Assembly: GCA_965204375.1 (NCBI GenBank) | Contig: OZ241986.1 | Span: forward strand, 2,080,001-2,144,000 | Direction: 5' to 3' | DNA: 64,000 nucleotides | From: Candidatus Latescibacterota bacterium | GTDB taxonomy: Bacteria > Latescibacterota > UBA2968 | Shown: positions 1 through 64,000 of the stretch, piece after piece | Layout: each line of letters begins with the position of its first letter | How positions within the stretch are numbered: the first letter of the stretch is position 1 | Notes under the pieces: model-generated | The model's input: the letters and a program-made list of their open reading frames with translations, nothing else | Told to the model about the DNA's origin: nothing | The model's database searches: none | Position numbers and translations under genes: made by a program

Positions 1-1
1 C

Positions 2-1735
2 ATCGTCGGCCTTGTAGCCGCGCTCGGTCTGGGCACCCTTATTTATTACACAGACTTTGGCAAAATTGATTATGCGGGTATCTGGACAAATGCCAATAGG
101 ACCATCAGTGCGCTGCCAGTCTTTGCCAAAATCGGTTTTCCCGGCGTCATTGCCCTGGCAGTCTTTCTCTATTTTCGCTACCGCGCAATCGGTCCCAAAG
201 CCCTCTATGCCAAATTGGTCTCTTCTACGCTTCACTACCGATGGGCAACCCTGTCGGCTGCATGTGTCCTGCTCTTTATGGGCAACTATATCTACGGCAA
301 AGTGGAACAACAACCCTTCCGCTATCAACCCAGTCGCGCTGTAAGACTCACCATTGAAATGCCCCGGAGTTACGATGTAGATAAAGCGCGTGAAATCTTC
401 AAAATTGCCGAAGACATGCTCATCCCATTAAAAGACGAACTCGACATAGAAGCCATTGGCAGCCGATACAGCGGTCGGCGCGGCACACGCCTGACCCTTT
501 ATCTCACGCCGGCAGACGAAGGCACACTCACCACTGATGAAGTTCAGCGCAAAGTTATGGCCCTCCTGCCCAAAGACATTCCGGGCGTGCGTTTCAAATC
601 TGGCGGTGGTCGAGGGAGTTCCGCTGTAGGGGCCGGCGTTCAACTCAAAGGACGCAGCCAGGAAACGCTGGCCATTTTGGCCGAAGACATTGAAACCAGC
701 ATGCAGGACATGCCCGGCGTTCACGAAATACAGACCAGCCTCGAAAGTGGAACCGAGGAGATTCGCGTCACAGTCAATCGCGAGCGCGCACAGCGCTACG
801 GTCTCTCGCCGCGCGATATTGCAACCACCATCGCCTCTGCGCTCGGTTCGCGCGGTGGCTCCAACTTCAAAACTCCCGACGGTGAAATCGACATCACAGT
901 ACTGCTGCGCGAAGAAGACCGCGCCACCCTCGAACAGCTCAAAACAACGGAATTTGAAAGCGACAATGGCGGCATGGTCACCTTCTCCAGCCTGGCGAAT
1001 TTCGACCTGACAACGGGCACCAACACCATTCGACGCGAAGACCGCATGTCAACCGTAACGGTTTTTGCCAACACAGACCAGCAAGCGGTATTTCGCGTGG
1101 GCCAGATTATGAAAATGCGCATGGAAGGCGTGCCCTTGCCCAAGGGATACACCTATGAAATGGACCGCCGCTTCAGATCTATGAATGCAGAACAGAATCA
1201 GGACTACGAGACCTTGATTTTAGCACTCATTCTCATTTACATCATCATGGCCTCGCTCTTTGAATCCTATGTCCATCCGCTTACCATTATGTTCTGCATC
1301 TTCTTCGCATTCATAGGCGTCGCGCTCGGTCTCTACACCTTCAAAATCGCCATGGACAGCAATGCCAAATACGGCCTTCTCGTGCTCTTTGGCATCGTGG
1401 TCAACAACGGCATTGTCCTGGTCGATCACATCAACAGATACCGAAAGCAGGGCCTTACTCGCCGCGATGCCATTATTCGCGGTGGGCAAGACCGCTTGCG
1501 TCCGATTATGATGACTGCCACCACCACTATCATCGGTCTGATGCCGCTGGTATTGCCGATGCTCTTTGGCAATGCAGAAGGCACCTCAAGACGCTGGGGA
1601 CCAATCGGCCTGGTGGTTATTTCCGGGCTGTCCATCTCAACAATTTTAACCCTCGTGCTCCTGCCCACGGTCTATTCCCTCATGGATGACCTCTCCCAAT
1701 TTGCCAAGCGCGTCACAGCCGTAGCACGCGCGTAA
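2..1735 (+). CDS. RND efflux transporter permease, AcrB/AcrD/AcrF family (5'-truncated by window edge)
   Basis: Frame is open from position 2. C-terminal RND motifs MASLFESYVHP, GIVVNNGIVLVD, RLRPIMMTATTTIIGLMP, LTLVLLPTVY. Confidence 0.93.
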   Translation: MVGLVAALGLGTLIYYTDFGKIDYAGIWTNANRTISALPVFAKIGFPGVIALAVFLYFRYRAIGPKALYAKLVSSTLHYRWATLSAACVLLFMGNYIYGKVEQQPFRYQPSRAVRLTIEMPRSYDVDKAREIFKIAEDMLIPLKDELDIEAIGSRYSGRRGTRLTLYLTPADEGTLTTDEVQRKVMALLPKDIPGVRFKSGGGRGSSAVGAGVQLKGRSQETLAILAEDIETSMQDMPGVHEIQTSLESGTEEIRVTVNRERAQRYGLSPRDIATTIASALGSRGGSNFKTPDGEIDITVLLREEDRATLEQLKTTEFESDNGGMVTFSSLANFDLTTGTNTIRREDRMSTVTVFANTDQQAVFRVGQIMKMRMEGVPLPKGYTYEMDRRFRSMNAEQNQDYETLILALILIYIIMASLFESYVHPLTIMFCIFFAFIGVALGLYTFKIAMDSNAKYGLLVLFGIVVNNGIVLVDHINRYRKQGLTRRDAIIRGGQDRLRPIMMTATTTIIGLMPLVLPMLFGNAEGTSRRWGPIGLVVISGLSISTILTLVLLPTVYSLMDDLSQFAKRVTAVARA

Positions 1736-1736
1736 T

Positions 1737-1784
1737 AAAAAAGCCCCAGGCAATCGGTATGGCTTGCCGATTGCCTGAGGCTTT
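1737..1784. terminator. Probable bidirectional intrinsic terminator
   Basis: Inverted repeat AAAGCCCCAGGCAATCGG...CCGATTGCCTGAGGCTTT with an A-tract on the left, between convergent genes. Confidence 0.75.
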
Positions 1785-1804
1785 GCGTCTTTCCAGGAAA
1801 TGCA

Positions 1805-2206
1805 CTAAGCTTCCTCGCGTTGCACCTCCTCCGTTTCATCTGATAATCGATCAACCCCTTGTATCTCACTACCCGCATCGCAGTCAGCTTTAAAAACAGC
1901 GCCATCTTCAACGATCAAGACGCCCGTTTGAATTTTCCCAATAAAAGTGGCTTGCGACTGCAAATGCACTTTCTCTTCAGCCACCAGATTCCCCACAATG
2001 CGCCCGCTGATCAATGCGTCGCGCACCTTCACATTGGCCTCAATAACACCCGACTTCCCCACAATCAGCGTTCCGGATGACTCGAGTTCCCCCTTCAAGA
2101 TCCCATCCACACGCACGCCAGCCGCAATTTGAAAATGACCTTCAGAGACTGCCCCACGCCCAATAATGGTATTCATGGTCTTGTCAAAATTTGTGTTGCG
2201 CTCCAT
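1805..2206 (-). CDS. Bactofilin (polymer-forming cytoskeletal protein)
   Basis: TIIGRG...VRVDG..KGEL...GTLIVGKSG.IEANV...ISGRIVGNL...EKVHL...GKI....LIVEDGAVF beta-helix pattern. Confidence 0.9.
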   Translation of the reverse strand: MERNTNFDKTMNTIIGRGAVSEGHFQIAAGVRVDGILKGELESSGTLIVGKSGVIEANVKVRDALISGRIVGNLVAEEKVHLQSQATFIGKIQTGVLIVEDGAVFKADCDAGSEIQGVDRLSDETEEVQREEA

Positions 2207-2292
2207 AAGTCACTCCTCCAGAAGATTACTCGGCATTCAACATAATATAAATCACATTCGTTCGAGTCAATTTCTTTCTTCGAACTTTCCGC

Positions 2293-2321
2293 TTGACAAG
2301 CATTTTTTACGGGCGTACTTT
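2293..2321 (+). promoter_or_regulatory. Putative sigma-70 promoter for the lectin-like/ABC operon
   Basis: TTGACA-N17-TACTTT, followed by GAGGAG RBS before GTG at 2357. Confidence 0.6.
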
Positions 2322-2356
2322 GCGAGCCGTTTTACACCCCAAACCGAGGAGAAACT

Positions 2357-2731
2357 GTGGCATTCACAATTACCAAAACCGTTCGTCCAAACGCCGTGTG
2401 GCAAGAAATGTATCTCCAGATACAAAAAGATCAGCGCGTAATTATCACTGCAGAGGGCCTCTGGTCTCCCGAAATGCGTCCGCTTACCATTGTCTGGTGT
2501 GGTCCCGATGGCATTGAAGGGCGTCCCGCCAATGATCAATATCTCTTGCCCGGCACAAATGTGGGAGCGCTCGTTGGACGCATTGGCGACAGCCCTATTC
2601 TTTCAGTGGGCAATTATTTCGATTTTTATTCGCCCTACGAAGGCCCGCTATTTCTCGCCATGAATGAAAATCCCGAATACCACAGCCAGGCCGGTTCTCT
2701 CCACGCGCAAATCATCTTGTTTGACCTGTGA
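2357..2731 (+). CDS. LecA/PA-IL-like lectin-fold protein
   Basis: 124 aa. Pattern VIITAEG.W...CGPDG...GALVGRIG...GPLFLAMNE...GSL parallels PA-IL (ITIVAAG...WGPQG...GALVMKIG...ITLIYND...GSF). No signal peptide. Confidence 0.6.
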   Translation: MAFTITKTVRPNAVWQEMYLQIQKDQRVIITAEGLWSPEMRPLTIVWCGPDGIEGRPANDQYLLPGTNVGALVGRIGDSPILSVGNYFDFYSPYEGPLFLAMNENPEYHSQAGSLHAQIILFDL

Positions 2732-3510
2732 AACTAATCCGCTTTTTTGCCCGAGAATACGCCCTTTCAGGGCTATTTATCATCCTGCTACTCGGCTTGT
2801 GGGAAGTGATCGTGCGAAGTCTTGATGTCGCCGCATTTATACTCCCTCCTCCCTCTCAAATCCTGTCCAAATTTGCCACATCTCATCGCCTCCTGCTCTC
2901 TCATGGTCTCGTTACACTCACCGAAGCCCTCGGCGGCTTTCTCACAGGCGCATCATCGGGGCTACTTTGCGCCATTGCAATGGCCCGTTCCCGCCTGATC
3001 GAACGGATGCTCTATCCTCTGGTCATCTCCACGCAGACCTTTCCCAAAGAGGCACTGGCTCCTGTCTTTGTCATCTGGTTTGGATTTGGCCTTTTGCCCA
3101 AAGTGATTATTGCGGGCCTCATTTCCTTTTTTCCCGTTGTGATCAACACCACGCGCGGTCTCTTATCCGTTGACAAATCCATCCTCGACTTGATGCGGTC
3201 GCTCTCGGCCAGCCAACGACAAATTTTTTTTAAAGTGCGCTTGCCCAATGCCATTCCCTATCTTTTTGCCGCACTCAAAATGTGCATCACGCTCAGTGTG
3301 ATTGGCGCTGTAGTCGGCGAATTTGTCGGCTCCAGTGCGGGTCTGGGCCACCTCATTCGGCTCGCCAATTCAGAACTCGCCACCGATTTGATGTTTGCCG
3401 CCCTGCTCGCACTCGGGTGTATGGGCACGGGCCTGTTTTTGCTCGTTGACGGCCTCGAAAAAACAGCCCTGCGCCGTTGGGGCGGCGCCGTTGAAACCAT
3501 AGGTCGCTAA
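2728..3510 (+). CDS. ABC transporter permease, NitT/TauT (SsuC/TauC) family
   Basis: ILPPPS, LAPVFVIWFGFG, FFPVVINT, KVRLPNAIPYLFAALK, GAVVGEF..S.AGLG motifs. Confidence 0.92.
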   Translation: MKLIRFFAREYALSGLFIILLLGLWEVIVRSLDVAAFILPPPSQILSKFATSHRLLLSHGLVTLTEALGGFLTGASSGLLCAIAMARSRLIERMLYPLVISTQTFPKEALAPVFVIWFGFGLLPKVIIAGLISFFPVVINTTRGLLSVDKSILDLMRSLSASQRQIFFKVRLPNAIPYLFAALKMCITLSVIGAVVGEFVGSSAGLGHLIRLANSELATDLMFAALLALGCMGTGLFLLVDGLEKTALRRWGGAVETIGR

Positions 3511-3523
3511 AAGGAGTATTCCC

Positions 3524-4489
3524 ATGCAAAAAATATTCATTGCTATTGCCCTCGCACTCATCACCCTATCCTGTACAGATACAGAAAAAACAAAAGTGCA
3601 ATTCATTCTCGACTGGAAAGCACAGATGGAACACGCGGGCTTTTTTGTCGCCAAACAAAAGGGGTTTTACGAACAAGAGGGACTTGAGGTCGAAATCCTC
3701 GAAGGCAGTGGTGCCCCCACTTCAGCTCGCGTCGTGGGCAACGGCACCTACAAACTCGGCGTGGCCAGCGGATCGGCAACTGTTATGGCGAGGGTGCGCA
3801 ACATTCCCATTGTATCGCTCGCAGTAATCAATCAGCAAACCCCGGTGGTCGTTTATTCACTCGTAGAAAAAAATATCACAACACCTGCAGATCTAATCGG
3901 CAAAAGCATTGGCGTCAATATCGGCGGCACGAAACACCGCGAATTTCAAGCCTTTTTACGCCACCAGAATATCCCCGAAGAAGACATACAACTCATGGGT
4001 ATGAGCGAAGCCAGCCCGGCGCCGCTCCTCGCAGGTCAAGTCGATGCCATGCTTGGATATACCGAAGATCAACCCGTCACAGTCGAACTCCAGGGTCACG
4101 CAGTCAATCGCCTTGCCCTATCGGATTACGGCATCGATGTATATAGCACCAACATCATTGCCAATGAGTCTTTTCTCAAAGAAAATCCCGAACTGGTCAA
4201 ACGCTTTTTGCGGGCGAGCCTGCGCGGATGGCAACACGCCGTCGATCATCCCGAAGATGCGGTAGCAGCCTACATGGCCGCGCGTCCCGAAAGCGATGAG
4301 GCCTTCAATCGCGCCAATTTCAAATATCTGATTCCTCTATTGCAAAGCGCCGACACACAACAACAGGGCCTGGGCGCCCAGACAAAAGCAAAGTGGCAAC
4401 AAACACAGGACATCCTCCACAGCCTGGACATGATCGACCAAAAAGTCGATCTCAACCTGCTCTACACCACGGCATTTATGCCTGAGTAA
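3524..4489 (+). CDS. ABC substrate-binding lipoprotein, NMT1/THI5/SsuA-like
   Basis: Lipobox ITLSC; LDWKAQMEHAGFFVAKQKGFY..EGLEVEI; NPELVKRFLRASLRGW. Confidence 0.9.
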   Translation: MQKIFIAIALALITLSCTDTEKTKVQFILDWKAQMEHAGFFVAKQKGFYEQEGLEVEILEGSGAPTSARVVGNGTYKLGVASGSATVMARVRNIPIVSLAVINQQTPVVVYSLVEKNITTPADLIGKSIGVNIGGTKHREFQAFLRHQNIPEEDIQLMGMSEASPAPLLAGQVDAMLGYTEDQPVTVELQGHAVNRLALSDYGIDVYSTNIIANESFLKENPELVKRFLRASLRGWQHAVDHPEDAVAAYMAARPESDEAFNRANFKYLIPLLQSADTQQQGLGAQTKAKWQQTQDILHSLDMIDQKVDLNLLYTTAFMPE

Positions 4490-5873
4490 AGTCGGGAGTC
4501 AACCGCAAACCAACCGCCTGCTCATAAGCATACGCCAGGCGCAAAATCCGAGCCTCGTCATAAGGCTTGCCAATAATCTGCAAACCAATGGGCAAATTTT
4601 CATCAGACCATCCACACGGAACCGACACCGCGCATAAACCCAAAAAATTGACCAGCCGCGTCGTCAACCTGACGGGCGCAACATCGACATCTGCAACACG
4701 CGGTGCAACCGTCAACATCGTCGGACAAATCACGGCATCCACATCTCGCAGGGTCTCGCGGGCAGAGATTCGCAACTGCTCGCGCCGTTGTAAAACTGCC
4801 GCATAATCTGGCGCAGAAAAAGACGCGCCATGTGCAATCCGCGCGCGAATGCGCGGATCCATCATCTCGCCATACTCTGCTATAAAATTACCGTGGCACG
4901 CATACCCCTCCACGCACATAATCATCGCACTGCCGCGCCCATCAAGCTCTTCGTCTAACTCCTCTCTCGCCTCGGGAAATTGGAATTCCTCCACATTGAC
5001 CCCCAATTCACACAAAACCTCCGCCGCGGCTTCTACTGAAGCGATAACCTCAGCATCTGCCCCATCGCAAAACGGATCGCGCACAAATCCGACGCGCAAC
5101 CCCTCCACATCTCGCTTCAGCCAGCGAACCACATCCACCAGCGGTTGATTTAACGTCACTGGATCAGCCGCATCAGGCCCCGCAATCGCTTCAAACACCA
5201 GCGCGACATCTTCCACACATCGCGTCAAAGGTCCCATGCTATCCAGCGTCCACGAAAGCGGCATCGCGCCAGCGCGGCTCACCCGCTCCAGCGTGGGCTT
5301 GAGACCCACGACACCGCAAAACGACGCCGGGATCCGAATAGAACCACCCGTATCTGTACCCATCGCAACAGGCACCAACCCCGCCGCCACAGCCACCCCC
5401 GACCCACTGCTCGACCCACCCGGTACGCGTTCTGATCCCCAGGGATTCGGCGGCGTGCCGTAATGGGGATTCAAACCATAAGGCCCAAACGCGAGTTCCA
5501 CCATATTGGTCTTACCCATCAACACGGCACCGGCCTGTGAAAGACGCTTTGCGACGGTTGCCGAATCCTCCGGTACAAATGTATCCCATACTTTTGTCCC
5601 TGAAGTCGTGCGAATACCCGCCGTGTGAAATAGATCTTTAAGCGCGATTGGAATGCCGTGCAAAGGCCCCAAATCCGATCCCGACCGCAACATCGCCTCC
5701 GCCGCCTGTGCCTCGGCGCGAGCGCGTTCTGCCGTAACTGTAATAAACGCCTTTGTCTGATCGCCGTATTCGTCAATGCGATTGAGCAACGCATCTACCA
5801 CCTCAACCGGCGATACATCACCCCCCCGATAGCGCGCGCCCAATTCCGATAGGGTTGCAAAATGCATATCCAC
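4476..5873 (-). CDS. Amidase-signature family enzyme (GatA-like amidase)
   Basis: PLHGIPIALKD, PGGSSSGS, GTDTGGSIRIPAS (Ser-cisSer-Lys triad). Start moved to GTG 5873 just after the upstream stop; 3' end overlaps the convergent SBP gene by 14 nt. Confidence 0.9.
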   Translation of the reverse strand: MDMHFATLSELGARYRGGDVSPVEVVDALLNRIDEYGDQTKAFITVTAERARAEAQAAEAMLRSGSDLGPLHGIPIALKDLFHTAGIRTTSGTKVWDTFVPEDSATVAKRLSQAGAVLMGKTNMVELAFGPYGLNPHYGTPPNPWGSERVPGGSSSGSGVAVAAGLVPVAMGTDTGGSIRIPASFCGVVGLKPTLERVSRAGAMPLSWTLDSMGPLTRCVEDVALVFEAIAGPDAADPVTLNQPLVDVVRWLKRDVEGLRVGFVRDPFCDGADAEVIASVEAAAEVLCELGVNVEEFQFPEAREELDEELDGRGSAMIMCVEGYACHGNFIAEYGEMMDPRIRARIAHGASFSAPDYAAVLQRREQLRISARETLRDVDAVICPTMLTVAPRVADVDVAPVRLTTRLVNFLGLCAVSVPCGWSDENLPIGLQIIGKPYDEARILRLAYAYEQAVGLRLTPDFTQA

Positions 5874-5875
5874 AG

Positions 5876-6916
5876 TCAGATATCCTCTCCAGGCGACCAC
5901 GTCACCCGCCCGGCAATCATGTCCTCTAACAACACAAGCTCCCCACCGCGTTCGGCAGATGCATTGGCTCCCAGTACAGCCGCCAGACTGTTCAGCGCAT
6001 CGCCATACGAACTCCGCATCGCAGTGCGATCTCCCTTCCGTATCGCACCGACAAATGCCTCTGTCTGAAACGCAAATGCATTGGGACGGCCATCCCACGC
6101 CGCGACTTCTTCACCATTCAACACGACATTTTGCGCCGACCACTCGAAAAGCGCGTCGTCGGCAACAACTGTCACCTCGCGCCGCGCATAATTCACATTG
6201 GTTAACACCCGCGATGTAGTTGCATTGGCAACCACACCGCTCTTAAATCGATAATTCACATCATAAACATAAGGCATATTGATCGGCTCTGGTCCCTCAC
6301 CTTCTGCACGATAAAAATAAAACGCCGACACCGCTTCGATATCGCCCAGGAAAAAACGCAACAGATCGATCAGGTGAATCGTATTTTCCACGTACGATCC
6401 CCCACATAGAGCCATGCGGCTCGTCCAGTATCGGATATGCCGTCCGCTGTAAAACAACTGCACCTGTGCGTGCCTCGGAATCCGCGCTTCAAGCATCGCC
6501 TTCAGATATTCAGATGAAGGATAATATCGACTCATGAACCCCACCTGGGAAACAATACCCGCGCGGTCAATAGCCTCGTTAAATGCCACAGCCTGAGCCA
6601 TATCCAAACTTTGCGGTTTCTCCACAAAAAGAGCGATCCCCTTCTCCGCAGCGATCAACTCCGCATCCGTATGCAAAGCCGGGGGCAAACACACATAAAC
6701 CCCGTCCAATTCCTCTTTGTCGAACATCTCGCGGTGATCTGTGTAAACAGATTTCGCGCCCCACACCTTTGCCTGCTCAGACGCAACGCCCTGATCCACA
6801 TCGCAAAATGCCTGCAACACCACCTCGCCCTTTTCGACCAATTGGGAGAGGGCTGGCAAATGTGCATTCTGCGGAATATGACCCAATCCGATCATACCCA
6901 CTCGAACGGGTTTCAT
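5876..6916 (-). CDS. Gfo/Idh/MocA family oxidoreductase
   Basis: VRVGMIGLG Rossmann start, LFVEKP, VGFMSRY, GG..VENTIHLIDL. Confidence 0.92.
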   Translation of the reverse strand: MKPVRVGMIGLGHIPQNAHLPALSQLVEKGEVVLQAFCDVDQGVASEQAKVWGAKSVYTDHREMFDKEELDGVYVCLPPALHTDAELIAAEKGIALFVEKPQSLDMAQAVAFNEAIDRAGIVSQVGFMSRYYPSSEYLKAMLEARIPRHAQVQLFYSGRHIRYWTSRMALCGGSYVENTIHLIDLLRFFLGDIEAVSAFYFYRAEGEGPEPINMPYVYDVNYRFKSGVVANATTSRVLTNVNYARREVTVVADDALFEWSAQNVVLNGEEVAAWDGRPNAFAFQTEAFVGAIRKGDRTAMRSSYGDALNSLAAVLGANASAERGGELVLLEDMIAGRVTWSPGEDI

Positions 6917-6919
6917 ATA

Positions 6920-7816
6920 CTATCTCCCTTCTATCTCTGCAATCAATTCTCGGGATAATTTCCCACCATCCGACACACGCACACAATCCTCTAACTCATC
7001 AATATCCGATACCCCGCACAACAACATCGACACCCGATTGTCCGACAACAAATAGCGCAAAGCCGTGCGCGTCATGGGTTCATCCACACCTTCAACAATT
7101 TTCTCCACCCGCATTAAATTGTCATACAAATCGGCAAATCGCCCCTGCGCCATCCACTGCTCCCGTTTTGAACCCAACAACCCCGCGTGCAATGGCGAAG
7201 CACAAATCACGGCAACGTCTTCTGATGCTGCCGTGGGAACCAATTCCTCAGTTGCTTCTCGCGTCAGCAAATCGTACTTGCAAAACGTAATCACCGAAAC
7301 AAAAACATCGGTCTCTTTGAGCACCCGAGACATCAAATCCAGATCAGAACCCGTCAGCCCAATATAATCGCAAATTCCCTGAGACTGTATCTCCAACAAT
7401 GTCTCCACAGTTCGCCCCACATCAAACAACCCGGTCCATCCGGCTTTTTCGGCTTCGTGCACCTGCAAAAGATGCACGTGATCGCGCTTTAACCGCTTCA
7501 AACTCGCATCGAGACCGCGCCATACCGCATCGCGTGTATAGTCAAATGGCTCGGGATAATACCCCACCTTTGTCGCCAGATAATACGGCTCTCGCACACC
7601 CGACAGCGCGACGCCCAGCACCTCTTCGCTGCGCCCGCGTCCGTAAAGCGGTGCGGTATCGAAATAATTCACACCCAATTCCAGCGCCCGCTCCACCACC
7701 GCCACGCCATGCGACACCGGTTTTAGCCCCATCTCCGGACGCCCGTAGAACCACGACCCACCAAGCCCTATCTCGCTGACCTCCCATCCCGTCTTGCCAA
7801 ATATCCTGTATTCCAT
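6920..7816 (-). CDS. Aldo/keto reductase
   Basis: MEYRIFGKTGWEVSEIGLG, YFDTAPLYG, YLATKVG, SLKRL...LLQVH. Start at ATG 7816. Confidence 0.92.
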   Translation of the reverse strand: MEYRIFGKTGWEVSEIGLGGSWFYGRPEMGLKPVSHGVAVVERALELGVNYFDTAPLYGRGRSEEVLGVALSGVREPYYLATKVGYYPEPFDYTRDAVWRGLDASLKRLKRDHVHLLQVHEAEKAGWTGLFDVGRTVETLLEIQSQGICDYIGLTGSDLDLMSRVLKETDVFVSVITFCKYDLLTREATEELVPTAASEDVAVICASPLHAGLLGSKREQWMAQGRFADLYDNLMRVEKIVEGVDEPMTRTALRYLLSDNRVSMLLCGVSDIDELEDCVRVSDGGKLSRELIAEIEGR

Positions 7817-7821
7817 TTCAT

Positions 7822-8496
7822 TCACCGATACCATCGACACAACGTGACATCCGACACAGAAAACGTATAGAGAATACGCAATGCCCACATCTCTACCACA
7901 GTGCGAACAAAGCCCCACTTGCGCCACCGCCGTGTGGAACTGCATACCCGTGCATTGAGCATCACAAATTTGCCCACACGCGCCACACGCGAGCAAAACT
8001 CGGAATCCTCAAACAACTGCAAGGGTGGAAATCCCCCCACAGCGTAAAAAGTCTCTCGCCGGACATAAATCCCCTGATCGCCATAAGTAATCCCCAAATA
8101 TCGGGAGCGCAATGTGCTCAAAAGCGCAACCAACCGAAAACCAATCGTCTTCTCCGACAACCCGAGCCGAAATCGCCCGCCCACCACACCGGATACGCGC
8201 AACGAGTCGCGTATCAACATCAACCCATCAGAGGGCAAAAATGTATCGGCGTGTAAAAACAAAAACACATCGCCCGTCGCCCTTTCCACACCGGCATTCA
8301 TCTGCAGCGCCCGCCCTGCTTTCCCTACCTGAACCCATTGTGCCCTACCAAGTGCCTCAACCACTTCCTGCGTGTCATCCGTACTCCCACCATCTACCAC
8401 AATCAGTTCCACATCCTCAACACCGCAAAACTGTGCCAGACACGCGCCGATAACAGCTTCTTCATTTAGAACGGGAATAATCACACTGATCTGCAC
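7822..8496 (-). CDS. Glycosyltransferase family 2, TIGR04283-like
   Basis: ISVIIPVLNEE, VVDGGSTD, GRALQMNAG, FLFLHADT, YGDQG, GGFP...FED, SSTRRW. Confidence 0.85.
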   Translation of the reverse strand: MQISVIIPVLNEEAVIGACLAQFCGVEDVELIVVDGGSTDDTQEVVEALGRAQWVQVGKAGRALQMNAGVERATGDVFLFLHADTFLPSDGLMLIRDSLRVSGVVGGRFRLGLSEKTIGFRLVALLSTLRSRYLGITYGDQGIYVRRETFYAVGGFPPLQLFEDSEFCSRVARVGKFVMLNARVCSSTRRWRKWGFVRTVVEMWALRILYTFSVSDVTLCRWYR

Positions 8497-8506
8497 ACCG
8501 ACTCCG

Positions 8507-9049
8507 TTATTTTTTTAGTACATCAAAAAACTGCCGACCATAACTAATCAGTGAAACAATGAGAAACACAACACTCAGACCAATCAGCGCGGGCTTGAGC
8601 ACATCGGCATCCCACAAATAGGCCAAAAGCAACCCACTCAGCACCAGCGTTGTAACCTTGCCCCAAAAATTGGAGGACAACAACACATCGTGTCGCTTGA
8701 CCAGATACATCCCCGCAAAAAAAATCACCACATCGCGCACCAAAACAACCACAACCAGCCATACGGGTAAATCTTTGAACACAACCATGGCAATTGTAAT
8801 CGCCCCAACAGCTACCTTATCGGCCAGAGGATCGAGAATCTTCCCCCACTGTGAAATTTCACCCCACCTGCGCGCGAGCCACCCATCTATCCAATCGCTG
8901 ACAATCATCACCACCACCACGCCGAATGCTTCCCATACGCGATCCGCCCCCAATGAGATAAGCCACACAGCGGGCAGAATCAGCACCGCGCGCAACAAAC
9001 TAACGGCATTTGACAGCGTCCAGAAACGACCGCGTTCAGAACTTTCCAT
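8507..9049 (-). CDS. CDP-alcohol phosphatidyltransferase (PgsA-like)
   Basis: Signature SDWIDGWLARRWGEISQWGKILDPLADK; GAGGTG RBS before ATG 9049. Confidence 0.92.
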   Translation of the reverse strand: MESSERGRFWTLSNAVSLLRAVLILPAVWLISLGADRVWEAFGVVVVMIVSDWIDGWLARRWGEISQWGKILDPLADKVAVGAITIAMVVFKDLPVWLVVVVLVRDVVIFFAGMYLVKRHDVLLSSNFWGKVTTLVLSGLLLAYLWDADVLKPALIGLSVVFLIVSLISYGRQFFDVLKK

Positions 9050-9057
9050 ACAACACC

Positions 9058-9804
9058 TCATGACAACATCAATTTCAGCCCAATTCCCAGAACCAGAACC
9101 AGCACACTGCGGTTAAACCACACAGGGGACAACCGCCGATTCAAAAACAAACCGACCGCAGCCCCCAGGAACAAAGCCGGTAACATCCACACATCCATCA
9201 CCAAACTCTGGAAATTGATCAATCCCAAAAAAACATAAGGCGTCAACTTCAAAAGATTCAAAGCAATGCCAAAAATCCACGCAGTACCCACAAACGTGCG
9301 CCCAATCAGACCCTGTGGCAACAAATACAACATCAAAATCACGCCCCCCGCAGAAACCAATGTGGAAACCGCCCCCAAAGTCACGCCAACGCCAAAACGC
9401 ATCCACGGTCCCGGCGGTTTCACATTCACCAGCACCCGGTCCCTCATGGTCTGTAGCACTGCAAAAATACATGCCAGAGCGCCCAACATGCGCCGAAACC
9501 AGACCTCTGGCACAATATCCAGAATACCCGCACCAATCAAAATACCCAGCACCATGCCGGGCATCAATGCCTTGACATGGTCCCCAACCCAGTGCCCCCA
9601 GTAGTACCGCGCACTGATCACATCGGTCGCCAGAGAAAGTGGCAAAACAAGCCCCAGCGCGGACTTCGCGGGCACTGCGAGCGCGAGAACCGGCACAGCT
9701 ACCACACCAATGCCACCGCCAAATCCCGCACGCATCACGCCAATCAAAAAACCACCAACCCCCAACACGACAAAATCAATTATATCCAAACAATCCACCT
9801 TCAC
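9058..9804 (-). CDS. TSUP family membrane protein (TauE/SafE sulfite-exporter-like)
   Basis: About 8 hydrophobic segments; GFGGGIG, AGG..LMLYLLP, NLLKLTPY..LG. Confidence 0.82.
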   Translation of the reverse strand: MKVDCLDIIDFVVLGVGGFLIGVMRAGFGGGIGVVAVPVLALAVPAKSALGLVLPLSLATDVISARYYWGHWVGDHVKALMPGMVLGILIGAGILDIVPEVWFRRMLGALACIFAVLQTMRDRVLVNVKPPGPWMRFGVGVTLGAVSTLVSAGGVILMLYLLPQGLIGRTFVGTAWIFGIALNLLKLTPYVFLGLINFQSLVMDVWMLPALFLGAAVGLFLNRRLSPVWFNRSVLVLVLGIGLKLMLS

Positions 9805-10610
9805 ACTTCATCCTTCACACTTCCTCTCCATATCTCAAACGCATTTGCCGCAGGTCCCACCAGAAACAGCGCGTAAAACGGCGCGTAAATCGCTTCATTC
9901 AAGCGCAAAACCATCTCGACAAAAGCCACCAGAAACGCGACAAAGCACTGTCCTTTTCGCGTCAACACAGTCGTTCTGGGATCTGTAATCATAAAAAAAA
10001 TGAACAACTGATACATCGGTCCTGTAATCGGTGCAATACTCGTCAAATACGCCTGCCCGGTAAATGCGCAGCGAATAAGAGCAAAGGCCAAAAACGAAAT
10101 AACATATACCGCGCAAATATGAAACCGCCTCAATCGCCAGAGCGCAGCACTCCCCAGAATCCAGATAATTACCATTGTCCATAGGGTATTGCCCCACTGA
10201 ATGCTCAACCCCGCCACCACTTCAGGGGCGAGAAACAGCATAATACTCACCCCAAAATTGGACGGATTCCACAAATGCCTGCCGCGCCATCGCAACACAT
10301 ACTTAGATGCAATAGACAACACACTGCACAACACATAAGGCCAAAACAGAGGCGAGCGGATCAAAATGCCCACACTGATCCCGGTAATATACGCACTGAC
10401 CAGCCCCGGCCACACACCCCACGTCAACCGGCCCAATGCAAATTCCGTCAGCACGCTACTCAGGATAGCTGTCAGCGTCTGCCCCAGGCTCTCCAAAAAG
10501 CCAAAAGTAACCTGTCCCCCAATCAGAATGCACGTAATCAATGCCGGCGACAAATAGCGGCTTTGCAACCCCGCCCAGACCGACTGCCAGAACCCGCTCG
10601 CTCGATCCAT
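9801..10610 (-). CDS. UnbU-like / RnfD-NqrB-related integral membrane protein
   Basis: SKYVLRWRGRHLWNPSNFG and LFIFFMITDPRT motifs; lies directly downstream of an UnbV-like gene. Confidence 0.75.
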   Translation of the reverse strand: MDRASGFWQSVWAGLQSRYLSPALITCILIGGQVTFGFLESLGQTLTAILSSVLTEFALGRLTWGVWPGLVSAYITGISVGILIRSPLFWPYVLCSVLSIASKYVLRWRGRHLWNPSNFGVSIMLFLAPEVVAGLSIQWGNTLWTMVIIWILGSAALWRLRRFHICAVYVISFLAFALIRCAFTGQAYLTSIAPITGPMYQLFIFFMITDPRTTVLTRKGQCFVAFLVAFVEMVLRLNEAIYAPFYALFLVGPAANAFEIWRGSVKDEV

Positions 10611-10611
10611 T

Positions 10612-12408
10612 TCAATTCTCTAAAATCCGATGCATCCGCCGCACATCGGGCGCGTAAAACATCTGTACCTGTCCCGACGGCCAGCGTATTGAAACGCTAT
10701 CAACCGCCACGCCCTCGCCTAAACCAAAATGCAGCGGGCGTTGATTCTGTGCGGCATAGCCGCTACCGCCCAACACCTCCTGCACCTGCACCTCGTCATT
10801 CCAAAACACCTGCACCCGCGCCCCAATCGCACTGCGATTGCTCTGCTGCCCAACCAGCTCGAATCCAATCCAGTTTGCCTCTGCCCGCACTGTGTTGCGG
10901 TACAACAAAAGCGGTCCCCGCTGATTGGCCACCACCACATCCAGTACCCCCCGGTTCCACAGATCGGCCAGAGCCACAGCTCGCCCATCGAATCGATCCC
11001 GAACACCCACTGCCTGTGCCACCTCGACAAATTGTCCCGCCCCGTCGTTCACCCAAACGCGCTTGGTCTGATGACCTGCCAAACTTCTGCCTCGCATCGG
11101 AGGCCAGTTTTTCGCATCAGAAATAATCGCGCTATGCCCGCCCGCCACCTGAGAAAAATCGTACCAATAATTCCCATTTCCATCTGCCGAAACATACCCA
11201 TTGGTCAAAACGAGATCCAGCGCCCCATCGTTGTTCAAATCCCCAAACTGCGCGCCAAAACTCCACCCACCCAGATCCACGCCCATCGCCCCGGCCAGAT
11301 TTTCAAACCGCAAGGTCTCGTCTCCCATGGGCACCCACAAATTATTCCCCTGAATGAGAACACCCGCCTGAGATATATTGGTCTCGTAAATTGCCAGATC
11401 TCCTCGATTCAGCACATCGCCAAATGCGGCATTCATACCGCTCTTAGGCTGGCGCCCTACCCCAGCTTGCTCTCCCATCTCGACAAACTGCTTCCCCCCC
11501 TCGTTCACATACAACTCGGAAATCCCGTAATCATTGGACAAAAACAAATCGGGAAACCCGGAGCCGTTCAAATCCGCTGCCGCCACCGCCAGAGTCCATC
11601 TTCTGCTCCTGATCCCGACCCTCATCGTCACATCTTCAAATGTCCCATCGCCCGAGTTCCTCAGCAAATACTTTCGCCCTCCATTATTCGCATATTCAAA
11701 ACTCTCCGGCATCATCCGCGTAGTCTCCAAATCCCACAAATTCAGGGACTCGGGCCAGTAACCCGCCACAAAAATATCCAGATACCCATCGCAATCGTAA
11801 TCTACCCAAATCGCACTCCCGGCATTGATCCACCCGGGCAAACTCGCTGTTTCCGTCACGCGCTCAAACGCCTTCCCCTCCAGATTGCGAAACAACTCGG
11901 GACGGCCCCATTTATACAAAAACAAATCTTCGAACCCATCGTTGTCATAATCCCCCCACACGGACCCCATACTCACACCCGCCCGATTCACATCTGCCAC
12001 GCCCAAATCGGTCGCTACATCGCGGAAACCCGTTCCCTCTATATTGCGATACAACCGATTCAAACTACCCCTGCGACTACTGGCCACATACAAATCCTGC
12101 CAACCATCCCGGTCGTAATCCACAACCGATACCGCCGCGCCCATTGAAGCAATAATCGGCATAATATGATCCAGCTTTGCATCCAACACAGGAACTTCAT
12201 GTACAAAATCAATCCCCACCTGTTTTCCAACTTCTTTCAGGTAAAATCCATATCGCTCAGAGCCTGTGCCACTCACTTTCTCCTCTTGCTCACCACCCCA
12301 CTTCATCGCGCCCAATGCCACCAGCAACAGCCCAAAAAACACCACCACCAGAATCCGTACGACGCGATTGGGACGCCTCCCATCTGTACTGCTATCTTCC
12401 CGATTCAT
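10612..12408 (-). CDS. CRTAC1/ASPIC-UnbV family FG-GAP beta-propeller protein with N-terminal membrane anchor
   Basis: DYDRDGWQDL, DYDNDGFEDL and DLNNDGALDL repeats; C-terminal SNRSAIGARV...GGSGYAAQ...LHFGLG...IRWPSG. Confidence 0.9.
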   Translation of the reverse strand: MNREDSSTDGRRPNRVVRILVVVFFGLLLVALGAMKWGGEQEEKVSGTGSERYGFYLKEVGKQVGIDFVHEVPVLDAKLDHIMPIIASMGAAVSVVDYDRDGWQDLYVASSRRGSLNRLYRNIEGTGFRDVATDLGVADVNRAGVSMGSVWGDYDNDGFEDLFLYKWGRPELFRNLEGKAFERVTETASLPGWINAGSAIWVDYDCDGYLDIFVAGYWPESLNLWDLETTRMMPESFEYANNGGRKYLLRNSGDGTFEDVTMRVGIRSRRWTLAVAAADLNGSGFPDLFLSNDYGISELYVNEGGKQFVEMGEQAGVGRQPKSGMNAAFGDVLNRGDLAIYETNISQAGVLIQGNNLWVPMGDETLRFENLAGAMGVDLGGWSFGAQFGDLNNDGALDLVLTNGYVSADGNGNYWYDFSQVAGGHSAIISDAKNWPPMRGRSLAGHQTKRVWVNDGAGQFVEVAQAVGVRDRFDGRAVALADLWNRGVLDVVVANQRGPLLLYRNTVRAEANWIGFELVGQQSNRSAIGARVQVFWNDEVQVQEVLGGSGYAAQNQRPLHFGLGEGVAVDSVSIRWPSGQVQMFYAPDVRRMHRILEN

Positions 12409-15400
12409 GGCCTGTCATTCCTCAGTGCCCGATCAAACCAATCGGGCGTCACATACCGCGTGTGAAACCGCTGCCAGTCCTCTGCATTGCGCTTAAACAC
12501 CGGATCATCTTCAAGTGTTTCAGGCGCGCGATCATAAGACAAAACCCCATGTGCCGGCAAGGGCAACACCGTCGTTGAAAAAGCCGTATTATAATCGCCA
12601 TCCTTAACCCATCCGTCGCCTTTCAAAACAAAATTCCGCACCTGCTCTCCAGGATTGGGCAAAGCAGCAAACAGCAACTGGATTTCATCTCCCGCATTCA
12701 CAATCGCATATCGGTCATCAACCTGTGCCAGCAATGGCTCTACATCTCCATATCGCGTGTAATACCCCACGAGATCTCGCCACATTTGAGAAGTCCCACT
12801 AAGCACGTCATAATCCGGCACCTCGGGCGAACTCACATCTGCCGTCACATGAGAAAACCCGCGATAACGCAACTGCGCGCGCGCCAAAGGCACAGATTGA
12901 ATCGTCATCACACTGTCTTCAAGCGGCACGGCCCACGCCAAACGATCCCAATAAATTTCCAAATTGGTCTGCAATCTAAATTTTCGGGGAATATCTCGCG
13001 GAAAAACACCACTCAGATCGATCAACACCGTCTTGCGCTTTCCGGCAGGAAAACCCAGATCGGGATACACGACGCGCCAATCAGTCCCATCAAATACATG
13101 CAGTGAAAGTCCCTGGGGCGGCGGATGGCTACCCTGTCCCAGCGCCACATTGATCGAACTATCCGTCGGGTGAATCCATCCTTGACCGACCAGCCACAGA
13201 GAACCTTCTCTGGGCACCTCGTCTCCCACCACCACCTCCACATAGTGCTCTCGCGTCACCCCTTGATACATACCCCGCCCAAAAGTATCCACATACTGTC
13301 CATCCCGAACCCGCACCCTATCGGTCATATCGCGCCCTCGATCATCTTTCACAATGACAAAAGGGCGGGGCTGCGTAGTCGCGTAAATCTCAAGTGATGG
13401 CGCAACCTGGGCAAAACGCTCATCCACAAAAATCGACGTTCCCTCGGGATGATCAACCGCAACGAGAGACACCCAATCGACAAAATGCGTCTCCCACAAC
13501 TCGCCCGTAATCCGGATATCGTACACCCCATTTTGAGCAGCCAATTGATCACCTCTGATCTTCACCCAATCTTCCGTCTGAGCAATACCCGCAACCACCT
13601 GGGCATTGATCCGCATGCCCAGAGGTGACCGCCACAAAAAATCCGTTACAAACCCCATCTCCGACCCATTGTGCGCAAAAACCCAGGGACACGACCCCTT
13701 CAACCGCTGTACAGCACGCACCACCTGATCCACCTCCAGATCAAACTCCACCTGAGGCATCCCATTGGGCCACACAATCCGCACGAGATCTGCCCCCGTA
13801 TAAGTCCCCAACCCAAAATGCACCACTGGATCCGTCACCACTTGCTTCTGGTAAAACACACCAGAACGCAACTCCATTTCTGAACCCAAACCCAGTGCAT
13901 TGATCCGCCCATCGCCCAGTGCCTTTCCGCCCTGGGGACGAATCGCCTGCCAGTGATACGCCAAATTGCCTCGATTCACCAGTTGCAACGCCTCGCCTGC
14001 ATTCGAAACACCCAGCAAATCGAGCCGACCATCGCCCGTCAAATCCGCCACACCAGTCACTCGTGCTTGCAGGTCCAGAGCATGATAAGTCGCCTCCGAC
14101 GCCAGATAGGCGCGTTTGCCAAACACCAGATCCAGCGCGCCATTATTATCCAGATCCGCTATGAGAAGAGGAACAGGACCAGTGGTTGAATTCCCTTGAA
14201 TCAGCGTGCGTATCTCCCCTTGCGACACAGCGATCACAGCGCCATCTCGATCTACAACCACGCGCTCTAAGCGCCCATCTCGATCCAGATCTCCCGCGCT
14301 TAACGCAATCCCATTTACCGCCTTTTTTGACCCCGGTGTAAATACACCCGCTCTCTCGTTGATCGCCTCGATCAACTGCCCTTCCCGATCCAGCATCGCC
14401 GCATCGGGATCGCCATCTCCATCGCAATCTACCCACACAAAACCCCTCAGTCCATCTACATTACCGAAGAGTTCTCGCGCTACAAACGAACCATCCCCAT
14501 TATTCTGCAACACGAGAGGCGGCCCTGTAGAACGCCCCAACACGAAATCGACATCGCCATCCATCTCTACATCCGCTCCCCAAACACCAGCCATCTCTCT
14601 TTCGTCCAACCCGATGGAATCTGTCACATCCTCAATCCCACCATCCCCAGTACGCCGAAACAATCGAAAACCCTCTGACCCCACCAGCGCCAGATCTAAC
14701 GCAAAATCGTTATTCCAATCAACCGTCAGCATCCCATCCATCCCCGACACATCGGAAAAATCGAGCGCAATCCCCTCCGTTCCCCGCACTTGAGAAACAC
14801 TTGCAGCAACCACCTCTACCTCTTCTTTCGACCAGAAAGGCTTGAGCACCTGCCAATCACTTCCCTCCAAACCCGCAACGAGTTCGGGTTCAAAGTACAT
14901 GTCCAAATCCGCAGGCGACGGCATAGCCTGGGGCGCCCTGAGCTTCAAAAATTCAACCACGGGATCTCCCAGGCGTTCAGCCGGGACAATCAGCGCATCC
15001 AGAGCGCGTCGATACATCGGATCGCGCAACAACACATTGTGCAAAAACATCGCCTGCAAAGTGCTCTCCCCTTCCGCCTCACCCTGCAACCGTTGCAACT
15101 GCACCTGCGCCGCATCTGGCCAGCCTTCTGCCCACGCGCCCAACTTCTCCACCGATGCGCGCAGAGCCTCTTCATCGCCCCGTTTGCCCGCCTGCCTCGC
15201 CCGCTCCAGCCACAACGCAGGATTGTCCGGCACCTGTTTAATCAGGGCTTCCAATTGCACCCAAACCTCCTGATCGCTACCTGCTCCTCCTCGCCGTTCA
15301 ACCTCCTTTATCAGCGCGTACTGCGCCTTCACAAGCCCCTGTTGCGCCGCTTCCTCAAAAAACGCGATAGCAGCATCGGATTGTCCTCTACTGCGCTCAA

Positions 15401-15719
15401 CCAATCCCTGTAACATCGAGATCGCACCGCTCTCGGGCATCTGTGAACGCGCTGTCTCCAGGTCTTTTGCAGCCCCGTCGTAATCCCCGCGCCGCAACCG
15501 CAACACCCCGCGATTTGCCCACGCAGCCGGCTCATCGGGTTCCATTGTAAGGGCACGGCTCAAACTGGCATCCGCCCGGTCAAAAGCACCCACCTCCAGC
15601 GCGAACACACCCGTATAGAATGCAGAGACATAATCCGCGGATGGCGTAGCCATCTCCTCCTCTCCGCATCCAAGCCCCAACACCACCAACAACCCGATCA
15701 TGCGACGAATATCAAGCAT
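12405..15719 (-). CDS. Lipoprotein with TPR repeats, FG-GAP repeats, ASPIC/UnbV domain and a long C-terminal domain
   Basis: Lipobox LGLGC; TPRs (AAWANRG); DWNND/DCDGDGDPD/DLDNNGALD repeats; VHFGLG...RIVWPNG; KGSCP...GWVKDGDYNT. Start at ATG 15719. Confidence 0.82.
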   Translation of the reverse strand: MLDIRRMIGLLVVLGLGCGEEEMATPSADYVSAFYTGVFALEVGAFDRADASLSRALTMEPDEPAAWANRGVLRLRRGDYDGAAKDLETARSQMPESGAISMLQGLVERSRGQSDAAIAFFEEAAQQGLVKAQYALIKEVERRGGAGSDQEVWVQLEALIKQVPDNPALWLERARQAGKRGDEEALRASVEKLGAWAEGWPDAAQVQLQRLQGEAEGESTLQAMFLHNVLLRDPMYRRALDALIVPAERLGDPVVEFLKLRAPQAMPSPADLDMYFEPELVAGLEGSDWQVLKPFWSKEEVEVVAASVSQVRGTEGIALDFSDVSGMDGMLTVDWNNDFALDLALVGSEGFRLFRRTGDGGIEDVTDSIGLDEREMAGVWGADVEMDGDVDFVLGRSTGPPLVLQNNGDGSFVARELFGNVDGLRGFVWVDCDGDGDPDAAMLDREGQLIEAINERAGVFTPGSKKAVNGIALSAGDLDRDGRLERVVVDRDGAVIAVSQGEIRTLIQGNSTTGPVPLLIADLDNNGALDLVFGKRAYLASEATYHALDLQARVTGVADLTGDGRLDLLGVSNAGEALQLVNRGNLAYHWQAIRPQGGKALGDGRINALGLGSEMELRSGVFYQKQVVTDPVVHFGLGTYTGADLVRIVWPNGMPQVEFDLEVDQVVRAVQRLKGSCPWVFAHNGSEMGFVTDFLWRSPLGMRINAQVVAGIAQTEDWVKIRGDQLAAQNGVYDIRITGELWETHFVDWVSLVAVDHPEGTSIFVDERFAQVAPSLEIYATTQPRPFVIVKDDRGRDMTDRVRVRDGQYVDTFGRGMYQGVTREHYVEVVVGDEVPREGSLWLVGQGWIHPTDSSINVALGQGSHPPPQGLSLHVFDGTDWRVVYPDLGFPAGKRKTVLIDLSGVFPRDIPRKFRLQTNLEIYWDRLAWAVPLEDSVMTIQSVPLARAQLRYRGFSHVTADVSSPEVPDYDVLSGTSQMWRDLVGYYTRYGDVEPLLAQVDDRYAIVNAGDEIQLLFAALPNPGEQVRNFVLKGDGWVKDGDYNTAFSTTVLPLPAHGVLSYDRAPETLEDDPVFKRNAEDWQRFHTRYVTPDWFDRALRNDRP

Positions 15720-17700
15720 CGTGCTCCTTCCATCCCGGTATCGAAATATCCATCCGCCGCTCAGGCGCATAGATCCTATCGCCCTTATAAGGCGTATCCT
15801 GCGTCAAAATATAAATTGCGCCCTCGTACACATACGTAATCTCATCCCTCGGATCTCCCACCACATCTTCTATAACCCCACCCGACCAATCGAATGGCAC
15901 TCCCTCGCACACGGGTTTGATCACCTTGCGACACGCCGCGTCGTAAAACCCGAATGCTTCCGCGCTGGTACTGAGAAACAACAACTCGTGTCCATCGCCT
16001 ACCCAGTTCACAGCCGGTCCACCCTGGCTCGTGTTATCCGGCTCCATCCGGGATAGCGGATCCCCCTGCCCATTCACCAGATTCATAATCCCATAAGTTC
16101 CCCACCGATCGCCCATCCACATCTCCAACCCCGGCAAATCGGGTCTAAAATTCCCCGCGTAAATCCCCTGCACATGCCCATAGCGGTGGTGCCGCAACAA
16201 AGTGCCATCCCGCGCATCCACCAGGAAAAATCCCGGATCGCTCCCCGCAATTCCGACCTCTGGCCCATTGCTCTCATCCCCATCCAATTCCCCAAAAGAA
16301 GCGTGGTCAATATGTCCTGCACCGCCAGAATCCTCGATGTACTCCGCCCCCTCCATTGTCCAGAGATGATTGCCATCCCCATCGTACAGATCGTAACCGG
16401 GCAAAATTTCGTCTCGACCATCTCCATCCACATCGTAAAACCAGATATACATCCCATACCACGCATTGTGCGCATCCTGCCGCCAGCGCAAGTTCAAATT
16501 TTCGTCAAATGCCCAGATCGAATACCCGGTGCCCGCACCGTCACCATCCCGCAAAATCAAATCCTGCGCCTTCTCTGTCTTTCTAATTTTACAGGGCCAG
16601 ATCACCCTGAGCGAATGCAAAACATCTCCCATGCTCGCATTCCTGTATCCCCGATACGGTCCCGTCCTCGGCAATTCTGTTTCCGCTGTCACTTCACCCG
16701 ACTTTCCACTCACCAGCTTTAACCGATCATCCTCAATACCGATAAAATCTTCCACCCCATCCCCATCCAGATCGTGTACCACAGATCTTTGCAGCCCTTT
16801 TGCAGCGGAAAAAGTCCGATCGTATTGCACTTCCCCGTCAAAATTCAAGCACGCGACGCGCACGCCTTCATCCGTCTCCTTCTGCAACACAATTTCCTTT
16901 TGCCCCGCCCCTCTAAAATCGCCGTATCGGACCTCACACGGCCAGAACTCGCCGATATCAATCCGCTTCCACAGCACGGGCTTCGGATACTTCTCCGCCT
17001 CCTCTGCCACCTCTTTTTCATAGGCGTCTAATCGACTCACATACGCGGCATTGGCAGATGCACTCGTTGTAGCGCGCACCGCGCGCATGCGACTTCGCGT
17101 ATTTGTACGCACGCCCACCTTCCCCGTCGGAAAACGATCGTCATAAGCCACAAATGCCTGCTCGCCATTCACATAACACGCAAACCGCTCGCCCTCACAC
17201 ACCACTTTTAGCGCGTAATACTGTCCCCTATCAAATCCATTGGGCAGATCCGCAAGCATCGTCCACGCCTCGTCTTCTCTCCGATAGAGCACAAACCGAT
17301 CAAATCCCTCCATACAAAAATAATAATACTGCCTCAAATCCTGATACCGCACCATAACCCCCGACCGGGCGACAATCGCGTGGGGATCGTCATTCCCCGG
17401 CTGGGTATATGCGTTCAACTGTCGCACCTGCGCTTCCACCGTGTAATCCCCCCACAGCGGCTCACCCGCCACCAGGCACCGATCCGATTTGGCAGTGTGC
17501 TCCAACACCTCTGTGTCGCCATCTTTCACCACCCGATAGTTGCTCAGCATATTCCACTTGGGGGGCGCGACCAGCGCATTCCCCCAGCCCTTGAAATATT
17601 GCTCCTCTATACTCTGATCCGGTTCTGTCTTATCCAGCACCGTCCCCAGCGGACATCCCGTTAGGTCAATCTCCGCCAGCAATTGTTCATTGTTTGCCAT
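15712..17700 (-). CDS. ConA/DUF1080-like N-terminal domain fused to a PL11 (YesW)-like FG-GAP beta-propeller; no signal peptide
   Basis: WGDYTVEAQV...GVMVRYQD..YY...YALKV...GKVGV beta-sandwich, then DLDGDGVED, DVDGDGRDEI..G, GHIDH, GHVQ...GNFRPDLPGLE. Confidence 0.6.
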   Translation of the reverse strand: MANNEQLLAEIDLTGCPLGTVLDKTEPDQSIEEQYFKGWGNALVAPPKWNMLSNYRVVKDGDTEVLEHTAKSDRCLVAGEPLWGDYTVEAQVRQLNAYTQPGNDDPHAIVARSGVMVRYQDLRQYYYFCMEGFDRFVLYRREDEAWTMLADLPNGFDRGQYYALKVVCEGERFACYVNGEQAFVAYDDRFPTGKVGVRTNTRSRMRAVRATTSASANAAYVSRLDAYEKEVAEEAEKYPKPVLWKRIDIGEFWPCEVRYGDFRGAGQKEIVLQKETDEGVRVACLNFDGEVQYDRTFSAAKGLQRSVVHDLDGDGVEDFIGIEDDRLKLVSGKSGEVTAETELPRTGPYRGYRNASMGDVLHSLRVIWPCKIRKTEKAQDLILRDGDGAGTGYSIWAFDENLNLRWRQDAHNAWYGMYIWFYDVDGDGRDEILPGYDLYDGDGNHLWTMEGAEYIEDSGGAGHIDHASFGELDGDESNGPEVGIAGSDPGFFLVDARDGTLLRHHRYGHVQGIYAGNFRPDLPGLEMWMGDRWGTYGIMNLVNGQGDPLSRMEPDNTSQGGPAVNWVGDGHELLFLSTSAEAFGFYDAACRKVIKPVCEGVPFDWSGGVIEDVVGDPRDEITYVYEGAIYILTQDTPYKGDRIYAPERRMDISIPGWKEHDA

Positions 17701-17774
17701 GACTCCCTCCGAGTTGAAAAAATGGAAACTACATCGACGCGATATCTCTTATCCTGCCATCGATAAACCTGAAC

Positions 17775-19721
17775 TCAAAATACATGCACCACATGTCCCT
17801 GCCCCGGAAACCAGACCAGGTCCACCACAAAAGACAGCGTTACTGCCAGGGCATATCCAACCAACAGACCAATAAAAAAAGGCTGCCACTGGCGGTACAA
17901 CACCATCCCCCCTCCCTTCAGCAACAACCCCTTGACCGCCCAAACCAGAAAGGCCGAAAACGCCAGTTCCCGTGTAAAATTGGTGCCGGGAATGGTCAGC
18001 CCGATCGGGTGAAGCGGCCACCTCGGAAACCGATAACGCAAAAAACTCAGCAGTCCCATCAGCGCGGCACCCATACCGAACAGCATCAGTCGGGTACTGT
18101 CCGTACCCTGTGGCGTCTTCATCTTGGCAACCGCCGCATTAAAGGCCGCTTTGTTCCCACTTCTATAGGGCCACACATCAAAATGATAGGCTCCGTGGAC
18201 ATAGGCCAGGTGAAGTGTAAATGCAAGCGATACCACTACACTCAGCGCCAGGCCAAATACCACAGCCCAGAGCAGAAGGCGTCGATTGCCACGCACAAAA
18301 TCTGCCAGCCGTGCCCCGTGTACCACCCCGGGCATAAACAGTCCCCGGTAGGAAATCAACGCATAGGAAAATGCCAATGCCGTCATCGTCGCCCCCGACA
18401 GGGTACGCGTACCCAGAGCAGCCATCGTAAATGCCTGACCGCTCAGCGGGGTGCGCACATAAATCAACCCGGTCTCCGCCACGATCTTGGCTACTCCCAC
18501 ATACGTCACCAGCGTTGCTAAAATACACAGAATGGCGGCACCATAGGCCATCCCCGCCGCGTGTAACCACAACACCAGGTACCCCAGTCCGATAAACAAC
18601 CCCCATACCGCCGCCCGGTAGCCCATCATCTCATCTGAATCTCCGGCGTTCCGATCCCCTCTAAAAGCACTGCGGAACGCGGTGTAAAAGTGCCTCCGGG
18701 CCATCCACAACCCCCAGCCCACAAATACGGTCAACGCCCCGAACCCCTCCCAGCCCGCCACCTCGTATGACGAGCCCCAACTATCGGAGTTCTTCAAACC
18801 AAATCCCAGACGCCTTAAGATACCCACCTGAAATACATTCAGTACATAAAAAAACCAGACGCTAAACAACACTTCCAGGTTGGCAAAATACACAAACCCG
18901 ATCGTAAACAAATTGAGCTTGATCCGGATCCCGGGGAAATTGCGACCCAGTGGTAGCGATGTTCCAGACCGGTAACTGCCCGTGGGAAATTTAGGTGCCC
19001 CAGGAGAAAAATACGACAGGATGTTCCAGGCAATCATCCCAAATCCCGTCACAGCGCCCGACCAGAACAACCTTCCCCCAATCATCCGTATCCCGTGTTT
19101 TGGCGCCGAGACCAGATCCACCGCCACATTTGCCAGCGGATAGACCAATCGCTCGTGATCCACCCACTGCCGCCGCAACAAAACCGCCAGACAGATCGAC
19201 ACACACGCCGCTGCACCGATAAAACTCAGCCACCAGAACAGTGGCAAAACCCACTCTCCCCACGGCACGGCCTGTCCGGGCGGTAATCCCTCAAAAAACC
19301 ATGTCATCGCCCGCCCGTCTTCCGAGGGCGCCATCCACGGTCTGATGTGATTGTGCAGGTAGGGTGCCCACCCATTCTCCGGTGTAGCAAAATAAAATGG
19401 CGCCGCAAGAATCCCCAACAAATACCCCGGCAGTCCGTCTGCCGCCGGGACCACCGCACTGACCAACCCCATCGTCAACGCCACCAGCAAATCCGAACGT
19501 CCGAACGCCCACTCGGGTTTTTTCGCTTTGAGCACCGGATTCACAATCAGAGCACACAGCACAAAGGGCACAAATAGTGCCAGCGCAAAATTGCTCATGT
19601 TCAACCGGGAGGCCCGCACAATAAACTCAGAATAGGTAGCCCAAACGCTCACCAGCACCACAAAAAACGCCCCCAGAACCACCGCGCGAATCTTAAACCG
19701 ATCGTCTCGCACCTGCGCCAT
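17775..19721 (-). CDS. DUF6785/DUF6784-like polytopic membrane protein (paralog 1)
   Basis: 648 aa, highly hydrophobic; FATPENGW, VPW..W..PLFWW, RQWVDHERLVYP, WPLHPIG, VWFPGQGH; two clear paralogs in the window. Confidence 0.8.
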   Translation of the reverse strand: MAQVRDDRFKIRAVVLGAFFVVLVSVWATYSEFIVRASRLNMSNFALALFVPFVLCALIVNPVLKAKKPEWAFGRSDLLVALTMGLVSAVVPAADGLPGYLLGILAAPFYFATPENGWAPYLHNHIRPWMAPSEDGRAMTWFFEGLPPGQAVPWGEWVLPLFWWLSFIGAAACVSICLAVLLRRQWVDHERLVYPLANVAVDLVSAPKHGIRMIGGRLFWSGAVTGFGMIAWNILSYFSPGAPKFPTGSYRSGTSLPLGRNFPGIRIKLNLFTIGFVYFANLEVLFSVWFFYVLNVFQVGILRRLGFGLKNSDSWGSSYEVAGWEGFGALTVFVGWGLWMARRHFYTAFRSAFRGDRNAGDSDEMMGYRAAVWGLFIGLGYLVLWLHAAGMAYGAAILCILATLVTYVGVAKIVAETGLIYVRTPLSGQAFTMAALGTRTLSGATMTALAFSYALISYRGLFMPGVVHGARLADFVRGNRRLLLWAVVFGLALSVVVSLAFTLHLAYVHGAYHFDVWPYRSGNKAAFNAAVAKMKTPQGTDSTRLMLFGMGAALMGLLSFLRYRFPRWPLHPIGLTIPGTNFTRELAFSAFLVWAVKGLLLKGGGMVLYRQWQPFFIGLLVGYALAVTLSFVVDLVWFPGQGHVVHVF

Positions 19722-21857
19722 TTATTTCACCTCAACGCCCCTCAACGCCTCAATCCGCCAGCCAAATTCCTCCTCCAATTCTTTTGTCCATCCCAGCTTC
19801 AGAAAAGCGATCTGCCCCTCCCGGTTGAGAAACCAGGTTGTGGGAAAGCCCTGAATCCCTGCTTTATTCACATATCCGTCATCGAGCAGAACCGGGAAAG
19901 TATAACCCTTTTCCTCCATCCACGGCGGAACCGACTCGGGATCGCGATCATTATTAATCGTCAAAATCGCCACATCTGGATCATCCTTGTAATGCTCGTA
20001 CAAATTCTGAAACTCCGGCATCTCTTTCACACACCACCCACACCATATCCCCCAAAAATTGATCGCCACGACCTTTCCCTTCAAAGAAGTCAGTGATACT
20101 TGCTTACCCTTTAATGTCTTTAAATTGAACGCAAGAGCGGATTCTGGAGACTCAATCCGAGAAGACAGGACCTCTTGTTTGCGCGTCTCTCGATCCGAAG
20201 CTCTCAAAGGTTTTAAGTAATCTTCGTACCCATCTAAACTCCCGTGTCGCTTCAAATAAAGTGACTTCAGAGCCTGATCATTGGGATTTTTACCCGATGA
20301 TGGGATTACTATACCCATTTTGTAAAATATTTCCGCCTGATCGAAATTGTCCATCGCCTCGTAAACCTGCCCCAAATGGTAAAGTATGTCCTCATCTTTG
20401 GAATTCAACTCATGGGCACGCATCAATTCTCGTTCGGCATCTTCCAAACGCCCTTCCTGAAAAAACACCCATCCGAGAGCATCCGCCATCGTCCCGGTCA
20501 TCCCATTTATGGCCTGTTGATACTCTTCCTCTGAATCGAAGTACTCCCTCTGGCTTTTTAGTTTTTCCCGTCCTGCCGCAACACCATCCCGGGCAATCTG
20601 CTCGGCCTCTCGATAATACGATGTGCGTTCCGCCAGTCTAATCGCACCCCTTGGAAATGTGATATGCGGGTTGAGGTTCTCATATTTAACCATACCCTGC
20701 ACCACATCCAGAGTTTCTTCCGCCGATACAGTAGAATCTCCTCCCATAGAAAAGAAAAGGTTCAGATACGCATCTCCCAACAACCCTTCATTATGGTGTC
20801 GGGGTCGTGCGATAAACGCCCGCAACAGGTCCTGATACGCCTCCTCTTGCTCGGGATCCTGGAAACCCTCTTCACCAGCGGCATCTTCCACCGCGCGATA
20901 GCGCTGCACCAGCACCCACTCCGCCTCCTCACTTTCACCATAGGAACTGAGAATGCGATCCCCAAACATTTTTGCCTTTTCCACATCTTCCAGTCGCAAA
21001 TAGAAATCGTGCAATGTCTTTAGAGAAACCACATCTTCTCCTCGCGCGTTCACAAACGCACCGGCATCAGCCTCAATCTCTGCGAATTTCTCTGCTTCAG
21101 ACTTATTTTTAAGTCGCTCAATCGCCCGCCAGAACCGCAGATGTACCTTTGCATCTGTGGGTGCCAGTTGCGCCGCTTTCTGGTATAGCGGATAGGCTTC
21201 ATCATAACGACGCATCACAGCCAGATAATAGGCCGGTCGAAAATAGCCATTTGCATTGCCGGGATCGGCTTTGCGCGCTTCTGCAAACGCCTTCAGGCAA
21301 TCCTCAAACCTTTCGCTATCGCCTCCCCTATTAGAAGTATAGTACAGCGCATTTCCCTTAACGACCAGAAGCCTGGCTGGATTCTCAACTCGCGTTTTAT
21401 ACTCATCCACAAAAGTAATCGCATTCTCTTTATTGCTTCCATACAGCACATCTGCTCTTGTATTGATGACATCCGCATGGTCAGGTAACATCTCCAGAGC
21501 TTTTTCACTGGCTAAAAGAGCCTCATCCCTACGCTCTTTACCAAGTCGATCAAGTGCGCTCGCAAGCGCGACCCAACCCCACACGCTACTTTCAGGAGAC
21601 GTGACCATCTCTTCAGCGGCGGCAACTGCTTCCTCTTTATTCTCCGCAGCCATGTGATGGATAAACCATGCGCGCAGATGCAAATTATCCGGAAACCGTT
21701 CCACCAGCTTTTTTCCTTCAGCATATCCATCTTTATGATTCCGTATTATTTGCAGAGATCTCAACCTCGCAATCGCCTCTTCTGCTATATCTTGCCCTTG
21801 AATGGGAATAGGACACAAACAACAAAGCAGAACATACAAGACCCATCGATTCATCAT
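19722..21857 (-). CDS. Exported TPR protein with C-terminal TlpA-like thioredoxin (redoxin) domain
   Basis: Signal peptide; TPRs (DALGWVFF..GRL); LKGKVVAINFWGIWCGWCVKEMP...GFPTTWFLNREG. Confidence 0.88.
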   Translation of the reverse strand: MMNRWVLYVLLCCLCPIPIQGQDIAEEAIARLRSLQIIRNHKDGYAEGKKLVERFPDNLHLRAWFIHHMAAENKEEAVAAAEEMVTSPESSVWGWVALASALDRLGKERRDEALLASEKALEMLPDHADVINTRADVLYGSNKENAITFVDEYKTRVENPARLLVVKGNALYYTSNRGGDSERFEDCLKAFAEARKADPGNANGYFRPAYYLAVMRRYDEAYPLYQKAAQLAPTDAKVHLRFWRAIERLKNKSEAEKFAEIEADAGAFVNARGEDVVSLKTLHDFYLRLEDVEKAKMFGDRILSSYGESEEAEWVLVQRYRAVEDAAGEEGFQDPEQEEAYQDLLRAFIARPRHHNEGLLGDAYLNLFFSMGGDSTVSAEETLDVVQGMVKYENLNPHITFPRGAIRLAERTSYYREAEQIARDGVAAGREKLKSQREYFDSEEEYQQAINGMTGTMADALGWVFFQEGRLEDAERELMRAHELNSKDEDILYHLGQVYEAMDNFDQAEIFYKMGIVIPSSGKNPNDQALKSLYLKRHGSLDGYEDYLKPLRASDRETRKQEVLSSRIESPESALAFNLKTLKGKQVSLTSLKGKVVAINFWGIWCGWCVKEMPEFQNLYEHYKDDPDVAILTINNDRDPESVPPWMEEKGYTFPVLLDDGYVNKAGIQGFPTTWFLNREGQIAFLKLGWTKELEEEFGWRIEALRGVEVK

Positions 21858-21872
21858 AACACACCTCCTGCG

Positions 21873-23177
21873 CTATGCTGGCGCGCCATAGACCAGAATC
21901 TTCCGCCGGTCGTAAATCAGCACCTCATCTCTTCCATCCCCATCCAGATCCAACACCATCGCGCCATATCCGATCCCGTAATCATAAGCCCGAAATCCCC
22001 GGATGCGCTGTCTGGGCTGTTTGAAATCCTCTCGAAAGGGAAATTCCATCACCCGGTTGCCGTCGCCATCCATCAGAAACGGCCAGTAAAGATGTGTATC
22101 TTCTGGCTCGCTATCATAGGGCACATCCTCTTGTTGCTTCTTTAAAGCCGGGGCATAAATCACCAGATCCAGCCCGTCATCCCGCCAGCCGCGCACAGCG
22201 TGTTGCGCGTATCCCACACCGGCTTTTTGCCACAGAGCCTGTCCATCGGGTGTATAACACGTCATCCCAATCCACTTTTCATTCAAAATCATCGTCTGCC
22301 CATCTATATCACTGCGAAAACGCCCCACCGTCGTATTCTGCGAATGCTCATGAGGGCGTCTCCAGATCACCTCGCCCTGCGTATTCGCCACAAAAAAATC
22401 TCTGCTACCCGAATACGCAATTTCAATCTCTCCATCCCCATTGAGATCCACCGGATTGATATTATCCGCATGCTCTGCCGTGGCATTTTCCACTGGAATC
22501 GACCACAACAAAGTCCCATCGCTATCCACCAGATTATACCCGATCAACATCTCGTCGCACCCATCGCCATCCACATCGATCAAAACCGGCGCATGCCCTG
22601 CCCCGTGATAATGCGGCGTCATCCACAACTCTGACAAATCGCTATCCAAAACATAAGTCGGATTGCCGTATTCATAAGGCGGATAAGCACCATCATTGAC
22701 CTTCACCACGAGTTGCTGCCGCGTCGGATCGCCCCTCAAACTCCCTGCCTTCACCTGGGAAAAATTATCTGCTGGCAACTTCTTCTTTGCCTGCACCTCG
22801 CCCGTTTCCCCGTCAAAAATCGTCAGCACATCCCACACAATCGCAACCACCTCCGCCTTCCCATCGCCATCTACATCAGCCGTAAGAAAATCATTGCCCC
22901 CATGCGCGCAGTACGGATCTGACCCCCGATGAGGCTCGCCCATCTGCCATAGCTGATTGCCCTCCAGGTCAATCGCCGTAATGCAGAACAAATGCCGTTC
23001 CTCGTCCGTATTCCATCCCCGCTCAATATAGAGATCCGACTTCAACTGCCCTGGACTCTGCCGCAACAAAAACTCCAGCTTTCCATCGCCATTCACATCC
23101 GCCACAATCATCTGCCCACCGACACCTTCCACATCCAGTTCCCACAGCAACCGCGCATCGCTCCGTGCTTCACCCAT
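21873..23177 (-). CDS. PL11-like FG-GAP beta-propeller protein; no signal peptide
   Basis: DVNGDGKLE, DVDGDGKAEV, GAGH, DVDGDGCDEMLIGY, EHAD, HSQ...GRFR. Motifs align by eye with the C-terminal half of 15712-17700. Confidence 0.6.
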   Translation of the reverse strand: MGEARSDARLLWELDVEGVGGQMIVADVNGDGKLEFLLRQSPGQLKSDLYIERGWNTDEERHLFCITAIDLEGNQLWQMGEPHRGSDPYCAHGGNDFLTADVDGDGKAEVVAIVWDVLTIFDGETGEVQAKKKLPADNFSQVKAGSLRGDPTRQQLVVKVNDGAYPPYEYGNPTYVLDSDLSELWMTPHYHGAGHAPVLIDVDGDGCDEMLIGYNLVDSDGTLLWSIPVENATAEHADNINPVDLNGDGEIEIAYSGSRDFFVANTQGEVIWRRPHEHSQNTTVGRFRSDIDGQTMILNEKWIGMTCYTPDGQALWQKAGVGYAQHAVRGWRDDGLDLVIYAPALKKQQEDVPYDSEPEDTHLYWPFLMDGDGNRVMEFPFREDFKQPRQRIRGFRAYDYGIGYGAMVLDLDGDGRDEVLIYDRRKILVYGAPA

Positions 23178-23198
23178 AACGGCCTCCTTTTAAATGCA

Positions 23199-24797
23199 TC
23201 AATCCTCTTCCACAACCACAACGCGATCTATCCCAACATCTTCCAACACCTGCACGCGCCCACTCACCCAGCGCACCTCAATGCGATCCACGCGACGCGC
23301 ATTGCCCAGCCCAAAATGCAGACGCAAATCGCTCGCTGACAAATAGCTCGACTGACTTCGAACCTCGCGCACCTGGATCTTTCCCCCCGCACTCACATGC
23401 ACCACTGCCCCAATCCCATCCCTATTTGAAAACCCCTGTCTCGTCTCCTGCATACCCCCCACCAGCTTTACAACGATCCAGTGTCCCGCGTCCCCTACTT
23501 CGTTGCGAAACACCCGCGCACGCTGTCCCGAATGCAACACCACCAGATCCTGATCGCCATCCCCATCCAGATCGCCAACCGCTGACCCGCGACTCACCCC
23601 AGGCGTTTCAACGCCTGCATTGACCACCTCAAATCGCCCGTCCGCATTGCGAAATATTTGATCCGCCTGTAAATAGGACTCAGCCCTGGAAAACGCCTGT
23701 ACATTCGGAAAAATATGCCCATTTGCCACAAACAGATCCAGATCGCCATCGTTGTCATAATCAAAAAAATGAGTGCCAAATCCCAGAGGCAGCAGAGATG
23801 CGCCAGCAATACCGGTTAGCGCGCTGACCTCTGTAAAAAACCCGCCCGTCCTGCACAGATAAATCGCATTGGTCTCGTAGGAAAAATTCGTCACAAAAAT
23901 ATCTGATCGCCCGTCCCCATCAACATCCCCCACATCAACCCCCATCCCCGCCTGCGTCCGGCCCTGCGCATTAAACGCCACACCCGCCTCTATACCCACA
24001 TTCTCAAACCGCCCGCCCGCATTGCGGTACAAAAAATTTGGCGTCGTATCATTCGCCACATAGAGATCGGTATCCCCATCCCCATCGTAATCCAGACTCA
24101 CCACCCCAAGCCCTTTGCCCGAAGAATCCGCCACACCCGCCTCAAAGGACACATCTGTAAATAGTCCATTCCCCTCATTCCGATAAAGCAAATCCGGTGC
24201 CCCCTCAAAATAGCCCGGATCGCAATACGTGCGAATGCCCACCCGCTCACAATGCGGCTCGGTTTTCACATCATACGTCAAATAGCGCACCACATACAAA
24301 TCCAGATCGCCATCCCCATCTGCATCAAAAAAGGTGGCACCAGCAGACCATCCACCGCCATCCACCCCCGCGTTCTTTTCCACAAAACCGCCACGACCAT
24401 CATTTTGATACAGCACATTGGCATCATAACCCGTCGTATAAAGATCGAGATCGCCATCATTGTCATAATCCCCAACCGTACACCCCATGCCATACCCAAC
24501 ACCAGGCGCACCCGGCACAGCAGAAAATCGAAACCCGCCATCGTTTCGATAAAGCGCGTTCTCGCCGCCCGCCTGCCCGTGTTCTCCATTGACAAAATAC
24601 AGATCCAGATCCCCATCCCCATCCGCATCAAACACCGCACACCCCGATCCCATGGTTTCCAAATAATGCCAATTTCCCCGCGCGCCAGTCCGATGCACAA
24701 ACGATATGCCAGACGCTTCTGCGACCTCCACAAATTGCTCTGCGGCAACAGAACTCGCGTACAAAAAAACAAACAAAAAAACAGCTTTCTTCATCAT
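23199..24797 (-). CDS. CRTAC1/ASPIC-UnbV family FG-GAP protein (exported)
   Basis: Signal peptide; ETMGSG, several DxDGDGDLDL repeats, GKGLGV, AGMGV; SNRDGIGA...SSYLSASDLRLHFGLG. Confidence 0.92.
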   Translation of the reverse strand: MMKKAVFLFVFLYASSVAAEQFVEVAEASGISFVHRTGARGNWHYLETMGSGCAVFDADGDGDLDLYFVNGEHGQAGGENALYRNDGGFRFSAVPGAPGVGYGMGCTVGDYDNDGDLDLYTTGYDANVLYQNDGRGGFVEKNAGVDGGGWSAGATFFDADGDGDLDLYVVRYLTYDVKTEPHCERVGIRTYCDPGYFEGAPDLLYRNEGNGLFTDVSFEAGVADSSGKGLGVVSLDYDGDGDTDLYVANDTTPNFLYRNAGGRFENVGIEAGVAFNAQGRTQAGMGVDVGDVDGDGRSDIFVTNFSYETNAIYLCRTGGFFTEVSALTGIAGASLLPLGFGTHFFDYDNDGDLDLFVANGHIFPNVQAFSRAESYLQADQIFRNADGRFEVVNAGVETPGVSRGSAVGDLDGDGDQDLVVLHSGQRARVFRNEVGDAGHWIVVKLVGGMQETRQGFSNRDGIGAVVHVSAGGKIQVREVRSQSSYLSASDLRLHFGLGNARRVDRIEVRWVSGRVQVLEDVGIDRVVVVEED

Positions 24798-26272
24798 TCT
24801 CGTGCCTTTGCCGCCATTGCCTCGGCCTCTGCTTTCCGCCCTGCCCGACCGTAGAGAACCGACAACTGGAGATACAACTCGCTCGGATCTTCCACTCCCT
24901 CAATCACCTGATCATACAACGCCCTTGCCGCGTCCATATCTCCCGCCACTGCATGTGCCACACCCAATCGCACCAGCAACCCCGCAGAATACGCAACCTG
25001 ATCTGCCCTGGCCTGATATGTCGAGATACACTTATTCAAATGTCCCGTCTTCGCCTGTGACTGGCTAATCTGATCGTAAATATAGAACGCAGCATAGGCA
25101 ATTGGATCCATCGCCACAATCCGCTCATACCCCTCCACCACATCATGCGACAACCCATCAGCACACAAAAACATATTTGCTCTATGTCTCAATGCCTCGT
25201 CAGATACCATGCCTCCTTCACCCAGCGCAAAAGCCGCATCATAAGACCGCCGCGCCCGCTCTACATCTCCCAACGCCTGATAGGACTGTCCCAGAGCGAG
25301 ATACACCACGGGGACCTCCGGACTAAACCGCCACGGCAAATTCGGATCTTCCACCAGATCAACCGCTTCCCGATAAACCCCTATTGCCTTATCGTGATGC
25401 CCCAATCTCACAAATCTGTCTCCGAAATCCAGCAAATCGGCTATCTTATCAAATCGCACGGACAACACATACTGATCTCGAACTGTGTGCCGATGGCGCT
25501 CGTCAAAAAACTTAAACGTCTCCCAGACCTGTCGCGCCGATAGCGAATCGCCCGATACCTGATAAGCCTGTGCCAGTCCATAGTGACCTTTGGGATCTTC
25601 AAAATCAATTTTTGTCGCCCGTTTGTACGCAGATATAGCAGACGCATACTTGCCGTGCATCATCATGAGTTGTCCGATCTCTAAATGCGCCTCTTTGCGA
25701 TCCGAAAACATGTGGACGGCCTTTTGAAATGCCTCCAGCGCCTCGTCGTAACGCGCTTGCCTGACCAGCGCAAGCCCATATCCGTAAACCGCCAGATCGT
25801 CCGTCGGATCTCGCTCCAAAACAGCCTTAAACGCCTCTTCCGCATCGGAATACGCCCCTGCCAATTCAGTTACAAATCCCAGATTTCGGTAAAACATTGT
25901 CTCATCGGGTTTTAGCGCAACCGCCTGCTCAAATGCTTCAATCGCCGAGCTGTAATTGCGCTGAAAAAAATACACCACCCCAAGATCGTTATGCGCTCCT
26001 GCATCCTCTATTTTCAGATGAATAGCCCGCCGCAAATTCTCCCCGGCCTCTTGCAAATCGCCCTGCCGCGTCACAATTTGAAGCCATCCCAAAAATCGGT
26101 ACGCATCCGCCGCTGTCGAATCGGCTGCGATCACATCCTCGCACCGCACCATTGCACCGTAATAATTGCCCTTGATAATATCGACCAGCACCGAGTCCAT
26201 CTGTGACGGCTCAACATGTGAGACAAACAGCATCCACACCATTAGCCCGTAACCAAATCTTTTCAAAATCAC
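24794..26272 (-). CDS. Tetratricopeptide repeat protein (exported)
   Basis: Repeated AHNDLG..Y, YRNLG, YGYGLAL, HYGLAQAY TPR helices; N-terminal signal-like segment. Confidence 0.88.
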   Translation of the reverse strand: MILKRFGYGLMVWMLFVSHVEPSQMDSVLVDIIKGNYYGAMVRCEDVIAADSTAADAYRFLGWLQIVTRQGDLQEAGENLRRAIHLKIEDAGAHNDLGVVYFFQRNYSSAIEAFEQAVALKPDETMFYRNLGFVTELAGAYSDAEEAFKAVLERDPTDDLAVYGYGLALVRQARYDEALEAFQKAVHMFSDRKEAHLEIGQLMMMHGKYASAISAYKRATKIDFEDPKGHYGLAQAYQVSGDSLSARQVWETFKFFDERHRHTVRDQYVLSVRFDKIADLLDFGDRFVRLGHHDKAIGVYREAVDLVEDPNLPWRFSPEVPVVYLALGQSYQALGDVERARRSYDAAFALGEGGMVSDEALRHRANMFLCADGLSHDVVEGYERIVAMDPIAYAAFYIYDQISQSQAKTGHLNKCISTYQARADQVAYSAGLLVRLGVAHAVAGDMDAARALYDQVIEGVEDPSELYLQLSVLYGRAGRKAEAEAMAAKARE

Positions 26273-26278
26273 TCCTCC

Positions 26279-28234
26279 TCAATACAAATGAATCCAATGC
26301 CCCCGGCCCATAAACCACACCACATCCACCGCAAACGACACGCCAACCCCCAGCGAATATCCCGATAGCAATCCCGTAAACAACGGACGATACCGCCGAT
26401 AAAGCGTCACACCGCCGATTTTCACAATCAAAAACTTACACGCCCAGGCAATAAAAATAGACCACGTCGCTTTCGTAGCGCGACCACTTCCACCCACTGC
26501 AAACCCAATCGGATGCAACGGCCACCAGGGCAAACGGTAGCGCAACACCGTCAACAGCGTCATGCCCACCACACCAACCCCGAAAAATATCAGACGAGAA
26601 GACGCTGGTCCCTGAGGACTTTGCATCATACTTACTGCCCGCGCAAACACGCTATCGCGGCCATAGCGAAATGGAAACCCCCCAAAATTGTACGCCCCCT
26701 GTTCATAGCCCCATCCCAGACTCAAATAAATACACAGGGGAATGCCCACGAGCAGCGCCAGCCCCATGCTCTTGCCCAGTCGCCTCTGATCGGTACCGGC
26801 CAGATCACCCATCTTCGCACTATTGGCCAGAGACGACATAAACAGGCCCTTGCCGTGAAAAAACAGCCCCTCTGTAAATGCCAGCGTTGTAATCGTCCCT
26901 CCCGCCATAGATACCGAACCCAAACAATTGGTCACCAATGTCTGCGGACTCACCCCCCATGCCAGATAGAGCAATCCACTCTCACACACCACCTTTGCCA
27001 GTCCCAAACACACCCCGTAAAGCGCGAGCAAAAACAAAACGCCGATATACCACTCGATCCCGGCCATACACAACCACAACAGACAAAATCCCGATCCCAG
27101 AAACACGCCCAATACGGCTGTGCGGTAAGACACCATTTCACCCGAATCATCCACCCCGTACTTCGTATTGATCGCTTTTCTCACCACATCTCGCAGATGA
27201 TGCCGCGCCGTCCACAACGCCCACCAGACCAGCGCGAACAACGCCCCCAGATTTTCCCATGCACTCGCCGCACCCGTTCCCGGCCCCAAATCCAGACCAA
27301 TGCGGTTGAAAATCCCGTTCTGCGCCCAGTAAACCAAATAAAAAAACCACAGACTAAACAACACGTCCAGATTGGCAAAATAACCAAACCCGATAATGTA
27401 CAAATTGACCCGGTTGGTCATCGCGGGAAACCCGTCGATAAATACCAGATCTTTGCGCCCAAAAAAGTTGATACGGGGCCAGGCATCCCAGAAATACCAC
27501 ACAAAATTCCACGCCAAAAGCCCAAAACCCAAAACAAATCCGAACCAGAACAGCTTATTCCGCATCAGACCAGACAATATCCCTCCAATGCCGTCGTCTT
27601 CAATTAGATCGGACACCGGAGAAATCAGAGGATATACCAGACGCTCGTTTTCCACCCATTGCTTTCTCAGCATCACCGCCATACACAGCAGCACAAAAGT
27701 CAGCACCCCGATCAGACACATCCACCAGAATAACGGCATAATCCAGGCCGACCACGGCACTGAGCCTGAGGGCAGCCCCTCAAAAAATCCCTGCATTGCG
27801 CCGCGCTCATTCAAAGGCGCCAACCACGAAGGGATAGTCGGATGCAACAGGGCTTCCCATTGATTCTCTGGGGAAGCAAAATAATAAGGCGCAGCCAGCA
27901 CACCGAGGAAAAATCCCAAAAGACCGCTACCGGGTATATGCGCCCCGATCAATCCCATCGCGGCAACAGTCAAAAGCTCTGAACGCGAGAGCATATACCC
28001 CGGATAAATCCATTTCAAAAGTGGGTTCAAACCCAAAATCACAACCACAAACCACATGAAAAAACCCACGGGGAAATGACTCACGTTCATAGACGACGAC
28101 CGCGCCACCGGCTCCGAAAACGTAATCACCGCGACCTCTGCACAGACCAGCACCAGGCCCAGCAACACAGCGCGGGCGGTCACGCCCCGGTCGGCTGACT
28201 GAATCGCAACAGATGTATCAAAAGCCAGACTCAT
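26279..28234 (-). CDS. DUF6785/DUF6784-like polytopic membrane protein (paralog 2)
   Basis: FASPENQW, KQWVENERLVYP, YFANLDVLFSLWFFY, WWPLHPIG, VWFMGRGH. Confidence 0.8.
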   Translation of the reverse strand: MSLAFDTSVAIQSADRGVTARAVLLGLVLVCAEVAVITFSEPVARSSSMNVSHFPVGFFMWFVVVILGLNPLLKWIYPGYMLSRSELLTVAAMGLIGAHIPGSGLLGFFLGVLAAPYYFASPENQWEALLHPTIPSWLAPLNERGAMQGFFEGLPSGSVPWSAWIMPLFWWMCLIGVLTFVLLCMAVMLRKQWVENERLVYPLISPVSDLIEDDGIGGILSGLMRNKLFWFGFVLGFGLLAWNFVWYFWDAWPRINFFGRKDLVFIDGFPAMTNRVNLYIIGFGYFANLDVLFSLWFFYLVYWAQNGIFNRIGLDLGPGTGAASAWENLGALFALVWWALWTARHHLRDVVRKAINTKYGVDDSGEMVSYRTAVLGVFLGSGFCLLWLCMAGIEWYIGVLFLLALYGVCLGLAKVVCESGLLYLAWGVSPQTLVTNCLGSVSMAGGTITTLAFTEGLFFHGKGLFMSSLANSAKMGDLAGTDQRRLGKSMGLALLVGIPLCIYLSLGWGYEQGAYNFGGFPFRYGRDSVFARAVSMMQSPQGPASSRLIFFGVGVVGMTLLTVLRYRLPWWPLHPIGFAVGGSGRATKATWSIFIAWACKFLIVKIGGVTLYRRYRPLFTGLLSGYSLGVGVSFAVDVVWFMGRGHWIHLY

Positions 28235-29139
28235 TACTCTTTCTCCAGCTTATCCAGCTTCCGGCTAAAAACCAATTCGATCTCCGCTTTAATATCATCA
28301 ATAGGCTTTGAATCGCCTGCCATACGCACCTGCGGCAATCCCAGACCGATCTTCATATTGTGGGAAAGCACAAGCCCGCGGTCGATATCTATCTCCCACT
28401 CCGCATTCCCCGATCCCTTGCCATCAATCACCAGCGACAACACCTCAATGTGAAACCAAATTCGGTAATGTACCTCGCGCTCCTCCTCAATCTCCACCAC
28501 CCGGTATCCCTTTTGCTCTTTGACCTTCTTCAGCTTATACGCACTGGTAAACTGCACAAGTGAAGGCTCTAACCCGGCATCGAAATCGTAAAACGGCACC
28601 TCAATGCGCTGCTCACCCTCCCAGGCATCCCCGACCGACACCGCTCGATCGGGCAGCACGGGCGCGAGACCGGGCATCCAGACCTGCCGCAAATCCGTAA
28701 TCATATCCTTGCGTTTTGTCTTGAAAGCTGGAAAATCGGGATCAAACGCATCCACCTGTCCCCCGGGCGCAATCTCCCAGGCAAACGAAAGGTCATTCAA
28801 CAAATCCAGGGTATAGGGGAATTGCTCATAGGTCAACCGCTCACCTGTCAATATGGCCTGGCTCCCGGCCTTATCTACTTTGGCAGTCACTTTCACGCTA
28901 TCGCCCCCTTCAACTACTTCACGGCTCCGCCATTCCCCGTATCCCTGCATAGTAAACGAGCCTTCTCTCAAAATCATCTCTGCCTTATCGCTAAAATAGT
29001 CCAAGCGATACTTGTTCTTATAGCGCGCGATTCGCCCTTCGGGATACTGCAACTTCAACATCACCTGATCCGTAGCACAAACCTCTTCTCCCACCACCAT
29101 AATCCCTATCGCACACAGAATCCATCTCAAAACTTTCAC
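28234..29139 (-). CDS. Exported hypothetical beta-rich protein (possibly DUF6263-like)
   Basis: Signal peptide, GGAGG RBS, stop abuts the next start; LPDRAVSVGDAW motif. Family call is tentative. Confidence 0.6.
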   Translation of the reverse strand: MKVLRWILCAIGIMVVGEEVCATDQVMLKLQYPEGRIARYKNKYRLDYFSDKAEMILREGSFTMQGYGEWRSREVVEGGDSVKVTAKVDKAGSQAILTGERLTYEQFPYTLDLLNDLSFAWEIAPGGQVDAFDPDFPAFKTKRKDMITDLRQVWMPGLAPVLPDRAVSVGDAWEGEQRIEVPFYDFDAGLEPSLVQFTSAYKLKKVKEQKGYRVVEIEEEREVHYRIWFHIEVLSLVIDGKGSGNAEWEIDIDRGLVLSHNMKIGLGLPQVRMAGDSKPIDDIKAEIELVFSRKLDKLEKE

Positions 29140-29167
29140 GGCGTCCTCCTTCCTGATACCTCCCCTA

Positions 29168-31381
29168 TCAATCCAGCCTCTGCCTTCTTTCCCGGATCAA
29201 CACTTCCAACTCGCGCACAGCATTCGCATCTCTCGTGATTTGCCTGTACCCATCCAATGCTGCTGCCGCGTCCTCCACCCGCCCGGCCTCTGCATAGACC
29301 AGTGCCAGATTGTGGTAAGGTACAGCATAATTAGGATCCGATTCAATGGCTTTTTGGTACCAGTATATTGCCACATCCAGAGAATCCCGAAGCGTATATG
29401 TATCCCCCAGATCGGTATAATCCCGGGCTGTACCGGGTTGTGTTCTGAGCCGATTCCGAATATCTGTCTCCCACAACTCGCAAGCGTGATGCAGAGGTGC
29501 TACCAGGGTCGAATCCCTTGCCGCTGCTTCCCGCCACATTTTTACCGCCTCCGAGAATTGCCTGTTCCTGACAAACACAGTACCAAGCCCCGCATAAGCA
29601 TCTGCCATTCCGGGCCAGACCTTCAGAGCCTGCCGAAACGCAATCTCCCCGGCCCGGTCATCACCCTGTTGCAATGCATCAATGCCCACCTGCACCTGCG
29701 CCTCTGGATCGTCGGCAAGAAGATCTGTCACCATGGTTCGATATTCCATCAGAGCTTCCGATAGCTTATCCCTATCGCGCGGCAGATTCACACCCTCCAG
29801 CATCGAAGCCGCTCTTATGCGCACCAATCGCGAAGGATCATCCAACCGCTCAATCACAGCCTCAATACCCGCATTGCTTTCTTGAACCATCAATCCCTCT
29901 ACAGCCCGGGTGCGTACCATCGGATGTGGATCGCCCAGAGCATCTATCAAAGCCTTTTCAGCCCTCTCATCAGCCTGTCTGCCCAGTAACACGGCTGCCG
30001 AAGCCCGCAATACCATACTCTGGTCTTTCAAAAGCGCGATCAAACCATCCAGAGCCTTTGGATCTCCCATCCGTCCCAGAACAATTGCTTCGGCCTGAGC
30101 CTCTTCATCTGCCTGTGAACCCCACCACGTTTTTACCCAGCCCGCCGCCCAGTCGGGAGTCTGATCGCTGTGGCACCCATTACACGCATTTGGAATGCCA
30201 AACCGAACCGTATTTTCCGGTACCGGCGACAGAATGCGATGATCGTATATCCCAATGCGCTTCACCTCTTCTACAGGAGGCATATGGCAATCCACGCACC
30301 CCACCGTCTCGTGATTGCTATGCCTTTCAACAGGCTCTCCCACATCTATTCTGTGACAGTTCAAGCACACCCGATCATAGGTTGCGGCGCGGGTCTCGCC
30401 TTCCGCTCTCACAGGACCCAGGTGGTGAGAATCGTGACAACCAGCGCACGTCAGATGCCCCACCGTATAACACGAACTCATCAAAAAAGCCAGCGTGTTG
30501 TAGTTCAATTCGCGGTAGCGTCCATCTGCCCAGAACTTTTCGCTATCCAGCACTTCCAATTCGTAAAAGTCGTAAAATGGATCGCCCGGCTGATATCCCT
30601 CCCCAATAATCCGCTTGTGTGCGTGACACTGCGCGCAGACCTCCACTGACTGCTCCGAACTCAAAAATCTCAAATTTACCAGTGTCGTATCCCGCGCAGG
30701 TACCTGGTCCGGTAGCACTTTCCAGAATGCCACATGTTGGCCTCCAGACCCATGACATGTTTCGCAATTAATACTCAAGTCCGTCCAGCGCGTCGCGTAA
30801 GCACCTGTCTCTGGATCGTAATTTTTTTCGATCTGGCTGGCGTGACAGTCATGACATTGAAAATTCCAGTTCCGACCAAAATTCGTCCAGTAATTGACAT
30901 CGCCCGGCGCAAAGCCCTGCGGATGGTCGAACAACCCTTCTACTGGATCGAACCACGTCTGTTCCCGAACATCCCAATAGGCCGGCAGCACCTGAATGCG
31001 CCCACCCTCGAGCGTGGTCAAATACCACTGCGTATCCCTGTCTCCGATTGCGTATTCGATGGGATAGACTTCCCGTTTCCCATTCGCGCCATCCGTCTCC
31101 ATAAAATAGGTTCCGTCCTGCACAAACATTCGAGAAGTCATTCCCGTATAAGTATATGTATTGTTCCGCGTAAAATCCCCCCGCATAGTTTCGACCGAAG
31201 GCACTTGCATTGACCGCTGATGCAACGACCCCTGCCATTCTTTATAAGCATCCGGATGACACGTTGCACACGCCTCTGCACCCGTATATATCGCTTTGGA
31301 AGTTACTGGCTGTGGAGGATCTTCCGCGCATCCACATATCATTATCACAAAGAGAAAAGACCCCGGGATCACTGCACGCAT
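29168..31381 (-). CDS. Multiheme (8 CxxCH) cytochrome c lipoprotein with HEAT and TPR repeats
   Basis: CATCH, CHDCH, CETCH, CAQCH, CAGCH, CLNCH, CVDCH, CNGCH; HEAT repeats (LGDPHPMVRTRAV, LDDPSRLVRIRAA); C-terminal TPRs; lipobox-like ICGC. Confidence 0.88.
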   Translation of the reverse strand: MRAVIPGSFLFVIMICGCAEDPPQPVTSKAIYTGAEACATCHPDAYKEWQGSLHQRSMQVPSVETMRGDFTRNNTYTYTGMTSRMFVQDGTYFMETDGANGKREVYPIEYAIGDRDTQWYLTTLEGGRIQVLPAYWDVREQTWFDPVEGLFDHPQGFAPGDVNYWTNFGRNWNFQCHDCHASQIEKNYDPETGAYATRWTDLSINCETCHGSGGQHVAFWKVLPDQVPARDTTLVNLRFLSSEQSVEVCAQCHAHKRIIGEGYQPGDPFYDFYELEVLDSEKFWADGRYRELNYNTLAFLMSSCYTVGHLTCAGCHDSHHLGPVRAEGETRAATYDRVCLNCHRIDVGEPVERHSNHETVGCVDCHMPPVEEVKRIGIYDHRILSPVPENTVRFGIPNACNGCHSDQTPDWAAGWVKTWWGSQADEEAQAEAIVLGRMGDPKALDGLIALLKDQSMVLRASAAVLLGRQADERAEKALIDALGDPHPMVRTRAVEGLMVQESNAGIEAVIERLDDPSRLVRIRAASMLEGVNLPRDRDKLSEALMEYRTMVTDLLADDPEAQVQVGIDALQQGDDRAGEIAFRQALKVWPGMADAYAGLGTVFVRNRQFSEAVKMWREAAARDSTLVAPLHHACELWETDIRNRLRTQPGTARDYTDLGDTYTLRDSLDVAIYWYQKAIESDPNYAVPYHNLALVYAEAGRVEDAAAALDGYRQITRDANAVRELEVLIRERRQRLD

Positions 31382-31396
31382 TGATCTTCCTCTATT

Positions 31397-32284
31397 CTAA
31401 ATGGCTTCCAAAAAAGTCTCAGGCCATTTCGGCTCGTAATCGCTCTCAAATAGCCAGTCGAAATTCTCGGGCACAATATGCGCACGCTCGGGACGCAACT
31501 TCTCTCGCAGCCTCGGGAAAAACGACATCACGCCATCACGCTGACTCTTCGGCAACCCGCAGGACACGCCCGTAGCGACCCATGCCGTTAGCATTGCCTT
31601 GCGGGGCACCGTATCCTCGTTCTGCCATGCGGAATGCAATCCCCCGCTGCACAAAATCAAAATCTGACCTCGACGCGCAACGGCCGGAACCGGCTCTTGT
31701 TCCAGCCACGGCGCATCGACCAACTCGGGTACATGCTCGGGATAAGCTGGCGCAGTATCCGATGGCTCTGGACGCAACCCGTGGACGCGGGGCAACATCG
31801 CCTTGTGCTCTGGCGTCAAAACCCGGCTCCAGTGTTCCATAATCGGGCGATGGCTACCCGGCAAAATGCGCATAGCTCCCCGATGCTCGGGCACATCATT
31901 GACCCAGAACCACAACTCAGCTCGCATCCGGCGTGGCGTCGCCTGAAAATCCTCCCATGTCGCCTGGATATCGACATGGCATCCACGGGACCATTGCTCG
32001 TGGACGCTCGCAAAAGGCGCGCTGCTCGGCGCGCGCTCGTGGGGTGACAATCCCCACCACAGATGTACGGACTCGGCTCGCAACACCTTCCTGGCGACCT
32101 CCTCCAAATAGGGATGCTGGACAACATCGACATAATCCGGGTCTTCATAAGGCGGACATCCGCTCGCCTTCAACCTGTCCCATGCCGCTTCGGCGCGGTT
32201 CAGTTCCTCGGTCGTGAAGGGACTGTCGATCGTAACGGCTCCCTCTTCGTCGTATTGCCTCATTTGTGCATCGGTAAACAGCAT
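31397..32284 (-). CDS. Phytanoyl-CoA dioxygenase (PhyH) family Fe(II)/2OG enzyme
   Basis: TDAQMRQYDEEG, HVD, GAMRILPGSH, LHSAWQN...PR; GGAGG RBS before ATG 32284. Confidence 0.88.
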   Translation of the reverse strand: MLFTDAQMRQYDEEGAVTIDSPFTTEELNRAEAAWDRLKASGCPPYEDPDYVDVVQHPYLEEVARKVLRAESVHLWWGLSPHERAPSSAPFASVHEQWSRGCHVDIQATWEDFQATPRRMRAELWFWVNDVPEHRGAMRILPGSHRPIMEHWSRVLTPEHKAMLPRVHGLRPEPSDTAPAYPEHVPELVDAPWLEQEPVPAVARRGQILILCSGGLHSAWQNEDTVPRKAMLTAWVATGVSCGLPKSQRDGVMSFFPRLREKLRPERAHIVPENFDWLFESDYEPKWPETFLEAI

Positions 32285-32421
32285 AGCGCCTCCATTAGTG
32301 TTTCGAATCAAACGATCCCTATAATAAGTTTATCGCCTCCCAATCCGAAATTCAAGCCAAATACCGCGAGCTATGCCTTGTGTGAGACAAGCCGATGGCC
32401 TATATTTCTATTGGACTGCCC

Positions 32422-32446
32422 GGAACTCCTTGAACCGCCGGGCGTT
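32422..32446 (+). promoter_or_regulatory. Possible ECF sigma-type promoter upstream of the GWxTD gene
   Basis: GGAAC-N16-CGTT. The motif is short and could be chance. Confidence 0.25.
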
Positions 32447-32488
32447 CCCGTATATATAGCCCCTCATCTTTTGCCGGGAGGACATGCG

Positions 32489-34957
32489 ATGAACACAACC
32501 CTCAAATGTGTTGCACCTGCCCTGCTCTGTTTCTTGCTCTCTGCACCGCTTGCCGCTCAGGAAGCCCAGATTGACTCTCTCATTGCTCAGGGACAGGCTG
32601 CCTTTGAAGCCAACAAAAAAGACCAGGCCATCAAAGCACTCACAGCGGCTATCAAACAAAACCCCGATAACATCCAGACCTACCTCGCCGTTGCTCCCAT
32701 ATACATCAACGCGGGATATCTGGACCACGCAATGAAGGCATTCAAGGAAGCTCTCAAACTCAATGATGCCTCGCCAGAAGCCCAGACCGGCATTGCAGAG
32801 ACCTACTACAAAAAAGCCTCTGGTGGGATCATGGCTGTTTACCATGCCCGCAAAGCCGTCAGCGCGGCCCGGCGCGCCACCCGGCTCGACCCCACCTACG
32901 CGCCCGCCTACATCCTCCTCGGTCGCGCGTACATCCGCCTGAATGAGAACCACACCGCTGCCTCGCGGGCTTTTGCACAGGCATTGACACACCAGCCCGA
33001 CAATCCCGAAATCGCCTATCTCCTGGGCACTTCCTATATTGAACTGCGCCGCAACGCCCAGGGCCGTCAACGCGACAACCAGATGATCCTGAGCGAATCC
33101 ATCCTCAAAAACCTCGAATATCACCTCGAAAATGCTCGCTTTCTCCCCATCGCCGCGCAGATCCTCTTCGATAAGGGAGAGCCGGAAAAAGCCCTCAACG
33201 TCTTTGAGCAATTCATCGCCACTCTGCCAGAAACAGAACGGACCTATTACGACGACATCGCCAGGGTAGGTACCAAAGAAGAACTCAAAATCTACGAAGA
33301 AACTCCCGAAGCCGAACGCCTTGCCTTTCTCGAACAATTCTGGGCCAAGCGCGATTTTGATTTGCTCACCGAAGTCAACGAACGCCTCATTGAACACTAC
33401 CGCAGGGTGTGGTACGCGCGAAACCACTTCGCCGAAGCCAAAACGCCCTGGGATGCGCGGGGAGACATCTACATCCGCTACGGCGACCCCGACTACCGTG
33501 CGCGTTCTGGCAGAGCCAACCCCGAAATCACGCCCGCCGTAGAACAGGTCAAAGAACGCCTCGCCCTGGCCCTCTACGGTCCCGAAGCCATGGACGAAGT
33601 CTTTACAGGTCCAGTCTATCCCATCCGTTCCAACCAGTCTTTCGTAGGCGAACTCGACCCCGCGGCCCTCGCACGCACCGATGAAGGCGGCAATATTCTC
33701 GTACCCCCCGGCACAATTGAAGGCAACCTGGACGAATTCATCCTCACAGAAGCCCTTGGCGCAGATGGAGAGGCAAGCGGTGAAGTCGGAGAAATTGGGC
33801 AGTTGGCCCTCGACGAATACCAGCGGCGGCAGACGCGCCCCGAAAACCAGCACCACTTCCTGCCCGTCACCTCACGAGGCGACATGACCATTGTGCCCTG
33901 GGAAACCTGGGTCTATACCAATATTGGAGAAGGCATCGAAATCACCTTCACCAACGAATTGGGCAACGGCGTTTACACCTACGCGCCACTTCCCGACTTC
34001 CCTCACGAAGAAACCACCATTGGCCTTCACCGGTACTCCCTCCTCGCGTATTACGCCCCCGAAGCCATCGCCAACCGCACAGTCAGCGAAGTCCCCGATT
34101 TTTATACGCCTGGCGGCCCCATGTCGGGCCTCGGATTCCACTACGATTTTGCCGACTTTCGCGGACCAGATGGCGCCACCCGCCTGGAAATCTACTACGG
34201 CATCGATCCCGTGGAAATGGGCACCTTTGCTTCGGGCGACACCTCTACGATTATCGCCGACTGCGCCGTCATCCTGGCCGACACCTCCTACACCAACGTT
34301 TACCGCGCACAAGACGCCATCTTTTACCGGTCTATCGGCCACCATATGTGGCCCGAAGGCTCCTTCATCCCCACCCTCATCCCAATCGACGTACCCCCCG
34401 GCAACTACCTGCTCACAGTACAGGTCAATGACCGCGCTGCCGAACGCAAAGGTATTTATCGCCATCAAGTACAGGTTGAACCTTACCAGTCCAACGCCTT
34501 GCAACTCAGCGACATCCAGCTAAGCTGGAACATCTCGGAAAACCCGGGTGACGAAAAATTCCGCAAAGGCGACGTATGGGTCGTGCCCATGATCTCCCGC
34601 GCCTATCAGAAGGACCAGAGCGCCTATGCCTACTACGAAGTCTATAACCTCACCCGAAACGATTTTGGGCAAACCCGCTATCGCGTCACCTATACCATTG
34701 CCGTGGAAGATCCAATACGTCCCTTCAATCTGGTCCGCAGCAGCGTTGGTGCTCTTGCCAGTATATTCCAGCGAAAGGACAAAACACAGGTCACAGTCAG
34801 CTTCGAACAGACCGGCAACGAACAATCTACCACCGGGTATTTTGAACTCAGCCTGAAAAAAGTCAAAGCCGGTTACAACCGCCTCACCGTCACAGTCGAA
34901 GACCTCAACAATGGACAAAAAGCCGCCAAAGAAATCCAGTTCAGGTATAAGAAATAG
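32489..34957 (+). CDS. TPR + GWxTD domain-containing exported protein
   Basis: Signal peptide from ATG 32489 (GGGAGG RBS); N-terminal TPRs; FWAKRD...NERLIEHYRRVWYARNHF...WDARGDIYIRYGDPD; WETWVY; Ig-like C-terminus. Confidence 0.87.
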   Translation: MNTTLKCVAPALLCFLLSAPLAAQEAQIDSLIAQGQAAFEANKKDQAIKALTAAIKQNPDNIQTYLAVAPIYINAGYLDHAMKAFKEALKLNDASPEAQTGIAETYYKKASGGIMAVYHARKAVSAARRATRLDPTYAPAYILLGRAYIRLNENHTAASRAFAQALTHQPDNPEIAYLLGTSYIELRRNAQGRQRDNQMILSESILKNLEYHLENARFLPIAAQILFDKGEPEKALNVFEQFIATLPETERTYYDDIARVGTKEELKIYEETPEAERLAFLEQFWAKRDFDLLTEVNERLIEHYRRVWYARNHFAEAKTPWDARGDIYIRYGDPDYRARSGRANPEITPAVEQVKERLALALYGPEAMDEVFTGPVYPIRSNQSFVGELDPAALARTDEGGNILVPPGTIEGNLDEFILTEALGADGEASGEVGEIGQLALDEYQRRQTRPENQHHFLPVTSRGDMTIVPWETWVYTNIGEGIEITFTNELGNGVYTYAPLPDFPHEETTIGLHRYSLLAYYAPEAIANRTVSEVPDFYTPGGPMSGLGFHYDFADFRGPDGATRLEIYYGIDPVEMGTFASGDTSTIIADCAVILADTSYTNVYRAQDAIFYRSIGHHMWPEGSFIPTLIPIDVPPGNYLLTVQVNDRAAERKGIYRHQVQVEPYQSNALQLSDIQLSWNISENPGDEKFRKGDVWVVPMISRAYQKDQSAYAYYEVYNLTRNDFGQTRYRVTYTIAVEDPIRPFNLVRSSVGALASIFQRKDKTQVTVSFEQTGNEQSTTGYFELSLKKVKAGYNRLTVTVEDLNNGQKAAKEIQFRYKK

Positions 34958-34972
34958 CGAGATGGGAAAATC

Positions 34973-35007
34973 AAAAAAAGGCGACCGAAAAACTCGGTCG
35001 CCTTTTT
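34973..35007. terminator. Bidirectional intrinsic terminator (copy A)
   Basis: AAAAAAAGGCGACCGA-AAAAC-TCGGTCGCCTTTTT between convergent genes. Confidence 0.88.
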
Positions 35008-35026
35008 ACATGCTCAACACAACGAA

Positions 35027-35968
35027 CTAAAAAGCGAAGCCCATCCCAAACCGCAAGGGTTGATTCAGATCGTGTTTGGACTGCTGCCACGCCACATCCG
35101 CCGTGATCTTTGTCCCGGCCAGAGGCAATTTCACGCCTGCACCTGCTGTAAGCCCAAAGGAATCGTAGCGGAACATATACCCTCCGCGCAGCGCCAGTAT
35201 ATTGCCCAGCCAGGCTTCGCCGCCCACATGGTAGCGCTCTTCCCAGTTAATCAGGAAGTTCATCTCAACCGCCCCGGTGATATAAAACGGATCGCCTTGC
35301 TGCCCATAGACCTCGGCAGCGGTTCCCAGATTGAACGACAGGGGTTGCTGGAACTGTCTTCGCAAAACCTCTGTGTCCTTTCCGAAGTTCCGCAGTGCCA
35401 TTGACAACCTCAGGCTGCCAAGCCCGGTGTAGAACTTGGTGCCAAAATCCACATTGAAAGTCGTGTGATTGGTCAAGTCCAGATCCTCGCGAGCCAGCAT
35501 AAATCGCACGCCAAAGGACAGCTTGTCCGTGAACTTGCGGCTATAGATGAGACTAAAGGCCGATGTGCCCAGGCTGAGCGTTCGACCCGTGCCTCCCGGC
35601 TGCAAAATCGTGGTCTCTTCCACATCCTCTGGCTTAAAGGTCAGGATGCTGACCCCGATGGTATGCACACCGCTCGTATAAGCTATAGCCCCGGTATTGA
35701 ATGTAGAATTTACGAACCACTGCGAATGGCTCAGCGACACTTCCAATTTCTCCACGCCCGTCATCCCGGCCGGATTCCACCACGCGGCATTGACATCGTC
35801 TGCGGCAGTTGCATAAGCACTCCCCATTGCCACGGCGCGAGGGCTTTGCGCCACCGCAAGGGGCGAGAAGATTGTCAAGTCCGGCCGCTTAATAAGCCCA
35901 CCTGCATATGCTGGAATAGCCATTAGTGTCGTGGCGAGCATGCAGATGAGAAAAACTTTTTTATACAT
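35027..35968 (-). CDS. PorV/PorQ (UPF0164) family outer-membrane beta-barrel
   Basis: Signal peptide; RAVAMGSAYATAADDVNAAWWNPAG; ALRNFG; LALRGGY; ends GMGFAF. Confidence 0.88.
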   Translation of the reverse strand: MYKKVFLICMLATTLMAIPAYAGGLIKRPDLTIFSPLAVAQSPRAVAMGSAYATAADDVNAAWWNPAGMTGVEKLEVSLSHSQWFVNSTFNTGAIAYTSGVHTIGVSILTFKPEDVEETTILQPGGTGRTLSLGTSAFSLIYSRKFTDKLSFGVRFMLAREDLDLTNHTTFNVDFGTKFYTGLGSLRLSMALRNFGKDTEVLRRQFQQPLSFNLGTAAEVYGQQGDPFYITGAVEMNFLINWEERYHVGGEAWLGNILALRGGYMFRYDSFGLTAGAGVKLPLAGTKITADVAWQQSKHDLNQPLRFGMGFAF

Positions 35969-35989
35969 ACTTGCTCTCCTTATTCAGAG

Positions 35990-36018
35990 GGGCGATAGGC
36001 AGAGACTACCCACCGCCC
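35990..36018 (-). promoter_or_regulatory. Intergenic RNA stem-loop without U-tract (possible mRNA stabilisation/processing element)
   Basis: Minus strand GGGCGGTGGGTAG-TCT-CTGCCTATCGCCC forms 13 bp with three G-U pairs; full pairing works only on the transcribed strand. Confidence 0.55.
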
Positions 36019-36023
36019 GCCGA

Positions 36024-38528
36024 TTACCTGACAGATCCCCCAACCACCACAAATGTCCCGCGCTGGATCTTTCCGTTGCTCTCTGGCGTCAGGGACTTCA
36101 CCACGAAGAAATAGACCCCAGCCGGAACCTGTCCCGTCACCGCCTTGGTGAGCTGGATATATTCCGCTTCTCCAACCGCTGGATTATCGTGATCAAACTC
36201 CGACATCAGATCTCCGGAAACCGAGAAAATTTTCACATTGCACTTGGACGGCAAATTCACGAATCGAATTTTATCCGACCCCTCATAGGCGTGAGAACCA
36301 TCGGCCAGGAAGGGATTGGGCACCACCGACACCTTAGCTTCCAGGCGTTCGGCCTCTGCATAAGCGGCCACTGCCGGACTCGTGGGTATCCATGAATACC
36401 GGAAGAACTGCTCGGGAGCAGACAAGCCACTCTCCAACCCGCTTTGTACCGACTGCTGTGCAGCCGGCGGCAAATCGGATAGCGTCCTGGTGCCATCGCT
36501 GCTGGTCCAGGTACTGTGCCCGGTGTCATAAGCCGTCACCGCATAGTAATAGGCAAATCCAGCCAGAGATGTATCGTCGGTGTAAGAATACCGATCACCC
36601 TCTTTGTGCGACGCATCTCCGACCTTGATATCCTTCAGGAGTTGCCAGTTGTCGAAGTAAAAATCACTGCGGTAAATCCGGTAACCAGCAATATCCTTGG
36701 CCTCAGCAGTACCCGCATAATCGGGATCTTCCAGATCGTCGATACTCTGCCAGCTAATTTTGGCCGTAGCTGCCGGTGTATTCGCGATCCAGGTGTGGAG
36801 ATCCGGCGGCGGGAGTGGCACGTCGCCGCCCAGTTCGTACATCGCCTGCGCGTGCTGCGCGTGCTTCATCAAATTCCGCATGGCCTTGTCCGTGTGCAAA
36901 TCGGCCTGGTTCTGCGGGATATTCCGCTGCCAGCCCCACATATTTTCCTCTACTGGCATCGACGCTGTAAAAGCCATCACGATCTTCACGCGGTCGCCCC
37001 TTTGCATATCGTAGGGACCGTAAGTGTGAGAAAACGCATGCCAGTTGGGCGACATGGGTTGCTCGGGAGTCTCGCCCCGTCGCGTGGGATTGTCCTGCAC
37101 TGGCAGAGGTGCAGTCGGATTGTCCGGCCAGCCCGTGCGTCCGGCGATATTGTACATACTCACCCGCTCGCCCGGCTTGGCCACCGACACCAGCGCAATA
37201 CCGATCTCGTCGGTGCTATGCCGGTTGATATCCGGTTCTTCCTTGTGGGTGAACCACGGCACGGCAAAGGGCTGCTCTGCCACCTTTGGAGCTATGTAAT
37301 TTGCGTAGTCGTCGTTCACAAAAGGCGGCGTATAGTCAATCGGAATCGCCCCCACGTACTGCCCGGCCAGGAGTTCTCCGCGCTGTTGGAAGTTCACCCG
37401 CCCCCAGCAGCACTGGTTTTCGGGCTGATGGGGATCACCCGCATCGTCGTGCGCTGTCAGCGGAGAATCCCAGTCAAAAGCGTAGCTCATCTTCATGCCC
37501 ACAGCATCGGCCACATCCGCGTGATTCGGGTCAGCCGTTCCATAGTTGGCCGCCTCGGTATAGCGGTACACATCGTCCTGGATCACATCGTAGTTCTCCG
37601 ACTCCTGACGGCGCAACAACCAGTAGTAGTACCCCCGTGCTCTATCTACGCGGTCTCTATTGGCCGTGCCGCCTTCCGTGGGCCAGAAATAGTTGTAAAA
37701 GGCAAAATAGACATCCTTGAGATTTAGTCCGGCACCGCCGTTGAGATCGGCAACGCCATCGCCATCGGAGTCTCCGGTATTCTCAAACACATTCTCCACA
37801 ATGATGAAGTCATCCCAGTCCCGAAACGTCCACTGGTAAACCTTCTTTGTGCCCTGAATACCGGCCTCCGTCGTCCACTTGGCGATCGCCACCAGTTCTC
37901 CAAACCGCTTGTGCTCCGGCTTCATATACGTGTGGAAATCCCAGTTGTGGATCTCCACGATATTGTCCGAACCCGGATGCGGCTGCCCCGGCCACCAGTT
38001 TTTGGCTTCCGCTATCGGAATCCCCTTGAGCGGGTGCTGTGGATCCATCCCCACGCCCAGTTGCCCTTCGATTTCCGTACTCACCGGATACTCCATAGGC
38101 GTGATGTCCGGACTGGTGGTCAGACTCGTAAATGATACCACGAGGTCTTTTCCGCGCGAGGGCGTATATTCTGACGGGTCGGGCCTGGTGATAATAAACG
38201 TTCCCAAGCTCCGCGCCGTGGCCGTTCTCAGCAGATAATTTTGCACCCACTGGTTGGACCCCGGCCATCCGCGCCTATCCCACAAACTCCCCGGCAAGCG
38301 GTTCCGCCCCGGATAGGCCACGCCCTCCATACTGGCGCGCCGGCTTCCGTCTCGATCCGGACCGTGCATGCCTGTGTTCATCAGCCCCGTCCAGAGCTTG
38401 CTGCGCCGCAGGTTGCGCCACGGCAACCGAGGAATATTCTGAGCGGCTACCTCGCAGGCCAGCGACATCACAAAGATTCCGACAAGGATTGCCCCGGCCG
38501 TGCGAGAAAATTTCGCATACATTTTCAT
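36024..38528 (-). CDS. Large exported protein with FN3-like domain and C-terminal T9SS type-A-like sorting domain
   Basis: Signal peptide; PLPPP...ISW...GYRIYRS...YYYAVTAYD (FN3-like); VSVVPNPF...IRFVNLP..CNVKIFSVSGDL...GVYFFVV. Start at ATG 38528. Confidence 0.78.
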   Translation of the reverse strand: MKMYAKFSRTAGAILVGIFVMSLACEVAAQNIPRLPWRNLRRSKLWTGLMNTGMHGPDRDGSRRASMEGVAYPGRNRLPGSLWDRRGWPGSNQWVQNYLLRTATARSLGTFIITRPDPSEYTPSRGKDLVVSFTSLTTSPDITPMEYPVSTEIEGQLGVGMDPQHPLKGIPIAEAKNWWPGQPHPGSDNIVEIHNWDFHTYMKPEHKRFGELVAIAKWTTEAGIQGTKKVYQWTFRDWDDFIIVENVFENTGDSDGDGVADLNGGAGLNLKDVYFAFYNYFWPTEGGTANRDRVDRARGYYYWLLRRQESENYDVIQDDVYRYTEAANYGTADPNHADVADAVGMKMSYAFDWDSPLTAHDDAGDPHQPENQCCWGRVNFQQRGELLAGQYVGAIPIDYTPPFVNDDYANYIAPKVAEQPFAVPWFTHKEEPDINRHSTDEIGIALVSVAKPGERVSMYNIAGRTGWPDNPTAPLPVQDNPTRRGETPEQPMSPNWHAFSHTYGPYDMQRGDRVKIVMAFTASMPVEENMWGWQRNIPQNQADLHTDKAMRNLMKHAQHAQAMYELGGDVPLPPPDLHTWIANTPAATAKISWQSIDDLEDPDYAGTAEAKDIAGYRIYRSDFYFDNWQLLKDIKVGDASHKEGDRYSYTDDTSLAGFAYYYAVTAYDTGHSTWTSSDGTRTLSDLPPAAQQSVQSGLESGLSAPEQFFRYSWIPTSPAVAAYAEAERLEAKVSVVPNPFLADGSHAYEGSDKIRFVNLPSKCNVKIFSVSGDLMSEFDHDNPAVGEAEYIQLTKAVTGQVPAGVYFFVVKSLTPESNGKIQRGTFVVVGGSVR

Positions 38529-38553
38529 GTCATATCCTCTGTCTAGGTTGAAT

Positions 38554-38584
38554 CCGCGGTGTGGGCGCAGTGCCCACACCGCGG
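38554..38584 (-). promoter_or_regulatory. Intergenic perfect 13-bp GC-rich hairpin without U-tract
   Basis: CCGCGGTGTGGGC-GCAGT-GCCCACACCGCGG just after the TBDR stop codon. Confidence 0.65.
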
Positions 38585-38596
38585 CACTGTGCCTGC

Positions 38597-41500
38597 TTAC
38601 CAGGTCAACCGCAGCCCTGCAAATACCAGGCGCGGGTTGGTCCTTGTATATCTGCTCAACTCACTGGCATCGCCGCCGAACTGCATGAACAACGGATTGG
38701 TAGGCTGTGATTCAAGCAATCCCCACCGCACGTAGTCTGGGCTCGTGGATGCCGAGCCTTTGAAATTGAACAAATTTTCGACCTCCACATAAAGCAACGG
38801 GCGGATGCCCCTGATGTTGAAACCTTTCTGGAAGCTGAAATCAACCGCCGAGATCGTGGGACCCTCTTTCTTCAGGTTCAAACTGGTTTTCGGATCCTGA
38901 TAATCGAAGATACGTCCCGTGAAGATGCGGTAGATCATGTTCACCCGAACGTCGCCAAACAGCTTGCTGCCCCAGAACATCTCGCCGGGACCAAAATCGG
39001 GCGGACTGGCGTAAATCAGCACCAGGCTCCCATTTGTCCGCGTGGCATCGCTGCGCCCGCCTTCCACACTCCAGCCCGTCGTCGAAAAGGCGTAAAGCCC
39101 TCGCAGTGCTGCCTGTTCCTCACTGGACAGCCCGCTCTGCTCCCACAGGGGATAAAATTTCCCATCGTTGGTCGCATACATCGCACCCACACCGAACTCG
39201 CCAGCCAGACCTTTATCTACTACCTCCTGCGCCGCTGCCTTCAGTTCCTCCAGCTTGGCACCGGTCGGAGGGGCGGGAACCTCTGCCCCTGTATTCGGGT
39301 CAATTGTGTACTGTACCCAGTACCGGTTGGGATCGGCAATATAGGATGCATCCGGATAGATGCTCGCGCCCATATTGCCCCGCTTGGTGCCGCCAATAGT
39401 CAGGCGCTCGCCCCAGCCGAGGTTGAGTGCGGCTTTGAATGAGAAGTTGTGCTTCAACCCCTTCTTCAATGCCAGTTCGATGCCGCGGGTCGTGGTGTGG
39501 CCTCTGGGACCCTGCGAACGGGTCTTGGCTTTGCCGCCGATCTGCGGATCGCGGAATACCGCACCATTAACACTCAAAAATCCATTGGTGATGCGGTAAT
39601 AGGCAGTGCCCTGGAAGGAATAATCGCTGATGAAATTCCACTCCGTACCCAGCTCAAAAGCCGTAGAAACCTGCGAGTGCTGCAAGGAGAAGAACTGGTC
39701 AATCACAAATCCCGAGCCAAACGAGTCGTTGCGGACCAGGTTGTTATTGTACTCTTCAGCACTGATGTTTCCATCGTTGTTGTGGTCAATCGAGTGCGGC
39801 CCCGTCGCCCGCCAGTTCTGCTGGTATATCCGGCGGAAATCCGGACGGGTGTGGAACTTCCCGTAGAAGAAGTGAATCTTCGACTTGGCCGTAATCGGGT
39901 GCGAGATTCCCACCCGGGGCATAAACCAGTTCATCGGCTGCATATCGCCATACGTCACATGATTCCGGAAGCGCGTATAGTTGTAGCCCATTGGCGCGCC
40001 CTGATAGGGATAGAGGGGAACCACACCGCCGCTATACCGCTCGTAGCGGAATCCCGCATTGATGATCAGCCCCTCAAACTCCATCTTGTCCTGTACATAA
40101 GCGTGGAGTTCGGTGGGCGTAATTCCCTCACCTGGTACATATCGCTTGCCCCAGTAAATCAGCCATCGATTTCGCTCATCTACATCTTCGAAGGTCTCGG
40201 TCTTCCAGTTGTTGTAGCGATAAAACGTAAAACCGCCCTTCAGGAAGTGCGTGCGGGTCACCTGACTGGCCAGATCAAACCGGATTGCCAGCTTGTTCTG
40301 CTGTCCAACGCGAAGATCTCGTCTCTGACCGGAATCGGTGTAGTACCACCCGTCGTTGTCTAAGGATGGGTTCACCGTCGTACGGGGAATATCAATGGTG
40401 TCCTGCTTGCTGGCAATATACGACAGCCGCACTTCGTAAAACGTCTTTGCCGATAGGGTGTGGATGCTGGACGCATAGAACATGTTGTCCGTCACCTGCC
40501 ACTCACCCCCATAGCGTCCGCGTTCTTCCAGGAAAATCGCCCTGGAATCGAAACTATCTGCATAGCGACCTTTGCGGCTGGAATACAGCCCGCCCGCACG
40601 GAGCTTGATATCCGGTGTGGCGCTATAGGTCAATTTATAGCTCACATCCGCGTTAAACGGCTCGCGCTCAGTTGGCTGGGGCAGGTTCCGCGCCTGAAGA
40701 TCGTGCTTTGTGGTGGCAAAGAACGACAGATCGCGGTTAATAGGTCCCGAAAGGGACGCCTCTAAAAAATGCCCTCGCACATCAGTATAATCTCTCGAAG
40801 GCCGCTGATGCACCTTCCGGCCATTGGCTGTTTCATTCTCCCATTCAGAATCGCCATACTTCAGCCGGCCCTGATGCACGAAGCTCTCGTAAGCATTATT
40901 GCCCCAGTGCTTCTGTTGCGCTGGCGAATACCGATAGTGAAACTGCCCGTGGTAGTCCCGACCACCATCTTTGGTCACAATCTGGATAGAGCCGGTATTG
41001 CCGTATTCGGCATTTAACCCCCCAGCCAGCACCGTGATTTCTGAAATCGCCGACGTATTGACGTCGCCGCTCCAGTTCTGCGTGCCTCCACGAGTGCCCG
41101 TCCCGCGCCGACCATCCGAGTGCGTCAGGCGCACACCATCTACCATATACTCGGCCACCTCGCCGCCATCACCGCCCAGAAAGGCATTGCGGATCCGATT
41201 TGTGCCATCGATGTTGACACCTGCCTCCAGTTCGATAAATGAATCCAGATCGCGGACAATGGGCAGCACCGCAATATCCTCGGCTGTCACCACATAACGG
41301 CTCTCCGTCACATCTGCCTCTACCGGAGGCCGCTCTGCAATCACTGTCAGTTCACCCAGTTCCAGAGCCGCTTCATTGAGCGAGAAATCAACGGTCGTCG
41401 TCAGATCCGACGCAACCCGCACATCGGACTTGGTCGCACCCGTGTACCCGACCATCGACGCCTTCACCGTGTAGCTCCCCGGATCAACTGACAGGATAAA

Positions 41501-41692
41501 ATAATATCCCTCTGCATCGGTTGTTGCCCCACGGGTCGTCCCCTCCACCAGCACGTTGGCACCCGGCAGAGCCTCTCCAGCCTTATCGACTATACGACCA
41601 GTAATTTTTCCCGTTGTCGCCGCCTCGGCCAGGCTGACAAAACCGAGGGCAAAAATCGCAACGAGAACAAAACCCAGACATTTTCTGTACAT
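38597..41692 (-). CDS. TonB-dependent receptor with N-terminal carboxypeptidase-regulatory-like domain
   Basis: TGKITGRIVD..GEALPGANV.VEGT..GATTD.EG.Y.I; plug YMVDG...GGLNAEYG; YVQDKMEF..LIINAGFRYE; PRVGISHPI; ends LRLTW. Confidence 0.92.
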   Translation of the reverse strand: MYRKCLGFVLVAIFALGFVSLAEAATTGKITGRIVDKAGEALPGANVLVEGTTRGATTDAEGYYFILSVDPGSYTVKASMVGYTGATKSDVRVASDLTTTVDFSLNEAALELGELTVIAERPPVEADVTESRYVVTAEDIAVLPIVRDLDSFIELEAGVNIDGTNRIRNAFLGGDGGEVAEYMVDGVRLTHSDGRRGTGTRGGTQNWSGDVNTSAISEITVLAGGLNAEYGNTGSIQIVTKDGGRDYHGQFHYRYSPAQQKHWGNNAYESFVHQGRLKYGDSEWENETANGRKVHQRPSRDYTDVRGHFLEASLSGPINRDLSFFATTKHDLQARNLPQPTEREPFNADVSYKLTYSATPDIKLRAGGLYSSRKGRYADSFDSRAIFLEERGRYGGEWQVTDNMFYASSIHTLSAKTFYEVRLSYIASKQDTIDIPRTTVNPSLDNDGWYYTDSGQRRDLRVGQQNKLAIRFDLASQVTRTHFLKGGFTFYRYNNWKTETFEDVDERNRWLIYWGKRYVPGEGITPTELHAYVQDKMEFEGLIINAGFRYERYSGGVVPLYPYQGAPMGYNYTRFRNHVTYGDMQPMNWFMPRVGISHPITAKSKIHFFYGKFHTRPDFRRIYQQNWRATGPHSIDHNNDGNISAEEYNNNLVRNDSFGSGFVIDQFFSLQHSQVSTAFELGTEWNFISDYSFQGTAYYRITNGFLSVNGAVFRDPQIGGKAKTRSQGPRGHTTTRGIELALKKGLKHNFSFKAALNLGWGERLTIGGTKRGNMGASIYPDASYIADPNRYWVQYTIDPNTGAEVPAPPTGAKLEELKAAAQEVVDKGLAGEFGVGAMYATNDGKFYPLWEQSGLSSEEQAALRGLYAFSTTGWSVEGGRSDATRTNGSLVLIYASPPDFGPGEMFWGSKLFGDVRVNMIYRIFTGRIFDYQDPKTSLNLKKEGPTISAVDFSFQKGFNIRGIRPLLYVEVENLFNFKGSASTSPDYVRWGLLESQPTNPLFMQFGGDASELSRYTRTNPRLVFAGLRLTW

Positions 41693-41714
41693 CGAAAAAC
41701 CTCCTTAGTAAAGA

Positions 41715-42413
41715 TTACCAGTAATATTTAATTCCACCTGACAGATCTATCGCCTGCATTGGGAAGACTTTTTCCAGCCCCCAGTCCTCCAGGGGACGGA
41801 GTTCGCCCATAATCACATTATACCGCAAGCGAAGATCGATCACAAATTGCTCGGACCCCGCAATGCTGATCCCACCTCCAAATGAGAACGTCAGCGCCGC
41901 CACCTTGTCGTTGAAGGCGGGATTCATAATGCTGGTATCCAGGGATGTTCCCGACTGCCCGGGAAAAATCAACCCCGACACCTCGTTCGAGAATCCGAAG
42001 AACCCGACGCCACCCATTATATAAGGCGATGTGCCTTCGCCCAACTCATTGAAATGGAGCAGGCCGCTGGCGGTCAGGCTATTGAACGTCACGCCTTGAT
42101 CGACATTTGGGCTGCGGTAGTTCTGGCTGTCAATCGGCCATGTGAACTCGCGCGTATCCAAATCGCCGCCCAGCATCGAAGAATAGTGATACTCAATCTC
42201 GGCGACAATCCTCGACGAAGCTACATAGTTATAGCTAATCCCCAACTTGGGAGACGCAGAGTACCACTCGCCAAATTTGAACAACGGTACATTTGCACTC
42301 CCGAAAAACCCGATCCCCGACTGGCCTTCTTCCAAGGCTCCAGCCGTGGAAACCGAAATTAGAACCGCCCCAGCGAGGCATAGTGTTCTAAACATCTCTC
42401 TCAACATCCGCAT
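41715..42413 (-). CDS. Small outer-membrane beta-barrel protein (OmpA/OmpW-like)
   Basis: Signal peptide, alternating beta strands, SPYIMGGVG, ends GGIKYYW. AAGGAGG RBS before ATG 42413; alternative TTG start at 42473. Confidence 0.8.
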   Translation of the reverse strand: MRMLREMFRTLCLAGAVLISVSTAGALEEGQSGIGFFGSANVPLFKFGEWYSASPKLGISYNYVASSRIVAEIEYHYSSMLGGDLDTREFTWPIDSQNYRSPNVDQGVTFNSLTASGLLHFNELGEGTSPYIMGGVGFFGFSNEVSGLIFPGQSGTSLDTSIMNPAFNDKVAALTFSFGGGISIAGSEQFVIDLRLRYNVIMGELRPLEDWGLEKVFPMQAIDLSGGIKYYW

Positions 42414-42777
42414 AAGCTGGCCCTCCTTTGAGATGGGAAAAATACAACACGTACAACTCGGTATCGCACTCAATTCAAATACTCCTCCTTTCTCCGGCTC
42501 AATCTATTCAAAAAACTTATTTTCTTACCAACAAAAACATCGGTTAACCTAATAAATTTCCAAACATAAATTTCTAACTTTCAGACACAAGTACAAAAAA
42601 ACCATCTATACCATGCCCTCCCGCTGGTTTTTAGACGGTTTTAGCTCCGAACTGATGACGAAGACAAACTACTGTTTATTATTCATTTATGACAAATTTG
42701 TAATACAATCACACATTTGCACTTATATCGCAAATAATATGTATTAAAATTTCTCCCAATGTCAAGTGTTTTTTTGA

Positions 42778-42924
42778 TCACTTTTCGTCTTTATTCGCTC
42801 CACAGGATTCCCGCACGACCAGATGCGATTCCAAGTTTATTTGTCGAGGCGTATTCTGACCCTCGAGTTGCTCCAGCATCAGATCCATTGCCGCCTGAGC
42901 AACCGCCTCGTAAGGCGTTACCAG
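42778..42924 (-). pseudogene. 3' remnant of a LacI-family regulator (not in ORF track)
   Basis: Translates to LVTPYEAVAQAAMDLMLEQLEGQNTPRQINLESHLVVRESCGANKDEK*, matching the C-termini of the LacI paralogs at 45310 and 46603; no start codon or upstream domain. Confidence 0.9.
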
Positions 42925-42981
42925 TATATCGCCCCTAATAAAAAATAACAAGTCCTATTTTTTTTAATCGCCCTGCTGCGC

Positions 42982-43010
42982 TTGACAACGCCCTCCAACC
43001 CACTTAACTT
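42982..43010 (+). promoter_or_regulatory. Putative sigma-70 promoter
   Basis: TTGACA-N17-TAACTT upstream of 43049. Confidence 0.5.
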
Positions 43011-43048
43011 TCGACATCTACATCACTGTATTCTTTTCGGATATCCCC

Positions 43049-44149
43049 ATGCTCGCTCGCCTGTATTTCACCTTTGTCTTCCTGCTGGGATTTGTTGCCT
43101 CTGCCAACGCGCAAGGCGATCCCGCCGAGATCCCCGCACGCTACGATCTGGCCCGCATGTCGCTGGAAGACGGCGAGGTCTATTATGCCGAGCAGCAATT
43201 CCTCAAAATCCTCAAAATTGACCCCAAGCACGCACCCACACATTTAATTTTGGGCCGCCTCTATCACCGTCAAAAACGCAACGCCAATGCTTATCGCCAC
43301 TTCAAAACCTATCTCGATATCTCGCCTGAAGCACCCGACAAAGCCACAGTTCGCGCCTTGCTCAATACCCTCGCCGAAAGCCTGAAAGCATCCGGCAAGG
43401 GGTGGGTGGTCATCGACCCATCAAAGCCCTGGCGGCCATCTGTCCCACCCCAACCCGATGAACTCGGTTTTATATCCATCCAGGGCGGCACCTTCCTTAT
43501 GGGTGCCACTTTTGAAAACGAAAAACCCATCCGCCTGGTCGCAGTGTCCGATTTCGAACTCCTGAACCACGAAGTCACAAACACTGAATACTTTGCCTTC
43601 ACCAGAGCCACAGGCCATCCCTCGCCCGAACACTGGCGCGAAGACTGGTTCTGGATGTCTGAGTTCGGCACCCATCCCGTAGTCAACATCACCTATTACG
43701 ACGCCGAAGCTTATTGCCAATGGCTGGACGCGCGCTTGCCCACCGAAGCAGAGTGGGAATACGCCTGCCGCGCGGGCCGCACCCAGGCCAAATATCCCTG
43801 GGGTGACGATCCGCCCGATGAACAAAAGGCCAATTACGGACGCATCTTCAAAACGCCTTACCCCACGAGAGCCGTCAAATCTCACCCCCCCAATGCCTAC
43901 GGTCTCTACGACATGGCGGGCAATGTGTGGGAGTGGTGTGCCGATTGGTACGATCCAAACTATTACAAAAATGCCCCCTCCGATAACCCTAAAGGGCCGG
44001 ACAAGGGCTTTGATTATCAACACACGCGCAGGGGTGGGCAATGGCAGTCCTCCCCCCATTCCCTGCGTTGTGCTCGCCGCTATGGTGGCGAACCCTCGGC
44101 TCAGGACAACGGCAGCATGGCCTACTTTGGCTTTCGCTGCGCGCGTTAG
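43049..44149 (+). CDS. Exported TPR + FGE-sulfatase (SUMF1/EgtB/PvdO family) domain protein
   Basis: GGTFLMG, HEVTN.EY, HPVVNITYYDA..YC.W...RLPTEAEWEYACR, YPWG, PNAYGLYDMAGNVWEW, GFRCAR. Confidence 0.9.
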   Translation: MLARLYFTFVFLLGFVASANAQGDPAEIPARYDLARMSLEDGEVYYAEQQFLKILKIDPKHAPTHLILGRLYHRQKRNANAYRHFKTYLDISPEAPDKATVRALLNTLAESLKASGKGWVVIDPSKPWRPSVPPQPDELGFISIQGGTFLMGATFENEKPIRLVAVSDFELLNHEVTNTEYFAFTRATGHPSPEHWREDWFWMSEFGTHPVVNITYYDAEAYCQWLDARLPTEAEWEYACRAGRTQAKYPWGDDPPDEQKANYGRIFKTPYPTRAVKSHPPNAYGLYDMAGNVWEWCADWYDPNYYKNAPSDNPKGPDKGFDYQHTRRGGQWQSSPHSLRCARRYGGEPSAQDNGSMAYFGFRCAR

Positions 44150-44162
44150 AGGAGAGACCGCC

Positions 44163-45230
44163 ATGGCAATCCGCCTCACATTTCTCTGCGCCCTCCTGAT
44201 CGCCCTTCCGATAGTCATATATAGCGGCGACATACCCCGCGTGCCATTGGGCCATGACGAAATCCGCTATCTCAGCAGTATTCCCAAAGACAATCCCCTC
44301 ACCCAAACTAAAATAGCCCTGGGCAAACTCCTCTTTTTTGACAAACGGCTCTCCAGGGACGGCAGCATAGCCTGTGGTTCTTGCCATCAGCCCCACCGCG
44401 CCTTTACCGATGGCCGCGTCTTGCCCACCGGTATTGATGGTCAGACTCCCAGGCGCAATGTGCCCACCCTGATCAACCGGGCCTACGGCACGATTTATTT
44501 CTACGACGGCAGGGCTGCTTCCCTCGAAGAACAGGCCCTTATCCCCATCCAGAGTCCCACAGAAATGGGCAACACCCTCGAGCAGGTCGTCGCCACTTTA
44601 TCGGTTATCTCTGGTTACCGCACCCACTTCAAAGCCGCATTTGGGGACAGCACCATCACGCCCGACCGCATCGCCAAAGCCTTAGCCGCTTTCGAGCGCA
44701 CCCTGATCTCTGGCGAATCGCCCTACGATTTGTTTGAATACGGCGGTCCCAGAGGCGCCATGTCCAAATCTGCCATCCAGGGCCTGCGCCTTTTTCGCAC
44801 CAAAGCGCGTTGTACACTCTGCCACATGGGATTCAACTACACCGACGAAGACTTCCACAACATCGGCACGAGTTGGGACCGCGCCGATCTTTCCACTTAC
44901 GAAAAAACCGGTAATTTAGAAGACATCAAAGGTATCGATCCCGGGCGTTACGAACAAACCCAGAAGCCAGAACACTTTGGCGCAATGAAAACACCTACCC
45001 TCCGCGAAATTGCACGCACAGCTCCCTATATGCACGACGGCAGCATCAAAACCCTGCAAGAAATCATCGAATTTTACGACAAAGGCGGTACGCCCAATCC
45101 CTTCCTCGACGAATTGATTATCCCCCTCAACCTCACAGACGCCGAAAAACAGGACCTGATCGCCTTCCTCAAAGCACTCAACGGCATCAACTGGCTCCAC
45201 ATTGAGCCGCCATTTAAATTTCCTAAATAA
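44163..45230 (+). CDS. Di-heme cytochrome c peroxidase / MauG family protein
   Basis: LGKLLFFDKRLS, CGSCH, RNVPT, DGRAASLEEQA, CTLCH, KTPTLREIARTAPYMHDG; GAGGAG RBS before ATG 44163. Confidence 0.92.
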   Translation: MAIRLTFLCALLIALPIVIYSGDIPRVPLGHDEIRYLSSIPKDNPLTQTKIALGKLLFFDKRLSRDGSIACGSCHQPHRAFTDGRVLPTGIDGQTPRRNVPTLINRAYGTIYFYDGRAASLEEQALIPIQSPTEMGNTLEQVVATLSVISGYRTHFKAAFGDSTITPDRIAKALAAFERTLISGESPYDLFEYGGPRGAMSKSAIQGLRLFRTKARCTLCHMGFNYTDEDFHNIGTSWDRADLSTYEKTGNLEDIKGIDPGRYEQTQKPEHFGAMKTPTLREIARTAPYMHDGSIKTLQEIIEFYDKGGTPNPFLDELIIPLNLTDAEKQDLIAFLKALNGINWLHIEPPFKFPK

Positions 45231-45234
45231 ATGT

Positions 45235-45270
45235 AAAAAGGCGACCGAACTTTTATTCGGTCGCCTTTTT
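45235..45270. terminator. Bidirectional intrinsic terminator (copy B; same stem as 34973-35007)
   Basis: AAAAAGGCGACCGAA-CTTTTA-TTCGGTCGCCTTTTT between convergent genes. Confidence 0.88.
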
Positions 45271-45309
45271 GCACACCACAACACAAAGGACTGAGATTCG
45301 ACATTTCTA

Positions 45310-46155
45310 TCATTTTTCGCTTTTGTTAGCCCCACACGATTCCCGTACGACCAGATCAGACCTCAGAGTTACTTGCCCGGGCTTGTCCTGCCCCTCGAGT
45401 TGTTCCAGCATCAGATCTATGGCGGCTTGAGCAATCGCTTCGTAAGGGGTTGCCAACGTCGTCAGGGACGGCATCATATAAGCCGCTACATCTATATCTC
45501 CATTACCCACCACAGCTACATCATCAGGTACGCGAATACCCGATTCTCGCAGGCCCCGACAAACGCCTATTGCCGTATAATCATCCCGACATACAAGAGC
45601 AGTAAACTGACCATCAAGCGCTTTCCCGAGGCGATACTCCACTTCTGAATAGGTGGTGCTAACAGGTATGTATTGGGGCATCAGGCCGTGCTTTTGCATC
45701 GCTAAAAGATATCCCTTACCCTTGTTTGAAAGCGGGCTGACTTCATTTTGATCCTCTCCAATAAATCCGATTCGCTCGTGACCCAACCTGATCAAATGCT
45801 CTGTGATCTCGTAAAAATTCGATACAAGGTCCAATACGACCCCATTGAGATTTTGAGTTGGATAGAAAAATGTCACCACTGGCACGCGCCCCCTCACGGT
45901 ATTCAAAATGCGCACTGATTCCTCTTCGTCACCTCGCGTATGAATTAAAAGTCCATCTACGCCTCGGGCAATCAACTGCCGGATCTGCAGGATCTGATCT
46001 TCCAGTGAGTTCTGAGAAATCCGATTAGAGGCCACTCTCAGCAGTAACTGATAATTCTGCTTATTAGCCTCCCTCAGAATATGGTCGACCAGACTTCCAA
46101 ACGTCTCGAGAAAAATGTGGTAGGTCAGCAACCCCAATGTACCCATCTTCTCCAT
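45310..46155 (-). CDS. LacI-family effector-binding domain protein lacking the HTH (functional truncated paralog or pseudogene)
   Basis: Collinear with 46603-47628 from GTLGLLTY to VVRESCGANK with no stop or frameshift; no TIKDIA HTH. AGGAG at 46162-46166 lies 6 nt before ATG 46155; the ORF track extends it to TTG 46215. Confidence 0.75.
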   Translation of the reverse strand: MEKMGTLGLLTYHIFLETFGSLVDHILREANKQNYQLLLRVASNRISQNSLEDQILQIRQLIARGVDGLLIHTRGDEEESVRILNTVRGRVPVVTFFYPTQNLNGVVLDLVSNFYEITEHLIRLGHERIGFIGEDQNEVSPLSNKGKGYLLAMQKHGLMPQYIPVSTTYSEVEYRLGKALDGQFTALVCRDDYTAIGVCRGLRESGIRVPDDVAVVGNGDIDVAAYMMPSLTTLATPYEAIAQAAIDLMLEQLEGQDKPGQVTLRSDLVVRESCGANKSEK

Positions 46156-46253
46156 TACAATCTCCTGCGCCATCAATTTGAGGCAGTAGTCGATCTCGAG
46201 CGATCTTCGTAGCAAGCCCAGTTATTTTGATATATAATCCCTTCTATTTTATG

Positions 46254-46269
46254 TGCAAAAACCGTGCCA
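46254..46269 (-). promoter_or_regulatory. Sigma-54 (-24/-12) promoter
   Basis: Minus strand TGGCACGGTTTTTGCA, a full match to TGGCACG-N4-TTGCW with GG-N10-GC spacing, pointing at the HTH-less LacI. Confidence 0.8.
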
Positions 46270-46286
46270 GTTTGTTAAAAATAAGC

Positions 46287-46299
46287 TAATTCTTTGATA
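46287..46299 (-). promoter_or_regulatory. Putative IHF binding site
   Basis: TATCAAAGAATTA matches WATCAANNNNTTR and lies between the sigma-54 core and the upstream palindromes. Confidence 0.6.
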
Positions 46300-46344
46300 A
46301 TGAAGGAGTTAGAGCAGATGGGGGATGATTCGCAAGTTTTTGAA

Positions 46345-46361
46345 TGTTGCATAATGCGACA
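46345..46361. promoter_or_regulatory. Putative enhancer-binding-protein site (UAS1)
   Basis: Near-perfect palindrome TGTTGCA-TAA-TGCGACA about 75 bp upstream of the -24 box. Confidence 0.55.
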
Positions 46362-46459
46362 TCTTAAACCTCAAGAAACGCATATCCACTGAGTTGGATA
46401 TGAAACAAATATATGTTTATAGATGATTTATGAAAAATTGAAGATAGGATATAGAGAAT

Positions 46460-46476
46460 TGTTGCAATTTAAAACA
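46460..46476. promoter_or_regulatory. Putative enhancer-binding-protein site (UAS2)
   Basis: TGTTGCA-ATT-TAAAACA has the same left half and TGT-N11-ACA spacing as UAS1. Confidence 0.45.
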
Positions 46477-46517
46477 TATGTGACGAATAGTACCCAGAGC
46501 CAGAAGCGGTATGAAAC

Positions 46518-46554
46518 AATAAAGGGGGAACACGGTTTGTGTTCCCCCTTTATT
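46518..46554 (-). terminator. Intrinsic terminator of the intact LacI gene
   Basis: Perfect 16-bp inverted repeat AATAAAGGGGGAACAC-GGTTT-GTGTTCCCCCTTTATT. Confidence 0.85.
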
Positions 46555-46602
46555 CATCAGGAGTAGTCAATCATCTAATCGGCACTATTGTATATAATAC
46601 CT

Positions 46603-47628
46603 TTAAATTATTTTGTTAGCTCCACACGATTCCCTTACCACCAGATTAGATCTCATGGTTATTTGCCGCGGCGTATTTTGCTCCTCAAATTGTTCCAACA
46701 TCAGATCCATCGCAGTCTGAGCAATCGCCTCGTAAGGCGTTACCAGCGTGGTTAGCGGTGGCGTCATATAAGCCGCCACGTCAATATCCCCACTCCCCAC
46801 CACAGCCACATCATCGGGTACGCAAAGACCCGATTCCCACAGACCCCGACAAACGCCTATTGCCGTATAATCATCCCGACACACAAGGGCTGTAAACCGA
46901 TCACCGAGTTCTTTGCTCTGACGATACCCAGATTCTGCAAAAATATCGCTAACAGGTATGTGTTCAGGTGTCAAGCTATGCTTTCGCATCGCCTGCAAAT
47001 ATCCTTTACCCCTACCTGAAACCGGGCTGGCCCCATTCCAGTCCTCGCCAATAAACCCAACCCGCTCATGCCCCAATTTGATCAAATGCTCTGTGGCCTC
47101 GTAAAAATCCGATACAAGGTCCAATATGACCCCACTCAAATTTTGAGTTGGATAAAAAAATGTCACTACTGGCACGCGTCCCTTAACGACATCCAAAATA
47201 CGCTCTGATTCTCCTTCGTCCCCTCGCGTATGAATTAAAAGTCCATCTACGCCCCAGGAAACCAACTGCTTGACCTGTATAATCTGGTCATCTCGTGGAT
47301 TTTTAGGAATCCGGTTAGAGGCCACTCCCATCATGATCTGATAATCATACTCATCAGCCACCTTCATTATCTGATCGGTCTGATATCCAAATGTCTCTTG
47401 GAAAATCTGGTAGGTCAGCAACCCCAGTGTACCTGTTTTTCCCGTCACAATCCCCCGCGCCATCAAATTGGGATTGTAGTCCATCTCGGCGGCTGTTTGT
47501 CGCACCAGTTCTCGGGTTTCCTCCTTCACCAATATCGAAGCGTTTGGAGATAGGGCACGTGAGACTGTTGAATACGAAATACCCAACTGCCTTGCTATAT
47601 CTTTGATGGTAACAGACCTTTTGTTCAT
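46603..47628 (-). CDS. LacI family transcriptional regulator (intact)
   Basis: VTIKDIARQLGISYSTVSRAL HTH, DYNPNLMAR hinge, VPDDVAVVG..D, PPLTT, LVVRESC. Start at ATG 47628. Confidence 0.95.
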   Translation of the reverse strand: MNKRSVTIKDIARQLGISYSTVSRALSPNASILVKEETRELVRQTAAEMDYNPNLMARGIVTGKTGTLGLLTYQIFQETFGYQTDQIMKVADEYDYQIMMGVASNRIPKNPRDDQIIQVKQLVSWGVDGLLIHTRGDEGESERILDVVKGRVPVVTFFYPTQNLSGVILDLVSDFYEATEHLIKLGHERVGFIGEDWNGASPVSGRGKGYLQAMRKHSLTPEHIPVSDIFAESGYRQSKELGDRFTALVCRDDYTAIGVCRGLWESGLCVPDDVAVVGSGDIDVAAYMTPPLTTLVTPYEAIAQTAMDLMLEQFEEQNTPRQITMRSNLVVRESCGANKII

Positions 47629-47719
47629 TAGATAACCCCTTTGCCAGGTAAACGACATAAACACTACAGAATTTAACAATTTTCGCAGAGATATGCTAAC
47701 AAATCAGGTTTATTTTTTT

Positions 47720-47733
47720 GCTAATCGCTTTGC
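47720..47733. promoter_or_regulatory. Possible LacI-type operator (autoregulation)
   Basis: GCTAATCGCTTTGC: CG-centred imperfect palindrome (10 of 14 positions symmetric) about 90 bp upstream of the LacI start. Confidence 0.35.
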
Positions 47734-47786
47734 CTGTTCTACCAGACCGTGGAATGGTGCCAGTTGTTTGTCTTCTCTGGACATCG

Positions 47787-49940
47787 CTAATCCTCCTGAA
47801 AACTGCGAAGCGAGAACGCGCACGCCCGGCTCCAATCGCTCCACACCCCATGTGCATTTCGCACGCGCACCCGCCAATAATATTGCTCGCCAAAATTCAA
47901 TAGCCCTGCAAATTGCGGTTGCCAGCACGTCTTCCCCGCGTACGCCGTGCGGCTCACATACCGGTCAAAAGTGGGACACACGCACCACCGGAAATCCGGG
48001 TACCTGCTCACCTGTACGTGATAATCATCCACCTGTGACCCATTTCCCCCGGGTCGTTTCCAGCGAAACTCAAAATCCGCCCGATCTAATTCTGCGCCAT
48101 CATCCGGAAACACCGGTTCGGGTATATCCGGCGGTTTAATACAGTGCTCCTCCTGCCATCCGTAGATTATCCGAACATTCCGTTTTTCCTCTGTCTCGTC
48201 TCGATATTGAATGTGATTTTCACCACAGAACAGCGATGGCAAAGATCGCGTTGCACACTGCAAATCCGTATCAAACCAGATTTTATCCATCCCCACATCC
48301 CCGGCATTTGCGCCAGCCCACATCGCCACCTGAACATAATATTCATAACGCGGTCCAACCCGCCATCCTGGATCCCAATCTCCCCGCCAGTCGAACAAAG
48401 CCGGATTCAAATACCAGTCCAGATCCACACACGCACTTGCCCGATGTCCCGCTGCCACCCAGACCGACCGCCAGTCCTTTCCATCCAGAGACAGCAACAC
48501 CTCAAGCCCGTCTTTCCTGCTCGCCCGTCTGTAGGACAAACCCACCCGCGCTCCGGCAATTGGATATGGTGAACACACCTTCCAGATCATTCTGGAAACG
48601 CGCTGAGCCTGAATCGGATGAACAGCCGGCAATCGCCTCGACGCTTCCTGTACCACATTCACCTGCTGTTCTAATCCCCCCAGCGCCAGCGGATTTCGCA
48701 GATCGGGTCGATAGACCAACTTGCCATTGGAATACCGCACCTCCGGGTGCAACCGACGCCCTCGCACCACCGTCTTGCCCACCTGATCCCAATAGCGCAC
48801 CAGCTTCTCACCCGGCCGCAAGCGCATCGCCATCGTATGGGGCGGCGGCAACTGCGTCGTATCCTGTTGCACACGACCATCTCCCCGAGTCCAGGCACCA
48901 CTCGGATTGGTCGGATACACAAATTCCCGATTCTTGAACTGCGCGCTGTAATAATCCTTCTCCGCCAGATCCTTTCCCGCCAGCCCTAAGTTCCGGTGCG
49001 ATCTGCTCATCAATTCTGGATCCCGCTCCAGATCGGCGACACTGGCCACCGTGCGGTTATCCCGTTTTAAGAAAAACACCATCTGATCCGTATCGAGCAA
49101 ATGCCACGCCCTATTCGCCCACGCTTCGAAAATCGTATGGCTGCACTGCCTCCCCCTACCATGCCCATCCAGAATACCGCCAACCCACACCTCCCGCGAC
49201 TTCACCCCCATCACCTCACCCAACCTACTCGTGGCAATCGCATACCCTATACACCCCTCAAACCCATACGCATTGAACAACTTCACCGGATCGCTCACAT
49301 CGTCATACCACGACATCCCGCATCGGCTGTCGTAAACCTCATCCACGACAAACTGCCACAACGCCATCATCCGCTCTTCTTCGTCCAGATCCCGCCCGCC
49401 TATCGCCTCTTTTGCCATCGCCTCTACCGACCACCAATCCCGCTGTCCATTTGCCACCAGCCACGGATTCACCAGATCTGTTTCACCCGTATTCTCGATC
49501 ACCACATACAAATTTGGCTCAAACACCCGATCATAAGGCGGCATACTCGAATTTGGCCCCGGGCAATACACCTCTGGCCCAAGAGTTACAGCATTCGACT
49601 CATCTACATACCCACCCATCCGAACCTCAAACACCTCTGCCTCCTGCGTCAGCTCGACCTCTTTCTCACAGGGCGCACAGGGCACCTGTACTTCGACGGG
49701 CTCCATATCCTTCAACTCGTCCTGCTCGAGATACCGATCAGAACCAACGGCAAGATAATAATAAGTCTTTCCCGGTACCAAATCCGCCGCATCCACAAAC
49801 CGATCCTCTCGGGCAATGCCGACTTCTTCAAATGCACCATCCGCCCGATCCGCGCGATAGATTCGCATCCCCCGAGCGTCCTCGCATTTCACCTGCATGG
49901 TAACGCAATTGACAGCAGTATCTAAAATCTTGAGCGACAT
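47787..49940 (-). CDS. Hypothetical protein with transglutaminase-like core and FN3/Ig-like termini; no signal peptide
   Basis: Candidate Cys-His-Asp triad GFEGCIGYA / SHTIFEAW / WHLLDTD; C-terminal YHVQVS...YYWRVR...GVWSDWS. Confidence 0.6.
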   Translation of the reverse strand: MSLKILDTAVNCVTMQVKCEDARGMRIYRADRADGAFEEVGIAREDRFVDAADLVPGKTYYYLAVGSDRYLEQDELKDMEPVEVQVPCAPCEKEVELTQEAEVFEVRMGGYVDESNAVTLGPEVYCPGPNSSMPPYDRVFEPNLYVVIENTGETDLVNPWLVANGQRDWWSVEAMAKEAIGGRDLDEEERMMALWQFVVDEVYDSRCGMSWYDDVSDPVKLFNAYGFEGCIGYAIATSRLGEVMGVKSREVWVGGILDGHGRGRQCSHTIFEAWANRAWHLLDTDQMVFFLKRDNRTVASVADLERDPELMSRSHRNLGLAGKDLAEKDYYSAQFKNREFVYPTNPSGAWTRGDGRVQQDTTQLPPPHTMAMRLRPGEKLVRYWDQVGKTVVRGRRLHPEVRYSNGKLVYRPDLRNPLALGGLEQQVNVVQEASRRLPAVHPIQAQRVSRMIWKVCSPYPIAGARVGLSYRRASRKDGLEVLLSLDGKDWRSVWVAAGHRASACVDLDWYLNPALFDWRGDWDPGWRVGPRYEYYVQVAMWAGANAGDVGMDKIWFDTDLQCATRSLPSLFCGENHIQYRDETEEKRNVRIIYGWQEEHCIKPPDIPEPVFPDDGAELDRADFEFRWKRPGGNGSQVDDYHVQVSRYPDFRWCVCPTFDRYVSRTAYAGKTCWQPQFAGLLNFGEQYYWRVRVRNAHGVWSDWSRACAFSLRSFQED

Positions 49941-50045
49941 ATCCGATCCTCCTGATCAAAGCGGAAAATCGCTTGATAGATCATCCACACGCATGTTATA
50001 TTCCCTCAGATCTACCCTCTAACCCCCATTCCCAGGAGACACGCC

Positions 50046-51107
50046 ATGAAACTCGTCGAAACCGATCCCAACTCCGGCACTGAAATCTACCAACTCATTG
50101 ACGATCCCCGCCCCGCCGACAACATCTATGGCGAACAACCCTATTCCTCGGCTGATGGAAGCCGCGTCACAATCCGATATTACCCCCAAAACAACCAAGA
50201 TGGCGGCCTCTCCTTCCTCGACCTCACAGACGGCAGTCTCCACACTGTACTCGCCGAAGCACCCCGTTTCCCCGCCTTTCACGCCTGGGGCGAACACCTC
50301 TACTACCAGCAACAAGACGGGGACGCGCTTGTACTCAAACGCTGCAACTATCAGACCCTCGAAAAAGAAGACATCACAGCTTTGCCAACCGAAGAGGGCC
50401 GATTCAGCTACGGCACCACTTCCCAGGACGGGCGTTACTACGCTGCCAGTGTCCATCCCGAAGGCGGATCGAGCAAAGTCTGGTGTACAGACCTCTCAAC
50501 CGGGAAAAGCGGCACCCTTGCCCAGCGGGAGGACTACCACTTCAAACACGAGCAATTCTCCCTCGACGGCAACAACCGCATCCTCATTCAGGCCAACAAA
50601 ATGCCCGACGTCAAATTCGTCCACCTCGGTGCCCTTGAACCCGACCGCGAAGGCATCACCTGGTTTCCCGTCGATCGCCCCCACACGCCGCGGCCCACCG
50701 GTCACGAAACGTGGATTGGCACAACCGACCACATCTTCATCTCCACTGGGCAAGACGAAGACAGCGAAGGCAATGTCTGGACTGCGGGCTTACGCGACAA
50801 TGCCCCAAATCTGGTCAGCAAAACCCCCCACCGCTTCGGTCACGTCAGCGTCTCCCGCTGTGGCCGATACTGGGTTGGGGACGCCACCCAGGAAGAAAAC
50901 ATCCCCATCCACATCGGTTCTCTCGAATCGGGTCGTCACAAATGCCTCGTCCTCAGCCGCACTGAACACGATAGCAACCAGTGGTCGCACACCCATCCTT
51001 ACATGACCTCTGACAATGCGTGGCTCATCTACACCTCCACCCGCAGCGGCCACCCCCAGGTCTATGGTGCAAAAATTCTACAGGAGTTCTTAGATAGTCT
51101 TTTATAA
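50046..51107 (+). CDS. Oligogalacturonate lyase (Ogl/PL22)-like beta-propeller
   Basis: TDPNSGTEIYQL, HEQFS, GHETW, FGH, HTHPYMTSDNAWLIYTS.R.G.PQVY; no signal peptide. Confidence 0.65.
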   Translation: MKLVETDPNSGTEIYQLIDDPRPADNIYGEQPYSSADGSRVTIRYYPQNNQDGGLSFLDLTDGSLHTVLAEAPRFPAFHAWGEHLYYQQQDGDALVLKRCNYQTLEKEDITALPTEEGRFSYGTTSQDGRYYAASVHPEGGSSKVWCTDLSTGKSGTLAQREDYHFKHEQFSLDGNNRILIQANKMPDVKFVHLGALEPDREGITWFPVDRPHTPRPTGHETWIGTTDHIFISTGQDEDSEGNVWTAGLRDNAPNLVSKTPHRFGHVSVSRCGRYWVGDATQEENIPIHIGSLESGRHKCLVLSRTEHDSNQWSHTHPYMTSDNAWLIYTSTRSGHPQVYGAKILQEFLDSLL

Positions 51108-51120
51108 GCCTTCAAAACCC

Positions 51121-53088
51121 TCACCATCCATGTACCCCATGCCCCGCATCTGGAAACCAGATTATATCCACCACCTTGGAGACCCCAATCCCGAACAAAT
51201 ACCCCACAATCGCCCCGTACCAAAACGGCAGTGACCGCCGGTAAAGACTCACGCCCCCAAACTGGATGACAAAGGTCTTCATCAACCACACAATCAGCAA
51301 ACAAAACCCGTATCGCCCCACAGGCAAAGCAATCGCCGCCGGATGAAACGGCCACCAGGAGACCCGCGCCTTCAAATAAGTCAGCACCCCTGCCTCTGCA
51401 AATCCAAAAAGCCACACTCCCAACTTCTGCGGATCGAACACCGTCAGCTTGCTCCCCTCAATCAACGACACCCTGCCCATCAGCACACCCCAGTCCCACA
51501 GCGCCATGTGCCCGTTCAGACCGCCCTCGGTATAACACCGGTAAAGCTGCGCGCCCACAGAAGCCACAAAACCCGTCACAAACGCCACCGGGATACAGCC
51601 CCAGATCAGCGGATGCCGCCGCAGGTGATCGCCCAACATCCGAAAAAAATGCGTCACCGACGGGATACACGTAATCCGGATCGGCACGCCGCAAAGCGCA
51701 TTGCTATTCACCAGCCAGATAGACGTCTGTGTCGCAGGTGGCAGATTCGACGTTCCACCCAGCGATAGGAGCACATCGGCTCCCTTCCCCCCCGCAGGAG
51801 ACAAAAAAATAAATCCCGTAGTCGCCGCGTATTTGGTAATCCCAAAAAAACAGATAAACAGCAACAATAACTGCACCAGCATCACGGGAAACCGCATCCC
51901 GGCAGACACCATCCACCCGCCCAAAAACACCGCCGAAGACAACAGCCCCAGCCACGCCGTACGATAAGAAACCGGAGTCCCGTCATCGTCCTCTCGCCTC
52001 CTTTCAAACGCCTTTTGCAGCGTCTCCCGCAAATGCCCTCTGGCGACCCACACCGACCATCCCACCAGAAAAACCAGCGCCCCGTGCGATTCCAGCATCG
52101 CGATCTCCCCGCCCATCGCTGGCTGCCCGGGCAAACCCACCGTAAACCCCGTGCGGTTCAGCAACCCCTTTTTCAAAATATTCACAAAATCGTAAAACCA
52201 GAAACTGAACAAAATATCCAGCGGGCATAAATACGCCAGCCCCATAATCATCGGCTGCACCCGCAAAAAATAATCCGGAAAATGATGTCCCAGGGGCACG
52301 GCTTTGTACGTCGTCGAATAAAACAGGGTAATAGGCGGCAAGCTGAGCGCGAAATACCCGATAATATTCCAGCCAATAATCCCCGCCACAAAACTGAACC
52401 CAATCCAGAACACCTTGTTCTTAAACACATCCGGCACCCGACTGCCCGCAGACTGCCTCAGCATATCCATCGGAAACGTCGCCATCGGGAAAACCAGCCG
52501 CTCCTTCTCGTGCCACTGTTTGTAAAAAATTACACTCGAAAAAAAACCCGCCCCAACCAGCGACAAACACGCCATCAACCACCAGAACAGCGGCCGTACC
52601 CAGGCTAACCACGGGATAGCCCCATCCACCTCCACCCCGGTAAACAACTGCCCGATCACCGCCTCCGATTCTTCTGGAAACAGCCAGCGCGGGAAATAGG
52701 GCATCACCACCTCTCGCATCCGGTTCTCAGGCGAGGCATAGTGAGCCGGAGCTGCTATATCGGTCACCATATACATCGCCCACCCAATACCCGGCAAATT
52801 CCCCACCAGCCACACCATGAAAAACACCGTCAACATCTCCATTCGGGACAGTGCCCACCCCCGCGCAAACAGCTTCAACACCGTATTGATCCCCAGCCAA
52901 ACCACAAACGGCAGAGCCACGGCTACGGGCATGTAATTCTTCACCAGATTCCGTCCGAAATAGGACATGAAAAGCGCCATCCCCACAATCGTGAGCACAC
53001 CTATCACCAGCGCGCGTCCCGTCACCCGTTCGCGGAGTGCCCCGGCCCGTTCTTCCACCACCTGCTTTTTATCGGCGGCAATGCTCAT
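51121..53088 (-). CDS. DUF6785/DUF6784-like polytopic membrane protein (paralog 3)
   Basis: YASPENR, IPW.AW.RPLFWW, KQWHEKERLVFP, LFSFWFY, SYRTA..G, WWPFHP, IWFPDAGH. Confidence 0.8.
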   Translation of the reverse strand: MSIAADKKQVVEERAGALRERVTGRALVIGVLTIVGMALFMSYFGRNLVKNYMPVAVALPFVVWLGINTVLKLFARGWALSRMEMLTVFFMVWLVGNLPGIGWAMYMVTDIAAPAHYASPENRMREVVMPYFPRWLFPEESEAVIGQLFTGVEVDGAIPWLAWVRPLFWWLMACLSLVGAGFFSSVIFYKQWHEKERLVFPMATFPMDMLRQSAGSRVPDVFKNKVFWIGFSFVAGIIGWNIIGYFALSLPPITLFYSTTYKAVPLGHHFPDYFLRVQPMIMGLAYLCPLDILFSFWFYDFVNILKKGLLNRTGFTVGLPGQPAMGGEIAMLESHGALVFLVGWSVWVARGHLRETLQKAFERRREDDDGTPVSYRTAWLGLLSSAVFLGGWMVSAGMRFPVMLVQLLLLFICFFGITKYAATTGFIFLSPAGGKGADVLLSLGGTSNLPPATQTSIWLVNSNALCGVPIRITCIPSVTHFFRMLGDHLRRHPLIWGCIPVAFVTGFVASVGAQLYRCYTEGGLNGHMALWDWGVLMGRVSLIEGSKLTVFDPQKLGVWLFGFAEAGVLTYLKARVSWWPFHPAAIALPVGRYGFCLLIVWLMKTFVIQFGGVSLYRRSLPFWYGAIVGYLFGIGVSKVVDIIWFPDAGHGVHGW

Positions 53089-53104
53089 ATCCCAATGCTT
53101 TCAC

Positions 53105-54373
53105 TCATCGCAATTGCTCCAGCAATCCCAAAGCCGCATCGACAATCTGCTCGCCACACCCCGGTGCAAAGACGCTCGCCTCCGGCTCATATCCCCCTTC
53201 TTCATAAGACTGCCTCGTCGGCAAATAACCCACCGAATCATTGGCCAGTTCGATCACTATCGTCTGCGAAAACGGTGACCGGGCTTTCAAATCCAATCCC
53301 AACTCCACCAACAACTCCCCCGGCACAGCCGCAATCCCCAGGTCCCCAATGCGAAGTGCCTGCACCCATGTCCGCACCCGATCCGGCACATCGGTCATGC
53401 GCCTGGTTATTCGTCGCACAAAAGCGCGCTCGGCCATCGTGGGACGCGCCATATTTTCAATCTCCCTCACCCGCGCCATATCGACCTCCGAAGGTGCTGG
53501 CTTGCGTGCCAGAACCACCTCTTGCATCGCCGCTCCAAGAGACACATCGGATGCAAAATCCATCTCATTCCACACCCACAAAACACCCGCTGCAATCAGC
53601 CCCGCCACGCGTTCTGCATGCAGAGAACGGTCTTTCACAGGACGCCTATCCCCCAGCACATCTATATTATTGATATCTCCACACGCGCCATTTGAAAGCG
53701 CCGCGACAAAAGAGGCATTCCGCATCCGCTGAATCAGCGTTGAAAAAATTCCAAAATAATCCGCGGAGATCGAATAAGTGGATTCGGGCATACCGATATA
53801 ATGCAGCGCGTAATTGGCCAGCAAACCAATCGCCCCCCCATCAACCCCCTGCAAACACACCACGCCAATCTCCGGATCAATCGGTCCCATTGGCGCCACC
53901 ACATCGGGATTGCCCACCCCCGGATTCGTGCGCACCGATCCATCGCCCATGCGATAGCGGCGGTTAAAAACCACGCGGTCCTCCAACGTCTGCCCAAATC
54001 CCACCTGTGCAGGCTTTCGCTCCTGCCACGCCAGCCTGACCGCATCGGCGATCCGATCAATTAAAAACGCCGTATAAGCATCATCGCCCGTGACCGCCCC
54101 CGTGTGGGTATGCGTGCAACAAATCAAAACCCGTTCCGCACTCAGTTCCGTCTCCACAGCGATCCGTTCCTTCGCGCGGTCCAGATAATCTCGCTTCACC
54201 CCGATCAAATCGCACACCACAATCGCCACGCCTTCCCCTTCTCGTTCCACCACAAAACTGCGCACATGCAATGGATCGCGCACCTTCTCTGCAAACCGAT
54301 CCTGAAACGATCCCGGAATCATCGTACCCAGCGGTGGTGTAATATCCAGACATGCAGCTCCTGCGGTGATCAT
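53105..54373 (-). CDS. Neutral/alkaline ceramidase-like amidohydrolase
   Basis: DITPP, DPLHVR, CTHTHTG, NYALH, ISADY.G, GACGDIN, PGEL, ELANDSVGYLP...GGYE; AAGGAG RBS before ATG 54373. Confidence 0.8.
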   Translation of the reverse strand: MITAGAACLDITPPLGTMIPGSFQDRFAEKVRDPLHVRSFVVEREGEGVAIVVCDLIGVKRDYLDRAKERIAVETELSAERVLICCTHTHTGAVTGDDAYTAFLIDRIADAVRLAWQERKPAQVGFGQTLEDRVVFNRRYRMGDGSVRTNPGVGNPDVVAPMGPIDPEIGVVCLQGVDGGAIGLLANYALHYIGMPESTYSISADYFGIFSTLIQRMRNASFVAALSNGACGDINNIDVLGDRRPVKDRSLHAERVAGLIAAGVLWVWNEMDFASDVSLGAAMQEVVLARKPAPSEVDMARVREIENMARPTMAERAFVRRITRRMTDVPDRVRTWVQALRIGDLGIAAVPGELLVELGLDLKARSPFSQTIVIELANDSVGYLPTRQSYEEGGYEPEASVFAPGCGEQIVDAALGLLEQLR

Positions 54374-54395
54374 AGAACACTCCTTTGAAAAAATT

Positions 54396-56600
54396 CTACG
54401 CCTTCCCCATTGCTTGTAGTGATCGCCACGAATGAATCCCCGTCCGCCCCCAGGCCATCTCGGAAGGTACCGACTCATTGCCCGCCCGATCTACGGCCGT
54501 CACGCGATAATAATACGTTGTCGAACACCAGTAGGGCGTGGCCGAAGGCAACCCCCAGTCAATCCATCTCGGCTCTGAGGGCGAGGCAATCAGTGTGCGC
54601 TGATCGCAGACAAAATTGGGATCCGTACTGGCGTACACATTGTAGTGATGGAAATCCGAATCCGATACAGGTGCCCAGGTCACCTGTAATTCCGACACAT
54701 CGCCAGTCTCCACTTCTACCCCCGTCACCTGTGCCGGAGGCATCGCGTCTTCCCCACCCTTTTCGGAAGGAATATATGCGGCATCATCAGTCAGCAGCAA
54801 TTGATCCAGCTTCACATCCCGATTTGATGTTGCCGCCGTCAACACATGCGCATCCCCATCCAGATTCAGCACAACAGGTCTCCCGCGTGCGTCCAGAACC
54901 CGCACCCATCCCCAATCATCCACCACAGCCTCACAGCACCCCACCTCCCGGTCATCGCACCGTATATTGAATCCCAAAATGTGACCATGTTTTCCCGCCA
55001 CCCGCGCCCACAGACCATAGGCCCCGGACCTCGGCACATCCACATCCATGTGTACCCGCCCCGACTGCTCATTATCCTTCAACGCCACAAAATACAGATT
55101 GGACGCTCGTCCATCGAACTGGTCGGTTAACCCTTCTCGCCGCCCCAGTTCCGGTTCGATAAATAGCCGCACAGGCTCTTCTCGCGGCCCACTTCCCAAC
55201 CGCACTTCAGCAGAAGGTCGCCCCTCCAGCCCGGAATATTCCACCATCGCCACCCGGTAAAACGCCGTGCCCTCCCTGTGCGTTCTGTCTTCAAAAGCTT
55301 CACCGGTCACAATCCCCTCACTGATCTGCTCAAATCCCTCGCCCGATTCTCGACTTCGGTACACGTAATATCCCTTCAACTCTTTTGAGCGCGTGGGACG
55401 CTCCCACGCCAGTTCTACTCCCTGATTGCCCAATTCGGCCCGCAATCCCACGGGTGGATCGGGTCTTTTCAACACAGCCACATACACCTCGCCCCATAGC
55501 CCCACCATATCCGAATCAAAAACCACCTTGGTCCCATCGGGACTTACAATCGGCGCCGGATGTGTGGACTCGGCATCCGGATGCATCGCTCCCCAGCCCT
55601 GATAGGAGCTATTGTGGTGACAGATCTGGTGAATCCGCCCCCGCTCTTCAGTATGAATCAGCAAAATCTGATTGGCGTATGGGCCTCTATCCGTCACATC
55701 TGAAACAATCCACTCGTTGTCAAAACTCCATCCCCCGTGCATGCCACCCGACAGATTGACGACTTGTCGCCTGTTCGTGCCATCTTTGTCCATTACCCAG
55801 ATACTCGACTCTGAAGCATAAGACCATGCGTGCCCATCGTGCGCCCAATCCGGATGTCCCGCCTGTCCACAGGGCAACTCTGTTTTATCCGTTCCATCCG
55901 CCTGGATGATATAACTGCCCAGCCTCACCTCTTTGACTGGATCGTTCAAATTGTAAAAGATGGAATAATCTGCCCCCCGCGTGAACCGCAGCCGGTGAAT
56001 ATTGCCCTCAATGGGTACTGCTCGCTGTTTTCCGCTCTGGATATCGATCAGATAAACCGTCCACACCTTTTGATCCGGGTCCTTTCGCCCCCGCACCAGA
56101 AGTTTCTTCTCATCGCTGCTCGGCGGACAAAATTCCACGTTGTGTTGCAGATCTACCGACGCGAGTTCTCGGCTTTTTCCCGTCTTTACATCGACTGAAC
56201 AGAACGCCGTCCGAGAGCCGCGATTAGCGGAATAATACATCAAGTCCGGCTTCAAACCACTCCACAAAGGCCGCGGCACCCGTCCTTCTTCACCGCGAAT
56301 ATGCAATTCTCGAATCCGCCCTCCATCCGCATCCATAAGCCAGTTTCCCCCGTGTTCGCCCGGCCGCCGCGATACAAAAAACAATGCGGAACCATCGGCA
56401 TTCCACGCTGGAATATCGTAATAAATATGCCGCGAAATCGCCGGATCGTGCGTCAGTTTCCACACCTCGGCCTGCGTTCCCCTATCCCGAAAAATCGTGC
56501 GCTCAGACGGGTAAGCATCTCCATTTTTCAGCTTCTCATACGGCTTGTGCCCGTCCCGCACCGAAAGTGCCTCCAGGTTGTGTGAGCGGTCAATAGCCAT
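54396..56600 (-). CDS. Ogl/TolB-like beta-propeller fused to FN3 and carbohydrate-binding-like domains; no signal peptide
   Basis: FRDRGTQAEVWKLT, GHPDW, THPAPIVSPDGTKVVFDSD; FN3-like GYYVYRS and YYYRVTAVDRAGNES; GAYGLWARV...LDQLLLT. Confidence 0.65.
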   Translation of the reverse strand: MAIDRSHNLEALSVRDGHKPYEKLKNGDAYPSERTIFRDRGTQAEVWKLTHDPAISRHIYYDIPAWNADGSALFFVSRRPGEHGGNWLMDADGGRIRELHIRGEEGRVPRPLWSGLKPDLMYYSANRGSRTAFCSVDVKTGKSRELASVDLQHNVEFCPPSSDEKKLLVRGRKDPDQKVWTVYLIDIQSGKQRAVPIEGNIHRLRFTRGADYSIFYNLNDPVKEVRLGSYIIQADGTDKTELPCGQAGHPDWAHDGHAWSYASESSIWVMDKDGTNRRQVVNLSGGMHGGWSFDNEWIVSDVTDRGPYANQILLIHTEERGRIHQICHHNSSYQGWGAMHPDAESTHPAPIVSPDGTKVVFDSDMVGLWGEVYVAVLKRPDPPVGLRAELGNQGVELAWERPTRSKELKGYYVYRSRESGEGFEQISEGIVTGEAFEDRTHREGTAFYRVAMVEYSGLEGRPSAEVRLGSGPREEPVRLFIEPELGRREGLTDQFDGRASNLYFVALKDNEQSGRVHMDVDVPRSGAYGLWARVAGKHGHILGFNIRCDDREVGCCEAVVDDWGWVRVLDARGRPVVLNLDGDAHVLTAATSNRDVKLDQLLLTDDAAYIPSEKGGEDAMPPAQVTGVEVETGDVSELQVTWAPVSDSDFHHYNVYASTDPNFVCDQRTLIASPSEPRWIDWGLPSATPYWCSTTYYYRVTAVDRAGNESVPSEMAWGRTGIHSWRSLQAMGKA

Positions 56601-56619
56601 GTCAAATCTCCTTTTTTAT

Positions 56620-57477
56620 TCAATCCAATCCAAACTGCCGCTTCAAAAATTCAACCGTCTCCCTGTAAAACCGCGCCTGAATCGCCCCTTGATCCTCCTC
56701 CAACACATCCTCCCGCATCCGCACCACGCATTCCACACCCAGCGCATCCATCTTCTCCTTCAGCGCCAGCCCGAATATCGGATGGTGAATCCCCTGCCCC
56801 GCGTCTGGCTCGGTGTCCATTGGCAAATTTGGCGTGGTGTACCACAACATCACAGGCGGCGCATCTTTAGACACATAATTGATTGCCGAAGCTGCTTTAA
56901 ACATCGCCCGTGCCTCCGGCTTATCGAATTCCTCAGGTGAAAATCCAAAAAATAGCTGTAGTGCCTCGTGTGCATACGCCGGTCCCGAAATAATCGTCCG
57001 AATAAAATGCGGATCGTACGAACACTGCCCCTGCCACGACGCCACGCACGTCAGCCGCGTGGATTGTCGGGCCACCGGATCTTCGCTTTCTGACTTCGCT
57101 TCTTCCCCGCGAAACCCGATCCACATCGAAATCCCGGCTCCAGCAGATCCCCCTCCGGCCGCCACCCGAGAAGCGTCTAAATTCCACTCTTCTGCCTTCC
57201 ACCGGATAAACTGAATTGCCCGCTGGCTGTGCTCCATCGCCGCCGGATACCGGTCCGTTCCCGAAAGCGGATAATTGATCGCCGCCACCGAAATACCCGC
57301 CTCATGGCATCCTTCCAGCAACACCTGCGAAATACTTGCTTTGTCTCCACCCCGAAATCCCCCGCCGTGAATATACACATACACCGGTGCCGGATCTTTC
57401 GAATCCACTTGATACAGATCCACCACATCCCGCTCGTGATCCCCATACGCCACATCTCGAAAAGTCGGTTCGTCCAT
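56620..57477 (-). CDS. Alpha/beta hydrolase (HSL-like carboxylesterase)
   Basis: YIHGGGF.GGDK, GGSAG nucleophile elbow, APPV, IHHP. Confidence 0.88.
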   Translation of the reverse strand: MDEPTFRDVAYGDHERDVVDLYQVDSKDPAPVYVYIHGGGFRGGDKASISQVLLEGCHEAGISVAAINYPLSGTDRYPAAMEHSQRAIQFIRWKAEEWNLDASRVAAGGGSAGAGISMWIGFRGEEAKSESEDPVARQSTRLTCVASWQGQCSYDPHFIRTIISGPAYAHEALQLFFGFSPEEFDKPEARAMFKAASAINYVSKDAPPVMLWYTTPNLPMDTEPDAGQGIHHPIFGLALKEKMDALGVECVVRMREDVLEEDQGAIQARFYRETVEFLKRQFGLD

Positions 57478-57501
57478 TGTTCCCCCTTGAAAATCAAAAA
57501 C

Positions 57502-59772
57502 CTACCTTTTAACCCAGATTGGACTCGACCATGCGAAATCGCCCTGTGCCACCTGCAAATTACCACAGCGCCCACCCATCGGCATCCGGCGAAGCGGCTT
57601 TAGTCTAACCTGTAAATAATAAAAATGTTCTCCAACATCTGGCTCGTCCTCAAACCTCAAAACGGCCTGTTGCTTTCCGACCCCTTGCTCCAGCACCTGC
57701 TCTCCATCTCTGAACAGCGCGACCTGCTGCACCATTCGGGATGCCTGCACCTTGCAAATTAAGTGTACCTGTCCGGCCACCTCCACCTCCGATCCCATGG
57801 GCATTCCGTTCACCCGCACATCCAGCATAACACGAGCACCGTTGGTGGCAAAACACCGCCGTGCCCACAGAGCTTCAAATAGTGCCTCTCGGGTTAGAGC
57901 CTCTGCCCACACACCCGTCAGAGCACCGCCCATCCCGGGCACAATCCGATGGGAATCGCTATTCCCCATAAACGCCAGGCGATAGCCCTGCCGCAGTGTT
58001 TCTGGAATCGTATCCCGCATGTGAATGTAAATATCCCAGCACGAACACAGTTCCACGCCCCCGAGCCGACTGCTCGGAATCACCCACCAGGTGGGATGGT
58101 GCGGAAATGTAAAAGCCCGCGTCTTTTCCATCGCTGCCACCCACTTCTCCAGTGTATCCGCATCGGACTCGGTAAAATGATACAGCGGCACTTCTCCGTC
58201 CGGAAATAGCATAATCCGATGATTCGGTCCGCGCTCTGATTCCTTGCGATAGGTGCGCTCATAGGCGGGGACGGCCACAAACCGTCCCGGATCGTTAAAG
58301 TGATCGGCCTCCGCCAGGATCAACTCGAGCTCTGATGGCGTGAGAATATTATCGTAAAGCGCATCATTATCCGTCACCGCCATAAAATCCAGCCGTGCTT
58401 TGTAGCGCCCATACGCGTAATTCTCGTCGATCTCGCCCTCTGCATCACCCGACAGATTGCCGTGGCAATGGAGGTCCCCCCAGTAAAGTTTATAGGTCTT
58501 TCCCCCCACCACTATTTCAGGCCGTTGATCAAACACAGGCGGTTCGGGCAGTTGGATCGGCCGCCATGATCGCCAGGCCGAGACCGGGCGTTCCTCCACG
58601 GGCTGCGCCTGATCCAATGGCAAACTCCCGGCACAGATATCCGCATAATATCGCCCCTCGGAAATCTGGGCGGCAAAAGGCAACCTCCCATCCACCACCG
58701 GCAAATCTCCGTTCACCGTATAGGCGTGTACCTGCCCATCCACCTCGCAGGACCGCCCCTGATTTCTCCCGGTCAGGGGCCGAGCGTAAAACAGCGCATC
58801 CGGACCGTGCCGGTTGACCAACTCGTCTTCTTTACGCTCATAAAGAACCCAGACATCCCCATCCGTTTCCCTCACAATCTGCGGACGACGACGCCACCCC
58901 ACAAACCCCATATAATGCTCGCGCCCCAGCAATCCATCGTAGAGATGCGCCACATACCCCTCGGGCATAGTGCGATCCGGTCCCCTATAGGGTGTCCAGG
59001 ATCGACCGTCAAAATGCGAAGCCATCGCCTCCACTTTGTGATCTACAAATCCCTTGGGATGGATCACATCGCGCGTGACCGCCCACGTCGCCCAGACCCC
59101 GTCTGATCCGTCGGAACACAACCTCGGAAACAACTCCCAGTCATCTGTAAGCGAAAACTTTCCCAGTCGTTCCACCCCATCCGGCGTCCACTTCCTCAAA
59201 AACAAATCACAGACTCCATTTCGGAGCGTCTGGTAAGCCACCCAAGCACCCCCGGCATGACCACACAGCACGGGCCGATAGTGATCTCCTCCACCCTGCG
59301 ACAGATCCACGACATCAGCCCAGCGATTCCCATCCAGACACCTCCCAAATACCCGACGTCTCCTACCCACCAGCGCTGTCCAGGCCACCCATATCCTGCC
59401 CTCACTGTCCGAAGTCACATTTGGGAAAGCCAGACTCGCATCCGCCTCTGCCAGTCGCACCACCTCGCCCATTTCGTCTGCCGATCGGGCCAGCACACAC
59501 CACCGCCCCTCCCGCACAGCGCACCATACCGCCCACACCGCATCGCCCCCGCACGCAATTCGCGGCTGAAAATTGATCCCCGCCTCTTCGCTCACTGTCA
59601 GCAAAGGACCTCGCGCCTGCCCTTTAAAAGACCGCACCAGAATCCGGTCTTCTTTGGGCCTATACCCGTGCCAGGCCACCCAGAACCGGTCAGAACCATC
59701 TACAGTCAGCGCCGGATCTTTATCGACATGCCCGCGGCGATGCTCTGACAATCGAATTTGCAAACGCTCCAT
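57502..59772 (-). CDS. DUF3604/PHP-like metallohydrolase with N-terminal beta-propeller repeats
   Basis: YWGDLHCH...SGD, LDFMAVTD, GNSDSH, LTGVWAE.LTRE.LFEAL.ARRCFAT.G, AWSSPIWV. Start at ATG 59772. Confidence 0.78.
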   Translation of the reverse strand: MERLQIRLSEHRRGHVDKDPALTVDGSDRFWVAWHGYRPKEDRILVRSFKGQARGPLLTVSEEAGINFQPRIACGGDAVWAVWCAVREGRWCVLARSADEMGEVVRLAEADASLAFPNVTSDSEGRIWVAWTALVGRRRRVFGRCLDGNRWADVVDLSQGGGDHYRPVLCGHAGGAWVAYQTLRNGVCDLFLRKWTPDGVERLGKFSLTDDWELFPRLCSDGSDGVWATWAVTRDVIHPKGFVDHKVEAMASHFDGRSWTPYRGPDRTMPEGYVAHLYDGLLGREHYMGFVGWRRRPQIVRETDGDVWVLYERKEDELVNRHGPDALFYARPLTGRNQGRSCEVDGQVHAYTVNGDLPVVDGRLPFAAQISEGRYYADICAGSLPLDQAQPVEERPVSAWRSWRPIQLPEPPVFDQRPEIVVGGKTYKLYWGDLHCHGNLSGDAEGEIDENYAYGRYKARLDFMAVTDNDALYDNILTPSELELILAEADHFNDPGRFVAVPAYERTYRKESERGPNHRIMLFPDGEVPLYHFTESDADTLEKWVAAMEKTRAFTFPHHPTWWVIPSSRLGGVELCSCWDIYIHMRDTIPETLRQGYRLAFMGNSDSHRIVPGMGGALTGVWAEALTREALFEALWARRCFATNGARVMLDVRVNGMPMGSEVEVAGQVHLICKVQASRMVQQVALFRDGEQVLEQGVGKQQAVLRFEDEPDVGEHFYYLQVRLKPLRRMPMGGRCGNLQVAQGDFAWSSPIWVKR

Positions 59773-59801
59773 ACTCCGCAATCCTCTCGTGAAACGTCCC
59801 C
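59714..59801. repeat. Imperfect ~87-bp direct repeat, copy 1 (5' end and RBS of the DUF3604-like gene)
   Basis: TCTTTATC.ACATGCC.GCGGCGATG.TCTGACAATCGAATTTGCAAACGC.CCATACTCCG...AAACGTCCCC recurs at 61708-61792. Confidence 0.9.
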
Positions 59802-59812
59802 TTCCAAAAACA

Positions 59813-60850
59813 CTACGGTATTTGAAATTTTCGGAACTTTGTCCGAAACCTCGGTGTTTCAAGCACATCACGGTTCACCACGGCCTCGGGAATCTCACCC
59901 CGAAGAATCTGCGCGGCCTGGCGGAATTTATCGCGCCAAGCTCCTTCAAAGTATTCATCGGTATGCCCCAGAGAGTGCGGGGATACAACGACATTGTCCA
60001 TTTTGAGGATCGGATTGCCGGGATTGACGGGCTCCTGTTCGAACACATCCAATCCGGCCCCTCGAATCCATCCCTGCTGCAGCGCCTGAATGAGCGCGGC
60101 TTCGTCGACTACGGGGCCGCGCGAGGTGTTGATCAGGTAGGCCGTGGATTTCATTTTGCGCAATTCTTCTTTCCCAATCAGATGGTGTGTCTCTTCTCTA
60201 AATGGAACGCTGATGCTCAGGAAGTCGGACTCGGCCAGAATCGTATCCATATCTACCAGGTCTGCGCCGATATCGGACAAGGCGTCCTGTTCTACGTAGG
60301 GGTCACAGGCCAGGTGCCGCATCCCAAACGGCCTGGCCAGTAAAAACATCTCGTGGCCGATATTGCCGACGCCGATGGAACCGAGGGTCTTGCCGGTCAG
60401 GCCTTCACCGTGATACGCATCCCGTTCCGACCAGTGTCCCTGGCGGGTTATTCTGTCTTTGTTAATCAGTCGCATCGCGAGCGCCAGAATGAAGGTGATG
60501 ATAGTACAGGCCATTGGCCGGCGAACCGCGTCGGGAGCAAAGCAGAGCATGACGCCCGCATGGGTGAGAGCCCGAACATCAATGTGGTCGTATCCCACGC
60601 CGGTGTAGAGGACTGCGACCAGTTGGTCGTTTCCCGCAAGTGAGCACTTTGTCCAGTGAGCGGTCCAGGAGATGACCATGTCGCATCCACGTATCTGTTC
60701 GGCGCCGACTTCCGGCAGAAACCGATCGAATATCCGGTACTCGACTTCGGGCATCTCATTGAGCAGTTCCAGCCCCGGGCCGGGAATGGCCAGATTTCCG
60801 GCCGGATCGAAGAAATCTCTGGTAATTCCGAGTCTGACTTTCCTCTCCAT
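59813..60850 (-). CDS. D-isomer-specific 2-hydroxyacid dehydrogenase (NAD-dependent)
   Basis: GVGYDHID, GKTLGSIGVGNIG, LINTSRG.VVDE.AL, AGLDVFEQEP, SPH. Confidence 0.93.
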   Translation of the reverse strand: MERKVRLGITRDFFDPAGNLAIPGPGLELLNEMPEVEYRIFDRFLPEVGAEQIRGCDMVISWTAHWTKCSLAGNDQLVAVLYTGVGYDHIDVRALTHAGVMLCFAPDAVRRPMACTIITFILALAMRLINKDRITRQGHWSERDAYHGEGLTGKTLGSIGVGNIGHEMFLLARPFGMRHLACDPYVEQDALSDIGADLVDMDTILAESDFLSISVPFREETHHLIGKEELRKMKSTAYLINTSRGPVVDEAALIQALQQGWIRGAGLDVFEQEPVNPGNPILKMDNVVVSPHSLGHTDEYFEGAWRDKFRQAAQILRGEIPEAVVNRDVLETPRFRTKFRKFQIP

Positions 60851-60903
60851 ATATTCTCTCCTGAATTCTTAGGCGATATAACGATTGGGCATCCTTATGC
60901 CGT

Positions 60904-61680
60904 TTACGGAATCGCCATTCTGAAAATGGGATGGCTATCGGGCGCGTTTGAGAGACACCCGTGGCGATTCACAAGCGGGATCATATCCGTAGTAATGCGA
61001 TCCACATTAATATAGCGGTAGATCAGGGAACGGCGCCGGTTAGAAGACGTATTGGAATCAGAGCCGTGGGGCAGGCACAGGTGAAAAAAGAGGGCATCGC
61101 CGGCATTCAGAACAACGGGCACGGCATCGGTGCTGTCGAATTCTCCCTCGTCAAACCAGGGCTGGTCCGAATTGGGGCGTTTCAAAATGCCCTGCCGGTG
61201 CAAACCGGGCACAACTTGAAGACAGCCGTTTTCGGGAGTCGCCTCATCCACAGCGATCCAGACAGTGGCAACTGGGAGAGGTATTGAATAAAAATAAGGC
61301 GCATCCTGGTGCCAAGCATGAGCAGACCCGTAGAAAGCGGGTTTGAGCTGGGCTTCGTCGCCGAAAAAGCGCAAGTTATCGCCCAGAATATCCCTCATAC
61401 ACGACAGAATGGGTTCACAGGTAGCCACAGACCGAAAGAAAGAATCGTGCCGGACAACGCGGCTGACTTTGCGGATGCGGTTCAAGGGATTCTCGGGACG
61501 AATATCCAGGCGCTGGACCTCGGGTTCGACCTGCACGGCAATCTCGGAATCGAGTTGCCCGAGCGCAGCGCGATCCAGATGTCCGGCGATCTCTTTGAGA
61601 AGCCCCGGCGGAATGAGTCTCTCTACGATGATGAAACCGTCTGTGTGGTAATCTCGGATTTGATCGGGTGTAAGATTCAT
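60904..61680 (-). CDS. PhyH family Fe(II)/2OG dioxygenase
   Basis: LTPDQI..YH.DGF, KPA..GS..AWHQD, WIAVD.AT.ENGCLQVVPG.H, PHGS..N.S..RR. Confidence 0.92.
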   Translation of the reverse strand: MNLTPDQIRDYHTDGFIIVERLIPPGLLKEIAGHLDRAALGQLDSEIAVQVEPEVQRLDIRPENPLNRIRKVSRVVRHDSFFRSVATCEPILSCMRDILGDNLRFFGDEAQLKPAFYGSAHAWHQDAPYFYSIPLPVATVWIAVDEATPENGCLQVVPGLHRQGILKRPNSDQPWFDEGEFDSTDAVPVVLNAGDALFFHLCLPHGSDSNTSSNRRRSLIYRYINVDRITTDMIPLVNRHGCLSNAPDSHPIFRMAIP

Positions 61681-61766
61681 CAAAACCTACCTTTTTTAAT
61701 CCCAGATGGGTCTTTATCCACATGCCTGCGGCGATGTTCTGACAATCGAATTTGCAAACGCCCCAT
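61680..61766 (-). pseudogene. Internally deleted copy of the DUF3604-like gene, now a 28-aa mini-ORF
   Basis: MGRLQIRLSEHRRRHVDKDPSGIKKGRF*: the first 20 codons match the start of 57502-59772 and the rest matches its 3' end (57493-57522). Its TGA overlaps the PhyH ATG. Confidence 0.85.
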
Positions 61767-61792
61767 ACTCCGATCCTCTCATAAACGTCCCC
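61708..61792. repeat. Imperfect direct repeat, copy 2
   Basis: See 59714-59801. Confidence 0.9.
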
Positions 61793-61896
61793 AGAATCAT
61801 CCTGAGCGTCACAAGATAGCTTTTGTTTTCGGAAATAATTGGTATATTTCTCACAAGAACCCTGATACAACCCCGCATTTCCTGGAGAAACCAACA

Positions 61897-63147
61897 GTGA
61901 CAACAAATACCATTCGCGTGGGCATCATCGGAACTGGCAGCCGCGGCATCAACTGTATTGGCCATCAAATTGCCGAACAAGCCAGCGATCTGGACATCAC
62001 AATAACCGCTTTTTGCAACCGCACAGAAAGCCGCATGCACATCGCCCTTGAAGATGTGAACAGAATCGCGGCGGCAGCGGGCAACTCGGCATTTTCACCC
62101 GCATTCTACAGCGATCCAACAGCTCTGATATCAGACAACAACGTAGATATGGTCGTCATCACCACGCCCACGGCAGCCCATCGCGAAGCGGCAATACCCG
62201 CACTGCGCTCGGGCAAAAAGGTCTATCTGGACAAGCCCATTGCACATACACTCGAAGATGCCATAGCCATCCACAAAGAAGAGTCCAAAACAAATAATCC
62301 GATGATCATGGGCTTTACCAGGCGCTATGAACAGCCCTGGATAGAACTCTACAACCTGCTGAAAAGCGGCGTCATCGGCGACCTCAAAATGATGCTCATT
62401 CGCTCCGTAATCCCCTACACGCATTATTTTATGACCTGGCACCGCACGCGGTCATTGAGCGGCGGTGCGCTCAACGACAAGGCATCGCACTACACAGACG
62501 TATTCAACTGGTTTGCGGGCGGCCATTGTCTCCAGGTCAACGCCTTTGGGGGGCGCAACCTCTTTGAAGTGCGCGAAGACGCGCCCGAATTTTGTGCCGT
62601 CTGCGACGACGACACTTGTCCTTATCGAGCGGAATTGGTCGAAACGGGAACACAGGATCAGGCTCGGGGCGCAATAGATCAGACTTTCGCCCGTGAAACC
62701 GATCCCATGCGCCGAAAAGACAATTGCGTATATAAACCCGGCGCAGACATCTTCGACCACGCATCCATCCACTTCCAGTACGACAACGGAATCGTCGCCT
62801 CCATCTTCTACGCCATTTACGGTCCCAAAGCCGAAGACGAAGAAACCTTTGAACTGGTCGGCACAAAAGGGCGAATGATCCTGACGCGCCTGAAAGGCGA
62901 AATCGACCTCGTCACGGACTATGGAGAACGCAGAGAAGAAATCATACAATGCAAAGCCGAAGCCTTTGAAACCTCTCACTTCGGTGCAGACCGCAAGCTG
63001 GTGCAGGAAATTGCCAAATTTGCCCGCGGCGATCCATCCCCAGTAGATGGCCGATACGGCATGGAAGCCACGCGAATGATCCTATCAGCAATGCAATCCA
63101 TCGACCAGGGCGGCGAAACCATTCGCCTCGCCAATGGACCAATATAA
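61897..63147 (+). CDS. Gfo/Idh/MocA family oxidoreductase
   Basis: IRVGIIGTGSRG, VYLDKP, MGFTRRY, SGGALNDKASHY.D, H.GAD; GGAG RBS before GTG 61897. The ORF-track extension to 61309 is spurious. Confidence 0.9.
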   Translation: MTTNTIRVGIIGTGSRGINCIGHQIAEQASDLDITITAFCNRTESRMHIALEDVNRIAAAAGNSAFSPAFYSDPTALISDNNVDMVVITTPTAAHREAAIPALRSGKKVYLDKPIAHTLEDAIAIHKEESKTNNPMIMGFTRRYEQPWIELYNLLKSGVIGDLKMMLIRSVIPYTHYFMTWHRTRSLSGGALNDKASHYTDVFNWFAGGHCLQVNAFGGRNLFEVREDAPEFCAVCDDDTCPYRAELVETGTQDQARGAIDQTFARETDPMRRKDNCVYKPGADIFDHASIHFQYDNGIVASIFYAIYGPKAEDEETFELVGTKGRMILTRLKGEIDLVTDYGERREEIIQCKAEAFETSHFGADRKLVQEIAKFARGDPSPVDGRYGMEATRMILSAMQSIDQGGETIRLANGPI

Positions 63148-63157
63148 GGGAGGAAAA

Positions 63158-63976
63158 ATGACACCAATACCTATGACCGATGAGCAAAAATTCTTCTTCG
63201 ACCTCCGCGGCTGGATCCTGCTGCCTTCTGTGCTATCGGCTGCAGAGATAGAAGAGATGAAAGCCGAAGTATATGCCGGTGCCAAGCGGAGTTATGAAGG
63301 CGCGCTTCAGAACCTGCTGGACCACCCGGCAATCGTCGGCATTCTAAACGAAATCCTATCCGAAGATCCGTTTGTGAAGGACAACTGCTACGGCTTCCGA
63401 TGCGAAGGCTCCTTCACCACCGTGCGGCCTCCCGGATGGGACAAATCGGAACGGAGAGACAACGGCATGCCCCACGTTGTGCGTCCCCCCCAACAAGCCA
63501 ACGCCATGCGCTATCAGGTCGCGGGAAATAAAATTTTTGCCGGGCTGACCCGGGTCGTGTGGGAACTCGAGGAAGTCGTGTCGGGACAGGGCGGCACCTC
63601 TTTTCTCAGCGGATCGCACAAAGCCCACTTCAATTACGGCGGCCCGGATCGGTTTCGGCCAAATATCGGCGGCTCCCCCTATGAATCCAGTATGAGAGAT
63701 GCCATGGAAGATTATAGCTGCCCCGCAGGCTCGGTAGTCATCTTCACGGAAAGCCTGATCCACGCAGCCAATGACTGGACCAACCCCAACAATCCGAGAT
63801 GCGCGGTCTTCAACTGCTACAACTCCATCTGGGCGCAGTGGCACCGCCTCAACCTCAACCACGAAACAATCGAAGCCATGCCCCCAAAGCGGCGGACACT
63901 CTTCCGCGGTACCTGGGCAATTGGTGGCGGCCCAAATGGAAACCGCGAGTACTCGCTGGATAACAGAACCGTCTAA
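63158..63976 (+). CDS. PhyH-like dioxygenase-fold protein with non-canonical metal motif
   Basis: MTDEQKFFFDLRGW, LLDHP, GGT.FL.GSHK, AGSVVIFTESLIH, W.....R; GGGAGG RBS before ATG 63158. Confidence 0.82.
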   Translation: MTPIPMTDEQKFFFDLRGWILLPSVLSAAEIEEMKAEVYAGAKRSYEGALQNLLDHPAIVGILNEILSEDPFVKDNCYGFRCEGSFTTVRPPGWDKSERRDNGMPHVVRPPQQANAMRYQVAGNKIFAGLTRVVWELEEVVSGQGGTSFLSGSHKAHFNYGGPDRFRPNIGGSPYESSMRDAMEDYSCPAGSVVIFTESLIHAANDWTNPNNPRCAVFNCYNSIWAQWHRLNLNHETIEAMPPKRRTLFRGTWAIGGGPNGNREYSLDNRTV

Positions 63977-64000
63977 CGGCCTGATCTATTTCGCATCTGT

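Follow-up and report, generated by a model that had tools for sequence, protein, structure and literature searches.

DUF6785/DUF6784 membrane proteins of a Latescibacterota bacterium: predicted OPT-fold transporters, partly linked to a TonB-receptor cassette

Background

Three large, related membrane proteins are encoded within a stretch of 64,000 nucleotides from a Candidatus Latescibacterota bacterium (GCA_965204375.1, OZ241986.1:2080001-2144000; hereafter the window, in which genes are named by their first coordinate). Are these proteins transporters and, if so, in which direction and for what class of compounds? A preliminary description had taken them for a candidate new family of oligosaccharide importers, stand-alone secondary carriers with a guessed OPT-like fold that feed cytoplasmic depolymerases. 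The uncultured Latescibacterota are thought to degrade algal polymers (PMC4454575); in the part of that genome survey used here, symporters and ABC and PTS systems appear among the transporters, with no mention of an OPT-type carrier.

Results

Family membership of the three paralogs

The three polytopic proteins were recovered as ORFs of 648-655 aa on the minus strand (Table 1). All of them carry PF20581 (DUF6785) and, C-terminally, PF20580 (DUF6784) far over the gathering cut-offs; for paralogs 1, 2 and 3 the Pfam scan gave 371.4, 370.6 and 281.0 bits for PF20581 over profile positions 1-498 (cut-off 25) and 67.9, 74.9 and 51.6 bits for PF20580 (cut-off 26.4). With full-length matches throughout, they are plain members that do not differ from the catalogued families, and the earlier designation as a new family is dropped because Pfam already contains both. 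Identity to paralog 1 is 42% for paralog 2 and 30% for paralog 3, which in the tree sits in a 12-member clade, the other deep clade of the family.

Every shared motif quoted previously was found in the three-way paralog alignment, and the motif core residues are invariant or at least 90% conserved across 93 family members. Invariant in that alignment are E115, N116, W157, W164, W186, E190, P195, W289, R342, P572, W594, G605, D634, G642 and H643, the conserved charged residues being E115, E190, R342, D634 and H643. Homologues are labelled only 'hypothetical' or 'DUF6785 family protein' in the source records (NCBI naming), and a literature search for the names DUF6785 or DUF6784 returned no paper mentioning either.

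Table 1. Features of the window discussed in the text
Feature	Position	Strand	Evidence and remarks
Two FG-GAP/ASPIC proteins downstream of paralog 1	10612..15770	-	Pfam; one with TPR and lipoprotein signal, one membrane-anchored
Weakly 3-keto-disaccharide-hydrolase-like N-terminal part and PL11-like propeller	15712..17700	-	RGL11_C 25.9 bits; no signal peptide seen
DUF6785/DUF6784 paralog 1, predicted OPT-fold transporter	17775..19721	-	648 aa; PF20581 E 8e-111, PF20580 E 1e-18
Secreted TPR and AhpC/TSA (thioredoxin-fold) protein	19722..21857	-	Pfam; signal-peptide-like N-terminus; abuts start of paralog 1
PL11-like FG-GAP propeller	21873..23177	-	PF21348 54.3 bits; no signal peptide seen
Secreted FG-GAP/ASPIC-UnbV protein	23199..24797	-	Pfam; signal peptide
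Secreted TPR protein	24794..26272	-	Pfam; directly downstream of paralog 2
DUF6785/DUF6784 paralog 2	26279..28234	-	651 aa; PF20581 E 1.5e-110, PF20580 E 6e-21
Secreted 301-aa protein of no family	28234..29139	-	No Pfam match; signal peptide
Multihaem cytochrome c, HEAT and TPR lipoprotein	29168..31381	-	Pfam; lipobox-like N-terminus; head of gene string
Outer-membrane cassette, four genes	35027..42473	-	Pfam; signal peptides in all four; paralog 2 is fourth gene downstream
PorV/FadL-like barrel	35027-35968	-	Cassette gene
851-aa protein of no family	36024-38579	-	Cassette gene; no Pfam match
CarboxypepD_reg and Plug TonB-receptor-like protein	38597-41692	-	Cassette gene
OMP beta-barrel	41715-42473	-	Cassette gene
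Two LacI-family genes, candidate regulators	45310..47679	-	Pfam; 46603-47679 with HTH, 45310-46215 sugar-binding domain only
353-aa propeller-like protein of no family	50046..51107	+	Convergent with paralog 3; no Pfam or PDB match
DUF6785/DUF6784 paralog 3	51121..53088	-	655 aa; PF20581 E 2e-83, PF20580 E 1e-13
Ceramidase-like amidohydrolase	53105..54478	-	PF04734 40.7 bits; no signal peptide seen; directly upstream of paralog 3
PL22 (oligogalacturonate lyase)-like propeller and fn3	54396..56600	-	PF14583 36.4 bits; no signal peptide seen
BD-FAE / alpha-beta hydrolase esterase	56620..57477	-	Pfam; no signal peptide seen
DUF3604 / CehA-McbA-type metallohydrolase	57502..59871	-	PF12228; NF038032 82.8 bits; no signal peptide seen

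The predicted structure resembles barley Yellow Stripe 1

When the AlphaFold2 model of paralog 1 (pLDDT 94, pTM 0.94) was submitted to Foldseek, barley Yellow Stripe 1 (HvYS1, 7wst/7wsr) was the sole match, with E 1.7e-8, probability 1.0 and TM 0.62-0.66, the next entry following at E 0.019. In a structure search against 48,161 chains, 7wsr_A was aligned over 549 of 600 residues (model 6-643 on chain 46-668) with Z 22.9 and rmsd 4.0; the next match reached Z 5.2, and the helical-protein background stated for the search tool is about 14. The match spans both the transport core and the scaffold, the two parts of the YS1-type fold, each of which is built of inverted repeats; in the portion of the structural report used here, HvYS1 is described as a proton-driven symporter and importer of Fe(III)-phytosiderophore, for which an elevator mechanism is proposed (PMC9691689). 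The OPT-like fold guessed earlier is thus strongly supported by this only structural match, which covers nearly the whole chain. On the basis of the model, DUF6785/DUF6784 can, with strong support, be placed as a very divergent branch of transporters with the OPT/Yellow-Stripe fold (TC 2.A.67), and the two Pfam 'domains' would jointly form one fold equivalent to the core and scaffold of HvYS1.

Sequence profiles gave no such link. PF03169 (OPT) remained below its cut-off of 25.8 in all 47 DUF6785 copies of the genome (best 20.3 bits, E 3.4e-4, in one gene), no place in this genome exceeded that cut-off, and the Pfam scan of the three paralogs contained no OPT match at E<=1e-3. Comparison of 93 DUF6785 sequences with a shallow set of 10 canonical OPT proteins of the phylum by hhalign yielded a probability of 1.1% and E 0.047, the alignment being collinear across 513 columns, and a sequence-profile search of the PDB with the family returned no matches. 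The missing sequence-significant link to any characterised transporter would suit the idea that the structural similarity is a chance resemblance between helical bundles and that the proteins are receptors or membrane enzymes of GT-C or polymerase type. We consider this hardly credible in view of the Z score over 549 residues, its distance from the next match and the helical background, and neither structural match list contains a GT-C or polymerase chain, the outcome that had been named as speaking against a transporter.

DUF6785 genes are multiplied in this lineage

The 47 DUF6785 copies lie at 47 places and make up about 1% of the gene calls, which were crude and made for this analysis; none was found in 14 control genomes. 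A search of 21 genomes of this genus and order, the present one among them, gave 22 to at least 44 copies in every genome. Among 1.84 billion proteins, 7,788 cluster representatives matched DUF6785 at E<=1e-3. Canonical OPT genes were found in 0 of 19 genomes of the two families (f1 and f2) in which DUF6785 is expanded, compared with 17 of the 61 genomes searched in the phylum. In the present genome the family appears to have radiated into 47 old paralogs, presumably of differing cargo.

A TonB-receptor cassette is the specific neighbour

Upstream of paralog 2 lies a cassette of outer-membrane genes, typically composed of a TonB-receptor-like protein, a protein of about 780 aa of no family and a PorV-like barrel. 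Within the genome, 10 of 15 complete cassettes are followed by a DUF6785 gene within five genes, six of them immediately. The cassette families lie within five genes of a DUF6785 gene in 10/16, 11/20 and 9/17 cases, where 8.4% was expected (p 8e-8 to 2.5e-6), and a PorV-like gene directly precedes 6 of the 47 DUF6785 genes (binomial P 5e-8). Cassette operon mates were found for 7/47 DUF6785 genes versus 0/40 control anchors (p 0.014). Among 77 loci from other genomes, 24 show the same order upstream of DUF6785; these include L086 and L146, whose records bear the label Gemmatimonadota or Gemmatimonas. Cassette-linked copies occur in both deep clades of the family tree. No cassette is near 37 of the 47 copies. 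Since the four cassettes that lack a DUF6785 gene carry no other transporter in the corresponding place, this place is not reserved for a transporter. The outer-membrane TonB-receptor cassette is the specific neighbour of DUF6785; it fits an importer and does not name the cargo.

TonB-dependent receptors classically import siderophores, and together with the Fe(III)-phytosiderophore carried by the best structural match this would fit import of siderophore-like metal chelates as in the YSL branch. That reading appears very improbable: 47 paralogs per genome are far beyond the need for metal uptake, the receptors bear a CarboxypepD_reg N-domain, which is typical of SusC-like nutrient receptors, and the 143 operon mates showed no gene for siderophore synthesis, no reductase and no Fur-type gene.

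Neighbours of the paralogs within the window

Paralogs 1 and 2 belong to a string of at least 12 genes that encode secreted TPR, FG-GAP/ASPIC and thioredoxin-fold proteins as well as two cytoplasmic PL11-like propellers. The start of paralog 2 overlaps the stop of the upstream 301-aa gene by 1 base, and the two are probably translationally coupled. The assignment of 21873 as PL11-like has some support (54.3 bits versus a cut-off of 27; YesX/YesW/PL11 protein in the PDB at E 1e-8 to 4e-8), its PF21348 match consisting of two partial stretches to whose score FG-GAP repeats may contribute. For 15712 the same assignment stands in part: its score is under the cut-off of 27 and the PDB match was obtained with 21873 only, but it is a paralog of 21873 (E 9e-20).

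Paralog 3 ends a five-gene string of hydrolase- or lyase-like enzymes without signal peptides. The identities proposed for the esterase (BD-FAE), the ceramidase-like protein and the PHP-like hydrolase, here the DUF3604/CehA-type metallohydrolase, were confirmed; a second ceramidase-like gene belongs to the string preceding another DUF6785 copy (L061), and a second DUF3604 gene beside a copy of the paralog 3 clade (L035). The PL22-like propeller 54396 exceeds the PF14583 cut-off of 30 and matches 3pe7 in the PDB (E 1e-6), but the match is confined to the final third of the Ogl model (241-374 of 386). Three histidines of 3pe7 line up with it (chain motifs THEFW, SHL and the first His of THPHP), which we take to be metal-binding or catalytic, while the second His of THPHP is Ala. 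This gene is absent from the same place in some relatives, whose contigs in runs X2 and X3 pass directly from 54386 to 56618. The LacI-family genes may regulate the paralog 3 operon. For gene 50046, the proposed PL22-like identity is not supported: it has no Pfam or PDB match, and its resemblance to 54396 is weak and limited to the N-terminal part of the latter (E 0.001). Paralog 3 probably imports an esterified or amidated oligomer that would be dismantled in the cytoplasm.

Operon mates across the genome

To what extent do the neighbours define direction and cargo? That no ATPase or binding protein accompanies the paralogs is true in the window and at 45 of 47 loci of the genome, the exceptions being one locus with its own ABC binding protein and two permeases (L033) and one with an ABC exporter-type gene (L040). 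This supports stand-alone polytopic transporters. Six of the 47 genes have no operon mate, and some loci have plainly unrelated neighbours (GroES/EL, McrBC, HsdM, PrmA).

Enrichment of CAZymes around family members, the test that had been set for the earlier reading, was not significant in this genome: at E<=1e-8 they account for 6/143 operon mates versus 2/127 control mates (p 0.29), and for 8 versus 2 with weaker matches counted among the DUF6785 mates but not among the controls (p 0.11). Sulfatases were found among 6/143 mates and 13/127 controls, PhyH among 6/143 and 6/127, and MR_MLE and TIM-barrel genes were equally common in control operons. As CAZymes are not significantly enriched and the other groups are as common in controls, the sugar theme may be just a general trait of this genome. 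Oligouronate as cargo, which goes back to two remote lyase-like propellers in one window, is likewise not shown.

The non-significant CAZyme enrichment leaves some room for OPT-fold importers of peptides, glycopeptides or amino-acid derivatives instead of oligosaccharides, with the TonB cassette as RagA/B-like peptide uptake. In the source excerpts used here, the family of the only structural relative is known for peptides, glutathione and amino-acid-derived metal chelates, and the mates include peptidase M20, an Aminopep family protein, an amidase, a subtilase, a creatininase, amidohydrolases and two ceramidase-like amidohydrolases. We nevertheless judge this alternative unlikely: peptidase/amidase mates are few (about 5/143), control operons also hold peptidases (M81, M55, M20, M48, S26), LacI-type regulators lie near paralog 3, and sugar-type oxidoreductases, isomerases, a fucosidase, GHL6, a sialidase-like protein and PL11/PL22-like proteins are found among the mates.

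Signal peptides were judged by eye and with a Kyte-Doolittle window, not with a trained predictor. By this crude test the claim that the neighbours lack signal peptides holds for the seven enzymes that had been named (15712, 21873, 50046, 54396, the esterase, the ceramidase-like protein and the DUF3604 protein), none of which has an N-terminal hydrophobic stretch. It fails as a general statement: such stretches were seen in 42/143 operon mates versus 20/127 controls and, within the window, in genes 10612, 12405, 19722, 23199, 24794, 28234, 29168, 35027, 36024, 38597, 41715 and 43049. Large secreted TPR proteins are also enriched near DUF6785 genes (8/21), as is the FG-GAP/ASPIC-UnbV family, with 5 of 7 genes of the genome within five genes of a DUF6785 gene; these five are not independent because they are located at only 4 DUF6785 loci.

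This enrichment in exported neighbours, along with a Polysacc_synt flippase adjoining at one locus and a GT28 gene at another one, could indicate an outward or envelope-biogenesis role, in which a small molecule or lipid-linked precursor is exported or flipped for use by the adjacent secreted TPR, FG-GAP/ASPIC and thioredoxin-fold proteins. Such a role is quite improbable, as the solved member of the fold is reported as a proton-driven importer (PMC9691689), the location at the end of TonB-dependent uptake operons agrees with import, and cytoplasmic catabolic enzymes follow several copies.

Discussion

Because they have a predicted OPT fold and several copies stand directly behind outer-membrane uptake genes, DUF6785 proteins are probably nutrient importers. 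We consider it rather likely that DUF6785/DUF6784 proteins are OPT/YS-fold, single-polypeptide, proton-coupled inner-membrane importers of organic nutrients that radiated in this lineage and are partly tied to TonB cassettes; the analysis itself establishes family membership, predicted fold, copy number and operon linkage, and direction, proton coupling and cargo class are inferred. By analogy with HvYS1, elevator-type proton symport would run from periplasm to cytoplasm, an inward direction that is supported by the operon link to TonB-dependent receptors. At about one fifth of the loci DUF6785 would be the last gene of an operon comprising the OMP, the TonB-dependent receptor, the surface or periplasmic protein of about 780 aa and the PorV-like barrel, and the substrate may cross the outer membrane through the receptor and the inner membrane through DUF6785.

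The family itself was in Pfam with no assigned function. With 22 to about 50 copies per genome in 21 genomes searched, it may be a main route of organic-nutrient uptake in this lineage, and the operon link to TonB-dependent receptors singles out the copies worth testing. Such carriers would also extend the OPT fold beyond its known substrates and taxa; the searches made here turned up one solved structure of this fold, that of a plant protein.

A more far-reaching proposal, which we offer tentatively and regard as doubtful, is that DUF6785 is the dedicated inner-membrane partner of a SusD-less cassette of TonB receptor, protein of about 780 aa and PorV-like barrel. Jointly they would make up a complete and undescribed import route across both membranes, serving glycan-derived oligomers in Latescibacterota and adjacent phyla, and an OPT-fold lineage would have moved from peptides and metal chelates to carbohydrates, with about fifty specificities per genome, taking the role of the MFS permeases in Bacteroidota PULs.

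Comparison with known systems

With HvYS1 and OPT/YSL transporters (TC 2.A.67, PF03169) the family shares the predicted overall fold across about 550 residues, core and scaffold included, a similar length and a single polypeptide without accessory ATPase. It differs in sequence, with 12-13% identity, scores below the OPT HMM cut-off and the low profile-profile probability given above, in being prokaryotic and massively multiplied, and in a gene context of catabolic and outer-membrane-uptake loci instead of metal homeostasis.

In pectinolytic enterobacteria, oligogalacturonide import by TogT/TogMNAB feeds Ogl (PL22). The window resembles this arrangement in that a PL22-like propeller without signal peptide is encoded two genes upstream of a putative transporter, but differs from it by the partial match to Ogl, the one aligned His that is Ala and the absence of the gene from this place in relatives.

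The polysaccharide utilization by Bacteroidota PULs employs MFS permeases beside SusC/SusD. As in these loci, an inner-membrane secondary transporter, here a predicted one, shares its operon with a SusC-like receptor (CarboxypepD_reg and Plug), seen in the window cassette and in five operon mates elsewhere. Unlike in PULs, the predicted fold is OPT, not MFS, CAZymes are sparse in DUF6785 operons, and there is no SusD-family gene: the gene following the receptor (851 aa in the window, 718-806 aa elsewhere) had no Pfam match at E<=1e-5, so that the partners of the receptor are this family-less protein of about 780 aa and the PorV-like barrel.

DUF6785 genes form a large and expanded family

The three polytopic paralogs singled out in the preliminary description were all recovered as open reading frames (see table), every motif quoted for them was present in the alignment, and its proposed DUF6785 assignment was borne out: DUF6785 (PF20581) was found in all three, together with DUF6784 (PF20580). 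In the Pfam scan the DUF6785 model was matched along all 498 positions in each paralog, with DUF6784 located C-terminally. Paralogs 2 and 3 aligned to paralog 1 with 42% and 30% identity, respectively. Across the 93 family members in alignment A2, 23 columns were invariant, including E115, N116, W157, W164, W186, E190, W289, R342, W594, D634 and H643.

Positions of the three paralogs, the cassette and selected neighbouring genes in the window
Feature	Position	Strand	Description
Paralog 1	17775-19721	-	648 aa; DUF6785 E 8e-111, DUF6784 E 1e-18
Secreted TPR + AhpC/TSA protein	19722-21857	-	immediately upstream of paralog 1
Paralog 2	26279-28234	-	651 aa; DUF6785 E 1.5e-110, DUF6784 E 6e-21
Secreted 301-aa protein of no family	28234-29139	-	immediately upstream of paralog 2
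Large TPR protein	32063-34957	+	
Window cassette	35027-42473	-	OMP beta-barrel, CarboxypepD_reg+Plug TonB-receptor-like protein, 851-aa protein without Pfam match, PorV/FadL-like barrel
FGE-sulfatase (formylglycine-generating enzyme-like)	43049-44149	+	signal peptide; overlaps peroxidase ORF
Di-haem cytochrome c peroxidase ORF	43803-45230	+	overlapped part is a long N-terminal extension
Paralog 3	51121-53088	-	655 aa; DUF6785 E 2e-83, DUF6784 E 1e-13

DUF6785/DUF6784 is a large, already catalogued and unstudied family. When 1.84 billion cluster representatives were searched in full with HMMER, 7,788 matched at E<=1e-3, of which 2,900 reached E<=1e-30. In source records, homologues come mostly from Latescibacterota metagenome bins and are labelled 'hypothetical protein' or 'DUF6785 family protein'. 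No paper naming DUF6785 or DUF6784 was found in the library searched, and NCBIfam held no family model matching the three transporters. In the window, the + strand has a GC skew of about -0.3 where genes are minus-strand (window 4000-32000 and 48000-60000), and long shadow ORFs run opposite to genes, e.g. 26513-27607 (+) within paralog 2.

The single-contig genome of 6.34 Mb has 47 places that match PF20581, and the 14 control genomes have none. Our gene calls, made with a crude in-house codon-usage caller, accounted for 46 of the 47 places, with 47 gene pieces. One copy (G000:C1:3727110-3728624), lying right behind a cassette of the kind described below, carries a single in-frame TGA, was called as pieces of 529 and 112 aa and is probably a pseudogene. 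The expansion was seen in 21 of 21 genomes of the same genus and order, own genome included, with 22 to at least 44 DUF6785 matches per genome. Canonical OPT (oligopeptide/Yellow-Stripe transporter) genes were present in 17 of the 61 genomes of the phylum that were searched and in 0 of the 19 belonging to the two families in which DUF6785 is expanded. In a quick maximum-likelihood IQ-TREE analysis, the 45 full-length paralogs appeared to have diverged long ago, with a median terminal branch of 0.47, and fell into two deep clades, the larger holding paralogs 1 and 2 and the smaller paralog 3.

DUF6785 genes are linked to an outer-membrane cassette

A statistical operon link exists between DUF6785 genes and a TonB-receptor cassette. 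The neighbourhoods reaching five genes to either side of the DUF6785 genes comprised 403 genes, or 8.4% of all genes in the genome. After these had been sorted into BLAST families, the strongest enrichment was observed for a ~770-aa protein without Pfam match (10/16 genes near a DUF6785 copy, p 8e-8), a ~330-aa PorV/FadL-like barrel (11/20, p 1e-7) and a ~1,040-aa CarboxypepD_reg+Plug TonB-receptor-like protein (9/17, p 2.5e-6). Lesser enrichment was seen for a small OMP barrel (4/10), for large TPR proteins (8/21, p 2e-4) and for FG-GAP/ASPIC genes (5/7), which are confined to four DUF6785 loci and thus not independent. Members of the large TPR family lay three genes downstream of DUF6785 on the same strand in four loci. 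Several DUF6785 genes were also followed directly by a gene for a large TPR protein of 829-1,192 aa (loci L058, L064 and L053, and the window gene listed in the table).

The three most enriched families make up the cassette, in a fixed order: receptor, unknown protein, PorV-like barrel. A DUF6785 gene followed on the same strand, at most five genes downstream, in 10 of the 15 complete cassettes of the own genome, and was the immediately next gene in six, the chance per gene being 0.4% (binomial P 5e-8). Two copies that directly follow the PorV-like gene lie at G000:C1:1862543-1864513 and 2168077-2170053. The window cassette is among the ten linked ones, paralog 2 being the fourth gene downstream. 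In other genomes the cassette order was found upstream of DUF6785 at 24 of 77 loci, many of which are close kin and not independent; some of the records concerned bear the label Gemmatimonadota or Gemmatimonas. Both deep clades of the tree contain cassette-linked copies, and their placement as one clade was rejected, three changes being needed, no better than in shuffles. Four cassettes lack a DUF6785 gene; in a check of the 'transporter slot', no MFS, SSF or ABC gene was seen downstream of them.

Genes on the same strand separated by gaps of <200 bases were counted as operon mates, with a maximum of four per side; this gave 143 proteins, all Pfam-scanned; 6 of the 47 DUF6785 genes had no operon mate. 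The control set was built on 40 randomly chosen anchors, 500-800 aa long and located away from DUF6785 neighbourhoods; 37 of them had mates, and 127 of the 128 control mates were scanned. Cassette genes accounted for 19/143 DUF6785 mates vs 0/127 control mates (p 3e-6); counted by locus, a cassette mate was found for 7/47 DUF6785 genes vs 0/40 control anchors (p 0.014). An N-terminal hydrophobic stretch was likewise commoner in DUF6785 mates (42/143 vs 20/127), signal peptides being judged by hydrophobicity alone. In view of this enrichment an export or envelope role of the DUF6785 proteins has to be considered; with a receptor cassette preceding several copies, we give it lower odds than import.

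Gene neighbourhoods of the window paralogs

Paralogs 1 and 2 belong to a compact string of twelve or more genes, running from 31381 down to ~9058, whose products include secreted or lipid-anchored TPR, FG-GAP/ASPIC, thioredoxin-fold and multihaem proteins. The same string encodes two PL11-like propellers, which, in line with the preliminary description, showed no signal peptide by hydrophobicity and are paralogs of each other. Each of the two DUF6785 genes directly follows a secreted-protein gene, with no gap for paralog 1 and a one-base overlap for paralog 2, an arrangement that looks like translational coupling. Neither of these two secreted proteins recurs beside other DUF6785 copies.

Paralog 3 ends a tight string in which a DUF3604/CehA-type metallohydrolase gene is followed by genes for a BD-FAE esterase, a PL22-like propeller with fn3, a ceramidase-like amidohydrolase and the transporter. 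In agreement with the preliminary description, none of the four enzymes showed a signal peptide by hydrophobicity. Of the two Ogl/PL22-like propellers proposed here, the one at 54396 is indeed alike, remotely and partially, and the 353-aa protein at 50046 had no supported family by Pfam, PDB or comparison with 54396. LacI-family genes were detected near paralog 3 by Pfam. In the interval between the cassette and this string, the FGE-sulfatase gene overlaps the ORF of the di-haem cytochrome c peroxidase, a gene that probably begins further downstream.

RNA-library contigs from three studies (runs X1, coral-labelled; X2 and X3, sponge-labelled; and X5) cover paralog 3 and its neighbours with 90-99% likeness, and X1 records span gene junctions at 51257-53737 and 54148-57966; as depth is flat, the contigs show no strand and DNA carry-over is possible, they are not evidence of transcription or co-transcription. 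Contigs of relatives join across 54386-56618 (X2, X3) and 57485-59808 (X5), so that the PL22-like gene or the DUF3604 gene, respectively, is missing at the same place in some relatives. Thus, both genes are dispensable parts of the paralog 3 locus.

Glycan-related families among operon mates

Enrichment of carbohydrate-active enzymes around family members was not significant in comparison with matched controls. The scan thresholds differed (E<=1e-5 for DUF6785 mates, E<=1e-8 for control mates); compared at E<=1e-8, CAZyme-type families made up 6/143 DUF6785 mates vs 2/127 control mates (p 0.29), and with weaker matches admitted for the DUF6785 mates the counts were 8 vs 2 (p 0.11). No significant enrichment was obtained for sulfatases (6/143 vs 13/127, p 0.06) or GFO/IDH/MocA oxidoreductases (6/143 vs 2/127, p 0.29) either, and PhyH was equally frequent (6/143 vs 6/127, p 1). 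Genome-wide, the BLAST families comprised ~181 sulfatase-like, ~96 PhyH-like and ~85 GFO/IDH/MocA-like members in 6.3 Mb; in a genome so crowded with genes of these types, sugar-like neighbourhoods are not specific to DUF6785. Many sulfatase and PhyH genes also stood side by side within random control operons.

Glycan-derived oligomers, the kind of cargo favoured in the preliminary description, are kept as a tentative assignment, at somewhat less than even odds. Peptide- or amide-type compounds, with which the amidohydrolase next to paralog 3 might be reconciled, appear rather unlikely.

Fold and proposed mode of action

The AlphaFold2 model of paralog 1, computed on A2, had a mean pLDDT of 94 and a pTM of 0.94, and the modelled protein has a YS1/OPT-type fold. 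Foldseek against the PDB returned two significant chains, 7wst and 7wsr, both barley Yellow Stripe 1 (HvYS1; E ~2e-8, probability 1.0, TM 0.62-0.66), all remaining matches having E>=0.019 and TM ~0.1. An independent search against 48,161 chains placed model residues 6-643 on residues 46-668 of 7wsr_A (Z 22.9, rmsd 4.0 A, 549 aligned residues), the runner-up reaching Z 5.2. As the match extends through both Pfam 'domains', a single fold is made by DUF6785 and DUF6784 together. What had been a guess at an OPT-like fold thus found HvYS1 as its sole significant structural match. A GT-C or polymerase fold, the outcome that would have spoken against a transporter, was rejected, with no such chain in either match list; an MFS fold was rejected as well, MFS chains reaching at most Z 5.0 (SLC15A3) with partial alignments in the 48,161-chain search. 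That the DUF6785 proteins are non-transporters is accordingly given low odds.

At the sequence level no relationship to OPT emerged. A PDB sequence-profile search for a bridge gave 0 matches, PF03169 (OPT) remained below cut-off genome-wide (best 20.3 bits, on one DUF6785 gene), and when A2 was compared by hhalign with ten canonical OPT proteins belonging to other families in this phylum, the probability was 1.1%, with a collinear alignment of 513 columns. We therefore term the proteins OPT-fold, not members of the OPT family by sequence. A weak OPT-model match (E 7.5e-4, positions 529-619) was noted in an 813-aa protein without Pfam family at locus L045 (G000:C1:1806167-1806427); the protein is encoded next to a DUF6785 gene and a gene for a 1,504-aa FtsX-like protein.

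We propose that DUF6785 proteins probably act as single-chain, proton-coupled, elevator-type inner-membrane importers, that the family would have diversified into many specificities, and that part of it would take over what the TonB-dependent receptor cassette delivers into the periplasm. Import of metal chelates, the cargo type of HvYS1, is judged improbable. Import mode, proton coupling and elevator action are suggested by operon position and by analogy with HvYS1, described as a proton-driven symporter in which a transport core is combined with a scaffold, and for which an elevator mechanism has been proposed (PMC9691689).

Follow-up and report, generated by a model that had tools for sequence, protein, structure and literature searches.

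A conserved LacI-family gene without a DNA-binding headpiece, behind a putative sigma-54 promoter and beside an intact paralog in Latescibacterota: a candidate antagonist of the adjacent repressor

What does a LacI-family gene that has lost its DNA-binding domain do when it lies directly downstream of an intact paralog and is preceded by promoter signals of its own? The arrangement is found in a Latescibacterota MAG (G000; G004, G005, G010, G015 and G016 are relatives), within the window, the 64,000-nucleotide stretch of DNA that was analysed. The initial annotation proposed that the truncated gene is sigma-54-inducible and that its product either poisons the intact repressor or sequesters its inducer. 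The genes, terminator, palindromes, IHF site and sigma-54 box that it named are all found where it placed them. Its interpretation stands in part: the truncated gene is under selection and the sigma-54 promoter is credible, but the promoter is not general to the gene family and neither the start codon nor the purine run before it is new.

The intact gene, F (46603–47628, −), encodes a 341-aa repressor with an HTH (PF00356, 49.7 bits) and a periplasmic-binding-protein-like core (PF13377/PF00532) in Pfam searches. The product of the truncated gene, T (45310–46155 including the stop codon, −; 281 aa, MEKMGTLG...), contains PF13377 (117.7 bits) and PF00532 (57.3 bits), with the LacI headpiece PF00356 absent. 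The two proteins are 69% identical (203 of 294 residues) in a gap-free alignment, LacI-family cores are the best solved relatives of T, and NCBIfam assigns it LacI-family models only, each below its equivalog cut-off. No stand-alone headpiece gene matching T was found in the genome, where the sole extra HTH fragment copies another LacI. F and T are the only members of their subfamily in G000, and F is the sole close full-length paralog of T remaining there. An intrinsic terminator follows each gene. That of F (46515–46551, −), with a 16-bp stem and then a U-rich tail (−26.7 kcal/mol, z −6.9), is also present in G010 and would insulate T from transcription of F; that of T (45235–45270, −) has 16 pairs (−25.2 kcal/mol, z −8.6). 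Rfam gave no match anywhere in the window.

Translation of T is predicted to begin at the ATG at 46155, within an open frame that extends over 45310–46215 (−). This ATG is kept in all seven species of the genus, with G004 and G016 offering no other start, and in the T orthologs stops are encountered 3–26 codons 5′ of the start codon; the same 281-aa product has been annotated by gene callers elsewhere. A ribosome site, AGGAG (46162–46166), lies 6 nt 5′ of the ATG, and the source organism uses Shine-Dalgarno sites, which are found at 884 of 1802 long ORFs, whereas scoring a control position in the same 1802 gives 123. The AGGAG is within what is left of the LacI hinge region, a decaying 5′ stretch that now forms the leader (46156–46223, −) and is recognised by its DNA homology to F. 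Homology had been thought to end at the hinge, but it extends further upstream, beginning at AACTGG (46218–46223). In the orthologs the remnant has stops at differing places, and in G004 and G016 an insertion shifts its reading frame. Both the ATG and the Shine-Dalgarno purine run had been taken as novelties of T. However, most full-length relatives have IVMGK at the same site, such that the Met codon pre-existed in the family, and the ancestral sequence already had a purine run (CGGGGG) at this position.

Comparison with relatives indicates that T is a genuine gene under selection, neither debris nor the relic of a recent deletion, because it has orthologs in ten species (seven of this genus plus three more distant genomes), a dN/dS of about 0.26, and a start codon that is conserved throughout the genus. 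The initial annotation had suggested looking for the same truncation in related genomes, and a headless gene is indeed present next to a full-length copy in all ten species, directly downstream of it in the seven species of the genus and the three distant genomes; among 41 related genomes searched, the truncated form is present in seven, each time beside a full-length copy. It had also suggested comparing dN/dS in the effector core with that in the hinge. The core has a median dN/dS of 0.26 (NG86, 45 pairs; range 0.15–0.51), close to the 0.29 of the adjacent full-length genes, and the hinge remnant has accumulated the stops and frameshift described above. The 281 codons contain neither stops nor indels in any of the ten species, and in a bootstrap of five pairs none of 1000 replicates reached a dN/dS of 1. 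Of the 120 top-ranking database clusters, 37 contain proteins shorter than 315 aa and have no PF00356 listed.

The truncation may have originated once or twice. The tree requires two changes, with T of the distant clade grouping with its own neighbouring F, and the intergenic regions before T in the distant clade and the genus have only TTGAC and a 17-nt operator in common; in its pocket residues, however, T of the distant clade is like T of this genus. No position is common to both T clades yet unlike F (at 80% consensus). Identical runs of 31–51 nt between T and F exceed permutations (p 0.001–0.07), although these sit in blocks that are conserved in all of the paralogs, so that gene conversion is not separable from constraint by this test.

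The region between the F terminator and T has the layout of an enhancer-dependent sigma-54 promoter. Reading towards T, it contains two palindromes that are putative upstream activator sites, site 1 (TGTTTTAAATTGCAACA, of the form TGT-N11-ACA, 46460–46476, −; 5/7 per half-site) and site 2 (TGTCGCATTATGCAACA, 46345–46361, −; 6/7), then an IHF-consensus site (WATCAANNNNTTR / TATCAAAGAATTA, 46287–46299, −), and after it a −24/−12 box (TGGCACGGTTTTTGCA, 46254–46269, −), from which transcription of T would start near 46243. The box is the sole perfect match in the window to TGGCAC-N5-TTGCW (GG at −24, GC at −12, exact spacing). Genome-wide there are 39 perfect boxes as compared with about six expected from base composition, and most of them are therefore real. 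The genome has a single rpoN (one PF04552 match), 19 strong activator genes (PF00158) and four HU/IHF-family genes. The IHF consensus has two matches in 64 kb, including the one here, with 1.9 expected in total.

The promoter is part of a ~230-bp cassette that is present in three copies in G000, the other two loci (copies B and C) being 78% and 77% identical to it. Both upstream palindromes are kept in the paralogous copies, and the IHF site is reduced in copies B and C to a core of ACAAxGxATTA. Site 1 is conserved in copies B and C and also in G010 and G004, and a 19-nt insertion has doubled it in G010 as well as in a strain variant. In each of the three copies, 75–76 nt separate site 2 from the −24 box, and just three promoters in the genome, those of the cassette, have a site with two or fewer mismatches at this spacing. 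One of the copies adjoins a histidine kinase gene and the gene for an activator with REC-AAA-HTH_8 architecture; this NtrC-type two-component activator is encoded at 2371798–2373675 in G000. Using an E-value cut of our own choosing, we find cassette DNA and the activator ortholog in the same eight of 16 genomes of the genus and neither of them in the other eight; in seven of seven relatives the two are 0.3–6 kb apart. The genomes compared are related to one another, which limits the weight of this co-occurrence. These patterns tie the upstream sites to one presumed cognate NtrC-type activator with a predicted three-promoter regulon, and it is membership of this set, together with the perfect box, that makes the sigma-54 promoter credible. 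We note that LacI-type operators overlap the same cassette in relatives, and that in G010 they lie over the −12 box of the activator's own operon.

From this locus alone one might suppose that the headless gene generally comes with a sigma-54 promoter, but it does not. The cassette precedes T in two of the ten species, G000 and G010, with the same sigma-54 box before T in G010; in the other eight, T has its own sigma-70-like promoter and a LacI-type operator. T has, by these sequence features, a regulatory input that is distinct from that of F, in G000 and G010 through the terminator and then the cassette. A species tree built from three flanking proteins is star-like (88–98% identity) and so does not decide the descent of the cassette that G000 and G010 share. 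An RNA-labelled run (X5, contigs) has no bearing on transcription, because its depth is the same over genes and spacers and the same as in the DNA run from the same sample (X4). A second RNA run (X21) yielded one 41-nt piece, around 43904–43944, with nothing on F or T, and likewise has no bearing.

The regulon of F probably includes the 252-aa/TonB-receptor operon located 3 kb away, the downstream gene of which encodes Plug and CarboxypepD_reg domains. This operon had been raised as a possible LacI target, and a LacI-type operator pair in front of it agrees with that suggestion: a sigma-70-like promoter (TTGACA) with two operator-like sites (42709–42722 and 42690–42703) occupies 42690–42768 (−). 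The position of this layout is conserved in G010, G004, G015 and G016, and the promoter resembles the one that T has where the sigma-54 cassette is absent. An idealised LacI operator (TGCAAACGTTTGCA) has no match in the 20-kb G000 locus and one in the window, at three mismatches and far from the locus, where 3.2 are expected; the operator before the TonB-receptor operon in G000 has diverged to four mismatches from the idealised palindrome and is missed at three or fewer. Genome-wide, and relative to a reversed-pattern control, the idealised operator is in excess in G004 and G015 but not in G000 or G010. Immediately upstream of the promoter, at 42778–42924 (−), is the 3′ end, 48 codons long, of a third LacI paralog (translation LVTPYEAVAQAAMDLMLEQLEGQNTPRQINLESHLVVRESCGANKDEK, then the stop). 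This is, by homology, a true relic: none is seen 5′ of it, and relatives have a full-length LacI of 328–397 aa in its position.

If T acts on F, it might do so by forming mixed dimers. A model of the F core with T gave an ipSAE of 0.76 as compared with 0.00 for the best control, a mark that 58 of 80 solved complexes attain, as do two of 110 mismatched pairs, although the score may reflect likeness to solved LacI-family dimers, and the model cannot rank heterodimers against homodimers. At least 89% of contacts recur between runs, and the partner pLDDT is at least 78. The model of the heterodimer proposed by the initial annotation beats its controls, with the reservation that solved relatives may account for the pass. 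Within the genus, 13–18 of the 21 residues of the C-subdomain interface predicted from the model are common to T and F, and by this measure T keeps an oligomerisation surface even though it is without a DNA-binding domain. The predicted N-subdomain interface has departed further, with 10–15 of 26 residues identical between T and F and a dN/dS of 0.37 in T as compared with 0.10 in F, the T surface evolving 3–4 times faster. This fits the loss of DNA-coupled allostery; it could also mean that T no longer pairs well with F.

Our leading reading, to which we give a little less than an even chance, is that T is a dominant-negative subunit coupling a two-component signal to a LacI regulon, probably including the TonB-receptor operon. 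On this reading T functions as a headless subunit of the LacI family, with the effector pocket and a constitutive C-subdomain dimer surface retained. In G000 it would form a stand-alone transcription unit, with terminators on either side and the sigma-54 promoter driving it. Firing of the NtrC-type activator would lead to synthesis of T, which would pair with F; the F:T dimers, having a single head, would not hold palindromic operators, and the F regulon would be derepressed, most likely at the 252-aa/TonB-receptor operon. We infer both that F and T pair inside cells and which way the pairing acts on F. That T is an antagonist and not a dead gene is suggested by its being intact in at least ten uncultured relatives and by its apparently signal-dependent promoter here.

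Four other explanations can be considered. The first, which we regard as unlikely but as a serious competitor, is that T homodimers are an effector sink or buffer, binding the small molecule of F (or of the third paralog) and lowering its free level, such that activator-driven T strengthens or delays repression. The positions that we take to form the pocket, from their presumed equivalence to E. coli LacI residues, are conserved in T, uniform across both T clades, and identical to F at 12 of 15 in G000, and such conservation is expected just as much of a ligand sink; purifying selection acts on the whole core, beyond the dimer surface, and the N-subdomain interface of T has diverged from that of F. 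However, a sink would require T in amounts comparable to the ligand, and mixing of F and T would be hard to prevent at 69% identity; a full-length paralog is beside T at all ten loci, although a tandem origin would explain that too. A second, rather unlikely explanation is that T has acquired a new partner and is a cytoplasmic ligand sensor for a target other than F, such as a kinase/activator system or a transporter. The fast-evolving N-subdomain surface and the membership of T in the activator's regulon in G000 and G010 are consistent with this, but across the ten loci a full-length LacI is the sole candidate partner linked to T, and no residues common to the two T clades set them apart from F.

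A third explanation, distinctly unlikely in our estimation, is that heterodimers of T with F or the third paralog still bind operator pairs through higher-order assembly with an altered effector response, so that T tunes the regulon. Operators are paired, 23 bp apart, in relatives, and in three species (G010, G005 and G016) the T pocket is like that of the third paralog and unlike that of the adjacent F. The recognition-helix residues are invariant among the full-length relatives (n=31), and with one recognition helix across all full-length paralogs, mixed species would be expected at the same operators. This tuning role is nonetheless pure inference, and one-headed dimers in the LacI family bind operators poorly, as known from lacI negative-dominant genetics. 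Finally, a recent deletion fusion or decaying pseudogene placed behind the promoter by chance would account for the missing head and the degraded upstream remnant, but is very improbable given 281 intact codons in ten species at a dN/dS of about 0.26, a conserved start codon, and a true LacI relic in the same window of just 48 codons.

If T is a dominant-negative antagonist of F, these genes may represent a natural family of LacI 'anti-repressors' in the Latescibacterota, a generalisation that we offer more tentatively than the antagonism itself. Its members would be headless and ligand-binding, encoded beside the target repressor, with the promoter swapped between two logics: in eight species a sigma-70 promoter under LacI control, derived by copying from the TonB-receptor operon, so that induction would reinforce itself, and in two a portable sigma-54 enhancer cassette, giving a two-component override. 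In G010, with LacI operators over the −12 box of the activator's operon, activator, headless subunit and repressor would form a closed feedback loop. If true, negative dominance by headless subunits would belong to the ordinary circuitry of bacteria, within the largest family of sugar-responsive repressors. Having two alternative promoters on one gene would constitute a natural experiment in regulatory rewiring, and repressor, antagonist and operator a ready-made part for synthetic circuits.

That headless LacI can be negative-dominant is a classic finding from the laboratory. The E. coli lacI i-d and N-terminal 'restart' proteins are headless or head-defective cores that bind inducer, oligomerise and, within mixed oligomers, poison the wild-type repressor; these are laboratory mutants and not conserved genes, whereas T is a conserved gene. 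The T promoter has the same layout as other NtrC-type sigma-54 promoters, with 2–3 palindromes at 75–220 nt upstream, then an IHF-like site rich in A/T, and a −24/−12 box of perfect consensus, and differs in its output, which is a headless repressor paralog. Our search of the open full-text literature (subscription-only papers being outside its scope) recovered no description of a natural headless LacI-family antagonist and nothing to the point on lacI negative dominance, nor did the main LacI-regulon survey yield a natural headless LacI case when searched by term (PMC4052901).

Natural counterparts have been described in other families. CerN of Cereibacter sphaeroides is a natural HTH-less LuxR homolog that is an antagonist of CerM (PMC11655674), and is similar to T as an HTH-less regulator homolog although of a different family. 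In Bacillus subtilis, SinI and SlrA bind the oligomerisation region of SinR and stop operator binding, each under a separate input; like T they are derived from paralogs and are without a DNA-binding domain, and one is encoded beside the repressor (PMC3917956). They differ in being small proteins that keep just a short helical hook and have no ligand-binding domain, whereas T keeps the whole 281-aa effector core. TrlR (TraS) of octopine-type Ti plasmids of Agrobacterium is a copy of TraR without the DNA-binding domain that is induced by an opine (mannopine) and forms inactive mixed dimers (PMC3907764). It is similar to T in being a duplicated transcription factor minus its DNA-binding domain, and it blocks the full-length protein; it is a LuxR-family protein that antagonises an activator, arose by frameshift, and is plasmid-borne in few strains. 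In contrast, T is a LacI-family protein that faces a repressor and is chromosomal and under selection in at least ten species, with a mechanism that is predicted.

The full-length LacI-family repressor gene F (46603-47628, minus strand) encodes 341 residues with the PF00356 HTH and PF13377/PF00532 domains. Downstream on the same strand are a terminator (16-bp stem, -26.7 kcal/mol, z -6.9), a pair of 17-bp TGT-N11-ACA sites (46460-46476 and 46345-46361), a match to the exact IHF consensus at 46287-46299 (the 64 kb has only one other), a perfect sigma-54 box TGGCACGGTTTTTGCA (46254-46269), a 68-nt LacI hinge-region remnant (46156-46223), AGGAG 6 nt 5′ of an ATG at 46155, the HTH-less paralog T (45310-46155) and a second strong terminator. 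The initial annotation had described F, its terminator, the sites, the IHF match, the sigma-54 box, the ribosome binding site and T, and all are present where it placed them. T consists of 281 codons of LacI core with PF13377/PF00532 only, and aligns gap-free with F (69% identity, 294 residues). Because the defining HTH (PF00356) was tested for and is absent, T is not a LacI/GalR transcription factor in the strict sense, though it belongs to the core-domain fold of that family. The hinge before T is degraded as originally proposed, although DNA homology to F extends farther upstream, to AACTGG (46218-46223); the Met codon of T, previously read as a new difference, is instead ancestral, most full-length relatives having IVMGK there. 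The host genome (G000) is a single 6.34 Mb contig, and the related MAGs have been deposited under the name Candidatus Latescibacterota. It has one rpoN, 19 strong sigma-54-activator genes, and 39 perfect TGGCAC-N5-TTGCW boxes compared with about 6 expected from base composition. Shine-Dalgarno sites are in use in this genome: GGAG, GAGG or AGGA is present at -18 to -5 in 884 of 1802 long ORFs, compared with 123 at a control position.

T is a conserved gene under selection. A search of G000 and 40 relatives matched 17 of the 41 genomes at E ≤ 1e-40, and in seven species of the genus (G000, G012, G010, G005, G004, G015 and G016) the best match is headless, with an open frame of 284–307 aa and a full-length paralog a few hundred bases upstream; in G015 an opposite-strand 452-aa gene lies between the two. 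The same pair occurs in three farther genomes (loci L026, L027 and L029). From the start-equivalent position, 281 codons are intact in all ten T copies, with no stops or indels. In contrast to the core, the stretch 5′ of the start decays: stops lie 3, 3, 10, 17, 22, 24 and 26 codons upstream in the seven genus species, and G004 and G016 have a frameshifting insertion. The ATG of IVMEK is present in all seven species, and in G004 and G016 the insertion leaves it as the sole usable start. The median dN/dS among the ten T genes is 0.26 (range 0.15–0.51; pairwise Nei-Gojobori, 45 pairs), compared with 0.29 for the same codons of the adjacent full-length genes, and none of 1000 bootstrap replicates for five T pairs reaches 1. 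The initial annotation had named two outcomes that would refute it, relatives with a full-length gene here and a dN/dS near 1, and neither was found.

A protein search identified 392 relatives at E ≤ 1e-30. Among the best 120 clusters, 83 are at least 336 aa and have PF00356 listed, and 37 are shorter than 315 aa and do not. Sixteen of these 37 have a T-like start (MEK, MKK or MQK) and are mostly 281 aa, 15 have the start M(T)TQRIVTER of the three farther loci (287–298 aa), and six are other or fragmentary. One protein, P0003 (342 aa, on a 1441-nt contig), is full-length with an HTH and a core bearing the T-type signature MQKAGTLGLLTYQISLKIFGVMIDQ..., and could be an untruncated T form or a recombinant, or the tandem paralogs may have been assembled into a chimera. 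A DNA contig of a related strain joins 45216 to 47725, skipping both LacI genes, at a depth of 12 compared with about 66.

The truncation could have arisen twice, or once with gene conversion afterwards. The seven genus T genes form one clade (SH-aLRT 98) and the three distant ones cluster with their own neighbouring F; the tree therefore needs two changes. At pocket-equivalent positions, however, the distant T genes agree with genus T and not with their own F. A gene-conversion test between T and F does not separate conversion from constraint. Between the clades, a TTGAC -35 element and a 17-nt operator are all that the intergenic regions have in common.

The sigma-54 promoter region precedes T in two of the ten species, G000 and G010 (85% identical over 370 nt, F terminator included), whereas the other eight have a sigma-70-like promoter, TTGACA-N17-(-10), followed by the LacI-type palindrome TGCAAACGTATGCA or a near variant; the sigma-54 input is lineage-specific. 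Within the genus, each 20-kb locus of G012, G005, G004, G015 and G016 has this palindrome a single time, between F and T. In the window (42690-42768, minus strand), a near-identical promoter accompanied by two sites resembling operators, GTGCAAATGTGTGA and TTACAAATTTGTCA, precedes a 252-aa/TonB-receptor operon; relatives have this promoter downstream of a third LacI paralog, and G000 has it downstream of the relic of that paralog. This likeness and the palindrome suggest that T is ancestrally, or at least usually, a LacI-regulon member, so that in G000 and G010 it would have moved to a two-component activator. The long T leaders of sigma-70-type species (L002, L004, L005 and L008) contain two conserved hairpin-forming stretches about 100–230 nt 5′ of the ATG, CGAACGxGG...CCCCGTTCG and GCACAAC...TTGTGC, with no credible match in Rfam. 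In the distant locus L027, the F-T pair lies between two TPP riboswitches scoring 69.8 and 67.3 bits (961-1058 and 3407-3503, plus strand; gathering score 54.3), one about 190 nt 5′ of the full-length LacI gene, an unusual position for a riboswitch, and the other before a TonB-dependent receptor gene. An Rfam search of the 64 kb window found no riboswitch.

The region before T is one of three copies of a sigma-54 enhancer cassette of about 230 bp in G000, the others being at 2369002-2369232 (78% identical to the F-T spacer, 232 nt) and 5312182-5312396 (77%, 224 nt; loci L031 and L032). The upstream sites, A/T-rich element and -24/-12 box are kept in all copies, and no other promoter in the genome has an activator-type site (≤2 mismatches) 75–76 nt from the -24 box. 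Copy B is predicted to drive the gene for a giant Calx-beta/fn3 protein (>2500 aa), and genes for a REC-PAS histidine kinase and a REC-AAA-HTH_8 activator lie back to back with it; the predicted target of copy C is a P450-GPP34 fusion/acyltransferase/glycosyltransferase operon. Eight of 16 genus genomes contain cassette DNA (G000, G003, G004, G005, G008, G010, G013 and G014), and exactly those eight have an activator ortholog (E ≤ 1e-100), although with related genomes and a cut-off of our own choosing this is strong linkage evidence rather than statistical proof. The cassette lies 0.3–6 kb from the activator in all seven cassette-bearing relatives, and we interpret it as a portable promoter probably tied to one activator. 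Two or three LacI-type operators start within the -12 element of the activator-linked cassette in G010 and G004, an arrangement resembling a repressor clamp over a sigma-54 promoter; copy B in G000 has none. These operators, TGCACACATTTGCA and similar, are 23 bp apart (L033, G010 2335200-2335600; L034, G004 5174530-5174930), and the G010 cassette is predicted to drive the activator together with two hybrid PAS kinases in one operon. DNA and RNA-labelled contigs (X4 and X5, same sample) of a related strain have a 19-nt insertion at window position 46459; as in G010, it gives a second copy of upstream activator site 1. Sigma-54-like boxes TGGCATACTTTTTGCT and TGGCACACTTTTTGCA lie upstream of full-length LacI paralogs in G005, G014 and G018 (L004, L009 and L011), and LacI genes of the genus may commonly be under sigma-54 control.

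A model of T with the F core (residues 61-341) gives a median ipSAE of 0.76 over three runs, compared with 0.00 for the best control, with at least 89% contact agreement between runs and partner pLDDT of at least 78. Of 80 solved complexes 58 attain the mark, as do 2 of 110 mismatched pairs, but LacI-family dimers are already solved and the pass indicates likeness rather than binding. At interface positions taken from this model, T and F of the genus are identical at 13–18 of 21 in the C-subdomain (dN/dS 0.28 for T, 0.22 for F) and 10–15 of 26 in the N-subdomain (0.37 and 0.10), compared with 70–79% of the remaining 233–234 core positions (0.22 and 0.27). The N-subdomain interface of LacI proteins couples the effector site to the heads, and its relaxed constraint in T would fit a subunit that is out of DNA-linked allostery and still dimerises.

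The best-supported reading, to which we give somewhat less than an even chance, is that T is a signal-inducible dominant-negative subunit. The linked activator would switch T on, T would dimerise with F, dimers with one head would fail at palindromic operators, and the F regulon, probably including the TonB-receptor operon, would be derepressed. The initial annotation's interpretation is supported in part. In the single RNA-labelled run covering the locus, depth is DNA-like throughout. Fifteen positions, which we take to be pocket-equivalent by alignment to E. coli LacI residue roles, are near-uniform across all T genes, with 12 of 15 identical to F in G000. F and T are the only subfamily members in G000, and no stand-alone headpiece matching T is present there. 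An HTH fragment at G000 936540-936611 (plus strand), just upstream of a sulfatase-like ORF, duplicates 34 N-terminal residues of another LacI gene (931410) and is unrelated to F and T. The third paralog is full-length in G010, G004, G015, G016 and G005 (328–397 aa), and only its last 48 codons remain in G000 (42778-42924, minus strand), a genuine LacI relic with which T can be compared, leaving F as the sole full-length subfamily member. The recognition helix is invariant in all 31 aligned full-length relatives, and F could therefore plausibly bind operators left by the deleted paralog. Among rival readings, an effector sink is unlikely, a new partner for T quite improbable and a tuning role for T at paired operators distinctly doubtful. 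A dead gene, set beside ten intact frames, is scarcely credible.

We found no description of a natural headless LacI antagonist in the full-text literature, in which few subscription journals are covered. T echoes the lacI negative-dominant and restart proteins, which are laboratory products. A LacI-regulon survey (PMC4052901) contains none of the terms truncated, lacking, heterodimer or sigma-54. By analogy, T may antagonise its repressor as SinI and SlrA antagonise SinR (PMC3917956). It may also act like TrlR, a copy of TraR without the DNA-binding domain that is induced by opines and forms inactive TrlR:TraR dimers (PMC3907764).
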